Position numbers and translations under genes: made by a program
Part shown: one piece after another, positions 1 through 64,000 of the stretch
Layout of the letters: the number at the start of each line of letters is the position of its first letter
Position numbering within the stretch: the first letter of the stretch is position 1
NCBI GenBank assembly: GCA_944389495.1
Contig: CALXMN010000003.1
Span: forward strand, 10,862-74,861
Reading direction: 5' to 3'
Source: an uncultured Alphaproteobacteria bacterium
GTDB lineage: Bacteria > Pseudomonadota > Alphaproteobacteria > Rs-D84
Length of the DNA: 64,000 bases
Notes under the pieces: generated by a model
Databases searched by the model: none
The model's input: only the letters and a program-made list of their open reading frames with translations
Told to the model about the DNA's origin: nothing

Positions 1-285
1 TTCGAAGCGGCGCGGAAAATAATTGTTGATATATGGCGTGACCTGGCCGCCGCGGATTTAACCGCCCCCAAGGACGCCAAAACATCACTGCAAGAATATG
101 TTCAAAAGAATGACGATGGGGCATTGCCGGTTTACGAATATTTACCGGCAACGGGCGCCGCACACAAACCTGTGTTTAATGTTCGTGTGACGGCGATGGG
201 GCATACGGCAACGGGTTGCGGTGCATCAAAAAAGGCCGCCAGTGTTGCTGCCGCCGAAGAGTTGTTGAAAATTCTTGCATTTTAG
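1..285 (+). CDS. rnc: Ribonuclease III, C-terminal dsRNA-binding domain. The gene is 5'-truncated by the window edge.
   Basis: Frame +1 translates as ...HKPVFNVRVTAMGHTATGCGASKKAASVAAAEELLKILAF*, the classic RNase III dsRBD C-terminus. It lies directly upstream of secG. Confidence 0.6.
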   Translation, partial: FEAARKIIVDIWRDLAAADLTAPKDAKTSLQEYVQKNDDGALPVYEYLPATGAAHKPVFNVRVTAMGHTATGCGASKKAASVAAAEELLKILAF

Positions 286-323
286 GGTTTTGGTATATAG
301 AATTAGCGCAAAGTAAAGGATTA

Positions 324-698
324 ATGCGTATGTTTACAATATTATTGGTTTTATTGATAATTGTTGCAATTTTAATGACCGGAATCATTTTGTTACAAAA
401 GTCCGAGGGCAGTGGTATGTCCGGTTCATCTGCGGCATCTATGTTCGGCGGTGCTTTGACCGGTGCGGCGGCGGGCAATTTTTTAACGCGTGCGACGGCG
501 TGGTTGGCAACAATATTTTTTATACTGTGTGCATTGCTGGCGTTGGTTTCGGCCAAGTCTGATATGGCCACACAACAGAGTGATTTGCGCAATGAAATAG
601 AGTACCAGGCAAATGCCCCGACGCAATCGGCAATACCGGGTGCCGCCACCGATGCGGATGTGGCACAAAATCCATCTGATGCAACAGTGGAAAAATAG
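324..698 (+). CDS. secG: Preprotein translocase subunit SecG
   Basis: MRMFTILLVLLIIVAILMTGIILLQKSEGSGMSGSSAASMFGG... is the SecG signature, with two TM segments. An RBS (aaagga) precedes the ATG at 324. The ORF-track start at 216 is an upstream extension. Confidence 0.75.
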   Translation: MRMFTILLVLLIIVAILMTGIILLQKSEGSGMSGSSAASMFGGALTGAAAGNFLTRATAWLATIFFILCALLALVSAKSDMATQQSDLRNEIEYQANAPTQSAIPGAATDADVAQNPSDATVEK

Positions 699-712
699 AA
701 AATGTTTCTATA

Positions 713-742
713 AAAAAATCCCGCAGTCGCGGGATTTTTTTA
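713..742. terminator. Bidirectional intrinsic terminator (aaaaaaatcccgcagtcgcgggattttttt)
   Basis: GC hairpin flanked by an A-tract and a T-tract, sitting between convergent genes. Confidence 0.55.
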
Positions 743-756
743 TAAATAAATTTAAT

Positions 757-1026
757 TTATTTTTTTGATGTTTTCTTTTTTGTGGTTGTTTTCGTGGCCG
801 GTTCTTTTACCGTGGCAGAAACGGTTTTTTTACCAGAAAATTCGTCGCGAAATGCACGATATAATCCCGCACCACAAATATATGCAATTAACGCACTTGC
901 CGCCGTCAACAGTCCCGGAATCAGTCCATCAGAAAAATATGCAAAGAAAATAACCGCCACAACCAGCACGATTGTGTACCCCAGATTCTTGCCGAAAACA
1001 TTCATAATTCTGTCAAAGGTTTTCAT
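757..1026 (-). CDS. Small membrane protein with a lysine-rich C-terminus. Hypothetical.
   Basis: ORF with RBS aaaaggatataaATG. It has two hydrophobic segments and a KKKTSKK tail. No recognisable family. Confidence 0.35.
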   Translation of the reverse strand: MKTFDRIMNVFGKNLGYTIVLVVAVIFFAYFSDGLIPGLLTAASALIAYICGAGLYRAFRDEFSGKKTVSATVKEPATKTTTKKKTSKK

Positions 1027-1143
1027 ATTTATATCCTTTTGTTTGGATGTGCGCATTATATCATATTTTGCGGTAAAAATCCACAAAAAACGGTCGCGAA
1101 AGCCGTGACCGTTCAACAGGGGAAACTGTTATAAATACAGGTA

Positions 1144-1905
1144 TTATAAAATAATCTGGCCACCGATACGTGCGTTGCCCGGAATTGGGCCAAACGAAGA
1201 AGTCGGTGTGACATAGATATTGCCTGTAACCGTAAATTCGCCGGCAAATTGCAACATTCCCATATCGCGCAGGAACAAATTTCCTTCGATACGAATGCCA
1301 CGCGGCAAAACGTATTTGCGCATATTTTGAATGAACAGATTGCCACGAACCACGTCGCCGGCCTTTAACATAGTTGCTGCGCCGCGGCTGTCAATAATAA
1401 CATCGCCATACATCGTACGTCCACAACGTGCGGTTTGACGAATTGCGACCATATCTGGTTTTGTCTGGGCCACATTTACGGGGGCGTTAATTGTTTCGCG
1501 GTAATGATTCTTTTTCAGCGGTAAAGATACTGCGCGTTCGCGTACAATGCGGGGCGCGTTTTGATCTGATATTGTAACCTGTGGTTGCGCCATTTGTTCA
1601 GCATTGTTTTTTGCGATGATTACAACGGGCTTTTTATTGCACCCAACAATATCCATAATCAGCATAGAAAATAAAACAATTATTGCGGATAATAATGTAA
1701 TATTTACCAATCCAATTAAATCAAGTCCGCGAATCCAACGCCACACAGCGCATAAGCCGCGCCATATTGTGCGAAATGGTGCGCATATAATATTCCAAAC
1801 GCGTTTCCAAAATATGGAACGGTTTGTCTTGGTATTTTGTTTGCGACGATTGCTTTTACGTTCCATACGGCGTGCTGCAATTTTCATTTTCAATGCCTTG
1901 AACAT
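1144..1905 (-). CDS. Bactofilin-domain protein with an N-terminal TM segment
   Basis: The C-terminal half shows bactofilin (DUF583)-like beta-helix repeats: GDVVRGNLFIQNMRKYVLPRGIRIEGNLFLRDMGMLQFAGEFTVTGNIYV. Confidence 0.5.
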   Translation of the reverse strand: MFKALKMKIAARRMERKSNRRKQNTKTNRSIFWKRVWNIICAPFRTIWRGLCAVWRWIRGLDLIGLVNITLLSAIIVLFSMLIMDIVGCNKKPVVIIAKNNAEQMAQPQVTISDQNAPRIVRERAVSLPLKKNHYRETINAPVNVAQTKPDMVAIRQTARCGRTMYGDVIIDSRGAATMLKAGDVVRGNLFIQNMRKYVLPRGIRIEGNLFLRDMGMLQFAGEFTVTGNIYVTPTSSFGPIPGNARIGGQIIL

Positions 1906-2014
1906 ATCGGTCCCCTTTTTTTTGTTTTATCTGTACTTATTATGACCCTAAAAATGTATTTGTCAAGCATTTTGTCAATTTTTTTGTCTATAAATATATT
2001 GGCGGTCAATATGT

Positions 2015-2785
2015 TTGACTGGTGTTATGCATTGGGGTATAGTCTTTTATATTATGGCGCGTGGCGTTTGGGTATTTGTTTTAGTATTGATCGGGTGTGT
2101 GTCTGATTGGCGTGCACCGGATGATTTTGTATATCGTTCGATATTGGCGGGGCGCTATGAAATTGCCACGTGGCAGAAAATTAACGATTCCAAATCGCCC
2201 ATACACATTTATCTTGAGGGTGACGGTTATGCATTTAACGGACGTGGCGTTCCAACGGATGATCCAACGCCACGCGGGACATTTTTACGTAATTTGGCGA
2301 CATCAGATAATGCGTTAAACGTTGTTTATATGGCGCGTCCGTGCCAGTATATAATGCCCCCCACGTGCAGCCAATCCGATTGGACCGATGGGCGTTTTTC
2401 GTCTGATATTGTTGATTCTGTATCGTCGGCAATCAAGGCGGTTGCGAATAATCGGCCAATAATTTTAATTGGATATTCGGGTGGCGCAATGTTGTCGGGA
2501 TTGGTTATAAAAAATCATCCGGAAATAAACGTGGCAAAGTGGATTACAATTGCGGGTGTTTTAAATCATTCTGATTGGACCGAATATTTCGGCGACAGTC
2601 CGCTGGTTTCTTCAATGAACTTGGACGAATTGCCACATCTGCCCCAGGTGCATTATGTTGCCCAAGATGACAAAACGGTACCAATTGAATTGACCAAAAA
2701 GTGGACGGGCGGGAAAAATATGATAATTGTGCCAAATTCCACCCACAGTAAATTTGAACAGATAGAACTTGATTTTACATATTGA
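2015..2785 (+). CDS. Alpha/beta-hydrolase fold protein (esterase/lipase-like)
   Basis: GYSGG nucleophile-elbow motif (ILIGYSGGAMLSGL). The start codon is uncertain. Confidence 0.45.
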   Translation: MTGVMHWGIVFYIMARGVWVFVLVLIGCVSDWRAPDDFVYRSILAGRYEIATWQKINDSKSPIHIYLEGDGYAFNGRGVPTDDPTPRGTFLRNLATSDNALNVVYMARPCQYIMPPTCSQSDWTDGRFSSDIVDSVSSAIKAVANNRPIILIGYSGGAMLSGLVIKNHPEINVAKWITIAGVLNHSDWTEYFGDSPLVSSMNLDELPHLPQVHYVAQDDKTVPIELTKKWTGGKNMIIVPNSTHSKFEQIELDFTY

Positions 2786-3582
2786 CAAACGGTATATTTT
2801 GTACTATAAATATATGTGCTATGAATACGATAAAGATAATACCTATTTTTGATCAATCGGCCCCCAAAGTGTGGAACGATTTTTTACAAATACGCGCATC
2901 GGCGATGCGTTACATATATGATTACAAGATGTCATCATCGGAATATATGCTTGCATTTGACGAGATGCGCAATATGTGGCATCGTCGTCGTTTAAACTTT
3001 GCTTTTGGTGCATACCAAGCTGGCCGTATGATTGGTTTTATCCAGGGCTATGGTTCAAGTCAAACGGCAGTTATAGAAAATTTGTATTTGCATCCTGATT
3101 TTATGGGCCAGGGCATTGGTTGGGATCTGTTGTCGCGTGTGGAACGCGCCGTCACGTTCAGTGCAAAGTGGGTGGAATTGGTTGCGCTTGTTCGTGCCCA
3201 ACCTTTTTATGAACGCCACTGGTACATTCCAATCAGCCGGGGCAGCAACCGTTACACTAAAAAGTTGCCTGATAAAGTTTCCAGTGCGTGCGTTTTACCG
3301 GTGTTCCGTTTAACAGATGCGGTTGCGCGTGCCTGTAATGACATTGCAAATAAAAATGGCAATGCCGCAATTTCGCCAAAATTGATAAACCAAGAACACG
3401 TTCCTATGTTTGTATACTTGGATGGTATGTCAAATGTTCGTGGCTATGTCATTGGTGGTGCGGACAAAAATAATTCTGATATTGTTCGAATGGAATTAAC
3501 ACCAAACTATATGACGCAATATATTTCAAACAAATTAATGAATGAATTTGTCGCATTAAACAGTATACAAAAAACAAGATAA
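2782..3582 (+). CDS. GNAT-family N-acetyltransferase domain protein
   Basis: Acetyl-CoA binding motif LHPDFMGQGIGWDLLSRVERAV (Q/RxxGxG/A). Confidence 0.5.
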   Translation: MTNGIFCTINICAMNTIKIIPIFDQSAPKVWNDFLQIRASAMRYIYDYKMSSSEYMLAFDEMRNMWHRRRLNFAFGAYQAGRMIGFIQGYGSSQTAVIENLYLHPDFMGQGIGWDLLSRVERAVTFSAKWVELVALVRAQPFYERHWYIPISRGSNRYTKKLPDKVSSACVLPVFRLTDAVARACNDIANKNGNAAISPKLINQEHVPMFVYLDGMSNVRGYVIGGADKNNSDIVRMELTPNYMTQYISNKLMNEFVALNSIQKTR

Positions 3583-3598
3583 AATAATCGGGATTAAT

Positions 3599-4471
3599 AT
3601 GCCAAAAATAAAAGAAACAAATCGTGGCCTTATGGACATACCGTTGTCGTGCAGTATGTTTCTAGAACCTGCGCTGAACAAGTATGTTCGCAACATAGAA
3701 CCATTATCGCGTGAAACCAAACATTTTGTACACGAATGGAATCTGGCATTGGTTGATATATTAAAAACATCGCGATATTCTGGGGCATTGGGCGAACTTG
3801 GGCGAAAAATTTTATCCCGTACCATCAAATCTGATAATTTCCCGACCAAGTGTGTTGAAACGGCGCAAAATGTACCATTGCATTCATTGCATTATGCAAT
3901 ACGATTTTCCGAAAGTGTTGGATTTTTGGTCAAGAAAATTCGTGCAAATCCTAATATAAAGTTTGTTGATTTTGGGTGTGGTTTATCGCCATTGGCCCCG
4001 ATTATCCAGGCGGAATATGATGTTTCCTATGCATACTGTATTGATATTCATCCCGAAATAATAGATGTGTACAGTCGGGCATCCGAAAAAGTTTCTGGTC
4101 GTGCCCCGTGCAGTATCTCGTGGGAAGAGGCAAAGTCTATGGCGTTATCCAAAGACCTAAATACGATCGTTGCGATGGGTGTATTACCATATATTTCGTT
4201 GGATGACCAGGTTGCGAATTTAAAGTTTATAAACAGCCATTTTGCAAATTTCTTGGTTGAAATAAAGTATAATAACAACGCGGAAACGGCGGGTAAAAAC
4301 GTATTTGATTTAAAACGTTTGCAGAAACTGCGCCTGTCGGTGGAAAACACCCAAACATTGGAAACACGAATGATTCAAAATTCATTACGTTATTTGCATA
4401 AATTTTTGGGTGCTATGCCGGGCAAGCGCTATTTTCTGGATAATGACCGCAGTTTGTTTTTAAGCAGATAA
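3599..4471 (+). CDS. Hypothetical protein, possibly a class I SAM-dependent methyltransferase
   Basis: VDFGCGLSPLAP resembles methyltransferase motif I. The match is weak. Confidence 0.3.
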   Translation: MPKIKETNRGLMDIPLSCSMFLEPALNKYVRNIEPLSRETKHFVHEWNLALVDILKTSRYSGALGELGRKILSRTIKSDNFPTKCVETAQNVPLHSLHYAIRFSESVGFLVKKIRANPNIKFVDFGCGLSPLAPIIQAEYDVSYAYCIDIHPEIIDVYSRASEKVSGRAPCSISWEEAKSMALSKDLNTIVAMGVLPYISLDDQVANLKFINSHFANFLVEIKYNNNAETAGKNVFDLKRLQKLRLSVENTQTLETRMIQNSLRYLHKFLGAMPGKRYFLDNDRSLFLSR

Positions 4472-4477
4472 TATATT

Positions 4478-4759
4478 TTACTGCATTGCACACGCGTTGG
4501 TAAATTCATATGTCCCGGCGTTGTCTGTATACGGTGTGTTTGCCGGTGCGTACATAATGCACACCCCACTGGGGGCGGATACCAGGCAACTGGTTGCCGT
4601 TCCCAGTGACACATACCCGGTGGGACACGATCCATCAAAGATAGTCAGGCTGTAATTGTATTTGGCAATAAAGCCCGTAGGACACGATGTAGACGGCGCG
4701 GCGGCAAATGCGCCCACCGGCATACATATCATAATTAAAATAAATACCAATTTCATCAC
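4478..4759 (-). CDS. Family B small secreted Cys-rich protein (copy 1)
   Basis: Signal peptide, then AAPSTSCPTGF...GSCPTGYVS...CIMYAPANTPYTDNAGTYEFTNAC. It lies 9 bp downstream of family A copy 1. Confidence 0.6.
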   Translation of the reverse strand: MMKLVFILIMICMPVGAFAAAPSTSCPTGFIAKYNYSLTIFDGSCPTGYVSLGTATSCLVSAPSGVCIMYAPANTPYTDNAGTYEFTNACAMQ

Positions 4760-4768
4760 GGATGCCTT

Positions 4769-5194
4769 TTACATTAAACTTGAAAACGCTGCTGTCCGAA
4801 AAGATTCTGAGCTGGCGAATGAATACGCGCAATCATATGCACAGTCACTTGAACAGGTGCTGGCCGATCCGTATGAACCATTGTATAACCAGTAATATGA
4901 TACGGCTGGCCCAATCACTCTGCACCAACAATATTTATTGTTATTTAATGTGCCGCTAAGTTCCAACATATGTGCGGTTTCGCCGATGGTGCCGCCATTT
5001 TGGGATGAACATACGGCAATACCGGAAACATTGCGGCCACGGCACGAGTTTGCCCAATTATAACCACCGAGGCTTCCGTCATCTATCAGACAGGGTGTTT
5101 GTGGAATTTAAATGCATTGGGTAACGCCCTCGTTGGATGGTATTATATGCAGAATACATATTGCGGCGGTCGCGATTAGTATCTTGGATTTCAT
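4769..5194 (-). pseudogene. Family A secreted Cys-rich protein (copy 1), interrupted by one in-frame TAA at 5107-5109
   Basis: The reverse complement translates MKSKILIATAAICILHIIPSNEGVTQCI*IPQT...NNNKYCWCRVIGPAVSYYW...FRTAAFSSL. The stop replaces the Lys of the conserved VTKCVKL. RBS aggag precedes the ATG. Confidence 0.5.
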
Positions 5195-5300
5195 TTTTCT
5201 TATCTCCTGAGTTTCCTTATAAAAAACCACCAAATACATTGGTGGCCAGGAGATTCGAAACAATTACCAGAATTGTGTCACTTATTTGATATTCGTGACC
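5195..5300 (-). promoter_or_regulatory. Structured 5' leader of A copy 1: two hairpins, the second terminator-like (ccaccaatgtatttggtgg + T-tract) just before the RBS
   Basis: Same architecture as the leaders of A copies 3, 4 and 5. Confidence 0.4.
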
Positions 5301-5392
5301 CTCCTGACCAAAAAATCAGGAGTTTATTTATCGTCGTAATAAAAAACAACGCACACGCGCCGTTCAAATATCGACGCTGGTATTCGGGTTTC

Positions 5393-5423
5393 GACACCCC
5401 ATCAATGGAACACCCATTGACAA
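5393..5423. promoter_or_regulatory. Conserved palindromic upstream motif GACACCCCATCAATGGAACACCCATTGACAA (A copy 1)
   Basis: The same motif sits 150-230 bp upstream of A copies 3, 4 and 5. It has an internal inverted repeat, TCAATGG/CCATTGA. Confidence 0.45.
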
Positions 5424-5520
5424 TAATTATACTATCGCATTGCACAATTTAATGCAAGATGAAAAAGTCATAGTTCTTGATATGCTTATTATGTGTTTGC
5501 AAAGAAATTTGAAAACATAC

Positions 5521-5548
5521 AAAAAAAACGGGGCAGGGCCCCGTTTTT
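5521..5548 (-). terminator. Intrinsic terminator downstream of groEL
   Basis: aaaaaaaacggggcagggccccgttttttt. Confidence 0.6.
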
Positions 5549-7165
5549 TTACATCATTCCCGGCATACCGCCACCCATTTGTGGTGCGGGTTTTTCTTCG
5601 GGAATTTCAGACATAACCGCGCCCGTCGTTAACAATACGCCCGCGGTACTGGCCGCCGCCTGAATTGCGGTTTTAACGACCTTGGCCGGGTCAATAATTC
5701 CGGACTTCATCATATCGACATATTCGCCGGTTTGTGCATTATAACCAAAGTTATAATCTTTGGCCTCGGTTACTTTGCCAACAACAATTTCACCGGATAC
5801 GCCCGCATTTTCGGCAATTTGTGCGCACGGCGCAACCAGTGCACGTCGCACAATATCAATACCAACGTTTTGGTCGGCGTTTGTGCCGGTAAGTTTTTCC
5901 AATGCCGTTGTCGCACGAACCAGTGCGATACCACCACCTGCAACGATTCCTTCGGCCACGGCCGCGCGGGTTGCCGCCAACGCATCATCAACGCGATCTT
6001 TCTTTTCTTTAACTTCGACCTCGGTCATACCGCCGACCTTGATAACCGCGACGCCACCAACCAACTTTGCCAAACGTTCGGCCAATTTTTCGCGATCATA
6101 ATCACTGGTTGATGTTGACATCAGTTTACGTATTTCATCGGCGCGTGCATCGATTGCGGTCTTGTCGCCGCCGCCCTGGGCCACCAAAGTGGAATCTTTG
6201 GTAACGACTACTTTCTTTGCGCTGCCCAGTACGTCGGGTGTAATGTTTTCAAATGTCATACCCATATCATCTGATATAACTGTTGCACCGGTAACGGCGG
6301 CAATATCCTTTAACATTTCTTTGCGTCTGTCGCCAAAGCCCGGGGCCTTGACCGCACAAACCTTTAACCCACCGCGCAGTTTGTTCAGAACCAGTGTTGC
6401 CAACGCCTCGGATTCGACGTCTTCGGCGATAATCAGCAATGGACGTCCCGATTGTGCAATCGGTTCCAAAATCGGCAACAGTGCCTGAAGCCCGGTAATT
6501 TTCTTTTCAGAAACCAAGATTTGGGCCCCATCTAATTCAGCCAGCATTTTTTCGCTGTTGGTTACAAAGTATGGCGACATAAAGCCTTGGTCGAATTGCA
6601 TACCTTCAACGACATCAATTTCTGTTTCCAGACCTTTTGCCTCTTCAACGGTAATAACGCCTTCTTTTCCGACTTTTTCCATTGCATCCGCGATTTTTTG
6701 TCCGATATCGGCATCACTGTTTGCAGAAATTGTTGCGACCTGGGCGATTTCTGCGCTGTCCTTGACCGGGCGCGCGTGTTTTTCAATGTCTTTAACAACG
6801 GCGGCGGTTGCTAAATCAATTCCGCGTTTAACGTCCATAGGATTCATTCCTGCGGCAATAACACGTCGTCCTTCGCGAATAATTTTCTGTGCCAAAACGG
6901 TTGCGGTTGTTGTGCCGTCACCGGCGTCATCACCGGCCTTTTTTGCAACTTCTTGTACCATACGGGCGCCGATATTTTCCTGGGGGTCTTTCAGTGATAC
7001 GGCCTTGGCAACGGTAACACCATCCTTGGTGGCAACCGGTGCGCCGTATGATTTGTCAATTACGACCGTTCGACCCTTGGGGCCCATAGTAATTTTGACG
7101 GCATTGGCCAATTTATCAACGCCGGCCGCCAATTTATCTGTATCAAATACGATTTCTTTTGCCAT
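5549..7165 (-). CDS. groEL: Chaperonin GroEL (Hsp60)
   Basis: 538 aa. [10 protein letters not shown]...GGGMPGMM with the GGM-rich C-terminus. Canonical. Confidence 0.97.
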
Positions 7166-7183
7166 AGTTTAAATCCCCCTTGA

Positions 7184-7471
7184 TTATTCCAAGATACCCA
7201 AAATGTCTGATTCTTTGACCAGTACATAATCTTTGCCATCGATTTTTACTTCATTTGCAGATGCGGCCCATTTTGCGAACAGAACGACATCACCGACCTT
7301 GACCGTCATAGGAACCCGGTCGTCGCCATCAAATGCGCCATCGCCAACGGCAATTACCCGCCCGTGCGAAGGTTTTTCTTTTGCATTATCGGGGATGATT
7401 ATTCCGCCGGCCGTTTTATTTTCTTCTTCGATACGTTCCAACAGAACATAGTTATGCAATGGTTTAAACAT
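7184..7471 (-). CDS. groES: Co-chaperonin GroES (Hsp10)
   Basis: 95 aa. [28 protein letters not shown]... Directly upstream of groEL. Confidence 0.95.
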
Positions 7472-7606
7472 ATTTATTTCTCCTTATGTCTAAATGCTTC
7501 TGGGTATGAATATAGTGCACGGGTATTTGATTTCAAGTGCTTGATTTTATATCACCAGTGTACTATGCTTACCCCAACGACACAATGGGAATCAAAGGGG
7601 CGATAT

Positions 7607-7954
7607 ATGTATGACAAGAATAACGTTTTTGCGAAAATAATTCGTGGCGAATTGCCGTCAAACAAAATTTATGAAGATGACTATGCCTTGGCATTCCAGA
7701 ATATTGCACCACGTGCCAAGACGCACGTTTTGGTCATTCCCAAGGGTGAATATACCGATGTTTATGATTTCACGGCAAATGCGCCCGTTGCGGCCCAGGT
7801 TGGTTTTTGGTCTGCGGTTCGCAAGACGGTTGATACATTGGGGTTGTCGCAAAATTTTCGTATGGTTGCGAATACCGGCCCCGGTGCGGGTCAAAGCGTT
7901 TTTCATTTTCACGTACATATTATGAGTGATGAACGATTCAAAACGGACTTTTAA
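7607..7954 (+). CDS. HIT-family (histidine triad) hydrolase
   Basis: Ends with the HIT motif HFHVHIM. The ATG at 7607 follows an RBS. The ORF-track start at 7364 is an extension. Confidence 0.8.
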   Translation: MYDKNNVFAKIIRGELPSNKIYEDDYALAFQNIAPRAKTHVLVIPKGEYTDVYDFTANAPVAAQVGFWSAVRKTVDTLGLSQNFRMVANTGPGAGQSVFHFHVHIMSDERFKTDF

Positions 7955-8159
7955 AATTCGTGTTATGCCGCGTGCGCGTCATAACAAGATAACTGTTGAC
8001 CAAAACGGTACGTTGCGCGTACATACAACGGCCGCCCCGGTTGATGGGGCGGCAAATGCGGCGGTAATAAAAATGCTGGCCGAATACTTTGATGTACCGA
8101 AAACCAGCATAGAAATTATTCGCGGTTCTGCTTCGCGGGACAAAGTAATTTGTGTTTAA
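7926..8159 (+). CDS. DUF167 (YggU-like) protein
   Basis: 77 aa. KIRVMPRARHNKI...GAANAAVIKMLAEYFDVPKTSIEIIRGSASRDK. Overlaps the HIT gene by ~28 bp. Confidence 0.55.
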   Translation: MMNDSKRTFKIRVMPRARHNKITVDQNGTLRVHTTAAPVDGAANAAVIKMLAEYFDVPKTSIEIIRGSASRDKVICV

Positions 8160-8707
8160 TAATCTTTTATCCTTTTTATTAAATCCGCTACTGTATTTGC
8201 GCCAAGAATGTTATAGTCGTGAATGCTTTCTATAAAACCGCACTTTTGCATATGAATAAACAGGCGTACAAACGGAATCCAAAAACCGGCCGTATTCAAA
8301 AAGAACAGGGGTTTTTTTGATTCACCAATTTGCTGCATTGTCATAATGTCCGTTAATTCGTTCAGTGTGCCTATCCCGCCCGGCAGTATAATAAATGCGT
8401 CCGATAATTCGAACATTTTTTGTTTACGGTCATTGACGCCTGTGACAATTTCCACCTGGACCCCGGTATGAACAGGCTCCTGTTTTTCAATAACATTGTT
8501 TGTGGAAACGCCGATAACCTTGCCCCCGGCATCCAATGCCGCCGTTGCCACCGTTCCCATCAGACCAACATCGCCACCACCAAATACCATACGAATATCA
8601 TTTTTTCCCAAAAATTCGCCAATTGATGCCGCATCAACTGCAAACTGGGGGTGTGTGCCGAATTGATGTCCACAATATACAGCAATAGATTTTAACTTAC
8701 CCGTCAT
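8156..8707 (-). CDS. LOG-family cytokinin riboside 5'-monophosphate phosphoribohydrolase-like protein
   Basis: PGGIGTLNEL and GGG..GLMG motifs. Confidence 0.8.
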   Translation of the reverse strand: MTGKLKSIAVYCGHQFGTHPQFAVDAASIGEFLGKNDIRMVFGGGDVGLMGTVATAALDAGGKVIGVSTNNVIEKQEPVHTGVQVEIVTGVNDRKQKMFELSDAFIILPGGIGTLNELTDIMTMQQIGESKKPLFFLNTAGFWIPFVRLFIHMQKCGFIESIHDYNILGANTVADLIKRIKDY

Positions 8708-8757
8708 AACTTCTTTTTCCTTTATTTTTGCGAATTATATCATAAAATGACGGTGTT

Positions 8758-9756
8758 ATGAATCAAAAGTTTTTGGATTTTATGCACAGGTATAAAGGAA
8801 TGCGTCTTGCCGTGGCGGTCAGTGGCGGGGTGGATTCTGTATGTCTGTTGTGTTGGTTGGCGCGTATGGGAATGGATATAACGTGCCTGCACGTGAACCA
8901 CGGGTTGCGCGCAAATGCAGAAACAGAAACCCAATATGTGCGCGATTTATGTAAAAAATTAAACGTGCCGTGCAAAATCTTTTATTGGACGGATACCAAA
9001 CCCGCCACCGGTATCGAGGCCGCCGCCCGCACCGCACGATATAAATTTATGACGAATTTTTGTCGCGAAAATAAAATGGATGCATTGCTTGTCGCGCACC
9101 AGGCCGATGATCAGATTGAAACATTTTTAATGAATCTGGGGCGGGGCAGTGGTTTGTATGGTTTGGCCGCGATGCGGCGCGTTTCATATCGCGATGGCGT
9201 TCAAATTGTTCGTCCATTATTGGATGTTTCGCGTGCCGAACTAAGGCGTTATTGCGATGATAATGGTATCAGGTATTTTATGGATGAAATGAACAGTGAT
9301 CCACACTATACCCGTGTTCGCATTCGTCAAAATCGTCATTTGTTATCAACAGAATTGGGCATCAGTGATGCACGTATTTTGTTGGCAATTAAAAATCTGG
9401 GACGTGTACGAGATGCGCTGGATTCTGAAATTGGTGAAATGGTATCATCGGTTATAAGTAATAATCGTGCGATGTTTTCAGATTCTTTTCTATTTGACCC
9501 GGCACCCGATGTTGGGTTAAAGTTGCTTGGGACATTGATTCAAAAAATTGGGGGGAATGAATATCAACCACGCTTGAATTCTTTATCAAGTGCACTAAGT
9601 AAATTGCAACACGATTGTAAATTTACATTGGGACATTGTACAATTCGACGTCTGGGCCCCAGAATTTTAATCGTGCCCGAAGGGTCAAAAACAAGTTTCA
9701 GGACAAGATATGGAAAATCAAAATCAAATTCAAAAAAATCAGAACAAGAAAAATAA
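8758..9756 (+). CDS. tilS: tRNA(Ile)-lysidine synthetase
   Basis: PP-loop SGGVDS motif. It sits immediately upstream of ftsH, the usual arrangement. Confidence 0.8.
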   Translation: MNQKFLDFMHRYKGMRLAVAVSGGVDSVCLLCWLARMGMDITCLHVNHGLRANAETETQYVRDLCKKLNVPCKIFYWTDTKPATGIEAAARTARYKFMTNFCRENKMDALLVAHQADDQIETFLMNLGRGSGLYGLAAMRRVSYRDGVQIVRPLLDVSRAELRRYCDDNGIRYFMDEMNSDPHYTRVRIRQNRHLLSTELGISDARILLAIKNLGRVRDALDSEIGEMVSSVISNNRAMFSDSFLFDPAPDVGLKLLGTLIQKIGGNEYQPRLNSLSSALSKLQHDCKFTLGHCTIRRLGPRILIVPEGSKTSFRTRYGKSKSNSKKSEQEK

Positions 9757-11626
9757 ATTTTTTCGTCGTGGCGATGGCGGTAATATATTTTTGATAATAT
9801 TTGTCGCATTATTTATTGCGATGATTGCGCGTACATTTACCGGCGGCGTTGCACCAAAGTTCTTGCCGGATGGCACCCCTGCGCCCCAGCCAATAGAATT
9901 AACTTTTTCGGATGTTTTGCGTCGTGCGTCTGAAATCAAGACGATGGATGTGCGTGGCAATGATGCGTCCGGCGTGTTACAAGATGGTACCCCGTACACG
10001 GCAACAATTACATACGATCCCGAATTATTAAGCCAGATTGCCGAAAACGGCGCAACAATTTCGATTGATACGTCTAAGACGTGGGTTGATTATTTGGGAA
10101 CGTGGGTTCCAATCTTGATGGGGCTGTTTTTCATTTGGTGGATATTTCGTGGATTCAAGGGCGGTGCCGCCGGCCTGGGGCGCAGTTTGGCCCAACAAAA
10201 TCCAACAAAAATTACAACCGGAAAAACCAAGACAACATTCAAGGATGTTGCCGGCATAGATTCTGAAAAACAAGAGTTGATGGAAATTGTAGATTTCTTA
10301 AAAGATGGTAAAAAGTTTCGCGATGTTGGGGCGCGCGTGCCACGTGGAATATTGTTGTCGGGCGAACCGGGAACGGGAAAAACATTGCTTGCGCGTGCCA
10401 TCGCAGGCGAGGCAAACGTTCCATTCTTTGCCGCATCAGGCAGTGATTTTTCTGGCATAATCGTTGGTCTTGGTGTTGCCAAAATCAAAGAAATTTTTGA
10501 AATGGCAAAGCGTAATGCACCGTGTATATTGTTTATCGATGAAATTGATGCAATTGGTCAGCGTCGCAGCACCAGTTCATATAATGACCAAGACCGTGAA
10601 CAAACGTTAAACCAGTTATTAATAGAAATGGATGGTTTTGCAAACGATACGGGAATCATAGTTATTGGTGCAACAAACCGCGCAGATATGTTGGATCCGG
10701 CATTGTTGCGTCCGGGGCGTTTTGATCGCCAGGTTTACATAGAATTGCCCGATTTATCTGGGCGACGTGAAATATTAGATTTATACGCCAAAAAGGTGCA
10801 CATTGGTTCTGATGTAAATCTCCAGGATTTGGCGCGTGGTACCACAGGTTTTTCCGGTGCGGATTTAGAAAATTTATTGAACGAGGCGGCTTTACACGCC
10901 GTGCGTAATGGGCGCAAAGAAATATCGTCCGTGGATGTAGAAGAGGCCCGAGATAAAATTATTATGGGCCCGCGCAAGGTTCGCAAAATGCGTCCCGAAG
11001 ATATAAAACTTACCGCTTATCACGAGGCCGGCCACGCATTTGTCAGCATTATGTACGCCGACATTACCGACCCAATACACAAGGCAACAATTATACCGCG
11101 TGGTCGTGCACTGGGGATGGTCCAACATTTACCCATAGATGACAAGGTTTCTATGACCATTGCCGAGGTTCGCGCCAATCTGGCCATTGCATTGGCCGGG
11201 CGCAGTGCCGAAGAAGTTTTCTTTGGGCCCGACAAAATTACCACCGGTGCCGAGAGTGATATTGCAATGGCAACGCGTCTGGCACGATATTCGATAACCA
11301 CGGCGGGTCTGTCGGATAAACTTGGTTTGGCCGCCATTAACCAGGTAAATGTGTTTGGCACGCGCAGCGCATTGGAAAATGCGTCTGAAAAAACGGCCGA
11401 ACTTGTTGATGCCGAGGTTCGTGCCTGGTTGGACGCCGCGCACGCGGATGCAACAAAATTGTTGTCCAAAAACAAAGACACAGTTCGCAAATTGGCCGAA
11501 GAATTATTGGCGCGTGAAACCTTAACGGGCGATGAAATTAAGCAAATCGTCCTGGGGCATAATGCGACCAAGAAAACAACCAAAAAAGAACCCAAGAAAA
11601 AGATAAAAAAAGATGCCACAAAATAA
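9710..11626 (+). CDS. ftsH: ATP-dependent zinc metalloprotease FtsH
   Basis: 638 aa. Walker A GEPGTGKT, zinc-binding HEAGHA and an N-terminal TM segment. Confidence 0.95.
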   Translation: MENQNQIQKNQNKKNKFFRRGDGGNIFLIIFVALFIAMIARTFTGGVAPKFLPDGTPAPQPIELTFSDVLRRASEIKTMDVRGNDASGVLQDGTPYTATITYDPELLSQIAENGATISIDTSKTWVDYLGTWVPILMGLFFIWWIFRGFKGGAAGLGRSLAQQNPTKITTGKTKTTFKDVAGIDSEKQELMEIVDFLKDGKKFRDVGARVPRGILLSGEPGTGKTLLARAIAGEANVPFFAASGSDFSGIIVGLGVAKIKEIFEMAKRNAPCILFIDEIDAIGQRRSTSSYNDQDREQTLNQLLIEMDGFANDTGIIVIGATNRADMLDPALLRPGRFDRQVYIELPDLSGRREILDLYAKKVHIGSDVNLQDLARGTTGFSGADLENLLNEAALHAVRNGRKEISSVDVEEARDKIIMGPRKVRKMRPEDIKLTAYHEAGHAFVSIMYADITDPIHKATIIPRGRALGMVQHLPIDDKVSMTIAEVRANLAIALAGRSAEEVFFGPDKITTGAESDIAMATRLARYSITTAGLSDKLGLAAINQVNVFGTRSALENASEKTAELVDAEVRAWLDAAHADATKLLSKNKDTVRKLAEELLARETLTGDEIKQIVLGHNATKKTTKKEPKKKIKKDATK

Positions 11627-12260
11627 TGATGTGCCCAATTTCGAAGTACTGCATATGCCGCCACAAAACACAAATTCTGTGTTGGTAACGCGTGGCGGCG
11701 ATGCGGTAATTTTTGACGCGTGGGGTAACGCCATTGATTGGGAAAAATTATTGGAATCGCGTGGGCTGCGTTTGCGTGCAATATATTCAACGCACGGACA
11801 CGGTGATCATATTTCGGCCGCACCGATTTTGGCGGAAAAATATAATGTTCCTTGGTTTTTAAACAGCGAAGATAATGATTTAATTTCTTGGTCTAATAAT
11901 TTACTAAACTATTTCGGGTTGCCGCAAATTGAAAATAATTCCAGACGCCCAACGGATCTTGATGCCGGCACGGTTAATATATTGCCGGGGCTGGAAATGG
12001 ATGTTATTGAATCGCCCGGACATACACCCGGTGGACTTATGTATTATTTTCCACATTGGGGCATCTTAATTACGGGCGATACATTATTTCGGGACAGTTT
12101 TGGCCGATACGATTTGCCGGGTGGCGATGCGAATGCGTTGTGGCAATCGATTTCCAAGTTGTATGAAATGAATTTACCGGATGAAACATATGTTGTGCAC
12201 GGTCACGGTGTGGATTCTACTATTGCGATATTAAAGCGCGAAAACCCGTATTTTAAATAA
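11613..12260 (+). CDS. MBL-fold metallo-hydrolase
   Basis: HGHGDH metal-binding motif. Confidence 0.7.
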   Translation: MPQNNDVPNFEVLHMPPQNTNSVLVTRGGDAVIFDAWGNAIDWEKLLESRGLRLRAIYSTHGHGDHISAAPILAEKYNVPWFLNSEDNDLISWSNNLLNYFGLPQIENNSRRPTDLDAGTVNILPGLEMDVIESPGHTPGGLMYYFPHWGILITGDTLFRDSFGRYDLPGGDANALWQSISKLYEMNLPDETYVVHGHGVDSTIAILKRENPYFK

Positions 12261-12262
12261 TG

Positions 12263-13033
12263 TTATTTTTCAAATATTAATACGCGTTGTATGCCGGATA
12301 AATCGTGTTCCACGCGATTAAATTTCCATCCCGCATCTGTAAAGATTTTTTGCACCATTTTTGACATACCATCGCCAATTTCCAGATATATTTTTCCGCC
12401 ACTGCGAATCCATTTGTGTGCGTTTTTTGCGATTGATTCATATGCCGCATATCCGTTGTTTTTTGCATACAGTGCCCGTTTTGGGTCGTGTCGTGCGCCC
12501 GTATTCACACGTAAATCACCACGTGCGATATATGGTGGATTTGAAACGATTACGTCAAATTTTTCTGTAAATGCCCGTGGATTATTAAAATTTCTGTGCA
12601 TAACACGTACCACGTTGTCAAGATTCAGGTTGCGTATATTTCGGCGTGCCACCCGCAACGCGCCGCGTGATACATCCGCCGCCACACCCGACGTGCCGGG
12701 TATGTTTTTTACCAGCGCGGCAATTATACAGCCTGTGCCGGTCCCCAGGTCCAATATATACGGTTTTGCATCTTTACCACAGTCGGCAATTACGGCGGCA
12801 ACCAATGTTTCTGTATCTGGGCGCGGATCCAAGGTATGCCGATTTGTATAAAATTTCAATCCATAAAACCATTTATGATGGATTATTTTCGCAACAGGCA
12901 CCCCGTGCTTTAATGCACGTGCGATATACCAAACTTTTATTCGGGAAAATTTTTGCGTATTTTCAGTAATTACCCGGGCATCGTGTACGTTTCCCACCCG
13001 GGCCAAGATTTCAAACGCTTGATTTATTGTCAT
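12263..13033 (-). CDS. prmC: Release factor glutamine methyltransferase PrmC/HemK
   Basis: NPPY motif (VSNPPYIARGDL) and SAM motif LDLGTGTGCI. Confidence 0.85.
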   Translation of the reverse strand: MTINQAFEILARVGNVHDARVITENTQKFSRIKVWYIARALKHGVPVAKIIHHKWFYGLKFYTNRHTLDPRPDTETLVAAVIADCGKDAKPYILDLGTGTGCIIAALVKNIPGTSGVAADVSRGALRVARRNIRNLNLDNVVRVMHRNFNNPRAFTEKFDVIVSNPPYIARGDLRVNTGARHDPKRALYAKNNGYAAYESIAKNAHKWIRSGGKIYLEIGDGMSKMVQKIFTDAGWKFNRVEHDLSGIQRVLIFEK

Positions 13034-13054
13034 AAAGCAATTATAATCGCCGAT

Positions 13055-14314
13055 ATGAAAAAAGCAAAAGATATTATGAATATAAATAACTTGTCACGTG
13101 TTGTGATTGGGGTGGCACTGGTATTGGTACTGGTTGTATTAATATTGTTATTTGTGCGACGTGACGGGGATGTCCCTGGCATAACCGCGGATGGCGTGCA
13201 TACATCGGTCGTGGTTGTTGCGTCTGGCGATACATTATCAAAGTTATTGACGGACCAGGGGTTTACCAATGCCCAGGTTCTTGAAATTGCCAAGGTATTA
13301 AAGTCGGACGCCGACATAACCAGTTTGCGTGCCACCCGCGACAAATTGGAATTTGTTCGTCCTGATGCGGATTCGCCTGTATCCAAGGTTGTGATTATTC
13401 CGTCCCCCTGGCGTCGTGTAGAGATAACTTGTACACCCGACGGCGTGTGGCAGTGTAATACAATTGATATTCAACCGGACAAGCGTGCGGTTTATCGTGC
13501 GGGTGAAATTTTGGACGGTGACAGTTTTTATTTGGCGGGGGCGCGTGCGGGCATTCCGGATGGCATCCTGGCCGAGGTTTATGATTTATTGGCCTTTGAA
13601 ATGGACTTTGAACGTGACGTGCGCGCGGGCCAGAAATTTTCTGTTTTATACGAAGAAAACTTTGCCGACGGCAAAAAGATTGATAATGGCCGTGTTCTTG
13701 CCATCCAGTTCGAGGCCTTACGTGGTAATGTAAAAATGTATCGTTTTAAAAAGTCGGACGGTAAAACGGGCTACTATGATGAAAATGGAAATGGGGCAAT
13801 TAAATCATTAAAACGTACCCCAATTAATAATGCCAAGGTAACCAGCAGTTTTTCCAACCGGCGCAAGCATCCTGTTTTGGGTTACACGCGTGCGCACAAG
13901 GGTGTTGATTTCCGTGCGTCAACCGGCACACCGATACCGGCCGCCGGGGCGGGGCGTGTTGTTGCACGTGGGTATAACAACGGACACGGTAATTATATAA
14001 AATTGCGCCATAATTCGTCATACGAAACCTTGTACGCTCATATGTCACGCTTTGCCAAGGGGGTCGTTGTTGGTACCACGGTAAAGCAGGGTCAAACAAT
14101 TGGTTATGTTGGTTCAACGGGATTGTCGACGGGACCGCATTTGCATTATGAAATAATCAAGGACGGCAAACACGTTAATCCGATGACGGTAAAATTACCG
14201 GCAATCAGTAATCTGGATGCGGCGGACAAAGAAAAATTCTTGGAATACCGTAAAACACTGGATGCGGGCATAGAACATTTAGCCCAACATCCGAATTGGT
14301 TCATCCAGTTATAA
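13055..14314 (+). CDS. M23 family metallopeptidase with N-terminal TM segment
   Basis: HKGVDFRAS...GHGNYIKLRHN...GSTGLSTGPHLHYEI. The ATG at 13055 (MKKAKDIM) is more plausible than the ORF-track start. Confidence 0.8.
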   Translation: MKKAKDIMNINNLSRVVIGVALVLVLVVLILLFVRRDGDVPGITADGVHTSVVVVASGDTLSKLLTDQGFTNAQVLEIAKVLKSDADITSLRATRDKLEFVRPDADSPVSKVVIIPSPWRRVEITCTPDGVWQCNTIDIQPDKRAVYRAGEILDGDSFYLAGARAGIPDGILAEVYDLLAFEMDFERDVRAGQKFSVLYEENFADGKKIDNGRVLAIQFEALRGNVKMYRFKKSDGKTGYYDENGNGAIKSLKRTPINNAKVTSSFSNRRKHPVLGYTRAHKGVDFRASTGTPIPAAGAGRVVARGYNNGHGNYIKLRHNSSYETLYAHMSRFAKGVVVGTTVKQGQTIGYVGSTGLSTGPHLHYEIIKDGKHVNPMTVKLPAISNLDAADKEKFLEYRKTLDAGIEHLAQHPNWFIQL

Positions 14315-14410
14315 AAAGTATGCGCGGTCATAGTTAACATATGGACAAAAATCGTCGCTTGACTTGAATTATAAAATCACATAAAATATTGCATTGATAA
14401 GCAGTTTTTT

Positions 14411-14519
14411 ATGCCGAATTTAAACGTCCGTTTTATCGGGCGTTTTTATTTTATAAAAAAATCCGATTTTCCGCACTTTTTGCTTTTATGTATATGCCGA
14501 AAAAAAACGGACGTTTGGA
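14411..14519. repeat. GCCGAA palindromic element (degenerate copy)
   Basis: ATGCCGAATTTAAACGTCCG...internal hairpin...ATGCCGAAAAAAAACGGACGTTTGGATTCGGC. Same architecture as the elements at 27885 and 49555. It lies directly upstream of A copy 2. Confidence 0.5.
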
Positions 14520-14545
14520 TTCGGCCAAAAATCAGGGGAAAAATA

Positions 14546-14953
14546 ATGGGTGTTTTAAAGACTTTGTTTTTGCTTGTAATCGCAATTACATTCTGCCAAC
14601 CGGCGTCTGCCGTTACCAAATGCGTAAAATTAAATTCATCAACAACGTGTTCCGATTATTCGGGCGCATTCGGTCAATCAAATTGGTCCGCGACATGCGG
14701 TGGCATATCAATACAGGGTGTTACATTTTGTGGTTCGCAAAACGGCGGTTCAGTTGGTGCAACAACCGACGCCGTTACGACCAGTTCAACCAATAAATAT
14801 TGTTGGTGTAAAATGGTATCACCTGCGGTGTCGCGCTGGGTTTTCGCCGGCGCGGATGATCATTGCGCGTACCGTTGCGCGGACGCCTGTGCGGGCTTCG
14901 CTCCGGCCACTGAGACTTTCCGGTCTGCGTTGTTCTCGGGTCTCGGCGATTGA
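14546..14953 (+). CDS. Family A secreted Cys-rich protein (copy 2)
   Basis: RBS aggggaaaaataATG. MGVLKTLFLLVIAITFCQPASAVTKCVKLNSS...NKYCWCKMVSPAVSRWVF...FRSALFSGLGD. Confidence 0.6.
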   Translation: MGVLKTLFLLVIAITFCQPASAVTKCVKLNSSTTCSDYSGAFGQSNWSATCGGISIQGVTFCGSQNGGSVGATTDAVTTSSTNKYCWCKMVSPAVSRWVFAGADDHCAYRCADACAGFAPATETFRSALFSGLGD

Positions 14954-15136
14954 TATATACGTAAATGCGTATGCGAATGCATACGCCGGTAACAGGTGGG
15001 GGTATGGGGGCGGATTCTCCGCCCCCGTGGAAAACAGATATGATAAAGGGGATTTATATAAAATAACGTAAGTTTTTTACATCAGGTTCCCAGCCACAAC
15101 TGGGAACAGGTTGCATCGCCGTATGCAGTCGTCGCA

Positions 15137-15270
15137 CGTCTTTCTCTGCGGTGTCGCGCTGGGTTTTCAACAACGCGAACACGTCGGCCGGTTCTTGCGC
15201 GAACAACGTTCAGAACAATGCGTCTTTCCGGTCCGCGTTGTTCTCGGGTCTCGGCTCCTTTGACAGGAAT
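15137..15270 (+). pseudogene. Promoter-less 3' fragment of a family A gene (candidate silent cassette)
   Basis: Two conserved boxes, ctgcggtgtcgcgctgggttttc and tttccggtc(c/t)gcgttgttctcgggtctcggc, are shared with the 3' end of A copy 2 at 14815-14950. They bracket a divergent ~80-bp segment encoding VSRWVFNNANTSAGSCANNVQNNASFRSALFSGLG. It has no start codon and no signal peptide. Confidence 0.5.
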
Positions 15271-15498
15271 ATACAGTTTGGCCAACCTGCGGGACGGGTG
15301 CAACAGCACCTTTCAGATGATATTCATCTGTTTTGCCTGTTATCCAAGGCGGGGTGGTGCGACCTTTTTGGACGCGTAAAACGCGGCCTTAAAAATACAA
15401 TGCGCAGGGGACGTCTGGGTTAGTAGTCGTATATGATATGAATATTATGTCTGTTGTGACAGAACGCCCGGGGCGTCCAATGGAATATCGGGGGGAAT

Positions 15499-15825
15499 AT
15501 GACATTGGATGAAATAAATAACCTGAATGGCAATATGTGCCCGAGATTTTCAACGTTTGCTAGGGATAAATTGCCAATGCCCGGCAAGAAAAAACGCCTT
15601 GACGAGATATTAAACCGCGAAATCATCGTGACTGATTTCAGAATTACTAAATCTAAAAAACGTGATGGAACAGATTGTCTGCGATTGCAATTTATTATTG
15701 ATGGTAATGTCTGTGTTGCTTTTACTGGCAGTGCTGTTTTATCAGACCAAATTCAATCGGCCAAAGATAACATACCTTTTCGTGGAACAATTGTAAAAAT
15801 AGACCGATATTACTCTTTCTCTTAA
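15499..15825 (+). CDS. Hypothetical protein (108 aa), inserted between A and B of cassette copy 2
   Basis: ORF only. No recognisable motif. Confidence 0.3.
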   Translation: MTLDEINNLNGNMCPRFSTFARDKLPMPGKKKRLDEILNREIIVTDFRITKSKKRDGTDCLRLQFIIDGNVCVAFTGSAVLSDQIQSAKDNIPFRGTIVKIDRYYSFS

Positions 15826-15847
15826 CACAACAACAGGGGGTTAAATT

Positions 15848-16126
15848 ATGAAATATTTTTATGTTTATCTGCTTTTATTAATACCATCAACTGTATATGC
15901 CGCCGAACCATCAACATCGTGCCCATCGGGTTATGTCGCAATAGAAGAAGAATATATGGATATTGCGGATGGTTCGTGCCCATCTGGATATACATCCGCC
16001 GGTACGGCGGACAGTTGTCTGATTTCGTCACCCGCCGGTTCATGCATAATGTACGCACCGGCAAATACAGAATACAGTGATGATGTCGGTGCGTATAAAT
16101 TTATCGTTGATTGCCCGATGGAATAA
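15848..16126 (+). CDS. Family B small secreted Cys-rich protein (copy 2)
   Basis: RBS caggggg. MKYFYVYLLLLIPSTVYAAEPSTSCPSGYVAIEEEYMDIADGSCPSGYTSAGTADSCLISSPAGSCIMYAPANTEYSDDVGAYKFIVDCPME. Confidence 0.6.
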   Translation: MKYFYVYLLLLIPSTVYAAEPSTSCPSGYVAIEEEYMDIADGSCPSGYTSAGTADSCLISSPAGSCIMYAPANTEYSDDVGAYKFIVDCPME

Positions 16127-16469
16127 ATGTTCGAACCCGTTTGAATGGGCATTTTTGTCGTGCAAATTTTATAAGTTCTATTTTGTTTGGTAAAATTCTT
16201 GTACTATACGGATGTGAATATGCTAAAAACGTGTGGAACTGCGGGTTTATTTCGGTGCACCCAGAAGTTTTCCCTTGGTGTCGGCTACGGGTGTCCTAGA
16301 TAGATATTCGAACGGCGCTTGTGCTTGTTCTTATATATTCGGATTCCCCTGCACGGCACGGTGTGTCGGCTGCGGCGTGGCCACAAGCGTGCCGATTTGC
16401 CGACACCGTCGTTTGGCAAATTTGCTTGTTGCCGCCCCCTTGGGTTCGGGTTCAAATTCTCTGGGATTG

Positions 16470-16507
16470 CACAAAAATTAAACCGCCGTTTCCGGCGGTT
16501 AAATTTC
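16470..16507 (-). terminator. Intrinsic terminator downstream of tRNA-Arg
   Basis: Hairpin ccgccggaaacggcgg followed by a T-tract on the minus strand. Confidence 0.4.
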
Positions 16508-16584
16508 TGGCGCGCCCAGAAGGATTCGAACCCTCAACCTTCTGATCCGTAGTCAGATGCTCTATCCAATTGAGCCATGGGCGC
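16508..16584 (-). tRNA. tRNA-Arg (anticodon ACG)
   Basis: The reverse complement folds as a cloverleaf: GCGCCCA/TGGGCGC acceptor, anticodon loop CTACGGA, T-loop TTCGAAT, 3' CCA. Confidence 0.85.
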
Positions 16585-16639
16585 AACGTTCGTATATTTT
16601 ATATTATTTTATCCAGATTGCAAGAAAAATATCTCTTTT

Positions 16640-17230
16640 TTATCTGCCGTTATTATTATCGTGGCCGATCCCGTGATACAGCATATTAAAATGTTGGCGA
16701 CACACAGATTTATAATTACTGTCCCCAACGGCAATCTGTGCGCCCGCCCGCACCACATTACCCGCCGCGTCATATCGCAAATGATGCGTCGCCAGGCGCA
16801 TACAACCCGGTATCTGGCACGTAGATTCCATACGATGTAATTTTGCGCCAACCTCTATTAATCTGCGCGAGGCGGGAAATATGTGTTCGTTGCTGTCCAC
16901 CATCAGGCCGTAACACATAATTATAATCGGTTTGCTGTCGGCAATGTGAACCAGTCTGTCCACGTCGTCCGGGGTAAAGAACTGGATTTCATCAATTAAA
17001 ACCATTTTAGTGTTTGGGGCCGGTGACCAATTGCGCAAAGATTCCAATACGATCGCGTCCGCTGATATTCCAATTCTGGAATTGACTTTGTTGTCGCTGA
17101 AACGATTATCGATTTTGGGCTTTATAATTTCGGTTTTATTGCCATTTTTATTTTGGTTATATGCGTTTATAACCAGTTGCGCAGACTTGGAACACCCCAT
17201 AGTTCCATAATGAAAATGTAAATTTGCCAT
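16640..17230 (-). CDS. tdk: Thymidine kinase
   Basis: P-loop YGTMGCSKSAQL plus a C-terminal zinc ribbon. Confidence 0.85.
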   Translation of the reverse strand: MANLHFHYGTMGCSKSAQLVINAYNQNKNGNKTEIIKPKIDNRFSDNKVNSRIGISADAIVLESLRNWSPAPNTKMVLIDEIQFFTPDDVDRLVHIADSKPIIIMCYGLMVDSNEHIFPASRRLIEVGAKLHRMESTCQIPGCMRLATHHLRYDAAGNVVRAGAQIAVGDSNYKSVCRQHFNMLYHGIGHDNNNGR

Positions 17231-17246
17231 TTCTTTATAACCCCAC

Positions 17247-18182
17247 TTATGATGCCATAGATTCCAAACGCTCGATCCGTTTTTCCACGGGCGGATGCGT
17301 GGCCATCAGTGAACTGATAAATTCACGTGGGCCGCCTGGGTATGCAATACATACGGCGGACATAGATTTAACCTTGTCCAGGCATTCCACACGTGAATCG
17401 GTCGTAATTTTTCGCAGTGCATTTGCCAATGCCATTGGGTTATGTGTAATTTGTGCGCCTGTTGCATCGGCGGCATATTCGCGATTGCGTGACACGGCCA
17501 TACGTAACAGCGGTGTAATAATCCAGTTAAATACCATAAAGGCCAACCATACCATCAGTAATACCGCCGCGCCGCTGTTTTTATTATCGTTATCACCGCC
17601 AGACCCCACAATTGCCATACGTAAAATCATATCAGCCGCGAACACAGTAACACCAACGCCGGTTATCAACATCATATCCAAGCGTATATCGCGATTCCCG
17701 ATATGTGCCATTTCGTGTGCGATTACCCCCTCTAATTCCAGGCGGTCCAGTTTTTTTATAATTCCGCGGGTCAGTGCAACGGTCGCATCGCGTGGACTGC
17801 GTCCGGTGGCAAAGGCGTTCATAGAATCGTCATCTATGATATACACGCGCGGCCGCGGCAGTCCCGCCGCAATTGCCACATTTTCAACGGCGCGAAAAAC
17901 CTCTCGATTTTGTGGGTCGGTATCCAAGATTTCGTGTGCGTGTGCCGAACTAAGCATCATTGCATCGCCAAATGCCCACGATATAACCAGCCATACCACG
18001 CACGCAATAAATGTTGGTATTGCGACACGAACCGTGGTTTCCAGTGCTTGGTCTGCGGGAACAACAATCCAAGTAAATAAAAATATCAGCGCGATAAATA
18101 TCAGTGGAAACAATATCACCAGCATAATTGTTTTCAAATTATTGATGCGAATATGATCATATACAGTTTTGACTTTGTTCAT
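17247..18182 (-). CDS. htpX: M48 heat-shock protease HtpX
   Basis: HEMAHIGNRD (HEXXH) motif, TM segments, 311 aa. Confidence 0.85.
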   Translation of the reverse strand: MNKVKTVYDHIRINNLKTIMLVILFPLIFIALIFLFTWIVVPADQALETTVRVAIPTFIACVVWLVISWAFGDAMMLSSAHAHEILDTDPQNREVFRAVENVAIAAGLPRPRVYIIDDDSMNAFATGRSPRDATVALTRGIIKKLDRLELEGVIAHEMAHIGNRDIRLDMMLITGVGVTVFAADMILRMAIVGSGGDNDNKNSGAAVLLMVWLAFMVFNWIITPLLRMAVSRNREYAADATGAQITHNPMALANALRKITTDSRVECLDKVKSMSAVCIAYPGGPREFISSLMATHPPVEKRIERLESMAS

Positions 18183-18250
18183 AGCAAATGGTTCCTGTTA
18201 AATTTTTAGTATTCGCCACATATTATAAACAAAAAACGGGGCGCGTCATT

Positions 18251-19411
18251 ATGAAAAATATATTTCGAATATTTATATTTCTGTTTTGTTTTGATGCGGT
18301 TGCGTCACCTGGGGCGTTGAACAATATTTTTTCTGGGATGCCGTCATATCTGATGGATACAGCCCGTGCCTGGGCCGGTGTTTATTCTGATTTTGGTCCC
18401 GGTGCAGAAATATCGTCATATCTGGACGGCACGCGTTCGGATAATATTGCCCAGTATTTGGATGCAATATCATTATTGGGATTTAACAATACGTCGATGG
18501 CGATATTTGATGTTACAACACATCTTAATCGGGTATATGACGTAATAGATGCGCCATTGGTTGCGCGCCGTGGGGATTGCACCCCAAACCTGGGGCGGTG
18601 TGAATATGGACGTCGCACATTGGTTATTGATGGCCACGTATTTGGAACCTTTTCTGAATCCAGTGCGGGAAATAATGGTGACTTTAAAACAAATAATACA
18701 GGTTTTGTTGTAAATGCCAAAAGTTACTTTGCAGACGGATGGTTGTTTGGTGTGGAATACACGCGTACTATGACGGACACGCACGATACGCGAATTTATT
18801 CTGATGCAATTGGTAACAGTGTAATGATGTTTACGCAATACCTGGGGCGACACGGAATATTTTGGAATTTGGGGATAAATGCGGGCCATACCAGTTGGAA
18901 TACAGACAAAATGATTGTGGGAATTGCGGACCCGGGAACGTATGATACCGACTTTTATTCTGCCCAGACTAATTTTGGTATTCGAATGCAGCGCGGACGG
19001 GTATCTTTAACACCTGGATTCGCGGCCAGGTATGTACGAATGGGGGCCGACAAGTATATTGATTCAGCCACCCAGGAATTTGATGATTGGTGGTATAATG
19101 CGATGACAGCAATGGCATCGTTGGATATGGGGTTTGATTTTATCGGCAGTGATTTTGTGTTACGCCCAAGATTACGTATTGGTGGTGGCTATGACGTGAT
19201 AAGTAATGGCACAGATAAAATAAATGTTCGATTGCCCGGCAATCAATCATATGACATACCAATTGATATACCGCATCGTACGATGTTGGTGGCGGGACTG
19301 GGGCTGGATTTTTTTAACCAGTACTTTACCGCGGGGCTTGGGTATAATTTTGATATGCGTTCGGATTTTGTATCGCATACGATTATGGCAAAAATAAAGT
19401 TAGCGTTTTAA
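18251..19411 (+). CDS. Putative outer-membrane beta-barrel protein. Hypothetical.
   Basis: Signal peptide (MKNIFRIFIFLFCFDAVASPGA). The C-terminus ends in an aromatic residue (...AKIKLAF), and the sequence has an alternating amphipathic pattern. Confidence 0.4.
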   Translation: MKNIFRIFIFLFCFDAVASPGALNNIFSGMPSYLMDTARAWAGVYSDFGPGAEISSYLDGTRSDNIAQYLDAISLLGFNNTSMAIFDVTTHLNRVYDVIDAPLVARRGDCTPNLGRCEYGRRTLVIDGHVFGTFSESSAGNNGDFKTNNTGFVVNAKSYFADGWLFGVEYTRTMTDTHDTRIYSDAIGNSVMMFTQYLGRHGIFWNLGINAGHTSWNTDKMIVGIADPGTYDTDFYSAQTNFGIRMQRGRVSLTPGFAARYVRMGADKYIDSATQEFDDWWYNAMTAMASLDMGFDFIGSDFVLRPRLRIGGGYDVISNGTDKINVRLPGNQSYDIPIDIPHRTMLVAGLGLDFFNQYFTAGLGYNFDMRSDFVSHTIMAKIKLAF

Positions 19412-19438
19412 AAATTTAAAGTAATCTGGTATAATAAA

Positions 19439-20254
19439 ATGATTATGAAATATACCAGATTGTATATATTTTTTTCTGTGTTAATGTGTGGTGTTGCACA
19501 CGGTGCGGGCTTGTTGCAACCTGCGTCTTTTCCCAAGACCGCCGATGATTTAACATTTGTTCAAAATATAAATCTGCAAAGTGCGGGGTACGAACCCTGG
19601 GAATCCGAATATGACGCGACGGGGCGTTGTATATCTGGGTGTGCATATAACGGCATAACGATCCAGCGGGAATTACAAAATCTGGAAAACAATACATATA
19701 ATGCCCGGCGTGCGTTGTCAAATTATATATCACATACGTCGTCAAACGCCGCTGTATCGCCAGGCGTCCCGACCAAGCCCGCCACCCCGCAACAAATAAT
19801 TGTTCAAAATACGCCACGGTGTACCCCGTATCATCCTGAAATTCCCGCGGCCCAGTCGATACCCCTGGGGGTGCCATTAACGGGTAATCCACGCATAACG
19901 TCGCCATATGGCGAAAGAATTCATCCGATAACAGGTAACCGTTCTGTGCACAAAGGTGTTGATTTTTCTGCGCCCATTGGCACAAGTGTATTTTCGCCCG
20001 CCGCGGGAACAATTGGTTCGGTATGGCGCGATTCCACCTGTGGCAACGGATTAAAGATTTCACACACGGGTGGGTACGAAACGGTATATTGTCATTTGAA
20101 CAAAGTAACAGTAAAGCAGGGCGATGTCATCGGGGCCGGATGCGTTGTGGCCGAAACGGGTAACACGGGTCGAACAACGGGGCCGCATTTACATTACGGA
20201 ATTAAATACAATGGTGAATATATAAATCCAACCGATTGGTTGGTTGCCCCCTAG
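19439..20254 (+). CDS. M23 family metallopeptidase (secreted or lipoprotein)
   Basis: HKGVDFSAPIGT...GRTTGPHLHYGIKYNGEYINP. Confidence 0.75.
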   Translation: MIMKYTRLYIFFSVLMCGVAHGAGLLQPASFPKTADDLTFVQNINLQSAGYEPWESEYDATGRCISGCAYNGITIQRELQNLENNTYNARRALSNYISHTSSNAAVSPGVPTKPATPQQIIVQNTPRCTPYHPEIPAAQSIPLGVPLTGNPRITSPYGERIHPITGNRSVHKGVDFSAPIGTSVFSPAAGTIGSVWRDSTCGNGLKISHTGGYETVYCHLNKVTVKQGDVIGAGCVVAETGNTGRTTGPHLHYGIKYNGEYINPTDWLVAP

Positions 20255-20634
20255 GTCTTGTGTGCATCGCGTATGCGTCGAAATCTTACATCAAAACTGC
20301 CGTTATTTATGGGGGTCGATGATATTATATATGGTGCAAGAATACTTTCCGTTGCCCATTGTGGAAATTTTTGATGTAATATACCGCTGGCGCCGGTTAT
20401 GATGGTTGCGCGTCGTACACCAGATGTGGCCAAACGCATAATTTCGTCCCAGGCCTGATCTTCGGTTTTATGATGCAGGTCCAATATAAAGCGTTCGGGT
20501 ACCGGTGCGGGCGCATCGGGTATACGTTGCGACAGTTTTAATTCGGCACGCACACATCGACGGATTGCATAATCATCTGGATGAAAATCTTTGTCTTTCA
20601 TTTGTTCAATATCGTTATCACTAAGTTGTTTCAT
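20251..20634 (-). CDS. Smr-domain protein
   Basis: LDLHHKTEDQAWDEI...ATIITGASG resembles the Smr domain motif (LDLHG...ITG.G). Confidence 0.55.
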   Translation of the reverse strand: MKQLSDNDIEQMKDKDFHPDDYAIRRCVRAELKLSQRIPDAPAPVPERFILDLHHKTEDQAWDEIMRLATSGVRRATIITGASGILHQKFPQWATESILAPYIISSTPINNGSFDVRFRRIRDAHKT

Positions 20635-20722
20635 AATAAAAATATTATAAAAATAAATTTTATAAATTTTTATAAAAAAATAAGCATTACATTAATGTGC
20701 CATTGTGCGTTAATATACTTAT

Positions 20723-20750
20723 GTCAATGGGCGTTCCATTGATGGGGTGT
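20723..20750. promoter_or_regulatory. Conserved palindromic upstream motif (A copy 3): TGTCAATGGGCGTTCCATTGATGGGGTGT
   Basis: Same motif as at 5393, 27129 and 38208. Its orientation relative to the downstream A gene is constant. Confidence 0.45.
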
Positions 20751-20759
20751 GAAGACCTC

Positions 20760-20893
20760 TGCCTTAGCGTCGGAAAATAAGAAAACGTGCGGCGCGTGTA
20801 AATGCGCCGGTTTTAATATTCCGACGATAAATAAACTCCTGACCAACAATGTATTTGGTGGTTTTCTTATTCAGAAAAAACAGGAGTTTGAAA
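20760..20893 (+). promoter_or_regulatory. Structured 5' leader of A copy 3 with a hairpin before RBS caggag
   Basis: Contains ctcctgaccaacaatgtatttggtggttttc, related to the copy 1 leader. Confidence 0.35.
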
Positions 20894-21325
20894 ATGAAAT
20901 TAAAAATTTTGATTGCGGGCGTTGCGGTATTCTGTGTTATCGTTGCGCCGGCTGCGGCGGTTGTAAAGTGTGTAAAATTGACACAAAGTTCAACCTGTAC
21001 ATCAACAACTGCTAACAATTCTGGTCCAGAATGGACCGCAACCTGTGGTGGAACACCAATCAAAGGCATCGGTATTTGCAGCGATAAAAAAGGAAGTTCT
21101 GTCGGCTCAAAATCATCCAGTCTGACCATAGATTACTATACAGACTAAAATAAGTATTGTTGGTGTAAAATTATCAGTCCCGCCGTATCATCACAATGGA
21201 CATACGATGATTATAATTACACTTCGGGGGCTGATTGTGCGCGTGATTGTGCCTATGGCTGTGCCGCAGACATAGAAATAAATGCTGCGCTTCGTTCTTC
21301 GTTATTATATGGTTTTTCTGATTAA
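20894..21325 (+). pseudogene. Family A secreted Cys-rich protein (copy 3), interrupted by one in-frame TAA at 21146-21148
   Basis: MKLKILIAGVAVFCVIVAPAAAVVKCVKLTQSS...TIDYYTD*NKYCWCKIISPAVSSQW...AALRSSLLYGFSD. One frame throughout, with conserved motifs on both sides of the stop. Confidence 0.5.
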
Positions 21326-21341
21326 AAACGGGTAATTAAAA

Positions 21342-21617
21342 ATGAAAAAAATAATATTATTTTTGGCAATTGTGCCGTGTGCATCATTTGCGGCCGCGCC
21401 GTCAACATCGTGTCCATCGGGCACAATGGCCATAAACAAACAATATATGATAATTGGTAATACATCGTGTCCGTCGGGGTATTCATATGTTGGGGCGGCA
21501 TATACGTGCCTTTTGACATATCGCGGCAGTTCGTGTCTGATGTATGCGCCGGTAAACACGGAATACACAGATGCCGCCGGCACATACGAATATACCGCCG
21601 CCTGTCCATTGGAATAA
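21342..21617 (+). CDS. Family B small secreted Cys-rich protein (copy 3)
   Basis: MKKIILFLAIVPCASFAAAPSTSCPSGTMAINKQYMIIGNTSCPSGYSYVGAAYTCL...CLMYAPVNTEYTDAAGTYEYTAACPLE. Confidence 0.6.
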   Translation: MKKIILFLAIVPCASFAAAPSTSCPSGTMAINKQYMIIGNTSCPSGYSYVGAAYTCLLTYRGSSCLMYAPVNTEYTDAAGTYEYTAACPLE

Positions 21618-21662
21618 TCCCCGGCATTCCGTGCCGTACGGCCAACAAACTTTGTTCGACAC

Positions 21663-21692
21663 CGCGTAATAAAAAACGGGGCGATGCCCCGT
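21663..21692. terminator. Bidirectional intrinsic terminator between B copy 3 and alaS
   Basis: aaaaaacggggcgatgccccgtttttt. Confidence 0.55.
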
Positions 21693-21695
21693 TTT

Positions 21696-23753
21696 TTACT
21701 CTGCCAATGTACCAACAGACATTGTTATACGGCGAATACCGCTGCTGATAGATTTTTCTTTGTTCACACGTGCGTGCATAATTTCGCCCGTATGATACAC
21801 GTGTGTTCCACCACACAGTTCGCACGAAATGTCACCTGCGGTAATAACTTTGACTACGTCACCATATTTTTCGCCAAACAAAGCCATTGCGCCACGTTTT
21901 TTTGCGTCATCAATGGACATTTCTTCGTGTGCAACCGGCATATCTGCCGCAATCCATTTATTAACCAGATCTTCAACAGCCTGTTTTTCATCCGCCGTCA
22001 TTGCGCGTCCAAACGAGAAATCAAATCGAACGGAATCGGGCGAAACCTTGGAACCGCGCTGTTCTACATCTTCGTTTAATACGTGGCGCAGTGCGGCCTG
22101 TAATAAATGTGTTGCGGTGTGTGCGCGTGCGGTTTGTTGGCGTGTGGCCATATTAATTTTTGTTTTAATCTTATCGCCGACGGATAAATCTGCGGTCAAA
22201 GTGCCTTTGTGTATAACAACATTGTCAACACGCGCGGCCTCGGTTACGGTCATAACGGCATTGCCGTTGGCGATTAATTCGCCGGCATCGCCCACTTGTC
22301 CGCCCTGGGTACCATAGAAGTTTGTTTTATCCAATGCGACCTCTATATTATCGCCGGCATTGGCGCTTTGTACAAATTCGCCATCGCGCAAAATTGCCAA
22401 TACCGTTGATTCCAGATTTTCATCCGGCGCATATTTATAAGAATCGTCTGTTGCTGGCAATTGTGTTTGCGATTCCCACAATGTACGTGTGCCTTTGGTG
22501 TTGGCACGGCTGCGTTCTTTTTGCTCGGCCATTGCGCGTTCAAATTCTGCAACATCAACATCTATGTTTTTTTCGCGCAGAATCATTTGTGTTAAATCCA
22601 GCGGAAATCCATACGTATCAAATAACTTGAACGCCACAGTGCCGGGCAATATACCATTTTGTACCTTGGGGATTTCTGCATCTAATAATTTCATACCGTT
22701 TTGCAACATATCTGCAAAGGCGTTTTCTTCATTTTGAATAATTTCGACAACTCGTTTTTCTTCACGGGCCAGTTCCGGATATGCATCACCCATTTCGGCA
22801 ATCAACACCGGGTACAGTTTTGATAATAATGCGCCACGATGCCCCAGCATTTGTCCGTGTCGCATTGCACGGCGCAGAATTCTGCGAATTACATAACCGC
22901 GATCGGTGTTGCTGGGGATAACGCCATCTGCGATGGCGAACCCAACCGCGCGCAGATGGTCGGCAATAACCTTGAACGAAGGTGTATTTATATCGGTTTT
23001 TTTTACGCCAACGATGTCTTCGGTTGCGCGAATAATATTGGAAAACAAATCTGTGTCATAGTTATCAACTTTGTTTTGTAACAGTGCCGCCCAGCGTTCC
23101 AGTCCGGCGCCCGTATCAACATTTTGTTTCGGCAGCGGGCTTAAATTTCCATTTGCATCACGATCATATTGCATAAATACGTCGTTCCAGATTTCGACCC
23201 AACGATCATCTTCGTTTTCAAATTCTTCACCGAAATCATAGAATATTTCTGTGCACGGTCCGCACGGTCCGGTATCACCCGCCGACCACCAGTTATCTTT
23301 GTCGCCCAGGCGGATTGCATCTTTACCGGCCACCTTGCGCCAGATTTCGGTTGATTCTTCATCGGTAACGTGTGTTGTCACACGCATACGCGCGGGATCC
23401 AACTTTAAAACCTGGGTCAACAGTTCCCAAGACATCTCGATTGCACCGGCCTTGAAATAGTCGCCAAACGACCAATTGCCTAGCATTTCAAAAAAAGTAT
23501 GATGACGCCCGTCAAATCCAACCTCGTCCAAGTCATTGTGTTTGCCCCCGGCACGAATGCATTTTTGTACGTCTGCAACACGTGGGGCAAATGCGGGTTC
23601 GGTTCCCTGCAGAATTCCCTTCCACGGGACCATACCGGCAACTGTAAATAATAATGTTGGATCGTTCGGTATCAGTGACGCAGACGGTACAATTTTATGT
23701 CCGTGTGATTCAAAGAAATCCAAAAAGGTTTTACGAATATCATTATATTTCAT
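21696..23753 (-). CDS. alaS: Alanine--tRNA ligase, short form lacking the C-terminal C-Ala/DHHA1 region
   Basis: N-terminus MKYNDIRKTFLDFFESHGH. Class II catalytic core and editing domain (HTATHLL...CGGTHV) are present. The protein ends at about 685 aa, against about 870-880 for a full-length AlaS. Confidence 0.85.
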   Translation of the reverse strand: MKYNDIRKTFLDFFESHGHKIVPSASLIPNDPTLLFTVAGMVPWKGILQGTEPAFAPRVADVQKCIRAGGKHNDLDEVGFDGRHHTFFEMLGNWSFGDYFKAGAIEMSWELLTQVLKLDPARMRVTTHVTDEESTEIWRKVAGKDAIRLGDKDNWWSAGDTGPCGPCTEIFYDFGEEFENEDDRWVEIWNDVFMQYDRDANGNLSPLPKQNVDTGAGLERWAALLQNKVDNYDTDLFSNIIRATEDIVGVKKTDINTPSFKVIADHLRAVGFAIADGVIPSNTDRGYVIRRILRRAMRHGQMLGHRGALLSKLYPVLIAEMGDAYPELAREEKRVVEIIQNEENAFADMLQNGMKLLDAEIPKVQNGILPGTVAFKLFDTYGFPLDLTQMILREKNIDVDVAEFERAMAEQKERSRANTKGTRTLWESQTQLPATDDSYKYAPDENLESTVLAILRDGEFVQSANAGDNIEVALDKTNFYGTQGGQVGDAGELIANGNAVMTVTEAARVDNVVIHKGTLTADLSVGDKIKTKINMATRQQTARAHTATHLLQAALRHVLNEDVEQRGSKVSPDSVRFDFSFGRAMTADEKQAVEDLVNKWIAADMPVAHEEMSIDDAKKRGAMALFGEKYGDVVKVITAGDISCELCGGTHVYHTGEIMHARVNKEKSISSGIRRITMSVGTLAE

Positions 23754-23856
23754 TTTATGTTTCCCCATTATTTGTCGGTGCAATTCTATACGTATTACAC
23801 CGTCGTTTCAATCAGATATTTTAATTTTTGTAAATCAAGTGTAAAATAAATATGAA

Positions 23857-24675
23857 TCAGCCCCGTGGGGCGCGTGCCGTCAATGCGCCTTGTAATGCGT
23901 CATCGTATTTGGTCAACACGCGTTGATAGTGTTCTTCAACGTTTCTTGCGGGTCGTGCCAAACGTCCGTACTTTATGCGTGGCGTATCGATTTTGTTTTG
24001 GATATAGTTAATTTTATCCATATATATTGGCACTGCATTTGGATTTATATGTCGGGCCAGTGTATTTGTAAAATTCCACATCATTGCATCAACCGGCGGA
24101 CAGAAATCAATCTTGTCATCAATTTTCTGAATTGCGTCATAAATATCCGGCATAATGCGTGCCATTTCATTAAATATCCGTGCCCGAATGGGTACGCCCG
24201 CCAATCCGATATGTGGCCGCACCAGTTCCACATTTTCGCCATCTATATCAATTTCTGATGGTCTTTCCATTGCACACAACAGGTCGCCGACCCGATGACG
24301 CAGCACAACAGAATTTTGTATAATTGCAAAATTATCATTTGCAACATCTGGAATTTCAATATCAGACAAAATATCGTCGTCATCACAAAAAATAATCCAG
24401 TCTGGATTAATCGCGCGTGCCGCATCAACGATTGTCATACGTGCGCGCAGTTCGCCAAGGTTTTCGTCTGTGTTTATAATCAGCAGTTCGCCGCAATACC
24501 CCAGGTGTCGTATTTGCCTGCGCGAAATCGTTGTCATCGGATTATCGTTATAAATAATCAGTGTGAATTTTTGTCGCAGTTTTCCCAATGCGGGCACAGA
24601 AATCCGCAACATTTCATTATGAAACGTCGTCAGACCAACAACCAAATTATTTTTTCTGCGCATCACAGTTAACAA
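23857..24675 (-). CDS. Hypothetical protein, possibly glycosyltransferase-like
   Basis: Weak GT2-like features (IIYNDN...CDDDD). Uncertain. Confidence 0.3.
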   Translation of the reverse strand: MLTVMRRKNNLVVGLTTFHNEMLRISVPALGKLRQKFTLIIYNDNPMTTISRRQIRHLGYCGELLIINTDENLGELRARMTIVDAARAINPDWIIFCDDDDILSDIEIPDVANDNFAIIQNSVVLRHRVGDLLCAMERPSEIDIDGENVELVRPHIGLAGVPIRARIFNEMARIMPDIYDAIQKIDDKIDFCPPVDAMMWNFTNTLARHINPNAVPIYMDKINYIQNKIDTPRIKYGRLARPARNVEEHYQRVLTKYDDALQGALTARAPRG

Positions 24676-24757
24676 TTCTAAATAAAAGTTAATAAAATTG
24701 CAATCAGTTACTTAAATATGCTATAATATAAAACAAAGATTTTAGGGAATCAAATAA

Positions 24758-25237
24758 ATGAAGCCGTTAATGTTATTTGCGATTGTTATTCTGGTGGCAA
24801 TTGTGATTGTCGTGTCATTCGGATTGCAATTGGCGCCAAACGATCCAATTCAATTGGCGGCGGATTCTGCGGCGCACGCGCTTTATGTATGTCCCACGAC
24901 CAGCGGTTTTTTCGATGCTTTTGCGGCGGCGTTGCAACCATTCTATAGATATTTAGTAATTGCATTTTTTGCGGTTGTAATGCTGCTGATGTTCAGTTGG
25001 GGTTGGGCACTGTATCAAAATTTGTTAAGCGATTCATTTAAACGTGACAGTTTCAAAAAACCGTGGCAGTTGACTAAGTTTATATTTTGGATTGTGGTCA
25101 TTGTATTATTGCTTGTTATGACGCCAAACCATTTTCGTATGGTTACGATTGATGGCCAGACAACACCATATGTATTATGTGAATCTGACACGCCGGGGGC
25201 TTTGGCGGTTCGTTCTGATGCGGTTCACGCGGATTAA
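24758..25237 (+). CDS. Hypothetical integral membrane protein
   Basis: 159 aa with about four hydrophobic helices. Confidence 0.4.
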   Translation: MKPLMLFAIVILVAIVIVVSFGLQLAPNDPIQLAADSAAHALYVCPTTSGFFDAFAAALQPFYRYLVIAFFAVVMLLMFSWGWALYQNLLSDSFKRDSFKKPWQLTKFIFWIVVIVLLLVMTPNHFRMVTIDGQTTPYVLCESDTPGALAVRSDAVHAD

Positions 25238-25472
25238 GTAAAAACTGTTTTTTGTCAATATTTATAAAATTTGGCAGAAATTAAATATACTCTTGACTTA
25301 AAGCCCCGAATTCTCTACGATTCGTACAAGCAGCACAGGCAATGTCCGTGGAATACAACAGGTTGCGATATTTAATATACGCAAACGGCCACAAACCCGG
25401 GACGGATTCCACTGACATTGCTTGGGGACTGCCGGACACCTTGTATAAATTTATATGAAAGGAGAAAACACA

Positions 25473-25745
25473 ATGAACAAACAGCAATTGATAGAAGCAA
25501 TCGCAAATGAAGTCGAAGTAACCAAGGCAACAGCGGCTGCGTGCCTGGATGCATTTATCAACACAGTTACAAAAGTTCTGAAAAAGAAGGGCGAAGTTCG
25601 TTTGGTTGGCTTTGGCACATTCACAACTGCTAAGCGCAAAGCAACAACTGGCCGTAATCCTCAGACCGGTGCTGCAATCAAAATTCCTGCATCGACCCAG
25701 CCTAAGTTCAAACCGGGCAAGGCCTTGAAAGATGCTTTGAACTAA
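25473..25745 (+). CDS. hupB: DNA-binding protein HU
   Basis: MNKQQLIEAIANE...GFGTF...RNPQTGAAIKIPA...KPGKALKDALN. RBS aggag. Confidence 0.9.
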   Translation: MNKQQLIEAIANEVEVTKATAAACLDAFINTVTKVLKKKGEVRLVGFGTFTTAKRKATTGRNPQTGAAIKIPASTQPKFKPGKALKDALN

Positions 25746-25767
25746 AATCATTTGATTTTGTTTCAAA

Positions 25768-25796
25768 TAAAAATCCCCCAATTAGGGGATTTTTTA
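25768..25796 (+). terminator. Intrinsic terminator after the HU gene
   Basis: aaaaatcccccaattaggggatttttt. Confidence 0.6.
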
Positions 25797-25839
25797 TGGT
25801 CGCCATTCCCCGTAACAACAAGTTTACCCCCAATCCTTG

Positions 25840-26235
25840 TCATTGCAAGGAAGGGCGCCCGGCAATCTTCTCTTGTCATTGCGAGCCACGTCAGTGGCGT
25901 GGCAATCCAGTAAATAAAAAAGCACTGCGGGCATCGCCCGCAGACATAATAAACCTGAATTGCTTCGTTTCACTCGCAATGACAATGTACTTATGCAGCC
26001 GTTGTTTCCTATAGTTGTACGACTTTTGTCTCCCCATTTGTCATTGCAAGGGAGGAGCACCCGGCAATCTTCTTTTGTCATTGCGAGCCACGTCAGTGGC
26101 GTGGCAATCCATAATACGGTATTTGCCACCGCAAATAAGTTTATAATAACTGGATCGCCACGGTCGTTACACTCCCTCGCGATGACAAGGGTTGGGGACA
26201 CGGGCGCCACCAGTGCGTCACGTTACGGGATGACG
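25840..26235. repeat. Array of MITE-like palindromic elements with terminal inverted repeats TTGTCATTGCGAG / CTCGCAATGACAA
   Basis: Several units, each with an internal hairpin (GCCACGTCAGTGGCGTGGC, CTGCGGGCATCGCCCGCAG). The array is reiterated at 36992-37300 and 52375-52470. Confidence 0.6.
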
Positions 26236-26238
26236 GAA

Positions 26239-26526
26239 TTATTCCAGTGGACAGGCCTGGTCAAATTCATATGTGCCGTATGTGTCTGTGTATTCTGTAT
26301 ATGCCGGTGCATACATAATGCACGCCCCAGACGGTGACGCCACCAAACAACTGTCCGCAGTGCCGACGGATGTGTATCCGGATGGGCACGAACCATCCGA
26401 TATTATTAAATATTCTTCTTCTATTGTTGCATAGTCCGACGGGCACGATGTTGACGGTGCGGCGGCAAATGATGCACACGGCACAATCGCCATAATTAAA
26501 ACCGATATTCGTTTCATATTCGCCAC
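26239..26526 (-). CDS. Family B small secreted Cys-rich protein (copy 4)
   Basis: MANMKRISVLIMAIVPCASFAAAPSTSCPSDYATIEEEYLIISDGSCPSGYTSVGTADSCLVASPSGACIMYAPAYTEYTDTYGTYEFDQACPLE. Confidence 0.6.
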   Translation of the reverse strand: MANMKRISVLIMAIVPCASFAAAPSTSCPSDYATIEEEYLIISDGSCPSGYTSVGTADSCLVASPSGACIMYAPAYTEYTDTYGTYEFDQACPLE

Positions 26527-26532
26527 CCCAAT

Positions 26533-26961
26533 TTAGTCAGACAGATTACTGAACATCGCGGACCGGAAAGACGCATTGTCCGCTGCGCGGTACGCACAGC
26601 TGTACGCGCAACGATAGCCACAATACGACGTCCCGAGGACGTTGTTGTACACCCAAGACGACACGGCCGGAGATACCATTTTGCACCAGCAATATTTGTC
26701 ATCAGTACCGCCACTAATTTCCAAAGCCGTCGCTGTCTGGCCAATTGAACTGCCACTTGTGCTGGAACATTGACTTATGCCCCTTATTGCGATACTTGTT
26801 CCACTGGTGGTACAATTTGATGTCCAGTCAACAACATTATACCCAGGCTCAACAAACGAACACGTTGTTGATGATGACAGTTTTACGCATTTTGTGACGG
26901 CCGCGGCCGGTGGGATTGTGGCCGCACAAATCAGACCCGCGATTAATATTTTTGATTTCAT
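26533..26961 (-). CDS. Family A secreted Cys-rich protein (copy 4)
   Basis: RBS aaggag. MKSKILIAGLICAATIPPAAAVTKCVKLSSSTTC...DDKYCWCKMVSPAVSSWVY...ASFRSAMFSNLSD. Confidence 0.6.
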   Translation of the reverse strand: MKSKILIAGLICAATIPPAAAVTKCVKLSSSTTCSFVEPGYNVVDWTSNCTTSGTSIAIRGISQCSSTSGSSIGQTATALEISGGTDDKYCWCKMVSPAVSSWVYNNVLGTSYCGYRCAYSCAYRAADNASFRSAMFSNLSD

Positions 26962-27078
26962 TGTGAACACTCCTTGTGTTTGGGTAAAACAAAAACCACC
27001 AAATTTAAGGTGGTTGGAGGTTCATAGCTATATCAGGTATAGTGTGCTTATTCTATATATTCGCAGCCCTCCAACCCG
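26962..27078 (-). promoter_or_regulatory. Conserved structured leader of A copy 4: long-range helix GGTTGGAGG/CCTCCAACC, then terminator-like hairpin CCACCTTAAATTTGGTGG + T-tract, then RBS
   Basis: About 100 nt, nearly identical to 38050-38165 upstream of A copy 5. Confidence 0.45.
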
Positions 27079-27128
27079 AAACAGTTGGAGCATTTTTACA
27101 TCTTGGTTTGATGCCTGAAAACGGGCTA

Positions 27129-27160
27129 TGACACCCCATCAATGGAACACCCATTGACAA
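27129..27160. promoter_or_regulatory. Conserved palindromic upstream motif (A copy 4): TGACACCCCATCAATGGAACACCCATTGACAA
   Basis: See 5393, 20723 and 38208. Confidence 0.45.
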
Positions 27161-27270
27161 CAGTTATTATAATCACAACAAAAATTCATTTGCAATATGA
27201 AAAATAAATCCTTTGATTTTAGTACGCGGTGCATATAAAATGTAAAACATAAATAAACAAGGAGTTGTCT

Positions 27271-27810
27271 ATGTGGGTTACAATTGCGGTCATTGCCGTT
27301 GTTTTGTTGTATTTCATTTTGGTATATAACGGTCTGGTTTCACGGCGAAACCAAGTACGCGAGGCGTGGTCCACCATCGACACGCAGTTAAAACGTCGGT
27401 ATGATTTGATTCCGAATCTTATTGAAACGGTGCGTGGCGCGGCCAAGCACGAGCGTGAAACACTGGAATCCGTAACCCGTGCGCGTGATGCGGCAATGGC
27501 CGCAAACGGCGCAGATCGTGCGGATGCAGAAAATAAATTAACAGAAACATTAAAAAATTTATTTGCGATTTCTGAAAATTATCCAACTTTGCGTGCGAAT
27601 GAAAATTTCTTGGAACTCCAGCGCGAATTGACGGACACAGAAACAAAAATCCAGGCCGCGCGCCAGTTTTATAATAATGTTGTAATGGGACTTAACACGC
27701 AAATAGAACAATTTCCATCAAACCTGGTTGCGCGTATGTTTAATATAACACCCGAAAAAATGTTTGAAATGGATGCCGCGGAAAAGGCCGCACCCCGGGT
27801 TAAATTTTAA
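27271..27810 (+). CDS. lemA: LemA family protein
   Basis: N-terminal TM segment then NGLVSRRNQVREAWSTIDTQLKRRYDLIPNL..., typical LemA. RBS ggag. Confidence 0.85.
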   Translation: MWVTIAVIAVVLLYFILVYNGLVSRRNQVREAWSTIDTQLKRRYDLIPNLIETVRGAAKHERETLESVTRARDAAMAANGADRADAENKLTETLKNLFAISENYPTLRANENFLELQRELTDTETKIQAARQFYNNVVMGLNTQIEQFPSNLVARMFNITPEKMFEMDAAEKAAPRVKF

Positions 27811-27814
27811 TAAA

Positions 27815-27842
27815 ATCCCCATTGTTATGGGGATTTTTTATT
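27815..27842 (+). terminator. Intrinsic terminator after lemA
   Basis: aaaatccccattgttatggggatttttt. Confidence 0.6.
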
Positions 27843-27884
27843 TGACCTTGTGCCATATTTTATGTATTATATATTACGAAATAA

Positions 27885-27993
27885 ATGCCGAAAACAAACC
27901 ACCGGTTTATGGTGGCTTTTTTTGTGTTTTAAAAATCCCTGTTTTCTGGGGCTTTTTGTTTTTTTATTGTGCCGAATACAAACGGTGGTTTTG
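27885..27993. repeat. GCCGAA palindromic element
   Basis: ATGCCGAAAACAAACCACCGGTTTATGGTGG...internal hairpin (aaaatccctgttttctggggcttttt)...GCCGAATACAAACGGTGGTTTT. About 110 bp, with inverted termini. Copies at 49555 and 14411. Confidence 0.55.
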
Positions 27994-28015
27994 CACAGAT
28001 TTTGACTAAGGGGGA

Positions 28016-28726
28016 ATGTGTAAAATGAACCGTTCTTGTATAAGATTTTTTGGATATATTTTTGCCGGGATTACGTCGCTGATGGGGCGTATTAATAATG
28101 CCACTGCGGGACAAATAGGTAATACTTACTATGAAACAATTGTAAACCAAGTCCAGGCATATGGTTCAAGGTGTCGCAGCATAATTCAAGAATTATGCCC
28201 CGGCGCATACTGCAACGATTTTTCTGTTGATGGTTATGAATGTCGCGGTGATGGTTCGGGAATAATTTGTAACTCGCAATGGGTTTTTGCATATCGCAAT
28301 GCCGATTATACAGATGATATGGGGGTATATGCTTCTGATTCAAACAGTGACGGATGTCATTATACGGAATATGGAATGTGGAACAATTTTTCGCATTATG
28401 AATTTGATTCGTGTGTATTCGGTTCATATATTACAACGTCATCTATCCCGTCAAGAATTTATAATCTTTCCCAGATGGAACAATATTGCGCCCCGTGTTC
28501 GGGCCTTGATTATCGTGATGGTCAATTTATTACATATGACCCCAGTGGCGCGTTAAGCAGCAACTTTTTTTCTTGGTATTCACTGAATACCAGTAATCCA
28601 AATTCCCAGGTTGGAATAACAACCTGTCGCGCAGACCAAAATTATAGCGCCGGGGAACTTGAATTTTCGGATTCGTCGGGGCACGGAACAATTACAATTC
28701 CTATAAGTTGCACATATGTTGAATAG
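28016..28726 (+). CDS. Large Cys-rich secreted protein (about 236 aa). Hypothetical.
   Basis: Hydrophobic N-terminus with many Cys. Shares the YTDDMGVY...YTEYGMWNNFSHYEFDSC motif with family B. Followed by a glycosyltransferase gene. Confidence 0.5.
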   Translation: MCKMNRSCIRFFGYIFAGITSLMGRINNATAGQIGNTYYETIVNQVQAYGSRCRSIIQELCPGAYCNDFSVDGYECRGDGSGIICNSQWVFAYRNADYTDDMGVYASDSNSDGCHYTEYGMWNNFSHYEFDSCVFGSYITTSSIPSRIYNLSQMEQYCAPCSGLDYRDGQFITYDPSGALSSNFFSWYSLNTSNPNSQVGITTCRADQNYSAGELEFSDSSGHGTITIPISCTYVE

Positions 28727-28735
28727 GGTTTATTT

Positions 28736-29830
28736 ATGTCGTGCAAAATAAATGTTCTGGAAATTGATGCGCGTGATACAAATATGCAAAGTGGTATTGC
28801 GCGCTATATGGATGTTCTGGATGAATGTATGCCGGCATACGTTAATACATATCGCGTAATTTTTTATCGTGATGCAAACACCCAAGATGTGCAAATAAAA
28901 TTTTCTGGTAAAGAATTATCGATACGTCATCCATTAAATTTTCCACATCATACTTTGTTCGAACCCGTATTTGCAATGCTGGCCCCGATGCTGGGAAATA
29001 TGCAAAACATTATTGTAAAGTGCAATTGTTTGGGGCTCGAGTCATTTGTATACCTTGTTCGTAATCGTATTTGTTGCAAGACCATTGGAATTGTACACTG
29101 TATGCCGCCAATGCCAACCGTGTCGAATAATATCAGAACAAAAAATCCATTTTTCAATATGGATTATATAATTTTGGTTGCACCAAATGGGGCGCAATGG
29201 CTTAAATACGTTAACAATACACGGCCGTCCAGGATAATTGCCAATGGCATTCCAAAACCGATAATTTCGAACGCCAACCCCCAGGATGGTGTTTTCAGAT
29301 TTATATTTGCAAACGGATTGTCTGTGAACAAGGGTTTGGCAAAAATCATTCCTGCAATACGTCGGGTTGCCCAAAAACATAAACTGGAAGTAATGGTATT
29401 GGGTGGTGGCGGTACAAAAGACCAGGTTTTCGATGTATCTGATTTACCAATAAAGTTTATGGGGTATATATCCGATAAACAAAAATTAGCAGATATTTAT
29501 GCGAACTCTGATTGTGCATTGTTTGCATCCCGGTCCGAGGCCTGTTCTTTTGCCGGTATCGAGGCATTGGCATATAATCTGCCAATTATATCGGGACGTG
29601 CCACGGGATTAACCGAAATGTTTGATGGCGTTGCCAAGTTAATAGATTTCTTGCCGAATGGCGAAATTAATGTTGAACAATACGCCGATGCGATGATGGC
29701 GGTTATTGAAAATTCGCGTTTACGTAAAAAGATGGCGGTTTTATCATATTCGCGATATGTTTCGCGATATACCGCCGGGCGAATGATTCAAAAAACATTA
29801 AAATTGTACAAACAGGTTCTTGGTATATAA
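28736..29830 (+). CDS. Glycosyltransferase family 4 (GT-B fold)
   Basis: C-terminal GT4 signature ...FASRSEACSFAGIEALAYNLPIISGRATGLTEM. Confidence 0.75.
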   Translation: MSCKINVLEIDARDTNMQSGIARYMDVLDECMPAYVNTYRVIFYRDANTQDVQIKFSGKELSIRHPLNFPHHTLFEPVFAMLAPMLGNMQNIIVKCNCLGLESFVYLVRNRICCKTIGIVHCMPPMPTVSNNIRTKNPFFNMDYIILVAPNGAQWLKYVNNTRPSRIIANGIPKPIISNANPQDGVFRFIFANGLSVNKGLAKIIPAIRRVAQKHKLEVMVLGGGGTKDQVFDVSDLPIKFMGYISDKQKLADIYANSDCALFASRSEACSFAGIEALAYNLPIISGRATGLTEMFDGVAKLIDFLPNGEINVEQYADAMMAVIENSRLRKKMAVLSYSRYVSRYTAGRMIQKTLKLYKQVLGI

Positions 29831-29980
29831 TTTTACTTGATTTTCTGCAAAAAACAATATAAACTGAAGCCCGCTGGATAACCAGAACTGAATAAGCAAT
29901 ATGTATTTTGGTCATATTGTCGATAAGGATTCTGTGAAATGTCTGGCACCAAAAAAACCAAAAACAAAAGGATATTAATT

Positions 29981-30613
29981 ATGGCAAGAGCAGGCGCAAA
30001 ACGCAGCACAAGAAAGTTAAAAATCGGCCGCAGTTTGGGCGTAAACCTGTGGGGTCAGGCAAAGTCCCCATTTAATAAACGTAAATATAAACCGGGCCAG
30101 CACGGTCCAACATCCCGTGGTGGTAATTCGTCTGATTACGCAAAACAGATGCGCGCAAAGCAGACGTTAAAGGGATATTACGGCAATGTCGGCGAAAAGA
30201 AATTCCGTGCATATTATCTCGAGGCATCTAATATGCGTGGCGACACACCGGATAATTTGATTGGCTTGCTGGAACGTCGTTTAGATGCGGTTGTTTATCG
30301 TGCAAAATTGGCGCCGACGGTTTTTTCGGCCCGTCAATTGGTCAGCCACGGTCACATCTTTGTTAACGGTAAACGCGTTAAAATCGCATCTTACCAGGTA
30401 AAGCCGGGCGATGTCATCACGGTCAGTGAAAAGGCAAAGCAAATGCCGTTGGTTGTATTGGCTTTGGAATCTGCCGAACGTCAATGGCCGGACTATATCA
30501 ATGTGGACAGCGCGAACTTTACCGCGACATTTACGCGCGTACCTTTGTTCGAAGATGTTCCATATCCTGTCCAGATGTTTCCGGAATTGGTCGTCGAATT
30601 CTATTCTCGTTAA
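29981..30613 (+). CDS. rpsD: 30S ribosomal protein S4
   Basis: [25 protein letters not shown]...[11 protein letters not shown]... with S4 domain. RBS aaaagga. The ORF-track start at 29939 is an extension. Confidence 0.9.
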
Positions 30614-30619
30614 TAATAA

Positions 30620-30660
30620 ACGTGAAAGATTTAATCCCACCGATTCCGGTGGGATTTCTT
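30620..30660 (+). terminator. Intrinsic terminator after rpsD
   Basis: aatcccaccgattccggtgggatttcttttt. Confidence 0.5.
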
Positions 30661-30715
30661 TTTACTGGTAAAACCCAAACAAACGTTTTATCATACAACG
30701 CAAAGGATTTTTACA

Positions 30716-31771
30716 ATGTCACAATCAAATGATATTATTTTAACCGGTGTTCGTCCGACGGGGCCACTGCATATTGGCCATATGGTTGGCGCACTGATAC
30801 CTAATATTGAAATCCAGAACGCGGGCGGATACAAAAAAATGTATGCGATGATTGCAGATGCCCAGGGGTTAACCGATAACTTTGATAATCCCGAACGTGT
30901 GCGTGAAAATGTTATGGAAATTGCACTGGATATGTTGGCAACGGGATACAATCCGGAAAAGACAACAATGTTTATTCAGTCCGAAGTATCGGAATTAACC
31001 GAATTAACTTTTTATTATATGAATTTGGTAACGGTTGCACGGCTGCAGCGTAACCCGACGGTAAAGACCGAAATTGCCCAAAAAGAAAAATTTAGCGGTG
31101 GTGTTCCGGTTGGATTCTTTACATATCCAATATCGCAAACGGCGGATATAACGGCGTTTGATGCGAACGTTGTGCCCGTGGGTGATGACCAGTTACCTAT
31201 GCTTGAACAGGCGGCTGAAATTGTGCATAAATTTAATAGCATTTATGGTGAAACATTAACAATGCCACGTGCGGTTGTGCCCAAGACGAAATCGGCCGCA
31301 CGGCTGCCGGGGATTGATGGTAACGCGAAAATGAGCAAATCATTGAATAACGGAATTTATCTGAAAGATTCCGCCGATGAAATTGCGGCTAAGGTTATGT
31401 CTATGTACACCGATCCAAATCATTTACGCATAGAAGATGCCGGCAACACAACAGAAAACCCGGTATTTATATATTTATCTGTTTTCGCAAAGCCGGAACA
31501 TTTCACGGCATTTTTACCAGAGTACAAGGATTACGCAGAATTGGCGGCACATTATGAACGTGGCGGCCTGGGCGATGTCAAGGTTAAAAAGTTTTTAAAT
31601 TCGGTTATGCAGGAAACGTTACGGCCAATTCGTGAACGTCGCGAAGCATTGGCGCGTGATACTGCATCCGTTATGGAAATATTGCGTCGTGGCACGGTTG
31701 ATGCGCGTAATGCCGCGGACGAAACGGTAAAACGTGTAAAGCGCGCAATGAAATTAAATTATTTTGATTAA
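30716..31771 (+). CDS. trpS: Tryptophan--tRNA ligase
   Basis: Class I motifs: TGVRPTGPLHIGH (HIGH) and KMSKS. Confidence 0.9.
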   Translation: MSQSNDIILTGVRPTGPLHIGHMVGALIPNIEIQNAGGYKKMYAMIADAQGLTDNFDNPERVRENVMEIALDMLATGYNPEKTTMFIQSEVSELTELTFYYMNLVTVARLQRNPTVKTEIAQKEKFSGGVPVGFFTYPISQTADITAFDANVVPVGDDQLPMLEQAAEIVHKFNSIYGETLTMPRAVVPKTKSAARLPGIDGNAKMSKSLNNGIYLKDSADEIAAKVMSMYTDPNHLRIEDAGNTTENPVFIYLSVFAKPEHFTAFLPEYKDYAELAAHYERGGLGDVKVKKFLNSVMQETLRPIRERREALARDTASVMEILRRGTVDARNAADETVKRVKRAMKLNYFD

Positions 31772-31797
31772 TATATTAACGGGAAAGGAGAGCAAAA

Positions 31798-32541
31798 ATG
31801 AAAAACGCATTAATTTGGACGGGCAGTGTAATTGGTGCCGGTGCCGTATTGGCGTTATTGTTTGGTTGGCTGGAAAGACCGGATACGCCGCGCATAATAT
31901 CTGTTAATGGCGAATGTTTGACATCCGCGCCCAAGGACAGAACGGCAATAACATTACGCGTAACCACACTGGATAAATCAGCCGCCACGTCTATGAAGAT
32001 GGCAACGGCCAAAATTAACGAAATCACAAATTATTTGAAAACCCAAGATGTCCAGATGCAGACCACAGAATTTAATTCGTATGAACGGTCTGAATGGAAT
32101 CGTGAACTGGAAAAGTCTGTTGTATTGGGTACGGAAACAACCATAGCAATAGAGGTTTCAGCCACCAATATTGAAACGATTGAAAAGATATTAACGCAAT
32201 TCGCCGGGCAAGAAGATGTGTATTCTGAAAATCTGCGTATGTACACCAGTGCCGAGGCAATGAAACCAATTCTGGAAGATTGCCTTGGGGCGGCGGTTGA
32301 AAATGCGCGCGAACGTGCAAATGCACTGGCGGCGGGCGATGGCCGTACCGCCGGCAAGATGTTAAGTGCATCGTACAGTTTGGGCGGTTCGTCATCGGTT
32401 CAACCACGTGCGTCGAATTTCTTGACCGCGTCTGCCAAAATGGCCGTTGCCGATGCCGAGGCTTTTTCCGCCGCCGGCAGCATTGTTGCCAAGGATACCG
32501 AGGTTTCTGTTACTGTATCCGCAACATTTGAAATTAAATAG
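31798..32541 (+). CDS. SIMPL-domain (DUF541 / YggE-like) protein
   Basis: N-terminal TM segment. The ...TASAKMAVADAEA...VSATFEIK C-terminus is typical of the SIMPL/BP26 family. Confidence 0.7.
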   Translation: MKNALIWTGSVIGAGAVLALLFGWLERPDTPRIISVNGECLTSAPKDRTAITLRVTTLDKSAATSMKMATAKINEITNYLKTQDVQMQTTEFNSYERSEWNRELEKSVVLGTETTIAIEVSATNIETIEKILTQFAGQEDVYSENLRMYTSAEAMKPILEDCLGAAVENARERANALAAGDGRTAGKMLSASYSLGGSSSVQPRASNFLTASAKMAVADAEAFSAAGSIVAKDTEVSVTVSATFEIK

Positions 32542-32543
32542 TT

Positions 32544-33464
32544 ATGATGAACGAGTACGTTGTCGACTTTGTTAATTATTTGACACAGACGAAAAATTAT
32601 TCTGTGCATACGGCAACGTCGTATGAAATGGACATCTGCGACTTTATAAAGTTTTATAATAATTATATTGGCGCAGATGTTTCGTTATCGGACCTTGCGC
32701 GTGCCGATACAATTTGTTTTCGTGCGTGGTTGGCGGATCGGTCGCGTCGAAATTTGGCGCATAAGTCAACCGCGCGTGCATTATCGTCTTTACGCGGATT
32801 TTATAAATTCTTGGCCAAGCGTTACGGTGTGCAAAATAATGCAATTGGTTTAATTTCTTCGCCCAAGGTTCCGCGTAAATTATCCAAGGCCATCGATGTT
32901 GCCGATGTTAAACAGATGCACGATGCCATTCGTGAAATTGACGAACGTGAACCGTGGATTGCCGCGCGTGATTGGGCGTTGGTTTTATTGATGTTTGGAT
33001 GCGGCCTGCGCATATCCGAGGCATTATCTTTAAAAAATACAGATGTTCGCGGACGTCCCGATTCTTTGCGTATTTTGGGCAAAGGCGCCAAGGAACGAAT
33101 TGTTCCCGTATTGCCGGCCGTATTGGATGCGATTGAAAAATATATTGCTGTGCGTCCATTTGGCAATGCGCCCGAAGACAAGTTGTTTCGCAGTATCCGT
33201 GGTTTGCCTATGTCGCCGCGTATGGCCGAAAAAGTTATCGAAAAATTGCGCCATTATTTACAGTTGCCCGATTATGTAACCCCGCACGCGTTGCGTCATA
33301 CTTTTGCGACGGCTTTGTTGGCGGGTGGGGCGGATTTACGTAGCCTCCAGGAATTATTGGGGCATTCGTCTATATCCACGACCCAATTATATACGCGTGT
33401 AAATATGTCAGAAATAATGAATGTTTACGAACACGCCCACCCATTGGCCGATTCCGATGAATAA
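32544..33464 (+). CDS. xerD: Tyrosine recombinase XerC/XerD
   Basis: HALRHTFATALLAGGADLRSLQELLGHSSISTTQLYTRV, with catalytic R..HxxR..Y. Confidence 0.8.
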   Translation: MMNEYVVDFVNYLTQTKNYSVHTATSYEMDICDFIKFYNNYIGADVSLSDLARADTICFRAWLADRSRRNLAHKSTARALSSLRGFYKFLAKRYGVQNNAIGLISSPKVPRKLSKAIDVADVKQMHDAIREIDEREPWIAARDWALVLLMFGCGLRISEALSLKNTDVRGRPDSLRILGKGAKERIVPVLPAVLDAIEKYIAVRPFGNAPEDKLFRSIRGLPMSPRMAEKVIEKLRHYLQLPDYVTPHALRHTFATALLAGGADLRSLQELLGHSSISTTQLYTRVNMSEIMNVYEHAHPLADSDE

Positions 33465-33520
33465 GGGCGGGTGTCCATATTGAATACCGTGGTAATGCAA
33501 AGATAATGCATCATAGTTTT

Positions 33521-34282
33521 TTATTTTTTACCGGATTCAAAATCAGCCGGTTTTTTATCCAGTTTCTTTGTCCATTCGTTATCCGGGAAATTTAATCGCA
33601 ACATTTCTGCATATCCATATGCCTGTTCTGGCAGGCCAATCGCGGTATAGCATTCGGTCAGCCGATATAAAGCCTCGGGCGTCATAACGGTTTCTTGGGC
33701 CGTCTGAACGACGGATTGCAGACGTGAAATTGCACTGGGCCAATTTTTGCGCGCCATATCCGCGCGTGCGGAATACATTGCCTTGCCTGCGACATAATTT
33801 TTCAAGATGTTTATTTTGTTTTCTGCATTTTTTGCATACTGGGACTTTGGAAAACGGTCAACCAGTTGTTGGAACTGTTGCAGTGCATATGCCGACATTC
33901 CGGGCTCGCGACGAACATCGCTGACCTGGCGATAATAGCACATTCCGCGCAGATACAGCATATACGGCACATCACGGTGTCCCGGATGAAAACGCATAAA
34001 ACGATCAACGGTCATAATTGCACCGGCAAAGTCATCATCCAAATATTGTGAATATGCCGCCATAACCAATGCATCTGCGGCCCACGCACTGGACGGGTAT
34101 TGATTTTCCGCCTGTAAAAATTCTGTGGCGGCGGATTCATAATCTTCGTCATAAAATTCTTCATATGCAGATTTATATATTTCCGCCAAACTGCGTTCAA
34201 TCGTTATATCATTATCGGTTCCGGCGCACGCCCCCAATACGGTCGTTACCCCCAGTAAAGCAAATATTTTTTTTATGTGCAT
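33521..34282 (-). CDS. bamD: Outer membrane protein assembly factor BamD (TPR lipoprotein)
   Basis: Lipobox LGACAG, TPR repeats and a YkuD/ComL-like pattern. Confidence 0.7.
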   Translation of the reverse strand: MHIKKIFALLGVTTVLGACAGTDNDITIERSLAEIYKSAYEEFYDEDYESAATEFLQAENQYPSSAWAADALVMAAYSQYLDDDFAGAIMTVDRFMRFHPGHRDVPYMLYLRGMCYYRQVSDVRREPGMSAYALQQFQQLVDRFPKSQYAKNAENKINILKNYVAGKAMYSARADMARKNWPSAISRLQSVVQTAQETVMTPEALYRLTECYTAIGLPEQAYGYAEMLRLNFPDNEWTKKLDKKPADFESGKK

Positions 34283-34328
34283 ATTCCTGCCTTGATTTTA
34301 TTTCTTAATCAGCAGTATAATCGAAACT

Positions 34329-35789
34329 ATGAAACTAGGCAAACATATTTTCGGGGTCAGTGTTATGACAGGAATCAGTCGTGTTTTTGGATTCCTGCGT
34401 GACTTGTTAATTGCGCACGTGTTTGGTGCGGGGCGCCTGTCGGATATATTTTTGGCGGCATTCAAATTGCCAAATTTGTTTCGTGATTTATTGGGCGAAG
34501 GCGCATTGTCATCAATTTTTATCCCTATGTACACAGATCGTAACAAGGATGAAAATTTTGCCAAGAATGTATTTTCGTGGTTAATGATGATATTGCTTGG
34601 CATTACGCTGCTGTTCGAAGTGTTTATGCCAATCGTTGTGTGGATATTGGCACCGGGTTTTGCCGACGATCCGGGCAAGATGCAGTTAACCGTAACAATA
34701 TCGCGAATAATGTTTTGGTATGTCGTGTTTATATGTGCGTCTGCATTTTTGTCGGCAATATTAAACGCATTTTCACGTTTTTTGTTGGTGGCGTTTATGC
34801 CGGTGTTGTTGAACATAATGCTTATTGGTGCGTTATTAATGGCGGCGTGGTTTGCGCCAGAAACAGTTTTGTACATTATGGCGTTTACGGTGGTGCTGTC
34901 TGGGATTGTTCAGTTATGGATTTTATGGTCGCGCATCCGCCGACATCATTTTGGATTACGGCTGGTGCGGCCGCGATGGACGCCCGCGATACGCAGTATG
35001 TTTCGTCGTCTGGGGATAAGTATTATTGGTAACGGTTTTTATCAGATAACAATCATTGTTGGCACCTTGGTGGCCAGTTTCCAGAACGGTGCGGTATCGT
35101 GGCTGTATTATTCTGACCGAATGATCCAGTTACCATTTGCCTTGATTGGATTGGCGGTTGGAACGGTGTTAATATCATCGATTTCAAATGCGATGGCTGA
35201 AAAAAATATGCGCAGCGTTTATATCCAGCAAAATTCGTCTATGCGACAATCTATGATGTTGATAATTCCGTGTGTTGTTGGGTTGTTCGTTCTTGCGGAA
35301 CCGATTATAAGATGTTTGTTTGAATACGGTGCGTGGACACCCGAATCAACGCACGCGGTCGCGATGGCAATGATGATCCAGGTTCTGGTTCTGCCGGCAA
35401 TGATGATAAGCCAGATTTACAGTAAAACACTTTACGCATCCCAAGATGTTCGCACGCCGGTCAGAACCAGTATTATATCACTGGGGGTGGCGGCATTAAT
35501 TTATATTTCTGCGTTTCACTTTATCGGATATTTGGCCATACCGGTCGGCATAGTGGCCAGTGGTTATTTAAAGAACTATTTATTGCATCGTGCGTGCTAT
35601 CGTCGTGGTTTGATACATATTGAATCGCGTACGCGTCGCGCAATTGCGGCATTTACTGTACTGGCCGTCATAATGGGGTGCGGGCTGTGGTTTGTGCCTG
35701 TTCCGAATATTTGGATGTTGTTCGTTGCGATTGGTGGCTTTGCGGTAATTTATATGCCAATTGCATATTTGATTGACAGAAAAATATAG
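34329..35789 (+). CDS. murJ: Lipid II flippase MurJ
   Basis: 486 aa, polytopic. N-terminus FGFLRDLLIAHVFGAG...DIFLAAFKLPNLFRDLLGEGALSSIFIP. Confidence 0.85.
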   Translation: MKLGKHIFGVSVMTGISRVFGFLRDLLIAHVFGAGRLSDIFLAAFKLPNLFRDLLGEGALSSIFIPMYTDRNKDENFAKNVFSWLMMILLGITLLFEVFMPIVVWILAPGFADDPGKMQLTVTISRIMFWYVVFICASAFLSAILNAFSRFLLVAFMPVLLNIMLIGALLMAAWFAPETVLYIMAFTVVLSGIVQLWILWSRIRRHHFGLRLVRPRWTPAIRSMFRRLGISIIGNGFYQITIIVGTLVASFQNGAVSWLYYSDRMIQLPFALIGLAVGTVLISSISNAMAEKNMRSVYIQQNSSMRQSMMLIIPCVVGLFVLAEPIIRCLFEYGAWTPESTHAVAMAMMIQVLVLPAMMISQIYSKTLYASQDVRTPVRTSIISLGVAALIYISAFHFIGYLAIPVGIVASGYLKNYLLHRACYRRGLIHIESRTRRAIAAFTVLAVIMGCGLWFVPVPNIWMLFVAIGGFAVIYMPIAYLIDRKI

Positions 35790-35860
35790 TCAAAATAAAG
35801 TTGAAAGCGGACTTTTTATATGATAAAATTTAATCATAAATGAATGTAAGGAGTCCCATA

Positions 35861-36784
35861 ATGAAAAAAATAATATCTTTGGCTGTATTGGCGGCTATGT
35901 TTGCGGGGTGCACGGATCTTAGTACTACCACAGATACCAGTGGCGTAAACGGCTATGCGGCCGACGGTTTCGGTGAAGAAACATTAATCACAACGGATGA
36001 ATCGTTAAATAATACATATTTGTTGGCGCCGGCCCCCAAATATTATGTGGGCAGTGCGTACAAGGTCGAAGATGTACAATACATCCCGGTTGAAGATTTA
36101 ACATATAATCAAACCGGTATTGCGGGCATTATCCCGGCGGAATTAAACGGAACAAAAACCAGTAATGGCGAAGTATTTGATATGAACCAAATGGTCGCCA
36201 CCAGCAAGACGTTACCATTACCAACAATTGCGCGTGTAACAAATCTGGACAATGGTCAATCGGTTGTTGTTCGTGTAAATAATCGCGGTCCATTTGTAAA
36301 TACCCGCATTATGGATTTGTCACCGGCCGCGGCCCAGAAAATTGGTATGAATGGTCAAACCAAGGTCCAGGTCCAGGTTATGGCCAACGAATCTGTTGCG
36401 GTTAAAAATGCAACGATTGGTGCGACGGCTCCGGCGCAACAGCCGGCTGTTCAGCCCGCACCGACCCAAACCGTTGAAACAACAACTGTTGTAACGACAA
36501 CCACGGCACCGGATGCCGCCGCCCCGGTGGCCCAGACGGCGGGTGGTGATTACAGTGTCCAGATTGCCGCATTTTATGCCCAGGACAGCGCGGATTCATT
36601 GGCGGCCCGTATGGCAAAATATGGTAATGCCGTTGTTGTGCAAGAGGGGGATATGTACAAAGTACGCATAGTTAATCTGGATGCGGCCCAGGCGCGTGGT
36701 GTAATTGATGCGCTTCGTAACAACGAAGGTATGGCACCCGGTCTGTTGCGAAACGGCCGTTGGGTTAACGCCGACAGCATTTAA
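35861..36784 (+). CDS. rlpA: Septal ring lytic transglycosylase RlpA (DPBB domain + C-terminal SPOR domain)
   Basis: GEVFDMNQMVATSKTLPLPTIARVTNLDNGQSVVVRVNNRGPF and SPOR (YSVQIAAFYAQDSADSLAARMAKYG...). RBS aaggag. Confidence 0.8.
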   Translation: MKKIISLAVLAAMFAGCTDLSTTTDTSGVNGYAADGFGEETLITTDESLNNTYLLAPAPKYYVGSAYKVEDVQYIPVEDLTYNQTGIAGIIPAELNGTKTSNGEVFDMNQMVATSKTLPLPTIARVTNLDNGQSVVVRVNNRGPFVNTRIMDLSPAAAQKIGMNGQTKVQVQVMANESVAVKNATIGATAPAQQPAVQPAPTQTVETTTVVTTTTAPDAAAPVAQTAGGDYSVQIAAFYAQDSADSLAARMAKYGNAVVVQEGDMYKVRIVNLDAAQARGVIDALRNNEGMAPGLLRNGRWVNADSI

Positions 36785-36810
36785 AAACGGGGCTTTGCCC
36801 CGTTTTTGTT
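36784..36810 (+). terminator. Intrinsic terminator after rlpA
   Basis: aaaaacggggctttgccccgtttttg. Confidence 0.55.
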
Positions 36811-36991
36811 AGGGGGCAGAGTATAGAGTACAAATGTTGGCCGCGTCCGAGTGGGTGCGTTTTTTTATTTACTGGATCGTCACATAGTTACTCGTGTTTT
36901 TTTTGTATGCGTGTGTCGCTCGGACGCGTTGCGTCCTGTGCGTATCCTCGGTATTTGTTCAAACTGCGCTATCGCTTGTTTTCACATACTC

Positions 36992-37300
36992 GGATTCATT
37001 GCGAGCCACGTTAGTGGCGCGGCAATCCTGTAAATAAAAAAGTACCGCGGGCATCGCCCGCAGACATAATAAAACTGGATTGCTTCGTTTTACTCGCAAT
37101 GACAATGTACTTATGCAGCCGTTGTTTCCTATAGTTGTACAACTTTTGCCTTTCCTCTTGTTATTGCGAGCCACACAGTGGCGTGGCAATCCATAATACG
37201 GTATTTGCCGCCGCAAATAAGTTTATAATAACTGGATCGCCACGGTCGTTACACTCCCTCGCGATGACAAGGGTGGGGGACACTGGCACCACCAGTGCGT
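36992..37300. repeat. MITE-like TTGTCATTGCGAG-type palindromic element array, part of the segmental duplication
   Basis: Homologous to 25869-26235, with point differences. Some differences are compensatory within hairpins. Confidence 0.6.
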
Positions 37301-37320
37301 CACGTTACGGGATGACGGAA

Positions 37321-37608
37321 TTATTCCAGCGGACAGGCCTGGTCAAATTCATATGTGCCGTATGTGTCTGTGTATTCTGTATATGCCGGTGCATACATAA
37401 TGTACGAACCCGCGGGTGACGAAATCAGACAACTGGTTGCAGTGCCGGCGGATGTGTAACCCGATGGGCACGAACCATCCGCAATATCCATATGTTCTTC
37501 CACCACCGTGACATATCCCGATGGACACGAAGTGGACGGCGCGGCGGCAAATGATGCACACGGCACAATCGCCATAATTAAAACCGATATTCGTTTCATA
37601 TTCGCCAC
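37321..37608 (-). CDS. Family B small secreted Cys-rich protein (copy 5)
   Basis: MANMKRISVLIMAIVPCASFAAAPSTSCPSGYVTVVEEHMDIADGSCPSGYTSAGTATSCLISSPAGSYIMYAPAYTEYTDTYGTYEFDQACPLE. Confidence 0.6.
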   Translation of the reverse strand: MANMKRISVLIMAIVPCASFAAAPSTSCPSGYVTVVEEHMDIADGSCPSGYTSAGTATSCLISSPAGSYIMYAPAYTEYTDTYGTYEFDQACPLE

Positions 37609-37614
37609 TCCAAT

Positions 37615-38040
37615 TTAGTCAGACAGATTACTGAACAACGCGGACCGTGTTGTTTCATTGGCACGGATAATGCTAGCACAATAATTACTACAAGAAGAGC
37701 AAGTCATAGCAGCGGAAACAGGGCCATTTATTACACCAAAGTATACCCATTGCGATACTGCGGGACTAATCATTCTGCACCAACAATACTCATTTGAATC
37801 AATTGAAGAAGCCATAGATAATGAAGTTGCCGTTGCGCCAAGGTCTTCGCCTTTTTGGTTGCTACAAAATGAAACGCCGCTGACAGACACGCCATTACAA
37901 GTCATAGACCAATCTGACCCTTTGCCGGAAACGTTTGAACACGTTGTTGATGACGTTAATTTTACGCATTTGGTAACGGCAAACGCCGGTGGGATTGTGG
38001 CCGCGCACAGCAGGCCGGCAATTAATAAATATTTTTTCAT
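37615..38040 (-). CDS. Family A secreted Cys-rich protein (copy 5)
   Basis: RBS aggagg. MKKYLLIAGLLCAATIPPAFAVTKCVKLTSSTTC...NEYCWCRMISPAVSQWVY...TTRSALFSNLSD. The ORF-track N-terminal extension is spurious. Confidence 0.6.
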   Translation of the reverse strand: MKKYLLIAGLLCAATIPPAFAVTKCVKLTSSTTCSNVSGKGSDWSMTCNGVSVSGVSFCSNQKGEDLGATATSLSMASSIDSNEYCWCRMISPAVSQWVYFGVINGPVSAAMTCSSCSNYCASIIRANETTRSALFSNLSD

Positions 38041-38049
38041 TCTAAACCT

Positions 38050-38165
38050 CCTTGTTTTCATTGCGAATGAAAAAACCACCAAATTTAAGGTGGTTGGAGG
38101 TTCATAGCTATATCAGGTATAGTGTGCTTATTCTATATATTCGCAACCCTCCAACCCGAAAGTGG
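38050..38165 (-). promoter_or_regulatory. Conserved structured leader of A copy 5
   Basis: Near-identical to 26962-27078. Confidence 0.45.
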
Positions 38166-38207
38166 AGGTGATTTTTTATGTCATCTCTGACAATTACAAA
38201 GGGCTAC

Positions 38208-38237
38208 TACACCCCATCAGTGAATACCCACTGACGG
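38208..38237. promoter_or_regulatory. Conserved palindromic upstream motif, variant TACACCCCATCAGTGAATACCCACTGACGG (A copy 5)
   Basis: The inverted repeat changes from CAATGG/CCATTG to CAGTG/CACTG. The palindrome is kept. Confidence 0.45.
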
Positions 38238-38366
38238 TTATTATAATATCGTGTTATGTTTATTAATGCAAGGGGTTAATACTTATACCCGACGTTCACG
38301 ATTACCGCCGAACCACCCCACAAATCATATACGTTGGAATAAAAACGCCGCCCATTTGGGCGGAAT

Positions 38367-39080
38367 TTATCGTTGTTTTATATCCTCTATTGGAATTATT
38401 GCGGCCGGTGTTGGACCCATTTGTCCGTTATAGTGACTGGCGCGGTTTTCATTATATGGTATTCTGTCGCCAATAAATTGTTCGTAATAAATCTGGCCTA
38501 TACGCATATTGGGATATACGACCGTCGGATACAGCACACGTATTTCCAATGTCCATTGACCACAGAATCCATCATCACCACGGCCGGCCGTATGATGATT
38601 TAATATAAAGTTACGTCCCACAGATGATTTACCATCAATATATGGGAACAGGTTATATGTTTCTGTATATTCCATCGTATGTCCCAGATAGCCAACATCA
38701 GGCGATAAAATTAATCCGCCACTTGGAATTTCCAGATCCTGTGTTTCGTGCAATTTTTCATCGCACGGATCCAACAAGTATTTTGGGTTTCGTGGGTCGT
38801 ACTTTTCTGGATGTCGGTAAAAATCCAGGTATGCCCCATAATCTGTAAACCAATCACGCATAGAATACTTTTGACCACGTTTGTATTCGATTGCCGGTCG
38901 CATACCATACGGCAATGTGTGTTTGTAAATCTTTAATTGATTGCCCAGATGCAGGTCATAACTGTTGCTGCCCAAACATTTTTCATCAAATGGTTCAATA
39001 ATAATATCAGGCTTGTGTTCGGGGTTGGACATATTCGGCGTATGCATACGACGTAAAATTTCAGGACCAGTTAATTGCAT
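38367..39080 (-). CDS. dcd: dCTP deaminase family protein (2'-deoxycytidine 5'-triphosphate deaminase-like, long form)
   Basis: KSSVGRNFILNHHTAGRGDDGFCGQWTLEI matches the dCTP deaminase/dUTPase-fold signature. RBS aaagga before MQLTGPEIL. Confidence 0.7.
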   Translation of the reverse strand: MQLTGPEILRRMHTPNMSNPEHKPDIIIEPFDEKCLGSNSYDLHLGNQLKIYKHTLPYGMRPAIEYKRGQKYSMRDWFTDYGAYLDFYRHPEKYDPRNPKYLLDPCDEKLHETQDLEIPSGGLILSPDVGYLGHTMEYTETYNLFPYIDGKSSVGRNFILNHHTAGRGDDGFCGQWTLEIRVLYPTVVYPNMRIGQIYYEQFIGDRIPYNENRASHYNGQMGPTPAAIIPIEDIKQR

Positions 39081-39185
39081 AAAAAATCCTTTATACGGCT
39101 GCCTCTCCGTGCTGGATTTTACAATACCATTTAATGTTTGCAAGATTTTTATTCACTTTTGCAATTGGTGTGCTATGGTTGCGGT

Positions 39186-40078
39186 ATGACAAATACATAT
39201 TCTGGATTTATTGCAATCGTTGGTCCGACTAATGCGGGTAAAAGTACCCTGATTAACCAAATTATGGGACGCAAGGTATCAATTGTATCGCACAAGGTGC
39301 AAACCACACGCACAAATCTGCGCGCGGTAAAAATGGTTGGCAATCGCCAGTTGATATTTGTTGATACCCCCGGAATTTTTCGTCCGTCGCGTCGTTTGGA
39401 TCGTGCTATGGTTGGGGCGGCAATGGATGCGACTGGTGACGCAGACGCCGTATTGTTGGTTATTGATGCGCAAAAGGGTATAACCGATACAGTGCGCGTG
39501 TTGGTTGAAAAAATCCGCAACCATAAAAATTTGTTTGTTGCATTGAACAAGGTTGATGCTGTATCCAAGCCTGATTTATTGCCAATAACCGCCGAAATAA
39601 ATGAATTGGCGCATCCGCGTGATATATTTATGATTTCTGCGTTAAAGAACGACGGTGTGGATGAAATGTTGCGTGCCTTGGCGGACGTTATGCCAGCCGG
39701 CCCGTATTTGTTTGAAGCGCACGACGCAACGGATGTACCGGATAATTTATATTTATCGGAATTAACACGGGAAAAGATTTATAAATATATTCACCAAGAA
39801 TTGCCTTATCATATAAATGTGGTGACTGAACGTGTTGATGTTGCGGATGACGGCGTTTTGGAAATATATCAAAAAATCGCTGTACGCAGTGATGCGCATA
39901 AAAAGATTGTAATCGGACGCGCGGGTACGCAATTAAAGAAAATCGGAACCGCCGCCCGCCACGATATTCAAGACCAGTGGGGGGTAAATGCGCGCCTGCA
40001 TTTGTTTGTGCGTGTTGAACCGAATTGGGAAGATACGGCTGAAAATTATGAAGACCAGGGGCTGGAATTTAAAAAATA

Positions 40079-40079
<1 letters not shown>
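39186..40079 (+). CDS. era: GTPase Era
   Basis: GPTNAGKSTL (G1), DTPG (G3), NKVD (G4) and a C-terminal KH domain. Start at MTNTYSGF. Confidence 0.9.
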
Positions 40080-42239
<2,160 letters not shown>

Positions 42240-42240
<1 letters not shown>

Positions 42241-42599
42241 TGAGCAAAAGCACAACAGATAAAACGCAACAGATAATCATAAACAAGAATACAAGCCCGG
42301 TGGCCGGTGCACCAAAACTGGTATTGAACAATATTGACAGATTGTATTTGGCCACTGCGGTAAAGTCTGTGCGGAATTTAACATTTATATATACTCTTGT
42401 ATGTCGTAATACCGGCAATCGTCAATACGAGATATTTCCAGTAACAGAGGTTGCCACCTTTGATAACGCGCACGACGCGGCGATATATCATCAAACAGTT
42501 AACCAGGTTATGGCATATCAACAAAAAATGCAGGGCCCACAACAAATAGCAGAAATGTTAAATCAGGAAATCATAACATTTAAACAATTAATGCGATAA
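42240..42599 (+). CDS. Hypothetical protein (119 aa)
   Basis: ORF translationally coupled to tgt. No motif. Confidence 0.35.
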
Positions 42600-42664
42600 A
42601 AAACGGTTGAAATAAAATCCCAAAGTTTATTAAACTGATTCTGTCAGGATTCAAGGAGATTAAA

Positions 42665-43696
42665 ATGCCAAAAAAGAAAAAAGAAATAGAAGTAATTGAT
42701 ATGGGCGGCGCAAAAACGGTTAAAAAGAAAAAATCGTTTGTAACGCGTATCAAGATTGTGTTTGCGGTAATATCTGTTATATGGATTGCATTGGTAATCA
42801 GTTTACCGCTTTGGGTCAAAAATACATATTCCCAACCGATTAAGAAATCCATTGTTGTATCAATGTTTTTCGATCTTCAACGCAATATAGTAGAACAGTA
42901 TGAAAAACTGCTTGATGGCATCAAAGACGCGATTAATCTTGAAGAACCGGTTGCCTTTGCCGTGGACAAGGTTCGTATGGTTGGTGATGCGGTCGATGTT
43001 GTAACTGATACCACAGACAAGGCCAAAGATGTTACCGCCGACGCACAACAGGCCACCGACAAGGTCAGTGAAACAACATCCAAGGTTGGAAAACTGGCGG
43101 GACTGGTTGGTCGTTTTGGTATCGATACCAGTGGCGTGACCGATGCGCTGGACGAAGTAAACAAGGGCGTTGACCAGGTGAACCAGGGGATAGACAAGGC
43201 CAATGAAACGATTGCCAAGGTTGATGATACCGCGGAAATGGTAAATCAAAAATTGGATGAAATAGAAACACAATTAACCGGTTTATTACAGGTTCAAATT
43301 GACGAGATGATTGACGGTGTTATCAAATCGCAACTGGATAAAAGTACGGGCGGTTTGGGAACAACACTGTTAACCAATTATGGCATAGAACACGTATATC
43401 CGTGGCGTCCGTCATCTTGGCCGGTTGCAACCCAGATATATGATGATTTGTCTGCGTCCGATGTCCAGGTTATAACTGTGATTACGGATACGGTTGATAA
43501 ATACTTTAATTATGTTGCGTGGGGATTGGTGATTGCGGTCTGGGTATTGGGACTGTGGATATGGCACGCGATGTTCAAGAAAACAAAATCTGTAATCGCG
43601 CCGTTCATAGTATGCCCACGTTGTGGTCACACATTTGCGGATAAACGCACGGCATACGGATTCCTGCAAATCCTGCAACCGTGGAAGTGGTTGTAA
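42665..43696 (+). CDS. Hypothetical membrane protein with repetitive coiled-coil-like Asp/Lys/Thr-rich region and C-terminal CxxC zinc ribbon
   Basis: TM segment near the N-terminus. Repeats (DKAKDVTADAQQATDKVSETTSKVG...). A second TM segment, then CPRCGHTF. Confidence 0.4.
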   Translation: MPKKKKEIEVIDMGGAKTVKKKKSFVTRIKIVFAVISVIWIALVISLPLWVKNTYSQPIKKSIVVSMFFDLQRNIVEQYEKLLDGIKDAINLEEPVAFAVDKVRMVGDAVDVVTDTTDKAKDVTADAQQATDKVSETTSKVGKLAGLVGRFGIDTSGVTDALDEVNKGVDQVNQGIDKANETIAKVDDTAEMVNQKLDEIETQLTGLLQVQIDEMIDGVIKSQLDKSTGGLGTTLLTNYGIEHVYPWRPSSWPVATQIYDDLSASDVQVITVITDTVDKYFNYVAWGLVIAVWVLGLWIWHAMFKKTKSVIAPFIVCPRCGHTFADKRTAYGFLQILQPWKWL

Positions 43697-43956
43697 ATAT
43701 GGTGGAAAAACGCGAGGTTTCCGGTAATGATTTCGGCGCCCCAGTCAAAGTAAAATTGACTGGGGGCCGATATTTCTTTATTGCGCTGGGGGCAATGATG
43801 ATAATGTTTGCGGCATACGGTGTGGTGGATGCATTAAATGACGCAAATGAATTAAAACGCACTGAATTGGATATTTTGCGGCAAAGATTGGATGTGGCCA
43901 AACGCCAATATACTTTGGATTCACTGAAATATTTCAGCAATCAAAAAATCAGATAA
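43681..43956 (+). CDS. Hypothetical small membrane protein
   Basis: ORF overlapping the previous stop. One TM segment. Confidence 0.3.
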   Translation: MEVVVNMVEKREVSGNDFGAPVKVKLTGGRYFFIALGAMMIMFAAYGVVDALNDANELKRTELDILRQRLDVAKRQYTLDSLKYFSNQKIR

Positions 43957-44005
43957 AAAATTACTTGCAATACAAAAAAAGATATGTCAAAATATGCCAC
44001 ACAGT

Positions 44006-44082
44006 GCGAGCGTAGCTCAGTTGGCTAGAGCGCAACCTTGCCAAGGTTGAGGTCGAGGGTTCGAGCCCCTTTGCTCGCACCA
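44006..44082 (+). tRNA. tRNA-Gly (anticodon GCC)
   Basis: GCGAGCG acceptor, D-loop AGTTGGCTA, anticodon loop TTGCCAA, T-loop TTCGAGC, 3' ACCA. Confidence 0.85.
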
Positions 44083-44300
44083 AAGTTTTGTAAAAATCCG
44101 CCGAATGGTGGATTTTTTTGTTGCTATTTTAATGCAAAGGGGCTCGAACCCGCAGGGTTGCGAGGCGAGCCGCAGGCGAAGTACTTTGCTCGCACCAAAG
44201 TTTTATAAAAATCCGCCGAATGGTGGATTTTTTTGTTGCTATTTTAATGCAAAGGGGCTCGAACCCGCAGGGGGTATGTCACACAACGTAAATCCTGTGC
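44083..44300 (+). repeat. Tandem ~110-bp duplication downstream of tRNA-Gly, containing tRNA 3'-end-like fragments
   Basis: Two near-identical units (aagttttgtaaaaatccgccgaatggtggatttttttgttgctattttaatgcaaaggggctcgaacccgcagg...) and a third partial unit. Each carries a terminator hairpin and a GGGGCTCGAACCCGCAGG T-arm-like segment. One also has ...tttgctcgcacca. Confidence 0.55.
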
Positions 44301-44449
44301 TTTTATTCTTAATTTATATTTACATTTTCTTGTTAATGCTTTATAATAACTGCGAATCCAAGAGATTGGGTTCGGGTTATCTCAAGCCCAGAACATTCGG
44401 TGCGAAGGCATCGTTAATATGATATTATCGGTGTTTTTTTTGCGCCGTT

Positions 44450-44572
44450 ATATCCCTGACCTGTGGTCGGGGAGCTGTTGGTTATAAAATACGCGCAACC
44501 GGAAAGCCAACAGAATCATCAATGTTCTGATTTGAGAACTCCCCGACCGCTCTTGCTTGGGCGGTTGTTTTT
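44450..44572 (+). ncRNA. Candidate structured small RNA with intrinsic terminator. Possibly SRP-RNA-like (weak).
   Basis: Long-range complementarity (gtggtcggggag / ctccccgaccgc; gctgttgg / ccaacag) around a CCGGAAAGCCAACAG segment loosely resembling the SRP RNA domain IV GGAA motif. Terminator accgctcttgcttgggcggt + T-tract. Confidence 0.25.
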
Positions 44573-44592
44573 TATAAAAAAGGATGGTCTAT

Positions 44593-45681
44593 ATGAAAAA
44601 ACTAGCACTATTAACTTCTGTATTGGCTTTGGCCGCGTGTGGTGGGGGTTCCGGCGGCGGTTCTAATGGCGGCGTTCCGGGCACTGTTCCCGGTGGCGAT
44701 GTTCCTGGTACAAATCCGCCCCAGGCCGGCAATGTCGATAAAATAACATCTTTGTTGCCGGAAATCACGGTTGATGGCCCAGATGGACAAAAAACTTATA
44801 CTTTAGAAGATGTAAAATTTTTTGACCCTTCCATAGGTTCAGAAGAAGGTTACTTGACATTCGGGCTTGATGACAATGGTGAAATAGACAGCATAAAAAT
44901 TATGGCTGGTGACACAATAGCAGGAAATGCCACCCGTGGTGATAATGGTTTGTTTAGTCTGACCACAGGCTTTAAATACAAAGTGTCGGGTATCGAAGGG
45001 GGCCAGGATTATTATACGACCGATATTATGTTGCCTGGGGATTATACCACAGAAGCCATCATTAATGCGTTCGAATCTGTGTGGGCGGACAAGGTCAGTC
45101 CAGAAATTATGGACGCAATCAAAGCAAAGGTCGCCAATAACGACATAGAACGCGAAGAAATCGATTATGACTTAGCCGTTGAGTTATACGGTAAAAGTGT
45201 CGGATTAAAATATTCTGACTTTGGGTACAATACAATGTCGTCACCAGACGACCCAAATGATAGTTCGGCTATGTTCGGCGGATACGAGGTTAAAAGAATC
45301 GATAATCCGGTGTTCACAGACAAAATGACCTTTACCGGCAAGGCGATTGCCGCATTGTCCCGGAATGGTAAAAATGCCGAAAAAATAATCGCAACCGATG
45401 ATAATGCGACAACATTGAACTTTGACAATGGCAAGGCAACGTTAACTATGCCGTTCAATGATTGGTATTCCATCATTGTCGAAAATCCAAACAGTCAAAA
45501 ATATATGTTTCGCTATGATGGCGAAACAAAAATTGGCTATGACCTGAATGGCATAGACAACGCCAATATAAATGTTATTTATTATGGCGACAACAACGCC
45601 CCGACCGAGGCCGTTGGTGGCATAAGCTTTGACAACAATGGGGTCGAATTCAAAGGCGCCTTTGGCGTGGCGAAAAAATAA
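44593..45681 (+). CDS. Lipoprotein with Gly/Ser-rich linker. Hypothetical surface protein.
   Basis: Lipobox LALAAC followed by GGGSGGGSNGG. About 360 aa. No recognised domain. Confidence 0.45.
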   Translation: MKKLALLTSVLALAACGGGSGGGSNGGVPGTVPGGDVPGTNPPQAGNVDKITSLLPEITVDGPDGQKTYTLEDVKFFDPSIGSEEGYLTFGLDDNGEIDSIKIMAGDTIAGNATRGDNGLFSLTTGFKYKVSGIEGGQDYYTTDIMLPGDYTTEAIINAFESVWADKVSPEIMDAIKAKVANNDIEREEIDYDLAVELYGKSVGLKYSDFGYNTMSSPDDPNDSSAMFGGYEVKRIDNPVFTDKMTFTGKAIAALSRNGKNAEKIIATDDNATTLNFDNGKATLTMPFNDWYSIIVENPNSQKYMFRYDGETKIGYDLNGIDNANINVIYYGDNNAPTEAVGGISFDNNGVEFKGAFGVAKK

Positions 45682-45951
45682 TGGCAATACGCCCGCTGGG
45701 TCGATGTATAAAATTCATCGACCCATTAAAAATATGTTTACATTTTCAAAAAAGTGTTTATAATTCGACCTTGAAAGTGTGACAGGTTTTGGTGCGACGG
45801 ATCAAGTGCCAGAATTTCATCGGATGGGGACATACGAAAAATGAAATTGGTTTTGAAATTCTTTTATTGATACGGTGCGACCATCAACAAAATTGACGGA
45901 CGCACTTTTTATGCGTCCGTTTTTTAACATCAAAATCCAAGGGATATAAAA

Positions 45952-47427
45952 ATGTCAGAAAACACGAACAACACAAAAATATCAACCAACGAATTACAGG
46001 CGCGTTTGCAAAAGGCCGAAAATATTCGTGCCCGTGACGGTGTTGTTTGGAAAGATAAATATGACCGTACACATACGATTTGTAATGCCCGGGATTTTGC
46101 GGATGGCACACACGTTCGTTTGGCGGGACGTGTAACGGCGTTGCGTTGGCTGGGGAAATTAATGTTTGGTCGCATTTATGACATTGATGGTGAAATTCAA
46201 TTTTCTATGTCGCGCGAAGAACTTGGCGAAGAGCAATATAAATTTATGAAATCCAATGTTGATTTGGGTGATTTTATTGGAATTGATGGCGAATTATATC
46301 ATACAACGGCGGGTGAATTGACCGTACGCGTGGCGAAATATGAAATTTTGTCCAAGGCACTGCGACCATTGCCGGAAAAGTTTCACGGTTTGACGGATAT
46401 GGAAACCCGTTATCGCCAGCGTTATTTGGATATTATATCCAACGAAGACACACGACGCACAATGAAGATGCGTTTCAAGATGTTGCGCCTGATTCGCGAA
46501 TATTTAAATAATAATGGATTTATAGAGGTCGAAACCCCAATTATGCAGGTCGTTGCCAGTGGTGCCGCCGCCCGCCCATTTATTACACATCATAATGCAC
46601 TGGATGCAGATTTTTATCTGCGTATTGCGCCTGAATTGTTTTTAAAGCAGACAATTGCCGCCGGATTTGATCGCGTATATGAATTGGGCAAGAATTTCCG
46701 GAACGAAGGTATGGATGCAATGCATCTCCAGGAATTTACGATGCTGGAATGGTATGCGGCATATTGGAACTATCGCGATAATATAAAATTTTCGTGGGAT
46801 ATGATTCAAAAATTATTGATGGAATTGCGCGGTACATTACAAATTGAATACCAGGGCACAAAACTGGATTTCAGCAAATATGACGAAATTGATTATACCG
46901 CCCGTATGAACGAATTGCTGGGGGTTGATATTCTTGAATTCAAGGATACAGACGCATTAAAACAGCAACTGGTTGCAAATCAGATGTTTACGGCCGACGA
47001 ACTTGAACCGCTGAAATCGGTTCCTGCGATTGTTGACTATGTGTTTAAGCATAAAATCCGTGAACAAATTATTCAACCAACAATTGTATATAATTATCCG
47101 GCGTATTTAATCCCATTGGCACGCAGAAATGATGCGGATAATCGTCGTATTGATATATTCCAGTTAATTGTTTGTGGCGCAGAATTGATAAAGGCTTATT
47201 CCGAATTGGTCGACCCAATTGTCCAGCGTGCCGCCTTTGAAGACCAGGCAAAAAACAAAGCCGCCGGCGATGACGAGGCTTTTGATTTGGACGAAGATTT
47301 CTTGCGCGCGATGGAGCACGGTATGCCACCAATTTCCGGATTGGGTTTGGGAATAGATCGGTTCTTTTCAATTATTGCGGATGCGCCGACATTGCGCGAC
47401 GTGATATTATTCCCAATAATGAAATAG
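45952..47427 (+). CDS. lysS: Lysine--tRNA ligase (class II)
   Basis: OB-fold N-terminus and class II motifs (FRNEG..., GLGLGIDR). Confidence 0.9.
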   Translation: MSENTNNTKISTNELQARLQKAENIRARDGVVWKDKYDRTHTICNARDFADGTHVRLAGRVTALRWLGKLMFGRIYDIDGEIQFSMSREELGEEQYKFMKSNVDLGDFIGIDGELYHTTAGELTVRVAKYEILSKALRPLPEKFHGLTDMETRYRQRYLDIISNEDTRRTMKMRFKMLRLIREYLNNNGFIEVETPIMQVVASGAAARPFITHHNALDADFYLRIAPELFLKQTIAAGFDRVYELGKNFRNEGMDAMHLQEFTMLEWYAAYWNYRDNIKFSWDMIQKLLMELRGTLQIEYQGTKLDFSKYDEIDYTARMNELLGVDILEFKDTDALKQQLVANQMFTADELEPLKSVPAIVDYVFKHKIREQIIQPTIVYNYPAYLIPLARRNDADNRRIDIFQLIVCGAELIKAYSELVDPIVQRAAFEDQAKNKAAGDDEAFDLDEDFLRAMEHGMPPISGLGLGIDRFFSIIADAPTLRDVILFPIMK

Positions 47428-47436
47428 GGGGGCACA

Positions 47437-48864
47437 ATGACATCTTTGTATTCCGAGGGGCTTTCTGCCGACATTGCGGCGGAACACGACCGGAAAAATC
47501 AGGCCGCCATAGAAGATGCCCGTAAGTCTGGGCGTATAAATGACGAAGCCGCTGCTTATTTATCTGAACTGTATTCAGACAGTTTGCAATGGTTTCGCGA
47601 GGTGTTTTATTTCCTTGGCAAATGTTTTGGTGCACCCAAGGCGCCGGTTATGCGTTATGATTATGCAACCGACAGTGCAATTGATGAACCGATTAAGGTT
47701 TCTGATATAAACCCATTATCACCGTATATCGTGCATCATCGTTTGGATGCCGATCCAATGCGTAATCAATTTTTTACCAGTGGCGCGGGACATAAAATTG
47801 ATTTGGCCGTGTCGTCAATTGTAACGGTTATTGTCGGCGCACAAAAAAGCATTAATCGCGCATTGGACAAGGTAACCGGTAAATATTATGCCGCCTATGT
47901 TGATGAAGTTGCCGCCACAGTATATCGTGTAATCGCGGCGCACGAGCGTTTGGCATCGGCCCGTGCGATTGCGGACAAAATTCGCGCCAAATTAAATGAA
48001 AAGTATATATCCACACCATCGGAAACGGTGCTGTCTATTATTGGTTCTGGGCACGAAAAAATCGCGGTGGAATTGGTGCGTGCATTGGACAAAGTGCCAC
48101 GTCCACGTATGCGCCTGCAGGATGTTTGGCGTGTAAAATGCCTGTTTGATTTAATCCCCCAGGCGCGTACGTTCATAGAGCGTGTTTGTGATATGATGCC
48201 GGACAGAATATTATCAGTGCGCGATAATTTTTATGATATGAAAAATCCGCGTAATTATCGCGACGCAAAATTGATAATAGATATTGGCAAAGACGGTCGT
48301 ATTGTTCCGATGGAAATTATATGCCAGGTTCGTACATTCTTTGAATTTGAACGTCAAACGCACGGAAATTATGAAATATCGCGCCGTGCAGAAAATAAAA
48401 AAACGCGCCAAACCGCCCAGACCAGTGCAAACATAGAACGTAAATTGGCCGATTTTATGGAATGCGGTGTCAAAGAATATAATTTAATGATTTGTCAGTG
48501 TCTTGAGGATTTGTTTGACCGTGTCGGTTGGAACATTTTGTACAGCCAGGGTGCGGATGTGTCTATGTTCGATGGCTTTCCAAAGCCGTGCAAACTGTAT
48601 TATCCGTTAAAAATCTTGGATATAATTGTTGACAAATTGGATAACGCAATCGAGAACGAGGTTTTTCGTATCAAGGACGCCCCGGCCAAATTGACCCAGG
48701 CCCAAGAAAGCGAGATTTTTCATTTTATGGCGCGCTTTGTATTGGTTTCTGCAATGCCGTATTTCCAGCACGATTGGACGGTTCCGTCTGATACGATGGC
48801 GGGTAAACTGTTCAACTTTGTAATGACCGAGGTTCAACGTTATTATAAAAAAACAAGTAAATAA
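47437..48864 (+). CDS. Hypothetical protein (475 aa)
   Basis: Long ORF with coding-like composition. No motif recognised. Confidence 0.4.
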   Translation: MTSLYSEGLSADIAAEHDRKNQAAIEDARKSGRINDEAAAYLSELYSDSLQWFREVFYFLGKCFGAPKAPVMRYDYATDSAIDEPIKVSDINPLSPYIVHHRLDADPMRNQFFTSGAGHKIDLAVSSIVTVIVGAQKSINRALDKVTGKYYAAYVDEVAATVYRVIAAHERLASARAIADKIRAKLNEKYISTPSETVLSIIGSGHEKIAVELVRALDKVPRPRMRLQDVWRVKCLFDLIPQARTFIERVCDMMPDRILSVRDNFYDMKNPRNYRDAKLIIDIGKDGRIVPMEIICQVRTFFEFERQTHGNYEISRRAENKKTRQTAQTSANIERKLADFMECGVKEYNLMICQCLEDLFDRVGWNILYSQGADVSMFDGFPKPCKLYYPLKILDIIVDKLDNAIENEVFRIKDAPAKLTQAQESEIFHFMARFVLVSAMPYFQHDWTVPSDTMAGKLFNFVMTEVQRYYKKTSK

Positions 48865-49003
48865 AATGTCTTATTGCCCCAGGAAATCAAACCATAATTT
48901 TCTGGGGTGTTTTTTCTTGCTTTCATAAATTTTATCGGCAACAATTATTACAGGTTCACAGTACTTTGGGAACCATAACAAGCATAAGAAAGGAAGGCAC
49001 ATT

Positions 49004-49348
49004 ATGCGTCAAGGTAAAGTTAAATGGTATAATGGTAAAAAGTGCTTTGGCTTTATTACGCCGGACACACCAAATGAAAATGGCAATATGGATGATGTAT
49101 TTGTTCATTCCAGTGCATTAAAGGCCGCGGGTATCCGATTTTTAAATGAAAATGATATTGTCGAATTTGATGAAGAGGTCCGCAATGATAAACTCTCGGT
49201 AACAACGTTGAAATTGATACAACGTGATGAAGAATCGGCACGTCGATTCCAAGAACGTCGTGCAGAACGTCGTCGCGCCATAGAAGATCGTAAACAGCGC
49301 GCTGAAAAAACAGAACGTCGTACCGGATTTGCGTTTTGGAAAAAATAA
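49004..49348 (+). CDS. cspA: Cold-shock domain protein with basic C-terminal extension
   Basis: GKVKWYNGKKCFGFITPD...VFVHSSAL (RNP1 and RNP2) plus an Arg/Glu-rich tail. Confidence 0.85.
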   Translation: MRQGKVKWYNGKKCFGFITPDTPNENGNMDDVFVHSSALKAAGIRFLNENDIVEFDEEVRNDKLSVTTLKLIQRDEESARRFQERRAERRRAIEDRKQRAEKTERRTGFAFWKK

Positions 49349-49361
49349 ATTTTTATAAAAT

Positions 49362-49392
49362 AACAAAATCAACCGCCCATTTCTGGGCGGTT
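49362..49392 (+). terminator. Intrinsic terminator after csp
   Basis: aaaatcaaccgcccatttctgggcggtttttg. Confidence 0.55.
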
Positions 49393-49554
49393 TTTGTATG
49401 TCGGCCCAGTAAAGTAATTTGATAAAATAAAATATCCACACGGTGGTGTAATATATTTTGCCCGCGATAATAAAAATGCGTCATATTAATTCCCAAATGA
49501 ATAAATTTTAGTTGACTGTACAATGAATTTTTTGATAACATATGCATAAGTGAG

Positions 49555-49663
49555 ATGCCGAAAACAAACCACCGTTTGGATTCGGCGTTTTTATTTTTGC
49601 CAAAATCCCGAAATTTCGGGATTTTTTTATTTCTTGGTATGCCGAATCCAAACGGTGGTTTTT
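49555..49663. repeat. GCCGAA palindromic element
   Basis: ATGCCGAAAACAAACCACCGTTTGGATTCGGC...aaaatcccgaaatttcgggattttttt...ATGCCGAATCCAAACGGTGGTTTTT. Directly upstream of the Cys-rich gene at 49684. Confidence 0.55.
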
Positions 49664-49683
49664 ATGAAAGCAAAGGAAAGAAA

Positions 49684-50391
49684 ATGAAAATTTTATTAAA
49701 AAGACATACGACTGCAAATGAATACAAGTATTCGCGCGGGGTAAAATTTCCTTTTTTTCATTGGTTTTTGGTTCTTGCCATCAGTGTGTGTGACTGGATA
49801 ATCAAGACAAATGATGCGATGGCGGCAACCTGTACCAGCACCCAGGCGGCGTCTTGTTCGGCCCAATGCCCCAGTCCGCTGTTTGGTTCTTGTGTCGCCA
49901 GTTATAATACATTCAGTTGCAGTTGTTACATTTCAAACGAGGCGTATTCCGGCGTATGCTCAGAATTTTCGGTACATCGTAATGCGTGTTTATTAGCTGT
50001 GAACAGTGCAATTAATTGCGGCAACGGGCGCAAGATTCATTGTATATCATATAATTTGAACAGTTATAATTGTACAACGGCCGGCGTTAATTCGGCCCAG
50101 GCCATTTGTGGTCGTGTATTTCCAATAAATCTTAATGCGACCAGTACGCAATGTTCCTGTATTTATTCTACGGTGGCAAATGGTGTTTGTAACTGTTTTG
50201 CGTGCAAGACATATTATTATGGGGTTGGTTGTTATAATTCGTGCCCATCATATTATGTGTCTGGATACGGCACAATATACGGTACCAGTGGTAAGTGGGG
50301 CGGAAACATAGGCAGTTGCACGGTTTCGGTCCCCGAAGGATGTGATACAACGGGTTGTTACAATGCACACACTTGTCCGTATAAAATCTAA
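49684..50391 (+). CDS. Large Cys-rich secreted protein (about 235 aa). Hypothetical.
   Basis: N-terminal TM or signal segment. About 40 Cys in C..C / CxC patterns. Followed by two glycosyltransferase genes. Confidence 0.5.
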   Translation: MKILLKRHTTANEYKYSRGVKFPFFHWFLVLAISVCDWIIKTNDAMAATCTSTQAASCSAQCPSPLFGSCVASYNTFSCSCYISNEAYSGVCSEFSVHRNACLLAVNSAINCGNGRKIHCISYNLNSYNCTTAGVNSAQAICGRVFPINLNATSTQCSCIYSTVANGVCNCFACKTYYYGVGCYNSCPSYYVSGYGTIYGTSGKWGGNIGSCTVSVPEGCDTTGCYNAHTCPYKI

Positions 50392-50399
50392 GGGTAAAT

Positions 50400-51362
50400 A
50401 TGCCAGAAATATCGATTATTATACCAAATAAAAATAATGCCTGTTTTTTGGACGATTGTTTAAATTCAGTATTAACCCAAACATTCCGGGATTGGGAATG
50501 TATCATAATCGACGACGGCAGCACGGATGATTCTGTTAAAATAATCAAGCGCTTTTGCAAGAAAGATAAACGTTTCAGATTAATAGAGCAAAAGTCACGC
50601 GGTGTTTCTGTGGCGCGAAATGTTGGCCTGGATAATATCAGTGGCAAATGGTGTTGCTTTTTGGATTCGGACGATGTTTTATTACACGAAGCATTTGAAA
50701 CAATGCTGTACGGTGTATCCGTAATGAACTATGATATAATCGAGGCGGATTCGGTTTTTGTTCACAAAGATTTTGTTTCGCATAAATACAATCCGTCATT
50801 TAGCCCGGCAAATATCGAGATATTTAATTTCGATGACATATACGAAGGAATTTCTAAGTACAGTAATAATATTGCCTGGGTCTGGCGCAGATTGTACAGA
50901 ACCGATTTGGCCAAGATGGCCCGCTTTCCCGAAAATATTCAAATTAATGAAGATTTATTGTGGTTTATGGATATTTTGTCTTTCAGACCACGTATCGCCA
51001 AAGTCAAAGCAACTGTTCTTTGGCATCGTATATGGGATAATTCTTTGACGCGTGCGGCGGGCGCGCCCGGGCGTCTGGAAGAATTAACAACGGTGATTGA
51101 TCGTATCGCAAAAAATGATAAAATACCGAAACATTTTTGTGACTATGTCATTCATAATTTGTTGTTCTGTATGATTCAATATGATTGCCACGAAGTCCAG
51201 TTATCAAAAAAAATAATTTCACCCAAATTGCGGAAAAAACTGTGGACGTATCGTAAACGGTACCGCAGGTTTTCGCGTGCATTTCGTCGATTTATTTATG
51301 CATTTTTAATAAAACAATTTTTCTTATATATGGCATACGGGAAAGATAAAAATGAAAATTAA
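50400..51362 (+). CDS. Glycosyltransferase family 2
   Basis: ISIIIPNKNNACFLDDCLNSVLTQTF..ECIIIDDGSTDDS and DSDD motifs. Confidence 0.8.
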   Translation: MPEISIIIPNKNNACFLDDCLNSVLTQTFRDWECIIIDDGSTDDSVKIIKRFCKKDKRFRLIEQKSRGVSVARNVGLDNISGKWCCFLDSDDVLLHEAFETMLYGVSVMNYDIIEADSVFVHKDFVSHKYNPSFSPANIEIFNFDDIYEGISKYSNNIAWVWRRLYRTDLAKMARFPENIQINEDLLWFMDILSFRPRIAKVKATVLWHRIWDNSLTRAAGAPGRLEELTTVIDRIAKNDKIPKHFCDYVIHNLLFCMIQYDCHEVQLSKKIISPKLRKKLWTYRKRYRRFSRAFRRFIYAFLIKQFFLYMAYGKDKNEN

Positions 51363-52215
51363 TGTTGCATTTGCATTTGATGGTAAATTGTGGCTGCAGT
51401 CAGCGGTAAGTATTTATTCTTTGTCATTACACACGGGCGGCGACAGATACAATATATATTGTTTAATTGATACATCTGTTCATAATGCTATGTGCGATGT
51501 GATACGTAATGTTGTTAAACATAATCGTCGGATAAAGATACATTTCTTGCGGTTTGATGCCGATATATTAAAGAACAATTGCTATGACGATGGTACAGCC
51601 CGATTTCCACGTGTGGCAATGGCGCGATTGTTTTTACCGAATATGTTGCCGCATCAGAAAAAAATTCTGTGGCTGGATTCGGATATAATTGTGTGTGATA
51701 ACTTATCAGGTTTATATAAAACGAATTTAACGGGTAATTTTATTGCGGCAATTCGTGATACGGGAATGGATGAAGTAATTAAAATGTATCCCAAAGAATT
51801 TAAACACTATGATGAATATGGTTTGACTGAAATGGTTCAAAGGTGTGAATATGTAAACAGCGGTGTTTTGTTAATGAATTTGCGGGAAATGCGTGCATAC
51901 GGATGGACAGAACGTTGCCTTGAACGAATATCATCTGAAAAACGTAATATATGGTACTTTGACCAAGATGTTATAAATTCGGTCAGTCGCGGTCATATTA
52001 AATATGTTTCGCCGCGTTATAATCGTATGACGAAAATCAATTTACAAAACGCAGTCAGTGCATATCAGCGGGCCGGATTGCCGACCGAGTCAATAATAGA
52101 CGGCTTTTTTGATTGTGCGATTTTACATTATGCCGGCACACAAAAACCTTGGCGACACGAAGGGCCATATTGGGATGTTTGGACGGCCTATGGCCAATTA
52201 AGCGGATTGTTCTAA
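51352..52215 (+). CDS. Glycosyltransferase family 8 (LPS glycosyltransferase-like)
   Basis: ILWLDSDIIV (DxD) and the typical GT8 C-terminus. Confidence 0.7.
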   Translation: MKINVAFAFDGKLWLQSAVSIYSLSLHTGGDRYNIYCLIDTSVHNAMCDVIRNVVKHNRRIKIHFLRFDADILKNNCYDDGTARFPRVAMARLFLPNMLPHQKKILWLDSDIIVCDNLSGLYKTNLTGNFIAAIRDTGMDEVIKMYPKEFKHYDEYGLTEMVQRCEYVNSGVLLMNLREMRAYGWTERCLERISSEKRNIWYFDQDVINSVSRGHIKYVSPRYNRMTKINLQNAVSAYQRAGLPTESIIDGFFDCAILHYAGTQKPWRHEGPYWDVWTAYGQLSGLF

Positions 52216-52261
52216 GGCGTTTTAATTTAAAAATATATGGATATTGTGTTGTCTGATTCCA

Positions 52262-52360
52262 TTACCCGTGGGTTCGTGCATTATGTTTGCGCCGCCATAT
52301 ACAGAATACAGTGACAGCACCGGCACATATGAATTTACGGCCGCCTGTCCGCTGGAATAA
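52262..52360 (+). pseudogene. Promoter-less 3' fragment of a family B gene (...MFAPPYTEYSDSTGTYEFTAACPLE*)
   Basis: Homologous to B C-termini. No N-terminus or signal peptide. Confidence 0.5.
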
Positions 52361-52374
52361 CCATATCATACTGT

Positions 52375-52470
52375 GCCCCCATCTTTGTCATTGCGAGGGG
52401 GGGGCAGCCGGCATTTTCTCTTGTCATTGCGAGCCATCGCAGATGGCGTGGCAATCCAGTTGTCTGATTC
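52375..52470. repeat. MITE-like TTGTCATTGCGAG elements (two units) between the two B 3' fragments
   Basis: ttgtcattgcgagggg... and ttgtcattgcgagccatcgcagatggcgtggcaatcc, the second with hairpin GCCATC-GCA-GATGGC. Confidence 0.55.
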
Positions 52471-52489
52471 CATCATCCGCGGTATGCCC

Positions 52490-52558
52490 CGGCAAATACA
52501 GAATACACGGAAGTATCCAGCATATATGAATATACCGCCGCCTGCCCACTGGAATAGA
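52490..52558 (+). pseudogene. Second promoter-less family B 3' fragment (...PANTEYTEVSSIYEYTAACPLE*)
   Basis: Reading-frame match to the B C-terminal motif. Confidence 0.45.
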
Positions 52559-52587
52559 TAAACAATCTCTGTTCTCCGTTCTCTGAA

Positions 52588-52612
52588 CAAACGGGGCAAA
52601 AGCCCCGTTTTT
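52588..52612 (-). terminator. Intrinsic terminator downstream of the RNase J gene
   Basis: aaacggggcaaaagccccgttttta. Confidence 0.5.
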
Positions 52613-54413
52613 ATTTCTGCACAAAGTGTACGCTGTATTGCGGTTTTTTGTCCGCACCCAACGATGCGCGCACAACGCGATTTGATGCCGCCTGGACCGC
52701 GCGAATAAGGTTGGATTTATCCTTGCGCTCGCTCTTGGTCAGATTATCAATTGCACGTGTTATTTCGATTTGAATTTGACGTTTCATAAAACCTGTGTCG
52801 TCGGTTTCAAATATACCGGCGCTGGACACTTCGGGGGTTCCCTTTAAGAACCCGCGTTTATCCACCGGCAATGTCACAAAGATTGCGCCATTCGTTGCAA
52901 TTTTCTTGCGTGTTTTGTATACAGGGTCATCGGTACTGCGTTCTGTTTCACCTTCCATAACGACGAATCCCGTTTCGATGGTTTCGGAAATATATGGCGC
53001 CTCGCCATCGGCCAGTGCAATCATTTCACCATTATGTACAACCATCATATATTTTGCGCCGCCGCGTTCCATCGCCATTTTCCCATTCAGCATTTCGTTA
53101 ATATAGTCACCGTGCATAGGAACAGAAACCTGGGGGTGCACCATATCATAGAAACGTTCAAATTCCGGACGTCCTGCGTGACCACTGGCGTGCAAATGAT
53201 CGGTGTCATAAATTGTATGCGTTTTGATTCCCATCCGCGCCAGTTTGTTATACAGATACGAAACGTCCTGTTCGCGTCCCGGAATGATAATAGAACTGAA
53301 CAAAACCGTATCTGTTGGCTGCAGTTTCATTTCCTTTACGTGTCCGCGGCACAGACGCGTAAGCATAGCAAACTGTTCCCCCTGGGACCCGGTCAGGAAT
53401 ATTGCCTGTTTTTCTGCGGGTAAATCTTTGATTTCGCTGTGCAGATAAATATCGTCTTTATCAAGATAGCCGAATTCAATACCCATTTCACGAAATTCCG
53501 GCAATCCCACGAACGGCACAGGATTTGGATTGCTGCGTTCTTTGATTGCGGCAACGCGACCGGCGGCACGGGCGGCCTGGGCGAACATTTTCATACGTGC
53601 GATTGAACGCGAGTATCCGGTAACCAGCACGCGTCCCGGTGCATTTTTCATAATTTCGGCCAATGTATCGCGAACCTGGATTTCGGTTGTTTGCGGTTGC
53701 TGGCGTGATGCAGATGTGGAATCAGACATACACGCCAACAGTTTTGGATCAGAACCGATTTCACGCAGTCGTGCATAATCGGTCGGATCTTCAATCGGAT
53801 TATCATCATTAAATGTCCAGTCGCCCGTATGCAGAACTTTGCCCGCCGGTGTTTTTATGATTAACATTTGTGCCTCGGGCACGGAATGCGAAACGTGGAA
53901 CGTTTCGACCTCGAACGGATCAAGATGTAATGTCGCGCCGTGATGATCGATTTCTATGATGTCCTTTTTCGGATCAAAGTCCAATTCAATACCACGGAAT
54001 GTCTGGCGCAGAATTTCCGCCGGAAAACGTGTACAATAAATTGGCTTTCTGAATTTCGGCCATACGAATTTTAATGCGCCGATATGATCTTCGTGCCCGT
54101 GGGTTAAAACGAAACCAACAACGTCCTTTTTACGTTTTTCCAGCCACGTTGTATCACAGTATTGCACATCACCGGCACCAATTTCTTCTTCCAGAAATCC
54201 CATACCGCAATCGACGACCAGATATTTTCCTTTGTACTTGTAAACATACATATTTTGGCCGACGTGTTCCAATCCGCCCAACGCCATAAAGTACAATTTT
54301 TCATCATTTTTATCGTTTTCAAATTTATTCATACCAGAAATTTTTGCTGGTTTTTGTTGCGCCGGTCCCGCAATTGTTTCTGGTGCCGTTTGTTTTTCAC
54401 GTACTTTTACCAT
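52611..54413 (-). CDS. rnj: Ribonuclease J (MBL / beta-CASP RNase)
   Basis: 600 aa. HGHEDHIG motif and beta-CASP region. Confidence 0.85.
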   Translation of the reverse strand: MVKVREKQTAPETIAGPAQQKPAKISGMNKFENDKNDEKLYFMALGGLEHVGQNMYVYKYKGKYLVVDCGMGFLEEEIGAGDVQYCDTTWLEKRKKDVVGFVLTHGHEDHIGALKFVWPKFRKPIYCTRFPAEILRQTFRGIELDFDPKKDIIEIDHHGATLHLDPFEVETFHVSHSVPEAQMLIIKTPAGKVLHTGDWTFNDDNPIEDPTDYARLREIGSDPKLLACMSDSTSASRQQPQTTEIQVRDTLAEIMKNAPGRVLVTGYSRSIARMKMFAQAARAAGRVAAIKERSNPNPVPFVGLPEFREMGIEFGYLDKDDIYLHSEIKDLPAEKQAIFLTGSQGEQFAMLTRLCRGHVKEMKLQPTDTVLFSSIIIPGREQDVSYLYNKLARMGIKTHTIYDTDHLHASGHAGRPEFERFYDMVHPQVSVPMHGDYINEMLNGKMAMERGGAKYMMVVHNGEMIALADGEAPYISETIETGFVVMEGETERSTDDPVYKTRKKIATNGAIFVTLPVDKRGFLKGTPEVSSAGIFETDDTGFMKRQIQIEITRAIDNLTKSERKDKSNLIRAVQAASNRVVRASLGADKKPQYSVHFVQK

Positions 54414-54727
54414 AATAAATCCTTTTATATGTGTTATACATTTGTGTCACCACAAAATACATTGCCAATAAAGAAAATTTCTTTATTTGTAGTGAATCTG
54501 TGGCGACGCGGCTTTTGTCCCCGCGTAATCATCCATTAAATAATTAAATCAACGGGGATAAGTGTTCGGAATACTTTAAAGTTCCGAAAATCTCTCTGAC
54601 CCCATTAATATTATTATATTTTTTAATAAATGCAAGGGGTAATATATTTGCGGACAATTTTATTCTTTACATATTTTACGAAAATGAATACAATCATACC
54701 GTAAAACAAATAAAAGGAAGGAATAAA

Positions 54728-55237
54728 ATGCCAACAAAACCAGTTAAAAAAACAACTGCAAAAACAACCACTGCCAAGAAACCGGCGGCTAAAAAGGCCA
54801 CAATTAAAAAGCCGGTCGCAAAAAAGACCGCAAAGCCCGTGACCGCACCAGAAACAATCATAACCGCACCGGTGCCGGAAACGCCAAAATGTAAGTGTGG
54901 GGCGGATTGTGCCTGTGGCGCAGAATGCAAATGTGCGCGCGGTGGTTCCAAGTTTGGTCGTTTTGTGATGCGTCTGATTGTTGTCTTGATTGTATTTGCG
55001 TTGGGCTTTGCTGCGGCCAAATTAATTGATGGCGGTCGCGATTTTCGTGGCCCACGTGTTGATTTTGACAATGGCTGTCTGAAAGAATCATCGGTCAAAT
55101 GTCCCCAGATTCGGGATGCATTACCGGTTATGGATGTTAATGGCGATGGCTGCATAAGTCGTGATGAGTATCGTGCAATTATGCGCGAAATGCATCGCCA
55201 GATGCGCGCGACCAATGCACCAACGGTATCGGAATAA
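54728..55237 (+). CDS. Chimeric membrane protein: histone H1-like Lys/Ala/Pro-rich N-terminus, CxC cluster, TM helix, C-terminal EF-hand
   Basis: KKPAAKKATIKKPVAKKTAKP; CKCGADCACGAECKCARGG; hydrophobic LIVVLIVFALGFAAA; DVNGDGCISRDEY. Confidence 0.5.
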   Translation: MPTKPVKKTTAKTTTAKKPAAKKATIKKPVAKKTAKPVTAPETIITAPVPETPKCKCGADCACGAECKCARGGSKFGRFVMRLIVVLIVFALGFAAAKLIDGGRDFRGPRVDFDNGCLKESSVKCPQIRDALPVMDVNGDGCISRDEYRAIMREMHRQMRATNAPTVSE

Positions 55238-55242
55238 TATAA

Positions 55243-55270
55243 AAAATCCGCGAAATGCGGATTTTTTATT
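55243..55270. terminator. Bidirectional intrinsic terminator
   Basis: aaaaaatccgcgaaatgcggatttttt. Confidence 0.55.
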
Positions 55271-55602
55271 TATCGACCGGGATTTTGTTTCAAGTATGCC
55301 CGAACATAGGCAAACACCGCACGGCGCCAGTATGGAATTGACGCCTTTAACATACGTGCCGTAAATTTATCATCAACATATTCGGACATTTTATCAAATG
55401 TATAATTTGGCATATTATAGTTTGTAATAATATGATTTGCGCATTGTTCTATTTCTGCGTTGTCATAGAATTGGAATATGTTTTTTCGTACTCGCAAAGA
55501 TTTATCCATATTACGCAACACAAATAATGCGCGATTATAATCGAATATAGAAATGTGTTTTAATACCAGCGAATATTTTTGATCGTATCGCATTTCGTTC
55601 AT
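55270..55602 (-). CDS. Hypothetical protein (110 aa)
   Basis: ORF upstream of smpB on the same strand. Confidence 0.35.
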   Translation of the reverse strand: MNEMRYDQKYSLVLKHISIFDYNRALFVLRNMDKSLRVRKNIFQFYDNAEIEQCANHIITNYNMPNYTFDKMSEYVDDKFTARMLKASIPYWRRAVFAYVRAYLKQNPGR

Positions 55603-55605
55603 TTT

Positions 55606-56073
55606 TTATCCCTTAAGTATGCGGGCCTTGCTCTTGACCCATTCGCGTTGTTTTATTGTTTCACGTTTATCAACTTTATTTTTACCATATCCAACGCCCA
55701 ATAATACCTTTAATTTTCCGTGGTTATTAAAATATAACTTTAACGGCACGATTGTTGCACCGCGCTCTTGCAGTTTTCCGATCAATCGATTAATTTGCGC
55801 CCGATGCAGTAACAATTGGCGTGGACGACGTTCGTCAAAGTTAACAATACGTGCGGCTGTGGGCAATTTTTGAATTTCGATGCCCGCCAAATACAGGTCA
55901 CGTCCGCGTCGCTGAACAAAGCCATCGACAATTGTGACCAATCCGTATCTAATAGATTTTATTTCTGCCCCGGTCAGCGAAATGCCGGCCTCTATTGTAT
56001 CTTCAATAGAATAATTGTATCGCGCCTTGCGATTTTCAGAAACCTGACCAAATTTTATTATTTGACGTGGCAT
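55606..56073 (-). CDS. smpB: SsrA-binding protein SmpB
   Basis: ...NRKARYNYSIEDTIEAGISLTGAEIKS... Confidence 0.9.
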   Translation of the reverse strand: MPRQIIKFGQVSENRKARYNYSIEDTIEAGISLTGAEIKSIRYGLVTIVDGFVQRRGRDLYLAGIEIQKLPTAARIVNFDERRPRQLLLHRAQINRLIGKLQERGATIVPLKLYFNNHGKLKVLLGVGYGKNKVDKRETIKQREWVKSKARILKG

Positions 56074-56816
56074 TTTGGATACAGTCCCATTGTGTTCTGG
56101 TACAATATAGTTTCTAAATCGTCTAATTTCAAGCCTTTTACATCCGCCAACACACGTGCGGTTTCAACCACCAAGGCAGGTTCGCATATTTTTCCGCGAT
56201 ATGGCACGGGCGCACAATATGGACTGTCTGTTTCAATAACAATGCGGTCGACGGGTATTTTTGCAAAGGTTTCACGAATCTCGCTCGCATTTTTGAATGT
56301 TAAAATACCACTGGCGGAAAAGTAAAAGCCGCGATCCAGCATAATTTTTGCCAACCCCCAAGAACTGGTAAAGCAATGCATAACCCCGCGCACATCCCCG
56401 CCCAGAATGGCGGCGGTGTCTTCTTCGGCGTCGCGTGTATGTATGGCCACGGGCAGGGCGTGCTTTTTCGCCAGTTCCAATTGTTGCTCAAACAATTTTA
56501 TTTGTGCCGTGCGATTATCGGTGCGCTCGTGATAATCCAGCCCGATTTCACCAATTCCGACAACGCGTGGATGTGATAGTACCGCATCGGTCATAAATTG
56601 TGCGGCGTCCACGCCGGCGTATTCCGGATGGATGCCAATTGTTGCAAATATATTTGAATATGTATCAGTTATTTTCAGTGCGTTTTCGATGTCGGCCGGG
56701 TCTGCGGTTGGACATATCATCATACCAACGCCTGCATTTGTGGCGCGTGTAATAACATCGCGCAAATCGCCCGAAATATAATTATCAGTTAAGTGACAGT
56801 GTGTATCTATAAACAT
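56058..56816 (-). CDS. tatD: TatD-family metal-dependent DNase/hydrolase
   Basis: MFIDTHCHLTD N-terminus and conserved His/Glu/Asp pattern. Confidence 0.85.
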   Translation of the reverse strand: MFIDTHCHLTDNYISGDLRDVITRATNAGVGMMICPTADPADIENALKITDTYSNIFATIGIHPEYAGVDAAQFMTDAVLSHPRVVGIGEIGLDYHERTDNRTAQIKLFEQQLELAKKHALPVAIHTRDAEEDTAAILGGDVRGVMHCFTSSWGLAKIMLDRGFYFSASGILTFKNASEIRETFAKIPVDRIVIETDSPYCAPVPYRGKICEPALVVETARVLADVKGLKLDDLETILYQNTMGLYPKCHVK

Positions 56817-57724
56817 TTTTTTATTTGTGTAATAATTTTAAACAGACCGGTTTCAGGTTCCAAATTAACGCGCGCAATATCCGCAATCGCGTGTGTTGCC
56901 GCCGGATATAAATCGGCCAATCCAAATGCCGCAATCGCGTCCAGTAAAATTCCGTGTAACGCAGGATCTGACGCAATTTTTTTTGCGATTGCCATCATAT
57001 CTGCACTGGTGCTGCGCGGGTTGCGCAGACAATTGATTAAATCATCATATATTGCGTCGCCGCCCGATTTTTTAAGATTTGCAATTCGGCCAAAACTGCC
57101 GTTGGCAAGTCGCAGTGTTTCATCACTGACATTTGCGTCCGGCATAAATCGATTACACAGTTCGCGTAATTGTGCAATTGTTAACGGGCGCATTTTTTCA
57201 ACACGTGCGCGTGACCGTACCGTTGGCAGAACGTTTGCCAATTGATGCACAATTAACAAGAATAATGTTTTTGCGGGCGGTTCTTCCAGTAATTTCAGCA
57301 GTGCATTTGATGCCGCGATATTTAATTCATCAACAGAATCAATTAAAATAACGCGCCAATCACCCGACATAGACGACATCTGCATTTTTTCAATCATTGC
57401 GCGCACAGTATATACAGAAATACTTTTTCCATCGGGTTTTGGTTTGCCATCTTTGTCGATGTTTCTTGCCATATCGATAATAAAGAAATCGCCAACATTA
57501 CCGTAAACCATTTTGGCAATTTTATACGCCAATGTGGCCTTGCCAATGCCACGTGGCCCGGTCAACATCCACACAGGATGTATCGGATGTGCATCACGTC
57601 CCTGCCACGCGGTTACAAAATCGCCCAATACATCATTGTGCCCGACCAGTTCCGGGTTATCAATTGGATTTGGAAAATTGTATGTGTTTGCTGACTTGCG
57701 CGGTGCCATTTTAATCGATTCCAA
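56807..57724 (-). CDS. holB: DNA polymerase III subunit delta'
   Basis: AAA+ clamp-loader-like LTGPRGIGKATLAYKIA. Confidence 0.7.
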   Translation of the reverse strand: MESIKMAPRKSANTYNFPNPIDNPELVGHNDVLGDFVTAWQGRDAHPIHPVWMLTGPRGIGKATLAYKIAKMVYGNVGDFFIIDMARNIDKDGKPKPDGKSISVYTVRAMIEKMQMSSMSGDWRVILIDSVDELNIAASNALLKLLEEPPAKTLFLLIVHQLANVLPTVRSRARVEKMRPLTIAQLRELCNRFMPDANVSDETLRLANGSFGRIANLKKSGGDAIYDDLINCLRNPRSTSADMMAIAKKIASDPALHGILLDAIAAFGLADLYPAATHAIADIARVNLEPETGLFKIITQIKKCL

Positions 57725-58886
57725 ATATTACGCGAATATTTTTGATTACACGACCAAAGAACAGGGTCTTTTTAACTGTGTTTTGCGCGACCAGTGGCGC
57801 CCGTGCAATTTCACGTCCGTCCCGTTGCGCAATTATTTCGCCAATTTTGTCGCCTGTACGAACCGGTGCCGGTAATGGGTCGTTATATCGTGCCAGTACG
57901 CGCACACCGTCCAAACCTGCGTCTTTGGGAACGGTAACTGTAAACGGTTTCTCGATTGTGGCGATAACATCTGGTTGGCGCCCATACCAGACGGGGATTT
58001 TCGCGATTTTATCGCCGGGGTTATAGAACGTATGATTCTTTGTCGCAGAATATCCATATTCCAGCAATTTTTTCATTTCGGCCGCCAATGCGTCGTGACT
58101 TTTTCCGTTAAAGCCGTTAATTACGCCGATTAAACGTCGGCCGCCAACCTTGGCGCTGGCCACCATACCATAGCCGCCATCATCTGTGTGTCCGGTTTTT
58201 AAACCGTCCGCCCCCGGCATAGTAAACAATAATTTATTATAGTTCATTGTATGCGTGCGTCCCCAATCACGACACCAATCGCTTTGGTATTCGTTGAACT
58301 TAAAGCGTTTTGTTGCGAACAAAGGATATAAATCCGGATAATCAGAAATAATGTGTTGTGCCAAAATGGCCAATTCACGACTGGTCATCAGGTTGTTTGG
58401 ATTCGGCAATCCACTTGCATTTCCAAACGTAGATTGTGTCATCCCCAGTGCACGTGCCTTTTGTTGCATTTTTTCGGTAAACGCGGCCTCGGACCCGGCC
58501 AGTTTTTCGGCCACAACCACGGATGCGTCACCCCCCGACAAAACAATCAGTCCCAAAATCGCATCGCGCACAGAAATTGTTTGGCCGGCAACAAGGCATA
58601 TTTTACTGGCCGGGTACCATAGCGGATTTTCATAATCCGCATTTTCACTTACCACCAGACGGTCATCCATTGTCAGGTTCCCGGCCTTGATTTCATCGAA
58701 CAGCACGGCCAACGTCATTAATTTAATCATCGAAGATGGCGGCATTAATATATCGGCGTCCTTGGCCACAATTTCGGCCCCAGAATCATAATCAATTAAA
58801 AATGCAGATTTTGCGCGCGTAGAAAAATCTGCGTGCGCAGTGGTTGTCAGTAATGATAACAACAGAATAAAAATTTTCTTTTTCAT
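57711..58886 (-). CDS. dacC: D-alanyl-D-alanine carboxypeptidase (PBP5/6 family, S11)
   Basis: Signal peptide, active-site SMIK (SxxK), SGGD (SxN-like region) and a C-terminal domain. Confidence 0.8.
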   Translation of the reverse strand: MKKKIFILLLSLLTTTAHADFSTRAKSAFLIDYDSGAEIVAKDADILMPPSSMIKLMTLAVLFDEIKAGNLTMDDRLVVSENADYENPLWYPASKICLVAGQTISVRDAILGLIVLSGGDASVVVAEKLAGSEAAFTEKMQQKARALGMTQSTFGNASGLPNPNNLMTSRELAILAQHIISDYPDLYPLFATKRFKFNEYQSDWCRDWGRTHTMNYNKLLFTMPGADGLKTGHTDDGGYGMVASAKVGGRRLIGVINGFNGKSHDALAAEMKKLLEYGYSATKNHTFYNPGDKIAKIPVWYGRQPDVIATIEKPFTVTVPKDAGLDGVRVLARYNDPLPAPVRTGDKIGEIIAQRDGREIARAPLVAQNTVKKTLFFGRVIKNIRVIFGID

Positions 58887-58932
58887 AGTACCCCGATATT
58901 AGCAATTATAAACCATAATTCCAACAGATTTT

Positions 58933-60159
58933 TTACACCCGTACACCAATATATTTATCATCTATAATAGATGTCAATTTTACATTGCATATTGTGCGTG
59001 CCGGAATTTTTGCACCATCAATTTTTACATCCATATCGTGCGGTGTACGCGCGATATTATTTTCTTCAACCAGAACAGAAACGACATCCCCAATATGTGC
59101 CGCCATAAATTGCGCGCGCGCATCATTTGCAATATCAGATATTTCGTGCACACGTTTTTTTGCAATCGGGCGACTTACTTGGTTTTGCATATCAAATGCC
59201 ACCGTTCCGGGTCGTGCAGAAAAAGGAAATGCGTGAATTCGTATTGGATGCGTTTCGTGTGCCAGTTCTATTGTTTCATCAAACAATTCATCGGTTTCGC
59301 CCGGAAATCCACAAATTATATCCCATCCAAATGTTATATTGTTGCCCGCATATTGAACAATACGTCGTACCGTATCGGCCGTGTGTCGCCGTCCCATTGC
59401 GTCCAGTATCGTGTTTGACCCCGATTGCATAGATAAATGTAAATGTGGCATCATTCGCGCATCACTGTGAATCAAATCAATAATTTTGAATATTTCGGGC
59501 GATGCCGGATCCAATGAAGATATTCGTAATCGTTGTATTTCCGGTACGTCCCGCAACAAAGATTTGCATACGTCTGAAATCAGCATTCCATCACGTGCAT
59601 AACTGGCTGTGTCCACCCCCGTAAGAACAATTTCATAAAAACCGTTTCGTGTTGCCGCGTGTGCATCGTTCAAAATGTCTGCATATGCGAATGAAATTGC
59701 CGGTCCACGTAACAGGCGTGTTACACAATATGTGCATTGATGATTACATCCATTTTGCACCTGGATAAACTGTTTGGACATACGTGGTGCGTGGTGATTA
59801 AACTTTATAATTTGTGGATTGGTCAAATTGCACGGTGCGTTGGCCAATGCGTCTATATATGCCGTCGGTCGCATTTTATCACAATTTGGTACAACGATTG
59901 CATTTGGAATTTGATAAAATAAATCAGAATTACGTGTTGCGGCGCATCCGGTAACAAAAACAGGTGCATCCGGATTTTCCCGACTAAGTTTTCGCACAAT
60001 CTGTCCGGATTGACGTTCGGCCTCGGCCGTGACGGCACAGGTGTTTACCAAAATCGCAGCGTTCACCAGCGGGGCCAGATTTTTCCGAATTTTTTCCACC
60101 TCAAGCGCGTTTAATCGACATCCCAAAGACAAAGTTTTTATATTATTTGTTTCAGACAT
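58933..60159 (-). CDS. mtaB: MiaB/RimO-family radical-SAM tRNA methylthiotransferase (MtaB-like)
   Basis: MTTase N-terminal domain. Radical SAM CNHQCTYCV. TRAM-like C-terminus. Confidence 0.75.
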   Translation of the reverse strand: MSETNNIKTLSLGCRLNALEVEKIRKNLAPLVNAAILVNTCAVTAEAERQSGQIVRKLSRENPDAPVFVTGCAATRNSDLFYQIPNAIVVPNCDKMRPTAYIDALANAPCNLTNPQIIKFNHHAPRMSKQFIQVQNGCNHQCTYCVTRLLRGPAISFAYADILNDAHAATRNGFYEIVLTGVDTASYARDGMLISDVCKSLLRDVPEIQRLRISSLDPASPEIFKIIDLIHSDARMMPHLHLSMQSGSNTILDAMGRRHTADTVRRIVQYAGNNITFGWDIICGFPGETDELFDETIELAHETHPIRIHAFPFSARPGTVAFDMQNQVSRPIAKKRVHEISDIANDARAQFMAAHIGDVVSVLVEENNIARTPHDMDVKIDGAKIPARTICNVKLTSIIDDKYIGVRV

Positions 60160-60475
60160 AATTATATTCCTGGCCTGGATTATAGCGCACACATTGCCCG
60201 TTTCAATAAAAGATTCCCGATAATAAAAACTTGTTAACGAAACACATTTGTGTTAACCTGTGCAACGACGTGGGGAATTCCCGCGTTGGGGCATCTAAAC
60301 CTCTATGCTGTGTGTCCGTGGGGACATAAAATACCCTCCAACTCTTTTGGTTGGGGGACGGTGAATATATTGAATAAACCGTGCTATCTCACAGTATATA
60401 GTTTAGAACCTCCAACCACCTGATTTTTATCTGGTGGTTTTTTCGTTAACAAAATCGAAAAAAGGGTTCTAAAAA

Positions 60476-61237
60476 ATGAAGAAATCACTAATGTTCATCG
60501 TGGTGTGTGGACTGACAGGGCGGGCACTTGCCGGGTCTTTAAGTTGCACATCTACATATAATTCTTTACCATCGGGCTATTCTGCCGGCGGATCTGGCAC
60601 GTCGCCCAGTCATTGTTTAAGTTCTTATACTGGTTACCAATGTAACAGCAGTACACGCCAATGCGACACGGTGCAAAATTGTACCTCGTGTACATCGGGA
60701 TATTACCCCAGCCAGATTACCGTCCCCAGCAGTGGTGTTTGTTCTACTGTTACGTTTTCTTCGTGTTGTACCCAGTGCTATGATTGCACCAGCGATACCG
60801 ATTACCAATATTACAGTCCCGGCTATCTGCGCAAAGCAAATCGTTGGTGTAATTGTGGTGTTTGTGAAACATCGTACGTCTATAAGTGCGCCGACGGATA
60901 CTATGGCAACCCCGGCGATCAGCCAACCGGATGCGAACCGTGCAAAGAATGCGAAAACTGTGAATCAGACACCGAATGGAAACCCCAACAAATAGAAGGA
61001 TGGGTTGTTAAAGTAACCAGAACTTGTGAATGTGATGGCAGCTGTGTGATAGATAAAATTAGCAATGCGTGTGCTGCAGGGTATTATATGTCGTCTGGTT
61101 GCACCCGATGTCCGGGCGACGGTGATTCGGCCGTGGCCAGCTGGAATATAACAGACTGTTTTATTCCGGGGGGACAAACTCTTTCAGATGAAACTGGATC
61201 TTACGAGTATATATCGGACTGCTATTACAGTTTTTAA
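60476..61237 (+). CDS. Large Cys-rich secreted protein (253 aa). Hypothetical.
   Basis: Signal peptide. Many CxxC / GYY repeats. The C-terminal ETGSYEYISDCYYSF is related to the family B TEY..GTYEF..C motif. Confidence 0.5.
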   Translation: MKKSLMFIVVCGLTGRALAGSLSCTSTYNSLPSGYSAGGSGTSPSHCLSSYTGYQCNSSTRQCDTVQNCTSCTSGYYPSQITVPSSGVCSTVTFSSCCTQCYDCTSDTDYQYYSPGYLRKANRWCNCGVCETSYVYKCADGYYGNPGDQPTGCEPCKECENCESDTEWKPQQIEGWVVKVTRTCECDGSCVIDKISNACAAGYYMSSGCTRCPGDGDSAVASWNITDCFIPGGQTLSDETGSYEYISDCYYSF

Positions 61238-61239
61238 AC

Positions 61240-61262
61240 AAAATCCCCATTTTGGGGATTTT
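61240..61262 (+). terminator. Intrinsic terminator after the Cys-rich gene
   Basis: aaaatccccattttggggatttt. Confidence 0.5.
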
Positions 61263-61349
61263 AAATATATTGTAAAAATTACTTGATTTTTTATCGGCCT
61301 TGGGGCATCATATCGTGGCTAGAAACGTTTCAACAAAGGATTTTATAAA

Positions 61350-61724
61350 ATGGCCCGTATAACAAATTCAGATACTTTACCGTATGTAGAAAGTCGTTAT
61401 GAATTGGGGATGTTGGCGTCCCAGCGTGTTCGCGACTTGAATGGTGGTGCCGAACCGGTTGTCGACAAAGAAGATGATAAATTAACGGTTGTTGCACTGC
61501 GTGAAATAGCCACGGGCAAGTTGGATATTGAAAACCTGCGTCACGAATTTATTCAATCGTATAAGGAAAGTCCTGTTGCGGTTGATAGTGATGAGTCATT
61601 GGAAATCGCCTCGGCCGAGGATCCAAAACTGCGCGAAATAGACGCTGAATTGGAAAATGTTTTGGTTGAAGAACCTGTTGAGCCGTCTGAAACCGAAGAA
61701 ACGGCGGATATATCCGCAGAATAA
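61350..61724 (+). CDS. rpoZ: DNA-directed RNA polymerase subunit omega
   Basis: MARITNSDTLPYVESRYELGMLASQRVRDLNGGAEP... with an acidic C-terminal tail. Confidence 0.85.
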   Translation: MARITNSDTLPYVESRYELGMLASQRVRDLNGGAEPVVDKEDDKLTVVALREIATGKLDIENLRHEFIQSYKESPVAVDSDESLEIASAEDPKLREIDAELENVLVEEPVEPSETEETADISAE

Positions 61725-61731
61725 AAAATCC

Positions 61732-61822
61732 GGAGACGTCGCATAGTTGGTCTAGTGCGCTACATTGGAAATGTAGTATACGGGCAACCGTATCAAGGGT
61801 TCGAATCCCTTCGTCTCCGCCA
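61732..61822 (+). tRNA. tRNA-Ser (anticodon GGA)
   Basis: GGAGACG acceptor, anticodon loop TTGGAAA, long variable arm, T-loop TTCGAAT, 3' GCCA. Confidence 0.8.
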
Positions 61823-61825
61823 GGA

Positions 61826-61860
61826 ATAATAAAATGCCCCGTGGGGGCATTTTATTATTC
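61826..61860 (+). terminator. Intrinsic terminator after tRNA-Ser
   Basis: aataataaaatgccccgtgggggcattttattatt. Confidence 0.5.
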
Positions 61861-61991
61861 CCAGTGAAACGAAACGGTGCGAACACATCGCAATCGCAGA
61901 TTGCCGGTTCGACAACAAGTAGATTTGCCAAACGTCAGTGCGGGCAAATCGTTACGGTTGCCCCGCAGCCGGCACACTTGTGCCGTGCAAG

Positions 61992-62012
61992 GAAATCCCT
62001 TCGTCTCCGCCA
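61992..62012 (+). repeat. Direct repeat of the tRNA-Ser 3' end (AATCCCTTCGTCTCCGCCA), about 170 bp downstream of the tRNA
   Basis: Exact 19-bp copy of 61804-61822. Followed by another terminator hairpin at 62020-62050. Confidence 0.55.
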
Positions 62013-62237
62013 CAATAAAAAAAACACGCCCATCGGGCGCGTTTTTTATAAATGCACAATGTCGATGTCGGGAAATTACGATGCGATATATTCCGCGGCC
62101 AACCTACGGTGGCATTGCAGTGTGGATTTTTCAGCGCATAACAGGCAAATGCGGTCAATATCGACCGGGTTCGGTCCGTAGTATCAAATCCAGCAATACA
62201 GAATTTTTCTTTCATACACGTTATGTTAGGAATAATT

Positions 62238-62636
62238 CTATATTTGCTGGCTTGCACGTATGGCGGTATGTTTTCCATTCCCCACCAGTTCATAACTTTT
62301 ATCAATCAATGCAAAAATTTGTGATGGTTTTACTGTGCCGTCCAGTAAAATTGAAATCCAATTACCGCCCATATGGTATCCATGTAAAAATCCCGATGCG
62401 CCACGTAAAAAATCGTACAGGCCCGCGTCACATTTTACATTCAAAATATCAACGGATTCCACGCCGCTTAAACCCAATTTGCTGCGTGACACGTCCATCA
62501 CAACCCCATACCATTTGTTATTATCACTGCGGCGCAATACGGCATAGTTTGGATGCCGGCGCCATAAATATTCAGGCATTGTGCCATATTGTTTTTTGGC
62601 ATATTTAAAAATATCACTGCGGTATGATTCAGACAT
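62238..62636 (-). CDS. MmcQ/YjbR-family protein
   Basis: MSESYRSDIFKYAKKQYGTMPEYLWRRHPNYAVLRRSDNNKWYGVVMDV... matches the YjbR family. Confidence 0.55.
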   Translation of the reverse strand: MSESYRSDIFKYAKKQYGTMPEYLWRRHPNYAVLRRSDNNKWYGVVMDVSRSKLGLSGVESVDILNVKCDAGLYDFLRGASGFLHGYHMGGNWISILLDGTVKPSQIFALIDKSYELVGNGKHTAIRASQQI

Positions 62637-62733
62637 TTTTATCCAGATAATTTGTTTGTATAAATTATAGTCACAAATCGCGCAAAAGTAAATATTGATT
62701 GTTGATTCTGTTGGCGATATATTAATTATCGCT

Positions 62734-63213
62734 ATGGAAACCAAAACAAATGTTATGCGAATTTTAACGGCGCATCACGTGCCGTATACCTCATACTCAT
62801 ATATTGGAACGGGCGCGTTAAATGGTGTTGATGTTGCCCGTGTGCTGAATCAGAATCCGGCCCAGGTATTTAAAACCTTGGTAACGGTTGCGCGTTCTGG
62901 CAATCACTATGTTTTTATGATACCTGTATGTGCTGAATTGGACTTAAAGCGTGCGGCGGCATCGGTTGGCGAAAAATCGATTGAGATGTTAAAGATGCGC
63001 GATTTATTGGGATTAACGGGCTATGTTCACGGCGGCTGCAGTCCAATTGGTATGAAGAAACAGTTTAAAACGGTTGCCGACATATCTGCACGTAATTTTG
63101 ATACAATAATTTTCAGCGCCGGCCGCATCGGATACCAGGTCCAGGTTGCCCCCACAGATATAGAGAAAATTATTCCTTTATCTTTTTCGGACGTTTGTGT
63201 ATCGCGGAATTAA
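62734..63213 (+). CDS. ybaK: Cys-tRNA(Pro)/Cys-tRNA(Cys) deacylase YbaK
   Basis: YVHGGCSPIGMKK motif. Confidence 0.8.
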   Translation: METKTNVMRILTAHHVPYTSYSYIGTGALNGVDVARVLNQNPAQVFKTLVTVARSGNHYVFMIPVCAELDLKRAAASVGEKSIEMLKMRDLLGLTGYVHGGCSPIGMKKQFKTVADISARNFDTIIFSAGRIGYQVQVAPTDIEKIIPLSFSDVCVSRN

Positions 63214-64000
63214 AGAACCTTAATATATCACGTTGAACCTGGGCATAATTTGTTTCCATTAACAATTCGTGTCGTGCCCCCGGATAGATTATCAGTGTCA
63301 GATTTTTCATATTTTCTGATTTATACATACGATATAAAGATGTTGCCAATCGGCCATTCATCCCAACCAAGTCGCATTCGCCACTGATAATCAACAGTGG
63401 TATTTCCGGATTTGTGTATCCGGTCAGTTTAATAAGATTTTTAAACAACGAATAATAAAAGCCATATGAAAAGTACTTGGCGCGCATCGGATCCGCATCG
63501 TGCATTGCGGCCTGTTTTTTATCGCGGGTCAGTTTGCTGGGGCCGCCTGTTTTATTCCTGATTGGTGAAAAATATTCGATAAAGCGTGCAGGTGCATCTG
63601 GGCCAAACAATTTTTGCCCGATAAAGGCCACCGCTTTTGCGATCATCAAAAATCCCATTGGATATTTTGCCGAGCCAGACAAACAAACGCCCGCGGCGAT
63701 TAAGTCGGGTTCTTCCATTACGCGCTGTGTAATAAAACTGCCATAACTGTGGCCGAATATTAATACAGGTAATTTATATTTTTTCTTAAGGTATTTTGTT
63801 ATCGCCAATTCATCTGATACTGTGGACGCGAACAGATCTGGATCACCATCGGGCTGTCCGATTTTTTCGATGCTTGCGGCGGTGCGCCCGTGCGCGCGAT
63901 GATCATCGCCAAACACGATATATCCATTTTGATTAAGAAATTGTGCAAATCGATTATAACGTCCGACGTGTTCATCCATTCCGTGAATAATTTGAACGAC
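63170..64000 (-). CDS. Alpha/beta hydrolase (lysophospholipase / monoacylglycerol lipase-like). The N-terminus lies beyond the window.
   Basis: GHSYGS nucleophile elbow. The frame stays open to the window edge (...VVQIIHGMDEHVGRYN). Confidence 0.6.
   Translation of the reverse strand, partial: VVQIIHGMDEHVGRYNRFAQFLNQNGYIVFGDDHRAHGRTAASIEKIGQPDGDPDLFASTVSDELAITKYLKKKYKLPVLIFGHSYGSFITQRVMEEPDLIAAGVCLSGSAKYPMGFLMIAKAVAFIGQKLFGPDAPARFIEYFSPIRNKTGGPSKLTRDKKQAAMHDADPMRAKYFSYGFYYSLFKNLIKLTGYTNPEIPLLIISGECDLVGMNGRLATSLYRMYKSENMKNLTLIIYPGARHELLMETNYAQVQRDILRFFNSAIHKRPKKIKE

Follow-up and report, generated by a model that had tools for sequence, protein, structure and literature searches.

Protein A, a small exported protein encoded five times in the window (the whole 64-kb stretch of DNA analysed here), is very probably the target protein of a diversity-generating retroelement (DGR, a system of mutagenesis by reverse transcriptase) in reduced-genome gut Alphaproteobacteria (Enterousia and relatives, Rs-D84), with protein B as its conserved, co-expressed exported partner. 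Comparison of template repeat (TR) and variable region (VR) sequences indicates that the C-terminal tail of A is rewritten by the DGR in close relatives, and that adenine-directed mutagenic retrohoming is the main source of hypervariability at the A C-terminus. The DGR in the window itself is a relic, in which the target, a shortened TR, an accessory gene and B were kept and the reverse transcriptase (RT) is missing.

Five A+B Cassettes in the Window

The five A+B pairs reported in an earlier note on this DNA were all recovered, every pair lying at the coordinates given there. Both mature proteins are Cys-rich and both carry a Sec-type signal peptide (called by eye); the B ORFs are 91-93 aa long across the five loci.

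4769-5194, minus strand: A1, ORF interrupted in frame by TAA at codon 29, probable pseudogene
4478-4756, minus strand: B1, ORF
14546-14953, plus strand: A2, intact DGR target gene (ORF and motifs), VR at about 14823-14947
15848-16126, plus strand: B2, 92-aa conserved exported partner protein
20894-21331, plus strand: A3, ORF interrupted in frame by TAA at codon 85, probable pseudogene
21342-21617, plus strand: B3, ORF
26533-26961, minus strand: A4, intact, VR at about 26560-26655 retaining the DGR imprint
26239-26517, minus strand: B4, 100% identical to P0121, seen on 4 other contigs
37615-38040, minus strand: A5, intact, VR diverged and adenine bias gone
37321-37599, minus strand: B5, one conserved Cys replaced by Tyr
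52250-52357 and 52444-52554, plus strand: two loose B C-terminal fragments with a REP-like repeat between them, absent from the earlier note

The copies are not assembly artefacts of a single locus, a possibility that had been raised, because the A paralogues share 39-48% and the B paralogues 58-84% aa identity with one another and the neighbouring housekeeping genes differ at each pair. Of the A genes, three (A2, A4 and A5) are intact, and A1 and A3 read as probable pseudogenes. The short A-to-B distance taken as a sign of translational coupling was found at loci 1, 3, 4 and 5 (10-15 nt) and fails at locus 2, where 894 nt separate the two genes and hold a repeat of the A 3' end as well as a 108-aa ORF. 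A conserved two-gene operon is borne out by loci from other genomes, A standing close beside B in about 40 of 55, as is an expanded family, with at least 12 A/B loci in one MAG.

Complete DGR Loci in Related Gut Alphaproteobacteria

Syntenic loci in Candidatus Enterousia, related gut Alphaproteobacteria whose genomes are smaller than 1 Mb (PMC12306168), are arranged in the order A(VR)-TR-accessory-B-RT. On the human gut contig L066 these elements occur in a row and 20 of the 20 TR-VR substitutions fall on TR adenines, none of 105 non-A positions being changed. L027 has the same gene order, with 13 of 13 substitutions on adenines, and its RT matches Pfam RVT_1 (E 3e-12), carries the motif IGNLTSQ and shares 43% identity with an RT from a viral DGR locus (E 3e-86). 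At L065 the proportion is 14 of 16. At the population level, 15 sequences from a single cluster (90% identity) are near-identical except at TR AAY/GAC-encoded positions; strain-to-strain variation is not focused on the VR in four clusters of leader-1-type paralogues.

A DGR Relic at Locus 2

The insert between A2 and B2, which the earlier note did not mention, contains two features.

15146-15255, plus strand: TR homologue, an AAC-rich, non-coding duplicate of the A 3' end, reading ..WVFNNANTSAGSCANNVQNNASFRSALFSGLGS
15499-15825, plus strand: ORF108, 108-aa DGR-associated accessory-type gene (tblastn and synteny)

This TR copy, to which the A2 VR is homologous, falls 24 nt short of the TRs of relatives, while its own VR has those 24 nt; three further assemblies of the species show the identical truncation. 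ORF108 has no Pfam or NCBIfam match and is not Avd by Pfam. By tblastn it matches ORFs that immediately follow the DGR RT, one in ANMV-1 virus (E 1e-15) and one in Caudoviricetes vir525 (E 5e-18), and copies lie between TR and B in L027 (88% identity) and L066 (93.5%), both RT-bearing. In the paper on ANMV-1, the homologue of ORF108 is not described as part of that DGR, and the Avd label is given to another small ORF (Paul et al., 2015, PMC4372165).

Downstream of B2 follow a tRNA-Arg gene (16508-16584) and a thymidine kinase gene, a synteny that matches L003, which retains a truncated RT. No RT was detected by tblastn (E<=10) in the 64-kb window, nor after B2 in the three other assemblies of the species. 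Because no RT was found and the TR is without its 24 nt, diversification is probably inactive here, unless an RT encoded outside the window acts in trans. Traces of its past action persist: A2, compared with a full-length sister TR, differs at 19 of 25 TR-adenine positions and at 8 of 65 non-A positions; the A4 VR differs at 14 of 27 TR-adenine positions versus 5 of 69 non-A positions, with the variable codons TAC, AGC, CGC and GAC at TR AAC sites. The adenine bias is not seen in A1, A3 and A5.

Recombination Between Cassettes and the Source of Variation

Loci 4 and 5 are a mosaic in which segments of 93-98% nt identity (the leader; the A end with the B start; the B end with 300 nt downstream) surround an A core of 30-50% identity, which shows that the cassettes recombine with one another. 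The description of the family as recently active fits these shared segments and does not fit the A cores, which are old. Conserved ends do flank variable parts, as had been noted, and two causes had been offered for this. Ordinary diversifying selection is disfavoured by codon-based pN/pS, which never exceeds 1 and reaches no more than 0.9 in any alignment segment scanned (synonymous sites being saturated), and by the adenine-directed variation of the A C-terminus; gene conversion is partly borne out, for the flanks, as in the locus 4/5 mosaic, and is not the main source of variation at that C-terminus, which is evidently DGR-driven.

The same data bear on whether A and B could be an ordinary variable surface-antigen multigene family, in which host or phage selection acts on point mutations and gene conversion links expressed with silent copies, in the manner of Neisseria pilS, Anaplasma msp2 or Mycoplasma vsp; the retroelement remnants nearby would then be incidental. 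The mosaic, the missing RT in the window species and the resemblance of the pseudogenised A copies and the loose A and B fragments to silent donor cassettes would all suit such a family. We nevertheless regard it as improbable, given that the adenine-targeted substitutions of the three relatives and of A2 and A4 are a pattern that neither gene conversion nor ordinary mutation can produce, that population variation is restricted to TR-AAY positions, that pN/pS stays below 1 throughout, and that recombination, although real, accounts for the flanks and not the VR.

Sequence and Predicted Structure of A and B

The A motifs VTKCVKL, KYCWCKMVSPAVS.WV and FRSALFS, and in B the duplicated SCPSGY box and CIMYAP..T.YTD..GTYEF..ACPLE, all quoted in the earlier note, are present and invariant in 41-45 homologues of the two families. 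Its estimates of about 10-12 Cys in A and 6 in B were right as to Cys richness, the conserved counts in the mature proteins being 9 and 5. Searches of Pfam, NCBIfam, PHROGs and PDB sequences returned no match for either protein, in agreement with the earlier failure to assign them, and gave no pilin or bacteriocin assignment. The AlphaFold model of A has no structural match in PDB or BFVD, and a C-type-lectin signal is absent from its sequence and predicted structure. In this model the C-terminal (VR) segment forms helices packed against a five-stranded sheet, to which, judging from motif spacing, the CxxxC cysteines may be disulfide-bonded. The model of B (pLDDT 47) is unusable.

An extracellular role of the A domain is suggested by tandem A-like domains in proteins ranging from 784 to 6218 aa, among them P0275 (4750 aa, the only giant put through a Pfam scan), which also has Listeria-Bacteroides repeats, and by proteins of horse MAGs in which the A domain is C-terminal and the N-terminal repeats match phage tail fibre or minor tail annotations. 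The tandem A domains of the giant proteins, with adhesin-type repeats in the Pfam-scanned one, weigh against a secreted two-component toxin, bacteriocin or defensin-like antimicrobial pair on a scaffold of CxC strand and CxxxC helix, which an arms race with competitors would have diversified. A and B are indeed small, exported and disulfide-rich members of a multicopy, variable family, and the CWC and C-x3-C-x3-C spacing of A presumably recalls cysteine-stabilised alpha/beta toxins. However, no immunity gene, ABC exporter or double-glycine leader adjoins any of the five loci and the family searches gave no toxin or bacteriocin match, so that this role, among those proposed earlier, is very unlikely.

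We give still less credence to disulfide cross-linked structural envelope proteins, varying as a by-product of surface exposure, which we take to be comparable to the chlamydial OmcA/OmcB cysteine-rich outer-membrane complex. Odd conserved Cys counts would permit intermolecular bonds, the gene pair is obligate and the genome of the organism is reduced; but DGR targeting and 5-12 divergent paralogues with pseudogenes are unexpected for structural proteins, neither a lipobox nor a beta-barrel signal was found in A or B, and no sequence similarity to Omc proteins was detected.

Leader RNAs and a Third Cys-Rich Gene

A structured leader of about 200-230 nt ending in a terminator (leader-1), also absent from the earlier note, precedes cassettes 1, 3, 4 and 5.

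5195-5480, minus strand: leader-1 of cassette 1 (nhmmer), with an optional P2 extension hairpin
20656-20893, plus strand: leader-1 of cassette 3 (nhmmer), helices P3-P5 deleted
26962-27236, minus strand: leader-1 of cassette 4 (nhmmer E 1.6e-67; fold; covariation)
38041-38310, minus strand: leader-1 of cassette 5 (nhmmer E 1.3e-71)
60199-60475, plus strand: fifth leader-1 copy (nhmmer E 3.9e-48)
60199-61237, plus strand: the fifth copy together with the gene of a 253-aa Cys-rich exported protein (leader match, ORF)
14411-14545, plus strand: leader-2, upstream of A2, unlike leader-1 and common to two other Cys-rich exported genes

The cassette-4 copy comprises a -10 box, helices P1-P5 with a closing helix, a CCACC..GGTGG terminator with U-tract and then the RBS. 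Base pairing holds in 95.1% of cells versus 37-50% in slid controls, 25 of 45 pairs are changed on both sides, and the covariation score of 0.376 (0.156 when shuffled) was reached by 0 of 500 shuffles. With this strong covariation support and no Rfam match, leader-1 is evidently a structured RNA not reported before. The C-terminus of the 253-aa protein resembles B (hhalign of the B profile to residues 196-250, 73% probability, E 3e-5).

As in transcription-attenuating riboswitches and leader RNAs, leader-1 is a 5' UTR of several helices that keeps certain unpaired nucleotides conserved and in which a G-rich strand can pair with either of two C-rich partners, both covarying, and the intrinsic terminator overlaps the downstream partner, the RBS lying past it; unlike riboswitches, it stands only upstream of Cys-rich exported proteins and never of metabolic or transport genes.

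Comparison With Known DGRs

The DGRs of Bordetella phage BPP-1 (Mtd, TR, Avd, bRT), Treponema denticola (TvpA) and Legionella (LdtA) share with the A system a VR at the 3' end of an exported, presumably ligand-binding target, a nearby TR differing from it almost solely at adenines, diversified positions in AAC codons, a GC-rich stretch ending the VR/TR homology, and a small accessory gene with an RVT_1-family RT bearing a [LIV]GxxxSQ-type motif. [quoted passage not shown] Annotated DGR VRs are reported to be systematically C-Lec (PMC8144416), and archaeal DGR variable proteins have been shown to adopt the C-Lec fold (PMC5006420).

The Enterousia-type RT has its closest relatives in ANMV-1 and vir525 (34% and 43% identity), and so does ORF108 (46% and 42%). 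In both viruses the RT precedes ORF108, whereas Enterousia relatives have TR-ORF108-B-RT, and both are viral with tail-fibre-type targets, unlike the Enterousia-type loci. DGRs were reportedly described by Paul and colleagues in 2017 in reduced-genome CPR bacteria and DPANN archaea. There, too, metabolically dependent hosts with small genomes devote resources to surface proteins diversified by DGRs, presumably so as to attach to partners; the present host lineage is alphaproteobacterial and lives in the animal gut, the target scaffold differs, and paralogue expansion and an RNA leader are added.

Proposed Role of the A+B System

In complete systems, the TR RNA would be reverse-transcribed with misincorporation at adenines and the resulting cDNA would replace the last ~100 nt of A, rewriting the 'xx' positions of the segment WVF-xxxx-GSAS-x-CAxxCAxxCAxx-AAxx-ASFRS. 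The remaining cassettes are paralogous A+B pairs under promoters of their own, most with a structured leader RNA; they resemble variants kept in store and now stable, which also swap segments by recombination. A and B may act as a ligand-binding pair, secreted or on the surface and, given 9 and 5 Cys in the mature proteins, possibly linked by disulfides; with it the organism would attach to, or escape from, partners that change over time, for instance host mucosa or IgA, other microbes, or phages. The predicted fold of A would be a shape not seen before for DGR targets.

Five Cassettes of Exported Cysteine-Rich Proteins

Families A and B, two sets of genes for exported cysteine-rich proteins, are found in the window as pairs (A+B cassettes, loci 1-5), and on the evidence below they are best filed as the target family of a diversity-generating retroelement (DGR) together with a conserved partner gene, grown into multiple cassettes. 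An earlier note had pointed out this feature, which is real and unusual, but missed its nature. All five A+B loci that it claimed are present, at the following ORF coordinates:

4478-4756, minus strand: B1, 91-93 aa class
4769-5194, minus strand: A1, with one in-frame TAA
14546-14953, plus strand: A2
15848-16126, plus strand: B2, 91-93 aa class
20894-21331, plus strand: A3, with one in-frame TAA
21342-21617, plus strand: B3, 91-93 aa class
26239-26517, minus strand: B4, 91-93 aa class
26533-26961, minus strand: A4
37321-37599, minus strand: B5, 91-93 aa class
37615-38040, minus strand: A5
52250-52357 and 52444-52554: two extra B C-terminal fragments

Every pair is there, but the loci are not as uniform as had been described: A1 and A3 are interrupted, A2 and B2 are separated by 894 nt, and two more B fragments occur. 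The N-termini of both proteins are basic, hydrophobic and of AxA type, and were judged by eye to be signal peptides. Across 41 aligned homologues of A and 45 of B the motifs quoted in the earlier note are invariant or nearly so, and its cysteine counts (about 10-12 for A and about 6 for B) come down to 9 conserved residues in mature A and 5 in mature B. The idea of an expanded paralogous family was borne out, the copies being distinct paralogues (39-48% amino-acid identity for A, 58-84% for B) amid unrelated housekeeping genes, including those for GroEL, AlaRS, FtsH, LemA, dCTP deaminase and M23 peptidases; among the neighbors of the cassettes in the window there is no gene for an exporter, an immunity protein or an usher.

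As the note had stated, neither protein can be assigned to a family. Scans with Pfam, NCBIfam and PHROGs produced no significant family for A, for B or for ORF108 (a 108-aa gene at locus 2); A had no Pfam match at E<=1 and no C-type lectin signal there. PDB sequence-profile searches returned nothing for A or B, the sole match for A being an antibody chain at E 0.83, and comparison of the two profiles with hhalign found them unrelated. Similarity to pilins, usher-pilus subunits or bacteriocins was found neither by profile nor by structure searches.

A Template Repeat and a Candidate Accessory Gene at Locus 2

The gap between A2 and B2 contains two features:

15146-15255, plus strand: template repeat (TR), a copy of the A 3' end just upstream of ORF108, with an AAC-rich reading frame
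15499-15825, plus strand: ORF108

In translation the TR reads WVF NN A N TSAGS C A NN VQ NN ASFRSALFSGLGS, and its counterpart, the variable region (VR), comprises the last ~40 codons of A, i.e., the 3' end of the target ORF. Homology between TR and VR stops past a GC-rich ..GGGTCTCGGC, with hairpins 3' of the A2 stop codon; these may correspond to the IMH/IMH* elements and the hairpin by which DGR homing is directed. The copy in the window is 24 nt short, the equivalent of two CAxx units, a trait in which three other assemblies of the species are identical, and it holds 7 AAY codons, compared to 12-14 in the TRs of relatives. A reading of this A fragment (15148-15255) as the remnant of a decayed gene was abandoned because its AAC codons and the adjoining ORF108 were recognized.

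ORF108 matches ORFs found immediately 3' of the reverse transcriptase (RT) of the DGR in ANMV-1 virus (E 1e-15; record annotation 'DGR target protein adtA ... reverse transcriptase') and in the Caudoviricetes vir525 (E 5e-18). Similar genes lie directly 3' of DGR-type RTs in an unrelated metagenome contig (L067:949-2254) and in the archaeal viruses L058 and L059. Given its linkage to RT in ANMV-1 and vir525, in the contig L067 and in the relatives L027 and L066, and with no Avd/HRDC-type match in Pfam or NCBIfam, ORF108 is a candidate for a new family of DGR accessory proteins that, by Pfam, would not be Avd-like.

No RT-like sequence was detected in the 64-kb window by tblastn with the RTs of two DGR loci (E<=10), and none occurs 3' of B2 in the three other assemblies of the species, which have the same layout. 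In the window, B2 is followed by tRNA-Arg and then thymidine kinase, matching the arrangement in the syntenic relative L003, where a 134-aa RT stump remains.

A 407-aa ORF with an autotransporter beta-domain (18188-19411; Pfam E 9e-16) is located near locus 2 and could represent one possible route of surface display in this organism.

Complete Elements in Relatives and Adenine-Specific Variation

Two loci syntenic with locus 2 have retained a DGR-type RT, of which L003 keeps only the stump. In L027 the order is A (2432-2869), TR (3234-3332), an ORF108 homologue (88% identity), B and RT; the latter matches RVT_1 at E 3e-12, carries IGNLTSQ, is 43% identical to the vir525 RT and scores too low for the models of group II introns and retrons to pass their cut-offs. 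L066, a contig of 225 kb from the human gut, has the same order, A-TR-ORF108-B-RT, and its ORF108 shares 93.5% identity with that of the window. Differences between TR and VR at these loci, and at the related locus L065, are specific to template adenines:

TR-adenine substitutions in related loci of other genomes
L066: TR-adenine substitutions 20/20; non-A changed 0/105
L027: TR-adenine substitutions 13/13, in the core of the repeat
L065: TR-adenine substitutions 14/16

In the VR of L066 (2236-2301), in other respects a textbook DGR target, one nucleotide more than in the TR shifts the frame of the A C-terminus, the same product being found as protein P0065; this could be either a faulty homing product or the consensus of a mixed population.

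A similar bias is seen in part of the window. The A2 VR differs from the local TR, with its 24-nt deletion, at 13/16 TR adenines and 11/59 other positions, and from a full-length sister TR at 19/25 adenines and 8/65 others. For A4 compared with the full-length sister TR the figures are 14/27 and 5/69, and AAC codons of the sister TR are replaced in its variable positions by TAC, AGC, CGC and GAC. No adenine bias against the sister TR was seen in A1, A3 or A5. At the population level, 15 members of a 90%-identity cluster with P0035 as representative are nearly invariant save at residues encoded by TR AAY or GAC codons (WVF-xxxx-GSAS-x-CA-xx-CA-xx-CA-xx-AA-xx-AS), a restriction that is the defining mark of mutagenic retrohoming.

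Strain-level VR variation was also looked for within the species of the window: the VRs of P0001 and A4 are identical, and one codon of the A2 VR (14885-14887) is GCC in one and AGA in the other when the window is compared with three other assemblies, the rest of the 1.6 kb being ~98.4% identical; this is not an adenine-type change. Paralogues of the type preceded by the leader-1 RNA (see below) are stable between strains.

The conclusion drawn is that the window comprises a decayed DGR and five target/partner cassettes, with mutagenic machinery that is only a relic here and intact in close relatives. On this reading the VRs of the cassettes were written by the element, or descend from copies so written, and are by now frozen, barring an RT gene in some other part of the genome.

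Predicted Scaffold, Selection and Exchange Between Cassettes

Annotated VRs are reported to be systematically of the C-type lectin (C-Lec) type (PMC8144416; bioRxiv 2024.11.15.621889). In the DGR variable proteins Mtd, TvpA and LdtA the VR lies in a C-Lec / FGE-sulfatase-type fold, whereas for A no match to such a fold was found with Pfam, PDB profiles or, on the predicted model, Foldseek. The AlphaFold2 model of A (pLDDT 81, pTM 0.74) has five strands and, after them, a pair of C-terminal helices (residues 111-137), with pLDDT 91-95 in the 10-residue blocks 11-13 (101-130); the VR maps to the end of the last strand and the C-terminal helices. Foldseek found no match for this model, with best E values of 2.1 in PDB and 1.4 in BFVD. 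If the model is right, A is a scaffold different from C-Lec. From motif spacing we infer that a CWC motif on a strand and a C-x3-C-x3-C motif on a helix form a disulfide staple.

The model of B (AlphaFold, pLDDT 47) was too poor for use. B is under purifying selection and, where the DGR cassette is complete, has the accessory gene on one side and the RT on the other. The odd numbers of conserved cysteines (9 in A, 5 in B) suggest, speculatively, an intermolecular disulfide between A and B.

Diversifying selection, proposed in the earlier note together with a dN/dS check, was addressed by sliding codon analysis of A and B: pN/pS was 0.8-0.9 where A is variable, the motifs had 0.1-0.3, and no sliding window exceeded 1, values that neither demonstrate nor exclude positive selection because synonymous sites are saturated (pS about 0.6). 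Gene conversion, its other proposal, holds for part of the variation. Nucleotide identity between loci 4 and 5 runs from 85-98% in the 3' half of the leader to 30-50% in the A core, 98% over the end of A and start of B, 65-80% in mid-B and 95-98% in the end of B and about 300 nt downstream, a mosaic indicating that cassettes exchange segments.

REP-like palindromes (..TGTCATTGCGAGCCACGTCAGTGGCGTGGCAATCCA) occur at 25849-25909, 26051-26111 and 52397-52457, and 25876-26050 is repeated as 36996-37170. These repeats sit 3' of B4, 3' of B5 and between the two B fragments, and in L027 between A and the TR, and may be recombination hot spots. In the region 44006-44272 the 3' end of tRNA-Gly with its terminator (89 nt) has a second copy 115 nt downstream at 99% identity (44069-44157, 44184-44272), which looks like an att-site scar.

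Leader RNAs and Exported Neighbors

A structured RNA element of about 230 nt (leader-1) precedes A at loci 1, 3, 4 and 5 and the ORF 60476-61237, and nhmmer located it before almost every A gene of other genomes. Eight helices were defined on 43 sequences, comprising P1, a closing helix, P2-P5 and a terminator. Pairing is maintained in 95.1% of cells (43 leaders, 45 pairs) compared to 37-50% in slid controls, 25/45 pairs have changes on both sides, and compensatory cells number 263 versus 80 in shuffles. The covariation score (0.376 versus 0.156 shuffled) was not reached in any of 500 shuffles, and RNAalifold independently found 25/32 pairs compensated. A gathering-threshold Rfam scan of the window returned tRNAs only, and the best match in a permissive scan of 26940-27260 had E 4.3.

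In P3 the 3' arm is G-rich (GGTTGGAGG or GTCAGGAGG) and can pair with upstream CTCCAAC/CTCCTGA (mean -12.9 kcal/mol) or, alternatively, with downstream CCTCCAACC/CCTCCTGACC (mean -19.4 kcal/mol), which overlaps the 5' arm of a CCACC..GGTGG+U6 terminator. Both pairings covary across two sequence classes, with cross-class controls at -8.1 and -12.6. This layout suggests a transcription attenuator or riboswitch, for which switching is predicted. A leader-peptide reading was rejected because the only ATG of leader-1 is not conserved. At locus 3, where the A gene is a pseudogene, leader-1 lacks P3-P5.

A different element, leader-2, precedes A2 and two other cysteine-rich exported ORFs; it contains a direct repeat (ATGCCGAA.ACAAAC..), CCACCG/CGGTGG arms and terminator-like hairpins.

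14411-14545, 27885-28015 and 49555-49680: leader-2
28016-28726, 49681-50391 and 60476-61237: larger cysteine-rich signal-peptide proteins of 233-253 aa with 13-28 Cys

The three larger proteins have no Pfam match, and their C-termini are like that of B (..D..G.Y.....C...), a B-like module forming the C-terminus of the 253-aa protein 60476-61237 (hhalign 73% probability, E 3e-5), which also has leader-1 in front of it. Grouped with A and B, the three appear to form a single regulon for disulfide-rich proteins destined for export.

Distribution and Domain Contexts

Homologues number 285 for A and 266-438 for B, all unnamed or 'hypothetical', and the organism names they carry are only Candidatus Enterousia and uncultured gut (Alpha)proteobacteria. 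Candidatus Enterousia belongs to the order Rs-D84 and has genomes <1 Mb without flagella or a respiratory chain (PMC12306168); a literature search for DGRs in Rs-D84 returned no papers. In a scan of one genome per species all 54 loci were in gut-type Enterousia/(Alpha)proteobacteria MAGs, from chicken, human, sheep, deer and horse, and the count of copies in related genomes, suggested by the earlier note, reached at least 12 loci in a single MAG. B starts 13-20 nt after A in about 40/55 loci. A phage-borne cassette was rejected, since tblastn of A against 50,697 phage records gave zero matches.

An exhaustive profile search placed A-like domains in 1234 clusters at 50% identity, which probably represent an undescribed, widespread family of extracellular domains. 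Proteins from other metagenomes, including ones of 784, 839, 4750 and 6218 aa (P0272, P0335, P0416, P0275, P0279), have 3-6 A domains in tandem, with 4-6 in those of the four lengths given. Pfam was run on one of the giants, P0275 (4750 aa), in which it detected Listeria-Bacteroides repeats and an endonuclease I domain as well. In horse MAGs (L052:1973-2797, L044:2024-2785) the A domain is the C-terminus of a 253-274-aa protein with SGSYNDLSNKP repeats, on which a literature search found no papers and which match phrog_17509 as well as phage proteins with a tail-fibre or minor-tail annotation (E 1e-6 to 2e-11). Both contexts are circumstantially consistent with A being a distal extracellular module of binding type.

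Implications

DGRs are a known kind of element, and apart from vertebrate immunity no other natural system is known that hypermutates proteins in a targeted way. What is new is the apparently non-C-Lec scaffold, the embedded B, the ORF108 family, the archive of paralogues in a genome <1 Mb and the leader RNA. It is quite possible, though we stop short of calling it probable, that these belong together as a non-C-Lec DGR scaffold: a nine-Cys domain of ~120 aa with variable residues on a helix that a CxC/CxxxCxxxC disulfide ladder ties to a beta-sheet, an obligate conserved partner B, frozen variants archived as cassettes in a genome <1 Mb, and a riboswitch-like leader RNA, not known before, as switch. 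If true, the finding would add a second structural route to massive sequence variation, with a new class of regulatory RNA devoted to it. A small disulfide-rich protein with a helix-displayed VR would widen the repertoire of hypermutable binding scaffolds and could template compact engineered binders. ORF108 adds a candidate accessory family common to bacteria and archaeal viruses, and leader-1, an unreported structured RNA with strong covariation, is directly testable as an attenuator. The system also offers a first way into the functional biology of Candidatus Enterousia, a gut lineage not yet cultured and with genomes <1 Mb, which spends >1% of its genome on cassettes; such an expenditure suggests that attachment or evasion is at the center of how it lives.

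Follow-up and report, generated by a model that had tools for sequence, protein, structure and literature searches.

A promoter-less gene fragment in an uncultured gut alphaproteobacterium is most likely the relic template of a decaying, RT-deleted DGR

Why does a 3′ piece of a gene, with no start codon of its own, lie close behind a complete copy of the same gene in the chromosome of an uncultured gut alphaproteobacterium? The piece is located in a contiguous stretch of 64,000 nucleotides (hereafter the window), downstream of A2, a member of a gene family that we call A. An earlier note had taken it for a silent donor cassette of the kind found in segmental gene conversion systems. We find that the fragment and the 3′ end of A2 are the template repeat (TR) and variable repeat (VR) of a diversity-generating retroelement (DGR), and we consider it probable that the TR persists in this genome as the relic template of a decaying element from which the gene for the reverse transcriptase (RT) has been deleted. 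The features of the locus are given below in window coordinates; L numbers denote loci that were compared with the window.

14546–14953, plus strand: target gene A2, an ORF with a signal-peptide-like N-terminus, encoding a 135-aa secreted Cys-rich family A protein with the VR at its 3′ end.
14823–14947, plus strand: VR, composed of box 1, a 71-nt diversified core (14846–14916) and box 2, delimited by homology to 15146–15255.
14917–14947, plus strand: IMH-like 3′ end of the VR (box 2) with a GC-rich end (CTCGGGTCTCGGC), containing 0 adenines and matching TR positions 15225–15255 at 30/31.
14967–14986, plus strand: inverted repeat GCGTATGC-GAAT-GCATACGC with an 8-bp stem and a 4-nt loop, 19 nt downstream of the VR.
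15006–15026, plus strand: second GC-rich hairpin, GGGGGCGGA-TTC-TCCGCCCCC, from the DNA fold.
15146–15255, plus strand: TR, composed of adenine-free box 1 (15146–15168), an A-rich core (15169–15219) and an adenine-free 3′ stretch (15220–15255).
15256–15498, plus strand: conserved non-coding stretch from the TR to the accessory ORF, 91–100% identical across strains and 85% identical to L062; judged from sequence, it may be the 3′ part of a TR transcript.
15499–15825, plus strand: 108-aa basic protein (pI 9.3) with a predicted OB/SSB-like fold, a candidate DGR accessory factor.
15848–16126, plus strand: family B gene, which usually follows an A gene as its partner and encodes a secreted, Cys-rich protein of 92 aa.
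16127–16340, no strand: site of the missing RT gene, from comparison with L062, L137 and L138.
16508–16584, minus strand: tRNA-Arg(ACG), the right-hand synteny anchor.

The window has just two copies of box 1 (CTGCGGTGTCGCGCTGGGTTTTC), at 14823–14845 and 15146–15168, with all 23 positions identical and 0 mismatches, and just two of box 2, at 14917–14947 and 15225–15255, with 30 of 31 positions identical; neither was matched in 100 dinucleotide-preserving shuffles. The recurrence of two conserved A2 boxes in the fragment, as originally described, is thereby confirmed, and so is the dissimilarity of what lies between them: the cores are unlike in sequence and in length, with 71 nt in A2 and 56 nt in the fragment (NNANTSAGSCANNVQNNAS). 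Read in frame, the fragment gives ...AVSRWVFNNANTSAGSCANNVQNNASFRSALFSGLG. Homology between A2 and the fragment is confined to 15146–15255, narrower than the extent of 15137–15270 assigned to it before, and has a sharp 3′ end at 14947/15255, which in A2 falls 6 nt before the stop codon. It starts 192 nt past the end of A2 (14953), close to the gap of about 180 initially reported. The absence of a start codon and a signal peptide was likewise borne out, because no ATG and no signal peptide were found in the fragment and the GTG ORF that overlaps it (15151–15423) is mechanical only; gene callers place no gene at this position in any related contig. A small gene overlapping the fragment, whether ORF 15151–15423 or 15082–15309 on the minus strand, was rejected for want of an RBS or ATG and because it is never called.

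A tblastn search of the window with A2 recovered five full-length family A paralogues and the single fragment. The full-length copies, all from tblastn, are the following.

14546–14953, plus strand: A2.
26535–26961, minus strand: full-length copy.
37617–38040, minus strand: full-length copy.
20894–21325, plus strand: full-length copy with an in-frame TAA at 21146.
4771–5194, minus strand: full-length copy with an in-frame TAA at 5110.

An alternative genetic code was rejected as the explanation of the two internal stops, since table 11 leaves the housekeeping ORFs uninterrupted and TAA is the stop in both copies. A profile search with family A returned 728 homologues of ~140 aa, 0 of them with a Pfam domain. 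The only named match among the matches listed, together with the genome loci, belongs to Candidatus Enterousia or related uncultured gut Alphaproteobacteria, the genomes of which are ~0.75–1.0 Mb in size (PMC12306168). Family A proteins consist of a very conserved N-terminal 105 residues, ...KYCWCKMVSPAVSxWVF, a ~27-aa hypervariable segment and a FRSALFSGLSD end, and the boxes are thus the framework motifs that flank the hypervariable segment. Among the top 120 homologues this segment could be delimited in 77, all of which have 3–4 cysteines in it; a 27-aa CxxxCxxxC register is fitted by 89 of the same 120. Modelling of A2 with AF2 (pLDDT 37.9, pTM 0.27) gave no structure on which to judge whether it has the C-type lectin or Ig fold typical of DGR targets. 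All five A genes in the window, and the A genes in most of the MAG loci examined, are followed by a family B gene (92–95 aa, secreted, Cys-rich); at the A2 locus, the TR and the 108-aa ORF stand between A and B. Searches of Pfam, NCBIfam and PHROGs returned nothing for A, B or the 108-aa protein.

Family A loci also exchange sequence with each other. The exact A2 protein is encoded behind the leader of a RecA/MFS locus in L003 and behind the leader of the locus at window positions 38011–40850 in L004 and L005, in all three loci with the same remnant of the 5′ part of another A gene, MKKHLLITGLIYRANFVLNK*, in front of it. In strains with 99.5% identical M23 peptidase genes, A2 outside the VR is only 87–91% identical and B 88–97% identical. 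Recombination among A loci is therefore a second source of variation, independent of the fragment.

The distribution of adenines identifies the fragment. The TR boxes contain 0 adenines, and the 51-nt core contains 16, nearly all of them within AAC or AAT codons (eight such codons). In a manual codon alignment of the window TR and VR, mismatches fall at 11 of 13 adenines and at 11 of 94 other bases (p = 1.4e-7), and the third-position pyrimidine is kept in 6/6 VR codons opposite AAY. The same bias is found in other loci: mismatches affect 20/28 adenines versus 0/104 other bases in L062 (p = 1e-17), 14/28 versus 2/104 in the equal-length pair of L015, and 9/23 versus 2/97 in L007. Adenine-centred mismatch between TR and VR is the defining signature of DGRs (PMC5758913), and because the differences between fragment and gene lie mainly at fragment adenines, with the third-base pyrimidine of AAY codons preserved, the two form a DGR TR/VR pair. 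The window pair also differs by 9-nt and 24-nt indels; with 11 differences at bases other than adenine and these two indels, the window VR is not a clean product of the present TR.

The family as a whole carries the same imprint. When 89 homologues were aligned to the framework of the fragment, with its lost CANN unit restored, column entropy was 3.21 bits at TR-Asn positions and 1.11 bits elsewhere. The residues K, E, Q, M and W, which are unreachable from AAY when only adenines change, make up 1.5% of the TR-Asn columns versus 15.6% of the N-terminal part of the same proteins, and the column opposite CAG holds Q or R in 70 of the 89. A further DGR feature is the IMH-like end: both copies of box 2 are adenine-free with a GC-rich end, and inverted repeats are found downstream of the VR only. 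The DNA fold of region 14940–15035 contains both hairpins, with z = −3.7 and none of 200 shuffles folding as well; on the 3′ side of the TR there is no hairpin like them. A "GC-rich inverted repeat downstream of IMH" is among the described features of DGRs (PMC5758913), and the hairpins at 14967–14986 and 15006–15026 match it. The sequence of the first (14967–14986) is 100% conserved in all strains; an exact 24-nt pattern taken from the spacer hairpin had no match in the genome contigs. With Rfam, the whole window gave three tRNAs and nothing else at gathering thresholds, and an E-value search of the leader region 37950–38350 gave nothing.

These patterns bear directly on whether the fragment could be inert, that is, a pseudogene piece left by partial tandem duplication or rearrangement of an A gene that was never a template. 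Rearrangements do leave pieces of A genes, such as the MKKHLLITGLIYRANFVLNK* remnant in L003–L005, two of the five window copies of A have become pseudogenes, and the fragment has internal deletions. Such an origin gives no account, however, of why the hypervariable positions of the family coincide with the Asn codons of the fragment, of the adenine-specific mismatches and adenine-free flanks, or of the linkage of TR, 108-aa ORF and RT that is conserved in many loci, and we find it scarcely credible.

That linkage was established in relatives. A degenerate TR pattern was scanned against metagenome contigs, where most matches were unrelated, and a subsequent tblastn filter yielded L062, a contig of 225 kb from the human gut. 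It is syntenic with the window, to the left through the M23 peptidase (77% identity) and to the right through the tRNA-Arg side, and its genes run in the order M23 peptidase, ~3.6 kb of sequence, A with its VR, TR, 108-aa ORF, B, RT and the tRNA-Arg side. The L062 TR is intact, with 132 nt (NNDNGSASNCANNCANNCANNAANNAS), and its 108-aa ORF is 94% identical to that of the window. The VR of the L062-type strain (ORMR01000014.1) was assembled with a 1-nt frameshift, perhaps a sign of heterogeneity in the population. The L062 RT, of 358 aa, possesses IGNLTSQ and YCDD motifs and scores 37.1 bits against Pfam RVT_1 (gathering threshold 29.6 bits). Its closest solved relative is 8ub7_A ("Reverse transcriptase", 328 aa), with E = 1.6e-41 over the full length; judging by its 328 aa, PDB entry 8UB7, for which no publication turned up, is probably the DGR enzyme of the Bordetella phage. 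RT homologues with 44–62% identity lie beside TR-like repeats in eleven other metagenome loci. L137 and L138 share the order B, RT, tRNA-Arg, with an RT of 74% identity, and L140 has B followed by RT. A DGR-clade RT is present beside the TR in L062, L137, L138 and L140 and is missing from the window, which therefore holds an incomplete DGR. L015 and L062 hold intact, equal-length versions of the TR; they have the same TR and different VRs. Against the L062-type TR, the VR of the window paralogue at 26535–26961 mismatches at 14/27 adenines and 6/90 other bases, and its 3′ end (…FSNLSD) no longer matches the IMH-like end of the TR; this paralogue may be a former remote target.

With the relatives in view, the donor-cassette proposal can be judged in its two parts. 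What stands is that the fragment repeats the 3′ end of its neighbouring gene as a non-coding piece that lacks a promoter, and that it is built to donate to the variable segment of that gene between two conserved boxes. What does not stand is RecA-type segmental gene conversion into A2 in the style of pilS, vls or msp2, because there is a single template, its variable positions are nearly all AAC or AAT, the differences are centred on adenines, and a DGR-type RT with an accessory gene lies beside the same repeat in relatives. Gene conversion would fit a promoter-less 3′ fragment set between boxes next to an expressed copy, and A loci evidently exchange sequence, as seen from the exact A2 allele at two other loci in L003–L005 and from the 87–91% identity of A2 outside the VR between strains with 99.5% identical flanks. 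Yet the further box-flanked fragments envisaged in the earlier note did not appear: there is one fragment and no array, with no other in the window and none beside family A genes in 22 Enterousia-like MAG genome loci. The variable positions of the fragment are nearly all Asn codons rather than an alternative real sequence, its core is found in 0/8 locus alleles and 0/120 homologues, and the differences are scattered A-specific substitutions and not the replacement of a tract. Copying the fragment into A2 would, moreover, delete two invariant cysteines. With one fragment, an Asn-template core and no expressed allele carrying that core, the gene-conversion model fails its own tests, and we regard it as highly improbable.

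If the fragment is a TR, where is the RT? The search for it covered 64 kb of the ~0.9-Mb genome. A scan of the window for the RT motifs YxDD and IGxxxSQ found none, Pfam scans of 29 window ORFs found no RT, and the best tblastn match of the L062 RT to the 64-kb window had E = 2.2. The sole recombinase in the window scans was a XerC/D-like integrase at 32544–33464. Between the end of B (16126) and the right flank homologous to L062 (from 16341) the window has 214 nt, where L062 has 2.15 kb that include the 358-aa RT and ~1 kb more (reverse-complement positions 7343–9485). Contigs of the window's species that continue past B all lack the RT there. No RTs with 75%–99% identity to that of L062 are on record, and in the 22 Enterousia-like MAG genome loci there is no RT or TR within 10 kb of the family A genes, apart from a truncated RT in L031.

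The TR itself has decayed by discrete steps. An intact TR core is 80 nt long with three CANN units. The L007 core is 68 nt, with one 12-nt unit lost, and the cores of L006 and the window are 56 nt, each lacking a second, different 12-nt unit, so that the shortened alleles of L007, L006 and the window constitute nested 12-nt deletions. The window core is 24 nt shorter than the intact form, keeps one of three invariant cysteines and, at 56 nt, does not match its own VR core of 71 nt. Since L006 and L007 have kept VRs of 80 nt, there has been no homing in these strains since the TR deletions. Samples that contain the strain of the window include ERZ24773541 and ERZ28614224. There is no difference in the window-type VR between the window and L002–L005, which come from four other samples and two cohorts, and one codon differs in L010–L012; comparison at the contig level showed no ongoing hypervariation of this VR type. 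VR alleles do differ between strains with flanks ~99.5% identical, indicating recent diversification or allele exchange.

It could be argued that the TR is still active and that a DGR RT encoded elsewhere in the genome, or on a phage, serves the module of VR, TR and accessory ORF in trans. The accessory ORF is intact and highly conserved, most differences between the VR alleles of near-identical strains are at TR-adenine positions, the search was of 64 kb of the genome, and a plasmid can provide avd, TR and brt in trans, according to Wu et al. 2018 (PMC5758913). Against this, a 56-nt TR core faces a 71-nt VR core, the shortened single-Cys core is found in none of the top 120 family members, and the window shares an identical VR with four other samples. 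The 108-aa protein is found in exactly its window form on 8 contigs, in contrast to the lack of any recorded relative at 75%–99% identity to the L062 RT, and RT is missing after B in all contigs of the species that extend there. We therefore consider service in trans unlikely, and prefer the reading of the fragment as the relic template of a decaying, RT-deleted DGR. The use of the donor in this genome has probably ceased, with the RT absent, the template truncated and mismatched in length, and the target static across samples; we infer that the element is inactive here.

The protein encoded between TR and B is a likely accessory factor, given its position and conservation. A homologue of the 108-aa ORF abuts the RT start in at least ten loci, which include 9 of the 11 loci with an RT homologue and a TR-like repeat. 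Among RT-less strains the ORF is intact and 98–100% identical, which could reflect either continued use or too little time for decay. Avd, the accessory protein of the prototype DGR, is a 128-aa helical barrel. The fold predicted for the 108-aa protein is OB/SSB-like, which argues that it is not Avd, and the locus has no Avd or HRDC match in Pfam. Assignment of the protein to HRDC, MSL or CH1 was rejected against the descriptions of these proteins in PMC5758913.

In the working form of the element, as represented by the relatives, the TR would be transcribed and the DGR RT, probably together with the 108-aa OB-fold protein, would copy it to cDNA, misincorporating opposite template adenines. 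The cDNA would then replace the VR of A2, with the adenine-free boxes preserving the homology needed for priming and integration and with the GC-rich end and the hairpin after the VR presumably marking the recipient. About 12 Asn-templated positions would thus be randomised within a small secreted protein whose scaffold, xxAxTSAGxCAxxCAxxCAxxAQxxAS, stays fixed. The window lineage has undergone a deletion of the RT gene that lay between B and tRNA-Arg; its TR was subsequently shortened by two 12-nt CANN units, and its VR is frozen.

This account replaces a gene-conversion hypothesis of antigenic variation with a specific and testable DGR mechanism. It also lines up naturally occurring stages of DGR decay in a gut symbiont with a reduced genome, from L062, with intact TR and RT, through L007, L006 and the window, where the RT is lost and the TR is reduced by stepwise 12-nt deletions, to L031, where the TR is lost and the RT truncated. 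Families A and B, with five copies in 64 kb of a ~0.9-Mb genome, would represent a diversified surface or secreted repertoire of Candidatus Enterousia, and as such a likely interface with the host, phage or neighbours. The OB-fold protein beside the RT is a candidate non-Avd accessory factor that is open to biochemistry. For the scanning of genomes, adenine-free boxes around an adenine-rich variable core should be read as a TR even where no RT is in view.

The prototype for comparison is the BPP-1 DGR (mtd-avd-TR-brt). As there, the target ORF has the VR at its 3′ end, with a non-coding TR of the same framework nearby (PMC5758913), the mismatches fall mainly at TR adenines, the variable residues are templated by AAC, the VR has a GC-rich IMH-like end, and an inverted repeat follows the VR only; the L062 RT carries the IGxxxSQ and YxDD motifs and has 8ub7_A as its best solved homologue. 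The locus described here differs in that it has no Avd and instead has a 108-aa protein with a predicted OB/SSB-like fold between TR and RT, and in being chromosomal in a reduced-genome gut alphaproteobacterium rather than in a phage. Its target, a secreted Cys-rich protein of 135–140 aa, has a CxxxCxxxC scaffold in which a C-type lectin fold could not be demonstrated, and the window copy of the element has a deleted RT and a truncated TR.

Many catalogued DGRs are without avd (PMC5758913). Those of Architecture A and of the Lineage 3/CH1 Bacteroides (Wu et al. 2018, PMC5758913) resemble the present element in having TR and RT without avd, in their small accessory ORFs and in their occurrence in gut bacteria. 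CH1 is an acidic protein of 160–169 aa (pI ~4.7) and MSL is MutS-like, descriptions that set both apart from the protein found here, with its 108 aa, pI of 9.3 and predicted OB fold. It is possible, and we suggest it only tentatively, that the element represents an undescribed gut-alphaproteobacterial DGR variant of Enterousia and its relatives, with a basic, SSB-like OB-fold accessory protein between TR and RT in place of Avd, a new multi-copy CxxxCxxxC target family of secreted, Cys-rich proteins of about 140 aa that is paired with B and has no recognisable C-type lectin or Ig fold, and an RT-less module perhaps served in trans. DGRs are well known; an OB-fold accessory combined with a new target family could constitute a new variant if it is undescribed.

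The DGRs of Treponema denticola and Legionella have remote or multiple targets, and one TR can serve several paralogues. The adenine-biased VR of the paralogue at 26535–26961, relative to the L062-type TR, recalls this arrangement, whereas its 3′ end mismatches the IMH-like end and there is no RT in the window. The pilE/pilS system of Neisseria, vlsE/vls of Borrelia and msp2 of Anaplasma employ arrays of authentic alternative cassettes that are copied faithfully by recombination. As in the locus studied here, an expressed gene has beside it a partial copy that lacks a promoter and has conserved flanks, and information passes one way into a variable segment. They differ from this locus in the nature of the donor, which here is a single Asn-rich template that an RT would read with adenine-specific errors.

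Outside the variable repeat (VR) at its 3′ end, A2, the family A copy on the plus strand at 14546-14953, is 87-91% identical (window 14546-14822) among strains whose housekeeping flanks are 99.5% identical, and for its downstream partner gene B (window 15848-16126) the corresponding figure is 88-97%. The differences are concentrated in patches, for example, SDYSGAFGQ versus SSNSGEFGQ. The template repeat (TR) of the diversity-generating retroelement (DGR) cannot account for them, and they point to gene conversion between paralogues or to diversifying selection. In other strains, the exact A2 allele is found at two further A loci, together with approximately 150 nt of the A2 upstream region and preceded by an identical 5′ remnant of a different A gene, MKKHLLITGLIYRANFVLNK*. 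The allele was compared with window positions 14492 and 38011, and is found in these related loci:

L003 3650-3900, exact A2 allele
L004 2820-3080, exact A2 allele
L005 1-290, exact A2 allele

L004 and L005 are composed of the reverse complement of window 38011-40850, 158 nt, and then the window from 14492 onward, an arrangement consistent with inversion or recombination between oppositely oriented A loci. Within the window, the A-B loci at approximately 26.5 kb and 37.6 kb form a segmental duplication (25876-27098 and 36996-38178, both minus strand), with blocks that are 79-93% identical and spaced approximately 11.08 kb apart.

A 3.3-kb block of three genes, encoding proteins of 218 aa, 643 aa (DUF4254, with a weak GT9 match) and 94 aa, is absent from the window at 14492-14525 by comparison with the related loci L001, L002, and L006; in other strains it sits between the M23 peptidase gene and A2. 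The window junction lies inside one of two copies of the hairpin motif GCCGAA...TTCGGC, which suggests a deletion between short repeats. Two of the five window A copies are interrupted by single in-frame TAA stops, 20894-21325 (plus strand) at 21146 and 4771-5194 (minus strand) at 5110, and elsewhere there are intact homologues whose variable segments are almost the same (P0003 and P0033).

Four of the five window A genes, A2 being the exception, are preceded by a conserved, apparently structured leader of approximately 200 nt, also present at two other loci:

38020-38260, minus strand, leader
26940-27185, minus strand, leader
5185-5440, minus strand, leader
20640-20900, plus strand, leader
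L015 40-285, leader
L003 3430-3650, leader

It comprises a hairpin, CAATGG..CCATTG, followed by GGGGTGT, a helix, CTCCAAC/GGTTGGAGGG, with compensatory changes in the copy belonging to gene 4771-5194, and a terminator-like CCACC..GGTGGTTTTTT immediately 5′ of the ribosome-binding site. A search of region 37950-38350 against Rfam gave no match at E≤1. The leader is a candidate riboswitch or attenuator.

Further repeats are present in the window. A palindromic element, ...TGTCATTGCGAGCCACGTCAGTGGCGTGGCAATCC..., recurs in intergenic regions close to A/B loci, and tRNA-Gly(GCC) is followed by two direct repeats of 89 nt, 99% identical and 115 nt apart (44006-44272):

25849-25909, palindromic element
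26051-26111, palindromic element
52397-52457, palindromic element
44069-44157 and 44184-44272, direct repeats, overlapping the tRNA 3′ end

The direct repeats, after which lies a 365-aa ORF (44584-45681) without a Pfam match, could represent an att-like duplication left by an integrated element.

In Ca. Enterousia intestinigallinarum (DVJI01000003.1; L031 10001-11080), just 118 codons, from the 5′ end of a reverse transcriptase (RT) gene, lie directly downstream of an A-B pair, and the encoded RT is 92% identical to that of the syntenic human-gut contig L062; the TR and the 108-aa ORF are both absent from this interval. The DGR here seems to have decayed by an independent and complementary route. 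In L062 itself (reverse complement, 6008-6140), a 1-nt insertion in the assembled VR frameshifts the target gene, which may be either an artefact of building a consensus from a hypervariable population or a genuine frameshift.

The basic 108-aa protein encoded between the TR and B (window 15499-15825, plus strand) is confidently predicted to adopt an OB/SSB-like fold. It has 86 homologues, none of them named, and a homologue abuts the DGR RT in at least ten related loci (L045, L048, L056, L065, L075, L088, L097, L101, L106, and L125). The protein may be an undescribed DGR accessory factor distinct from Avd.

Follow-up and report, generated by a model that had tools for sequence, protein, structure and literature searches.

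Gene conversion among paralogous surface-protein genes has been described in several bacteria. In Helicobacter pylori, the outer-membrane paralogues babA, babB and babC occupy loci with their own promoters, and gene conversion takes place among these loci. Antigenic variation by segmental gene conversion is known from msp2 and msp3 of Anaplasma marginale, likewise an alphaproteobacterium, and from pilE/pilS of Neisseria, vlsE of Borrelia and tprK of Treponema. The small palindromic repeats of bacteria include the REP/BIME and ERIC families and the Rickettsia palindromic elements. Candidatus Enterousia and other members of Rs-D84 are widespread in human and animal guts; their genomes are smaller than 1 Mb, and they are believed to live at the expense of other cells. 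Genome reduction, together with a proposed dependence on partners, is on record for Enterousia/Rs-D84 (PMC12306168). A search of the literature on this group returned genome-reduction papers and no description of the protein family (genes A and B) and leader RNA analysed here.

The window is a stretch of 64,000 nucleotides from an uncultured member of Rs-D84 (contig CALXMN010000003.1), in which a preliminary description had reported a segmental duplication of about 1.3 kb. The two blocks concerned, here called c4 (25876-27160) and c5 (36996-38240), were confirmed as collinear by blastn and global alignment: read along the plus strand, both run MITE array, B gene, A gene, leader and palindrome, with the genes on the minus strand. 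The patchwork of divergence between them was also borne out, binned heterogeneity giving a chi2 of 377 against a permutation mean of 25.9 and a permutation maximum of 56.9 (0/5000 permutations). Uniform divergence was looked for along the c4 and c5 blocks and rejected, with bin identities from 0.18 to 1.00. The MITE array, 3' UTR and B C-terminus (25876-26325) are ~92-100% identical and include a 36-bp indel at 26036-26071; the B core (26326-26452) is ~70% identical; the B signal peptide, the 15-nt intergenic spacer and the A C-terminus (26453-26565) are ~98% identical; the A core (26566-26856) falls to ~28-56% per 50-column bin; the A N-terminus is ~80-85% identical; and the leader 3' domain (26991-27081) is 99% identical. 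By these tract identities, B4 and B5 share their N- and C-termini and the cores of both B and A are divergent, as had been described. The leaders had been called nearly identical, which applies to their 3' ~91 nt only, the 5' half (27082-27160) being ~60% identical. The term segmental duplication is apt in so far as two collinear copies exist, but a simple duplication does not describe them, the blocks being better read as two dispersed copies from one family with several distinct converted tracts in common.

Five A-B cassettes had been proposed in the window. All five are present, but A carries an in-frame TAA in c1 and c3, and c2 is split by an insert of 894 nt. Cassette c1 (4478..5430, minus strand) has a promoter-like site and a complete leader (5223-5427), the interrupted A (5194-4769) and an intact B (4756-4478). 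In c2 (14546..16126, plus strand), A (14546-14953) is intact and is followed by the insert, which contains an A C-terminal fragment (15148-15252) and a 108-aa ORF (15499-15825), and then by B (15848-16126); a leader was searched for at c2 and none was detected. Cassette c3 (20711..21617, plus strand) combines the interrupted A (20894-21325) with an intact B (21342-21617), and its leader has kept helix P0 and lost P2 through P1b. An altered genetic code was considered as the reason for the in-frame stops and rejected: both codons read TAA, the one in c1 falling where Lys is conserved and the one in c3 where the residue varies. Two B C-terminal fragments with MITE-like units between them lie on the plus strand at 52250-52360 and 52480-52557. 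A sixth leader copy (~60268-60446 in locus 60268..61237, plus strand; P1 UCUAAA/UUUAGA) stands before a non-A gene (60476-61237) whose 253-aa product has a signal peptide, 28 cysteines and a B-like C-terminal motif.

The cassette unit comprises a sigma-70-like promoter, a structured leader RNA of ~170-260 nt, A and, after a gap of 8-16 nt, B; some copies also have a MITE-like array. The array 3' of B4 (25829..26197, no strand assigned) is built of ~36-nt units whose GTCATTGCGAG termini occur in direct as well as inverted orientation, and the array 3' of B5 (36992..37275, no strand assigned) is 91-98% identical to it. In the window such units were found only 3' of B in c4 and c5 and at the fragment locus 52250-52557. 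Being short, non-coding, bounded by inverted termini and present in several copies, they can be classed with MITEs or small palindromic repeats. Among loci fetched from related MAGs, A was directly upstream of B in 57 cassettes at 56/78 loci, and copy number was at least 9-12 cassettes per genome (<1 Mb). Homologues of A and B were found in Enterousia-like gut MAGs only; the cassette family is specific to the lineage of Candidatus Enterousia and its relatives in the order Rs-D84, Alphaproteobacteria.

All sequences compared are metagenome assemblies, in which strain mixtures could in principle yield chimeras. A mosaic produced by assembly, through collapsed repeats or joined reads of different strains, would be in keeping with the uncultured source and with the co-occurrence of several related strains in the sample series. 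However, independent assemblies from different samples and projects contain c3-c4 and c5 with 99.9-100% identity across 3.4-12.3 kb, one of them being a single 55-kb scaffold that bears both c4 and c5, and at least four independent assemblies agree on the window sequence. The window sequence is no artefact of a single assembly, and an assembly origin of the mosaic is very improbable.

Synonymous divergence between c4 and c5 jumps along the blocks, from a dS of 0.07-0.18 at the B ends to 0.76 in the B core, and in the A core it is saturated (pS 0.81). The tracts differ in age, and their nearest relatives are discordant: the B5 core is 77-90% identical to c2 versus 57-93% to c4, but for the B5 ends identity with c4 is 97-100%. 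In tile painting, the tracts common to c4 and c5 were best matched only by each other, and the c4 leader and A gene matched three other loci (L006, L001 and L008) piecewise. The c5 leader is chimeric. Its 3' domain (38071-38161) is 99% identical to that of c4 and its 5' half is of another type, so that P1b (CUAUGA) no longer matches P1a (UAGUAG), in a helix that is perfect in 68/70 leaders. At the c5 locus, next to dcd, another strain carries an allele (L121) that is 95-100% identical to c5 in 40-nt bins over the flank and the leader 5' half and 88-100% identical over the A signal-peptide region. The A core of this allele is 100% identical to c4 26892-26612, and its leader keeps the matching P1b, CUACUA; an A core has been exchanged between the c4 and c5 loci across strains. 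In other species, the positional orthologues of c4 encode A proteins that are ~50% identical next to flanking proteins that are 92-100% identical, and the dcd-rlpA spacer of the c5 locus holds, in a related species, a leader and a small HTH gene, with A-B and the MITE-like array absent.

The dS jumps, the discordant nearest relatives, the chimeric c5 leader, the L121 allele and the divergent A proteins of the orthologues support gene conversion. Very probably, c4 and c5 are members of a dispersed A-B cassette family and owe their mosaic to repeated segmental gene conversion; the direction and donor of each conversion tract are ambiguous, and within a clonal lineage no such event was seen. The preliminary description had offered gene conversion or diversifying selection as causes, and of these the first was upheld and the second, as selection on a recent duplicate, was not. 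A recent 1.3-kb duplication, followed by strong positive selection that changed the mature-protein cores alone, would suit secreted proteins whose A and B cores are their most variable parts and whose family is hypervariable across species. We consider it very unlikely nonetheless, since the cores are old (A core pS 0.81; B core dS 0.76) and their synonymous sites have diverged as much as the non-synonymous sites or more. The B core gave a dN/dS of ~0.3 (0.30, set against the value above 1 at unsaturated dS by which diversifying selection is recognised), and the A core is uninformative for dN/dS because its dS is saturated. Against such selection stand also the B5 core, nearer to c2 than to c4, the c4 A core found unchanged at the c5 locus of another strain, and the segments of the A4 core that match cassettes of other species.

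Ancient paralogues that did not recombine could also come to resemble c4 and c5 if purifying selection had held the identical stretches in signal peptides, termini and regulatory RNA. Signal peptides, A and B termini and the leader 3' domain are the most conserved parts family-wide, as this would predict, but c4 and c5 also agree at synonymous sites and in the intergenic spacer, 3' UTR and MITE array. Moreover, the identical tracts are best matched between c4 and c5 only and not with other family members, and the 3' domain of the c5 leader breaks an otherwise preserved P1 of which the other-strain allele has a matching version. Purifying selection without recombination is just as hard to credit as selection on a recent duplicate.

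Gene A4 (26533..26961, minus strand) encodes 142 aa with a Sec-type signal peptide, nine conserved cysteines and the motif YCWCKMxSPAxSxWV. Gene A5 (37615..38040, minus strand; 141 aa) has a core unrelated to that of A4 at the DNA level, and no close relative was found among the fetched loci. The AF2 model of A is confident (pLDDT 85.6). At a Foldseek cut-off of E <= 0.001 it had no match in the PDB (best E 1.9) or in BFVD, a set of predicted viral structures (best E 0.75), and its top-ranked matches had TM-scores of ~0.2. On this model, A is an uncharacterised domain with a confidently predicted new fold. The domain is present in 1338 cluster representatives and is repeated in tandem in proteins as long as 6218 aa; one such protein also contains Listeria-Bacteroides repeats and an Endonuclease I domain.

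Gene B4 (26239..26517, minus strand) encodes 92 aa with a signal peptide, five conserved cysteines in the mature part, two copies of SCPSGY and the C-terminal motif YTDxxGTYEFxxxC; a protein identical to B4 (P0121) is present in public assemblies. B5 (37321..37599, minus strand; 92 aa) has ends identical to those of B4, a core closest to that of the c2 B and a Tyr at the nearly invariant Cys66. The start of B had been placed at an upstream GTG (MANMKR); the ATG beginning MKRISV, which yields 92 aa, is likelier, as in 97/120 of the homologues listed. Structure prediction for B was poor (pLDDT 46). Searches of A, B and related cysteine-rich proteins against Pfam-A and NCBIfam gave nothing above the curated cut-off. 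Export of A and B via their Sec signal peptides is predicted from sequence, and the two probably act together, as disulfide-bonded proteins that are extracellular or sit on the cell surface. A B-A fusion protein was found. At the surface, A and B may be joined in a complex.

The leader and the palindromic motif of the preliminary description are both real; they are parts of one structured RNA and not separate elements. In c4, a promoter-like site, TTGCAA-18 nt-TATAAT (27166..27195, minus strand; 10/12 consensus matches), ends ~8 nt upstream of P0, the former palindromic motif. By inspection, -35/-10-like hexamers occur at an equal distance from P0 in related leaders, and c5 has the promoter-like site TTGCAT-17 nt-TATTAT (38243..38271, minus strand). 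P0 (27139..27157, minus strand) is the hairpin UCAAUGG-guguu-CCAUUGA, with G.U pairs on the sense strand. The putative sensor domain (27022..27138, minus strand) follows, consisting of a UGGGGUG linker, P1a (27126-27131), a variable insert of 35 nt, P2 (27084-27090/27069-27075), P3 with the conserved loop GAAUAUAUAGAAUAA (27045-27065), P4 (27038-27042/27028-27032) and P1b (27022-27027), all on the minus strand. The expression platform (26986..27020, minus strand) holds an intrinsic terminator stem (26994-27015) with its U-run and the 3' partner of an antiterminator, CCUCCAACC (27012-27020), which pairs with GGUUGGAGG and overlaps the terminator stem. The antiterminator and terminator helices are mutually exclusive alternatives. 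In the c5 leader (38071..38234, minus strand), P0 lies at 38217-38234, P1a at 38204-38209 and P1b at 38102-38107.

The structural alignment comprised 70 leader instances. Helices were parsed in Python from sequence anchors and the alignment was N-padded, because MAFFT repeatedly misaligned the 5' strand of P2; MAFFT inserted two gap columns into the padded alignment, mostly affecting P3. Paired cells amounted to 94.9% versus 73.3% after shuffling (0/500 shuffles), a measure in which the register of P0, P2, P3, P4 and the terminator is structure-aware and favours pairing, and only that of P1 and the antiterminator is anchor-defined. The covariation score was 0.563, compared with 0.169 after shuffling and 0.05-0.10 with slid partners, and double-sided changes were seen in 24/35 pairs. 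P1 was perfectly Watson-Crick in 68/70 instances, in ~16 different helix sequences. In P0, 7/7 pairs had changed on both sides and 99% of cells were paired. The 9 bp of the antiterminator were paired in 70/70 instances, their covariation resting on few independent events. MFE folds had z-scores of -3.7 and -6.5 and adopted the terminator state by default.

A search of the window with Rfam 15 returned three tRNAs only, with no leader match at the gathering threshold; in E-value mode, the best leader matches were far below threshold (e.g. isrK, 23.6 vs 50 bits). The leader is a structured, putatively cis-regulatory RNA that is absent from Rfam 15 and previously undescribed. Several familiar identities were rejected. 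A T-box would have an Rfam match and a bulged antiterminator, and the leader has neither. A leader peptide was suggested by a short c4 ORF (MLQLFRVGG...) across P2; by inspection its ATG is missing in c5 and other leaders, and the mechanism was rejected for this reason. A DNA operator at the palindrome was set aside, because many of the pairs are G.U and form on the sense strand only, and because the site is the predicted 5' end of the transcript.

The leader may act as a transcription attenuator, in which the four-helix domain would sense a ligand or protein and the folded domain would lead to termination. Of the leaders surveyed, 74/84 stand before an A gene, and the genes downstream of leaders code for small HTH proteins or for proteins that are secreted, whereas small-molecule riboswitches typically control metabolic genes. 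We put forward tentatively, as a possibility more doubtful than likely, that the leader represents a new class of sensor RNAs, either riboswitches or protein-binding attenuators, in which P1-P4 form a four-way junction with an invariant GAAUAUNNNGAAUAA loop, that it switches on a variable surface-protein regulon, and that recombination creating mismatches in the closing helix P1, as in c5, rewires single cassettes. Small HTH regulators and further secreted proteins rich in cysteine would then belong to the regulon alongside the A-B operons, and in a gut bacterium obligately dependent on partners an RNA switch would be the target of recombination-based phase variation.

A constitutive 5' UTR module, either a stabilising 5' hairpin with a leaky terminator or an independent small RNA, conserved mainly as a homology anchor for exchange, is an equally tentative alternative. 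It would agree with the terminator state being the default in MFE folds, with the non-metabolic nature of the regulated genes and with the coincidence of one conversion tract with the leader 3' domain. Leaders that are chimeric and mismatched in P1 (c5, L120, L122 and L123) also persist, which leaves two possibilities: P1 can be done without, or the copies concerned are misregulated. A purely recombinational role, however, explains neither the compensatory changes in five helices nor the covariation of the antiterminator, which involves P2 and also a non-P2 position; a specific binding partner is suggested by the invariant loop L3 of 13-15 nt and by the nucleotides of the junction.

Returning to gene conversion as the preferred origin of the mosaic, non-reciprocal homologous recombination would repeatedly copy short tracts between cassettes, and the c4/c5 mosaic would be the result. 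Homology anchors would be provided by the 3' domain of the leader, by the regions for the signal peptides, by the stretch where the A C-terminus meets the B N-terminus, and by the end of B together with the flank 3' of it; between these anchors, old divergent cores would be exchanged as modules. Interaction with partner cells, the host or phages may favour such variation. With ~10 recombining cassettes for exported, cysteine-rich proteins per genome, the A-B family ranks as a prime candidate for the machinery of contact or recognition. The cassette offers three objects of study, namely the new-fold domain A, the partner protein B and the undescribed terminator/antiterminator RNA, and its natural alleles (one locus with different cores; leaders with intact or broken P1) are test cases for recombination and RNA function.

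Like the leaders of riboswitch, T-box, PyrR and TRAP systems, the A-B leader is a covarying multi-helix 5' UTR followed by an antiterminator and terminator upstream of the ribosome-binding site. It differs from T-box and riboswitch classes in its lack of an Rfam 15 match and in its perfect antiterminator helix without the T-box bulge, and from riboswitch and attenuator leaders in that the genes controlled encode secreted cysteine-rich and small HTH proteins rather than metabolic or transport functions. The MITE-like units resemble REP/BIME, ERIC and Rickettsia palindromic elements as units of ~36-120 nt with inverted termini, clustered in intergenic regions downstream of genes in several copies; unlike them, those in the window lie exclusively 3' of B, at c4, c5 and the fragment locus.

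As in msp2, pilE, vlsE and tprK, a hypervariable core lies between conserved flanks and the copies are mosaics, probably from several donors. Truncated or pseudogene copies (c1, c3, 15148-15252 and 52250-52557), which are candidate donors only, and the host-associated reduced genome are further likenesses. A single expression site with silent donors was not found in the window, c4, c5 and c1 each having a promoter-like site and full leader. Unlike in the msp2, pilE and vlsE systems, both c4 and c5 combine a promoter-like site and leader with intact ORFs, no sign of programmed switching at high frequency was seen, and A and B have no homology to those proteins. Like the Bab system, the A-B family consists of paralogues at separate loci with conserved 5' and 3' segments and divergent middles, in which intragenomic recombination generates chimeras and moves alleles between loci, so that the pairing of allele and locus varies by strain. 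In contrast to Bab, A-B is a two-gene operon for small cysteine-rich proteins (92 and ~142 aa) with no Bab/Hop relationship in sequence or fold, it is present in ~10 copies in a genome of <1 Mb, and its conversion tracts also take in a structured RNA and MITE-like repeats.

The two cassette-bearing blocks at 25876-27160 (cassette c4, genes A4 and B4) and 36996-38240 (c5, genes A5 and B5) were compared by blastn and global alignment and are collinear. Because the genes are encoded on the minus strand, the order within either block is promoter, leader, A, B and then MITE-like array. Identity in 50-column bins is strongly patchy: it reaches 1.00 in the leader 3' domain, at the ends of B and in the 3' UTR, and drops to 0.28-0.56 in the A core, the lowest bin (0.18) being a 36-bp MITE indel. 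Heterogeneity along the alignment (chi2 377) lay far outside permutation (mean 26, maximum 57; 5000 permutations), confirming the mosaic divergence of the preliminary description. The near identity it noted between the leaders applies to the 3' ~91 nt and not to the remainder, and its B start needs correction, the probable start being an ATG that yields a 92-aa protein, like that of most homologues. Assemblies made independently from different samples contain both cassettes, with 99.9-100% identity across 3.4-12.3 kb; the mosaic is therefore not an artefact of one assembly.

Neither A nor B matches a Pfam or NCBIfam family. Their homologues (429 for A, 232 for B) all come from uncultured gut Alphaproteobacteria, named Candidatus Enterousia wherever a name is given. 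Published analyses of metagenome-assembled genomes describe the order Rs-D84 as having genomes mostly below 1 Mb and lacking the TCA cycle, respiration and standard nutrient transporters, and suggest that these bacteria live as obligate symbionts or parasites (PMC12306168). Species-representative genomes carry ~9-12 B-encoding loci each; among the 78 loci fetched, 56 contain cassettes with A immediately 5' of B, 57 such cassettes in all. A and B each carry a Sec-type signal peptide and conserved cysteines, nine in mature A and five in mature B. All five cassettes proposed for the window exist, but only c4 and c5 are fully intact: the A genes of c1 (4769-5194, minus strand) and c3 (20894-21325, plus strand) each contain one in-frame TAA, and in c2 an 894-nt insert (14954-15847, plus strand) separates A from B. 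This insert holds a second A C-terminal fragment (15148-15252, plus strand) and a 108-aa ORF with no Pfam match (15499-15825, plus strand); no leader was detected upstream of the c2 A gene. The c3 sequence recurs, 99.99% identical, in an independent assembly (L079). The MITE-like array, part of the 3' tract common to c4 and c5, consists of ~36-nt units with GTCATTGCGAG termini in direct and inverted orientation, and such units follow B only in c4, c5 and a locus at 52250-52557 (plus strand), where they lie between two B C-terminal fragments. These fragments suggest breakage or recombination where the 3' end of B meets the MITE array.

Between c4 and c5, synonymous divergence amounts to 0.07-0.18 at the B ends, rises to 0.76 in the B core (dN/dS 0.30) and is saturated in the A core (pS 0.81), so the cores are old and the common tracts young, a pattern that excludes divergence of the cores by selection after a recent duplication. 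Purifying selection alone could be invoked to keep the common tracts alike, but their identity reaches synonymous sites, the A-B spacer, the 3' UTR and the MITE array, and the common tracts of c4 and c5 are best matched by each other only, which argues against it. The segments also have conflicting relatives. The B5 core is nearest to c2 (77-90% per 30-nt window) and the B5 ends are 97-100% identical to c4; successive tiles of the A4 core match L006, L001 and then L008, and nothing close to the A5 core was found at the fetched loci. The leader of c5 is chimeric too: a 5' half of UAGUAG type precedes the 3' domain of c4, which leaves the long-range helix P1 mismatched, with CUAUGA as its 3' strand (P1b).

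The dcd-rlpA locus, which c5 occupies, carries in another strain a cassette (L121) that shares 95-100% identity with c5 in the flank and leader 5' half and 88-100% across the A signal peptide region (40-nt bins), and that retains the matching P1b, CUACUA. Its A core is 100% identical to that of c4 (26892-26612). The same A gene occurs in further samples at a third locus, MFS-SecB, behind another chimeric leader. At this locus the leaders of L120, L122 and L123, upstream of A, are also chimeric: P1a is UAGUAA and P1b UUUCGA, so that pairing is limited to 4 of the 6 positions, another recombination footprint breaking P1. At the c4 position (LemA-HU) in related species the flanking proteins are 92-100% identical and A is only ~50% identical to A4, while A of a non-syntenic cassette (L006) is 73% identical; in one related genome the cassette at this position (L046, 1797-4086) is inverted relative to the flanking genes. 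The dcd-rlpA spacer of a related species (Dcd 86% identical) lacks both A-B and MITE and contains the leader with a small HTH gene behind it, indicating that the A-B genes of c5 arrived as a lineage-specific replacement, which probably used the resident leader as its anchor. Tract ages, conflicting relatives and strain comparisons together show segmental gene conversion, an ongoing exchange of short tracts among cassettes. The preliminary description had offered gene conversion or diversifying selection on the cores; the first is borne out by the tract ages, conflicting relatives and exchanged A core, and selection on a recent duplicate is not. The mosaic is very probably caused by gene conversion within a leader-controlled A-B cassette family.

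Two elements previously described separately, the leader and the palindromic motif, form one structured RNA, the palindrome being its P0 hairpin. Searching the window and the first 78 loci with a sequence profile of the 3' domain gave 70 instances, of which four (c1, c4, c5 and 60268-60446) lie in the window. Helices were parsed from sequence anchors, and the architecture is constant across parsed instances: a sigma-70-like promoter ~8 nt upstream of the 5' hairpin P0, a UGGGGUG linker and P1a, a variable insert of 17-128 nt, P2 (CUCCAAC/GUUGGAG or CUCCUGA/UCAGGAG), P3 with the nearly invariant loop GAAUAUNNNGAAUAA, P4, P1b and CCUCCAACC, which overlaps an intrinsic terminator (CCACC/GGUGG, then a U-run). 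P1 consists entirely of Watson-Crick pairs in 68 of the 70 instances and uses ~16 different sequences. In a 55-sequence structural alignment, for which the registers of P0, P2, P3, P4 and the terminator were picked with structure in mind, 94.9% of cells pair (73.3% when shuffled; 0/500), the covariation score is 0.563 (0.169 shuffled, 0.05-0.10 with slid partners) and 24 of 35 pairs have changed on both sides. The P2 3' strand with its flanks, GGUUGGAGG, can alternatively pair with CCUCCAACC; the resulting 9-bp antiterminator is preserved in 70/70, and it covaries both with the type of P2 and at a single non-P2 position (G-C to U-A, 8 instances). Minimum free energy folds of the c4 and c1 leaders recovered P0, an extended P1, P2, P3 and the terminator (z-scores -3.7 and -6.5), and no Rfam 15 family matched. 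The c3 leader has lost P2 through P1b. In c1-type leaders (window 5330-5400, minus strand; L003, L014, L018, L053b, L058) the variable insert holds a GC-rich hairpin followed by a U-run (e.g. GGCGCGUGUGCGUUGUUUUUU), nested in a longer stem, which may be a second terminator-like element.

In all sequence examined an A gene lies downstream of 74 of 84 leaders, a figure biased by the fetching of most loci through B. The remaining leaders stand in front of genes for other secreted proteins rich in cysteine (window 60476-61237; L003) or for small HTH/XRE-like proteins of ~50-83 aa in related genomes (L086 5240-5700, L087, L038 1813-2162, L015 5234-5508), those of L086 and L087 in the dcd-rlpA spacer occupied by c5 in the window. 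The sixth leader copy of the window (P1 UCUAAA/UUUAGA) and its gene span 60268-61237 (plus strand); the 253-aa product has a signal peptide, 28 cysteines and CxxGYY-like repeats, matches no Pfam or NCBIfam family, and resembles the B C-terminal motif at its own C-terminus (SDETGSYEYISDC...). A neighbour of c4 (28016-28726, plus strand), with no leader detected upstream, encodes a 236-aa protein with 13 cysteines and no family match, whose end (...SDSSGHGTITIPISCTYVE) is loosely like the C-terminal motif of B and the 253-aa protein. We infer that the leader is a transcription attenuator, in which a folded P1-P4 domain would favour termination and its opening read-through. The leader is probably a functional structured RNA that regulates in cis and has a terminator and an antiterminator as alternatives; that it senses a ligand is possible, at odds well below even.

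AlphaFold2 gave a confident model of A from a 51-sequence alignment (pLDDT 85.6, pTM 0.76), predicting a beta-sheet followed by two C-terminal helices; Foldseek searches of the PDB (best E 1.9) and BFVD (best E 0.75) returned no similar structure. The B model was unreliable (pLDDT 46). A profile search located the A domain in 1338 cluster representatives, including tandem arrays of two to six copies in proteins of up to 6218 aa. Large proteins with three to six copies include P0244 (4750 aa), P0250 (6218 aa), P0243, P0266 and P0374; P0244 also carries five Listeria-Bacteroides repeats and, at its C-terminus, an Endonuclease I domain, consistent with a setting outside the cell or on its surface. 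A natural B-A fusion (P0366, 30 cluster members) supports a putative joint function, and the odd numbers of conserved cysteines would fit one intermolecular A-B disulfide. Codon 66 of B5 (gene 37321-37599, minus strand) encodes Tyr in place of a Cys nearly invariant in the family (C66), and B5 might be unable to form this putative bond. A and B may form a surface complex; a role as surface or partner-interaction proteins is suggested tentatively, at somewhat less than even odds.

In its working the leader is comparable to a terminator/antiterminator riboswitch or attenuator, although it matches no described family. The cassettes resemble the bab genes of H. pylori, where paralogous surface-protein loci, each with a promoter of its own, undergo gene conversion, and more loosely the msp2, pilE/pilS and vlsE systems. 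The A-B family does not belong to any of these: it is not homologous to them and has no single expression site. We rate the A-B cassette system as a known kind of behaviour carried out by uncharacterised parts.

Follow-up and report, generated by a model that had tools for sequence, protein, structure and literature searches.

A putative bistable attenuator or riboswitch-like leader RNA family upstream of secreted-protein genes in Candidatus Enterousia (Rs-D84) Alphaproteobacteria

In the attenuators of the trp, his and pyrBI operons, a terminator is placed before the first gene and a middle segment of the leader RNA pairs either upstream or downstream, the downstream pairing encroaching on the terminator. 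Terminator riboswitches such as c-di-GMP-I (GEMM-I) are cis-acting and combine a conserved multi-helix junction with mutually exclusive pairings on the aptamer side and the antiterminator side. GEMM-I occurs in many copies per genome, before genes for surface, secreted and virulence proteins rather than before the genes of one metabolic pathway. A leader terminator with a competing structure is also found in the systems controlled by BglG/SacY-RAT, PyrR, TRAP and ANTAR proteins, while ROSE and fourU elements and translational riboswitch platforms have a strand complementary to the Shine-Dalgarno (SD) region, which a competing strand can free. In an intrinsic terminator, the stem must reach the U-tract for the transcript to be released.

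The leader RNA described here is present in five copies in the 64-kb stretch of DNA that was analyzed (the window) and resembles all of these systems in part. We consider it probable that it represents a new family of bistable attenuator or riboswitch-like leaders, which would be off by default and precede genes for secreted or surface proteins. As in the trp, his and pyrBI leaders, a terminator-like hairpin lies before the first gene, and a middle segment, X', can pair upstream with X or downstream with X2, the latter pairing encroaching on the terminator. However, the leader has no conserved leader peptide, the upstream (1:2) pairing is an arm of a covarying four-way junction, and only two basal G-C pairs of the terminator are overlapped. 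A leader-peptide attenuator was rejected, because the AUG of a GAUGGGG motif, the sole start codon that recurs, opens reading frames that range from 6 aa to frames with no stop, has its stops spread over nine segments and is absent in divergent copies. The likeness to GEMM-I lies in the many copies before secreted-protein genes, in addition to the cis-acting multi-helix junction with competing pairings. Unlike in GEMM-I, invariance is highest in a 5' hairpin plus G-run and not in the junction nucleotides, and no Rfam model matches. This block, P1-GGGGUGU, could be a protein site as in the protein-controlled systems; no RAT, PyrR loop, GAG/UAG repeats or dual ANTAR hexaloops were found in the leader or by Rfam. 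Similar to the translational platforms, X2 contains a CCUCC complementary to the SD region, which a competing strand could free. The leader differs from ROSE and fourU elements in that it is much larger and contains a U-tract terminator and extra alternative helices, and its SD pairing is weak in some copies, including copy 4.

At the gathering thresholds, the 4227 models of Rfam 15 identified only three tRNAs in the window. For leader copy 4, searched at E ≤ 10, the best matches scored 10-16 bits against thresholds of 34-50, and none was above threshold in three further loci searched at E ≤ 1, where the best was sRNA-Xcc1 with 34 bits against 53. A T-box leader was rejected, since no Rfam T-box model matched and the downstream genes encode secreted proteins without assigned function, as were the c-di-GMP-I and c-di-GMP-II riboswitches, since neither GEMM-I nor GEMM-II matched at E ≤ 10. 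The literature on Enterousia, on RNA in Rs-D84 and on structured-RNA surveys yielded genome descriptions only, in which this leader RNA is unmentioned. Judged by these searches, the leader RNA family is previously undescribed and is absent from Rfam 15.

All letters quoted in an earlier note on this DNA were found by a sequence check on the minus strand where the note had placed them, and its account of the downstream end of copy 4, with a hairpin and U-tract followed by the AAGGAG ribosome-binding site and the ATG, was confirmed (Table 1). The note had described a leader of about 100 nt. The leader is indeed structured, but the unit is about twice as long (~170-220 nt), starting at the promoter-like site and the 5' hairpin P1, and the stretch flagged in the note, from X' to the start codon, is only its 3' third. 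An alignment of four window copies showed that conservation extends ~90-130 nt further 5' than the flagged stretch, and the putative sensor part is located in this upstream portion. The 5' part of the unit consists of the promoter, P1 with GGGGUGU (G7), the strands a and b, hairpin P3, an A-rich linker, X, a loop and X'. The 3' part contains hairpin P5, CACAAUU, b', RAUU, a', AA, X2, the terminator hairpin T, the U-tract, a spacer of ~20-35 nt, the SD and the start codon. The P3 hairpin is lengthened by a GC-rich inner hairpin in a class of leaders here called long.

Table 1. Positions in the window of the parts of leader copy 4, the gene behind it and the other leader copies.
Feature	Position	Strand	Remarks
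Promoter-like site, copy 4: TTGCAA-18-TATAAT	27166..27195	(-)	10/12 matches in scan
P1, 5'-terminal hairpin GUCAAUGG-GUGUU-CCAUUGAU, then GGGGUGU (G7)	27131..27158	(-)	P1 arms 27158-27138
5' strands of closing helix: a = CAUAGC (27130-27125); linker CCGUUU; b = UCAGG (27118-27114)	27114..27130	(-)	
P3 hairpin, CAUCA..AGAUG	27099..27113	(-)	all 5 pairs covary
X = CUCCAAC, segment 1; pairs with X' in predicted ground-state hairpin P4	27084..27090	(-)	pair probability 0.96
X' = GGUUGGAGG (DNA GGTTGGAGG, 27076-27068), segment 2, putative switching strand	27068..27076	(-)	partners X (P4) or X2
P5 hairpin, conserved loop GAAUAUAUAGAAUAA	27045..27065	(-)	stem covaries GC/CG/UA; loop from consensus
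h6 5' arm CACUAUA (27044-27038); b' = CCUGA (27037-27033)	within 27023..27044	(-)	
h6 3' arm UAUA (27032-27029); a' = GCUAUG (27028-27023)	within 27023..27044	(-)	
X2 = CCUCCAACC (DNA CCTCCAACC, 27020-27012), segment 3	27012..27020	(-)	anti-SD-like CCUCC
Terminator-like hairpin (AA)CCACC-UUAAAUUU-GGUGG(UU) + U-tract	26991..27015	(-)	DNA: CCACC 27013-27009, loop TTAAATTT, GGTGG 27000-26996, T5 26995-26991
SD AAGGAG (26975-26970); start codon ATG (26961-26959)	26959..26975	(-)	
Controlled gene, family A copy 4: 142-aa signal-peptide Cys-rich protein	26533..26961	(-)	no Pfam match
Leader copy 5, chimera	38069..38235	(-)	5' half L011-like; X'..terminator copy-4-like
Leader copy 1, long class	5220..5421	(-)	X/X'/X2 = CUCCUGA/UCAGGAG/CUCCUGG
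Leader copy 3, deletion variant	20723..20868	(+)	X fused straight to terminator; X', P5, b', a', X2 gone
Fifth, divergent leader copy	60267..60445	(+)	nhmmer E = 1.3e-14; parts annotated by hand

The promoter hexamers and their spacing are common to other copies (CTTGCAT/CTTGTAT ... TATAAT in the window alignment and the upstream flanks of other loci). The P1-G7 block shows the highest sequence conservation in the element: TCAATGG-GTGTT-CCATTGA-TGGGGTGT is identical between copies 1 and 4 at 27 of 27 positions and one base off in copy 3. The palindrome TCAATGG-N5-CCATTGA is perfectly symmetric and overlaps the predicted +1.

To characterize the structure, we collected 53 distinct leader copies, five of which are from the window and the rest from at least 14 species represented by metagenome-assembled genomes (MAGs) and from gut metagenomes. 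In an alignment made with MAFFT, the two length classes were out of register, so that RNAalifold detected P1, P3, P5, X':X2 and the hairpin h6 but neither a:a' nor b:b' nor the terminator. It was replaced by an anchor-based structural alignment of 36 and later 53 sequences, including hand-annotated divergent copies, in which b was placed by a best-complement search, which favors pairing, and a, a', X2 and the terminator by position only. In the 36-sequence alignment, the pairs of the predicted ground state, Fold I, form in 92.6% of the cells, as compared with 75.3% in column shuffles and 33-49% with slid partners. Both nucleotides vary in 29 of the pairs, with a covariation score of 0.419 versus 0.133; none of 500 shuffles reached these values. 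The earlier note had proposed a covariance analysis, and across the 53 sequences the covariation is strong. In P1, 99.8% of 424 cells are paired, and compensatory variants are numerous (GUCGGCGG/UCGCCGAU, GUUGGCAG/CUGCCAAU, GAAUCCAA/UUGGGUUC). The helix a:a', with both strands placed by position, pairs in 98.7% with five of six pairs covarying, and b:b' in 99.0%, each of its first five columns showing four Watson-Crick types. These cell counts overstate the number of independent events, as the sequences are related and recombining. Furthermore, the four window copies tested fold better than their dinucleotide shuffles (z = -3.2, -5.4, -6.4 and -6.1).

The same data bear on whether the conserved block acts as DNA, either as an operator for a dimeric repressor that binds the P1 palindrome or as a recombination cassette for surface-protein variation. 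The perfect palindrome, the identity between copies 1 and 4 and the clear recombination among leaders are in line with such a role. However, the palindrome varies freely among the copies and yet stays complementary, G·U pairs included, and helices 100-170 nt apart covary in the 36-sequence alignment. G·U combinations outnumber A·C combinations by 111 to 5, a strand asymmetry which indicates that the structure is RNA made from the gene strand. Recombination is real and shuffles the element, but it does not explain the structure. A function as a DNA element is thus scarcely credible, and the operator was ruled out by the compensatory variation and the G·U/A·C asymmetry. We also rejected the idea that the P1 loop (GNGUU) pairs with the (G/A)CAC conserved ahead of AAUU, as the variable position of the loop, compared by eye, has no matching change.

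The switching strand X' (GGUUGGAGG or GGUCAGGAGG) lies downstream of X and upstream of X2 and is complementary to either one, X and X2 being almost the same in sequence. Three classes of X/X'/X2 were observed: CUCCUGA/UCAGGAG/CUCCUGA, CUCCAAC/GUUGGAG/CUCCAAC and, in the very divergent L053, CCCGAC/GUCGGG/CCCGAC. The core pairs of X:X' are kept in 100% of cases, and the class switch from UGA:UCA via AA:UU to CCCGAC:GUCGGG is tracked. The alternative X':X2 pairs in 98.6% of 506 cells in the 53 sequences (98.6-99.1% across alignments) as compared with 95.5% in shuffles; most of the X/X'/X2 columns are invariant, and the class-level covariation amounts to ~3-4 independent events. In L056, the terminal C:G of X2:X' is swapped for A:U. 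Since both X and X2 follow X' across the classes, both pairings seem to matter; with a single relevant pairing, the remaining segment would not be expected to change along with the others.

Two other strands also have alternative partners. The strand b' can pair with b or be placed in the loop of h6, the pairs of which form in 98.1% of the cells with four compensated variants (ACAAUU/AAUUGU, ACUAUA/UAUAGU, GCUAUU/AAUAGU and AUCAU/AUGAU), although h6 and b:b' could coexist as a loop-strand pseudoknot instead of being alternatives. G7 can pair with the CCUC of X2, thereby extending a:a', a pairing present in the minimum free energy (MFE) structures, or with CCC/CCUC after a, and L053 alters G7 and both of its partners jointly (GGGA/UCCC/UCCC). 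X2 has three conserved potential partners: X', over 9-10 bp; G7, as GGGGU:ACCUC; and the SD region. RNAalifold independently picked the second set, G7:CCC, X':X2 and h6, from the crude MAFFT alignment. From the topology, the pairings of X', b' and G7 within the two sets would be mutually exclusive.

A scan called the terminator-like hairpin in copies 4, 5 and 1, as the earlier note had claimed, with 2-5 sites versus 0.2-0.3 expected from shuffles. It is a G+C-containing hairpin with a U-tract immediately 3', as in intrinsic terminators. The hairpin and U-tract are retained in all 53 copies, and UUUU follows directly after the stem in 46 of the 53. The stem covaries at the third pair (A-U, G-C or G·U) but is short, 5-7 bp with four G-C pairs, and weaker than the terminators of the neighboring genes. 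The last two C residues of X2 are the base of this stem, and the overlap with X':X2 is 2 nt only (1 nt in L055 12619).

Based on these features, we propose that the leader works as a 1:2 / 2:3 / 3:4 attenuator whose 1:2 segment forms part of a large conserved junction. Transcription would start from the leader's own sigma-70-type promoter. In Fold I, P1 would be followed by a long closing helix of G7 with the 5' part of X2 (GGGGU:ACCUC), a:a' and b:b', which would enclose a four-way junction of P3, P4 (X:X') and P5. With X' locked to X, the 3' CC of X2 would be free, the terminator would form beside the U-tract, and transcription would stop ~25 nt before the SD, the default off state. In Fold II, G7 would fold back onto CCC/CCUC immediately 3' of a, b' would be trapped in the loop of h6, and the 9-10 bp of X':X2 would strip the terminator of its two basal G-C pairs and hold CCUCC off the SD, allowing read-through and translation. 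Termination should drop strongly when the basal G-C pairs are lost, because the stem must reach the U-tract. The earlier suggestion of attenuation or antitermination control is hence the best-supported reading after the comparative analysis, but it differs in the ground state, the extent of the leader and the set of genes inferred to be controlled.

The predicted energetics favor Fold I. The Boltzmann probabilities are 0.95 for a:a', 0.93 for b:b' and 0.78 for the terminator. The long-range helix in the earlier note, GGTTGGAGG..CCTCCAACC, corresponds to X':X2; it is real and conserved but is not part of the predicted ground state, with a probability of 0.01 versus 0.96 for X:X', and is best read as an antiterminator alternative. 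When X':X2 is forced, Fold II averages 12.7 kcal/mol above Fold I (sd 3.7), which fits a default-off switch. A gap of this size is far from accessible at equilibrium, so Fold II would need a kinetic route or a factor. Only copy 5 favors Fold II (-48.0 versus -44.4 for Fold I). As in riboswitches, a covarying structured domain in the 5' leader is combined with a platform of alternative pairings toward the terminator and the SD.

Since Fold I alone explains the thermodynamic ensemble, the leader could also be a static 5' untranslated region for mRNA stability or translation, for example with a 5' hairpin that counteracts 5'-end-dependent decay, and with alternative pairings that are by-products of CUCC/GGAG repeats. 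As in known 5' stabilizer hairpins, only a few nucleotides separate P1 from the predicted start. We find this highly improbable: a constitutive terminator-shaped hairpin with a U-tract right before the SD would be counter-productive, and the tracking of X' by X2 over three classes, like the compensation in h6 and G7/CCYC, needs a second fold.

Alternatively, the leader could act on translation alone, as a switch or RNA thermometer that does not terminate transcription and in which the a'+X2 strand masks the SD and GGGGUGU+a competes to unmask it. The hairpin and U-run would then be the apical part of a longer helix, for example UCAACCUCCUG:CAGGAGAUUGA, in which X2 and the end of a' pair with the SD region at 10 of 11 positions. 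In the MFE folds of copies 5, 1 and 3, X2 (X in copy 3) is placed on the SD with the hairpin inside, and the X2:SD duplexes average -12.3 kcal/mol versus -7.4 at the SD regions of other genes in the window. The SDs of the long class are CAGGAG, where the C fits X2 but not the 16S rRNA, and extending the mRNA lowers the probability of a:a' from 0.95 to 0.67. However, strong SDs explain part of this (anti-SD against own SD -9.0, controls -6.45), and own pairings are only weakly better than swapped ones (-13.6 versus -12.6; 35 of 2000 permutations, and 157 of 2000 in the short class). Copy 4 allows only 4 bp, and the U-tract in 46 of 53 copies and the covariation of X' and h6 are left unexplained. 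Covariation of a' with sequence downstream of the SD was rejected as well, since own and swapped duplex energies differ weakly. A translational switch is therefore unlikely as a replacement for the attenuator, but it is compatible with it as an added layer, and SD masking as a second layer of control is plausible but secondary.

The other leader copies in the window differ from copy 4 in informative ways. In copy 5, b:b' is broken and a:a' retains five of six pairs. Copies 4 and 5 have one mismatch in ~85 nt over X'..terminator, a near-identity that stems from recent recombination, which has left copy 5 chimeric. In copy 1, the pair CTCCTGA..TCAGGAG (5322-5301, slightly outside the interval 5195-5300 given for it) had been described as analogous to the long-range helix of copy 4; it is instead X:X', a different helix, and the true analog, X2 CTCCTGG, is present. 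Copy 3 had been called degenerate, but X'..X2 has been cleanly deleted from it between two direct repeats, X and X2. The genes downstream of copies 1 and 3 both have an in-frame stop. Locus L028 carries the same deletion as copy 3, and the gene behind its leader also contains an in-frame stop; the two independent deletions, in which the putative antiterminator is lost before broken genes, fit the attenuator model. The fifth copy, with P1 GACGUGGG/CCCGCGUU, G7 GGGGCAU, a CUAAAC / a' GUUUAG and X' GGUUGGGGG, precedes an ORF (60476-61237) for a 253-aa secreted Cys-rich protein of a family other than A, the family of the protein encoded behind copy 4. Recombination among leaders has also produced the chimeras L014 and L034/L044, in addition to copy 5 and the deletions between the X and X2 repeats.

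The species in which the leader was found are Candidatus Enterousia or other Rs-D84 Alphaproteobacteria. Members of Candidatus Enterousia (order Rs-D84) live uncultured in the gut, have genomes of less than ~1 Mb and lack the TCA cycle and the respiratory chain (PMC12306168). When the exact P1-G7 motif was searched for across bacteria and archaea, with each species represented by a single genome, 31 loci were identified, of which 25 were true copies, in 14 MAG species that are all Candidatus Enterousia or uncultured gut Alphaproteobacteria, with one contig binned as Bacteroides. The remaining six were chance matches within genes of unrelated taxa. A metagenome scan added 11 copies, and a profile search with nhmmer identified copies without the exact motif, among them the fifth copy in the window. 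While the first sampling demanded the P1-G7 motif, the HMM search and a protein-first sampling, in which the loci of six family A homologs were fetched (L052-L060), loosened this demand. Among the protein-first family A loci, L052 has no leader and L053/L054 only a very divergent leader of the third class, whereas the others have a recognizable leader; their 20-kb flanks contain extra leaders before other small ORFs. Neighboring loci carry two or three leaders within 8 kb.

A co-oriented ORF follows every leader copy, 20-60 nt and rarely 100-150 nt after the hairpin. The encoded proteins fall into several families without relation to one another; a signal peptide is present in nearly all of them, and many are Cys-rich. 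Pfam assigned no family to ten of them, with only two sub-threshold Flg_new repeats. One exception is a copy that precedes a 52-aa HTH_3 ORF rather than a secreted protein. Downstream of the family A gene behind copy 4 is a second small secreted ORF. Family A has 429 homologs, all of which are unnamed or hypothetical proteins in Candidatus Enterousia. A Pfam search of the neighboring genes identified housekeeping functions (LemA, AlaRS, BamD, glycosyltransferases) and no obvious RNA-binding regulator. The earlier note had taken the leader to be conserved across family A paralogs. The conservation holds, but it is not limited to this family, as many unrelated genes follow the leader, and one paralog type (copy 2 in the window and L052) has a different upstream region; no such leader is located upstream of family A copy 2 (14546). 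Moreover, the leader is far more conserved than the genes behind it. Taken together, the unrelated genes, the higher conservation of the leader and the paralog type that lacks it argue that its conservation is not a by-product of the duplication of family A.

With its own promoter-like site, terminator-like end, complex conserved structure and many copies per genome, the element could be a free-standing gene for a trans-acting sRNA of ~170-220 nt, which acts for example through CCUCC/GGAGG on other mRNAs or by protein titration, with the downstream genes transcribed by incidental read-through. The co-oriented ORF behind each of ~50 copies argues against this, and in most copies the 20-35 nt before the SD are too short for a separate promoter. 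The copies vary the sequences of the helices while keeping the pairing, unlike multi-copy trans-acting sRNAs with kept seeds, and the alternative pairing uses the base of the terminator and the local SD. An sRNA gene is for these reasons quite improbable.

Within the attenuator model, the most likely sensor would be the conserved junction. It may be an aptamer for a metabolite or second messenger that stabilizes Fold I against a kinetically favored Fold II, or the target may be the near-invariant P1-GGGGUGU block, bound by a protein. The P1-GGGGUGU block would suit a protein site, and the junction and the P5 loop an aptamer. The genes behind the leader point to no particular ligand, as their products lack Pfam domains. 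As Fold I is a deep minimum, a leader that is off by default would need an early-acting factor to be switched on, which would act co-transcriptionally on the 5' segments P1-G7, a, b and X. A tentative possibility, which we regard as rather unlikely, is that the four-way junction serves as the aptamer for a small molecule or second messenger in a riboswitch of a new class, and that its dozens of copies per sub-megabase genome switch the entire secreted and surface repertoire as one regulon.

With five copies in 64 kb, and two or three within 8 kb at neighboring loci, the regulon behind this leader is probably among the largest in the cell. This regulon would consist of Cys-rich proteins with signal peptides, likely the contact points with the host or partner cells. 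The host of the leader is a genome-reduced gut alphaproteobacterium that is probably dependent on a host or a partner. The leader is a tractable candidate for a new class of attenuator or riboswitch, for which the deletion of the putative antiterminator and the chimera that breaks the closing helix provide natural mutants. The trigger of the leader would reveal a signal that these bacteria sense.

The window contains a fifth copy of the structured leader, which had been missed in the earlier note and precedes a gene for a secreted Cys-rich protein that does not belong to family A, one of the families of signal-peptide, Cys-rich proteins associated with the leader (see table). This protein shares a Cys-rich C-terminal module (C-x2-G-Y-Y-G ... 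C-x2-C-P ... S-C-Y ... G-T/S-x-Y ... C-Y-Y) with many other leader-controlled proteins, including the downstream ORFs of the external loci L005, L006, L008, L016, L029, and L039. The module has no match in Pfam and may represent a common anchoring or export domain. One leader copy, at L055/L056, is followed not by a secreted protein but by a 52-aa ORF of the HTH_3 (XRE) type, which could be a regulator within the same regulon.

About 10-25 nt 3' of each family A gene is a small ORF of about 92 aa, here called family B, which also encodes a Cys-rich protein with a signal peptide. The two genes therefore form operons under putative leader control. Upstream of copy 2 of family A and of the orthologous P0039 (14380-14556 (+) in the window; 9800-10000 in L052), the leader is absent and another conserved region stands in its place. 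This region includes two hairpin-like units, AUGCCGAA...ACGNNCGUUU...UUCGGC, immediately 5' of the SD, and could represent a regulatory element distinct from the leader.

Coordinates of leaders and associated genes
Feature	Locus	Position	Strand	Remark
Fifth leader	Window	60267-60445	+	Divergent
ORF after fifth leader	Window	60476-61237	+	253 aa
Leader before HTH_3 ORF	L055/L056	12619-12775		ORF at 12794-12952
Family A copy 1	Window	5194-4775	-	In-frame stop codon(s)
Family A copy 3	Window	20894-21322	+	In-frame stop codon(s)
Further family A copy	Window	15148-15252	+	C-terminal fragment
Family B ORF	Window	4756-4481	-
Family B ORF	Window	21344-21616	+
Family B ORF	Window	Downstream of 26516	-
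Family B ORF	Window	Downstream of 37597	-
Family B ORF	L053	10447-10725
Leader extension	L003	36-104
Leader extension	L004	5567-5635
Leader extension	L010	About 340-441

Within P3 of the long-class leaders lies a GC-rich inner hairpin with a U-run behind it, a combination that the terminator scan also flags (5344-5365 (-) in the window; L001-L029). It might act as an additional terminator-like signal inside the leader, or the hairpin could merely be a stable stem, with the U-run pairing with the A-rich 5' strand. Three leaders of one MAG share an identical extension (GTTGTGGTGATGTGACCAATGACAATCCACCGATTG..., about 100 nt long) that separates the terminator from the start codon (see table).

Segments are exchanged among the leaders by recombination. 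The copy 5 leader (38069-38235) carries the part of the copy 4 leader (26989-27158) that runs from X' to the terminator, about 85 nt in which a single position differs, and L014 joins a leader of the copy 4 type to an SD and gene of the copy 5 type. Upstream of a', the 3' strand of the closing helix, L034 and L044 are nearly identical, but a' itself is GUUUCG in L034 and GUUCUC in L044, and the former pairs with a at only four of the six positions. As the interrupted and fragmentary copies in the table illustrate, the family A genes are undergoing turnover.
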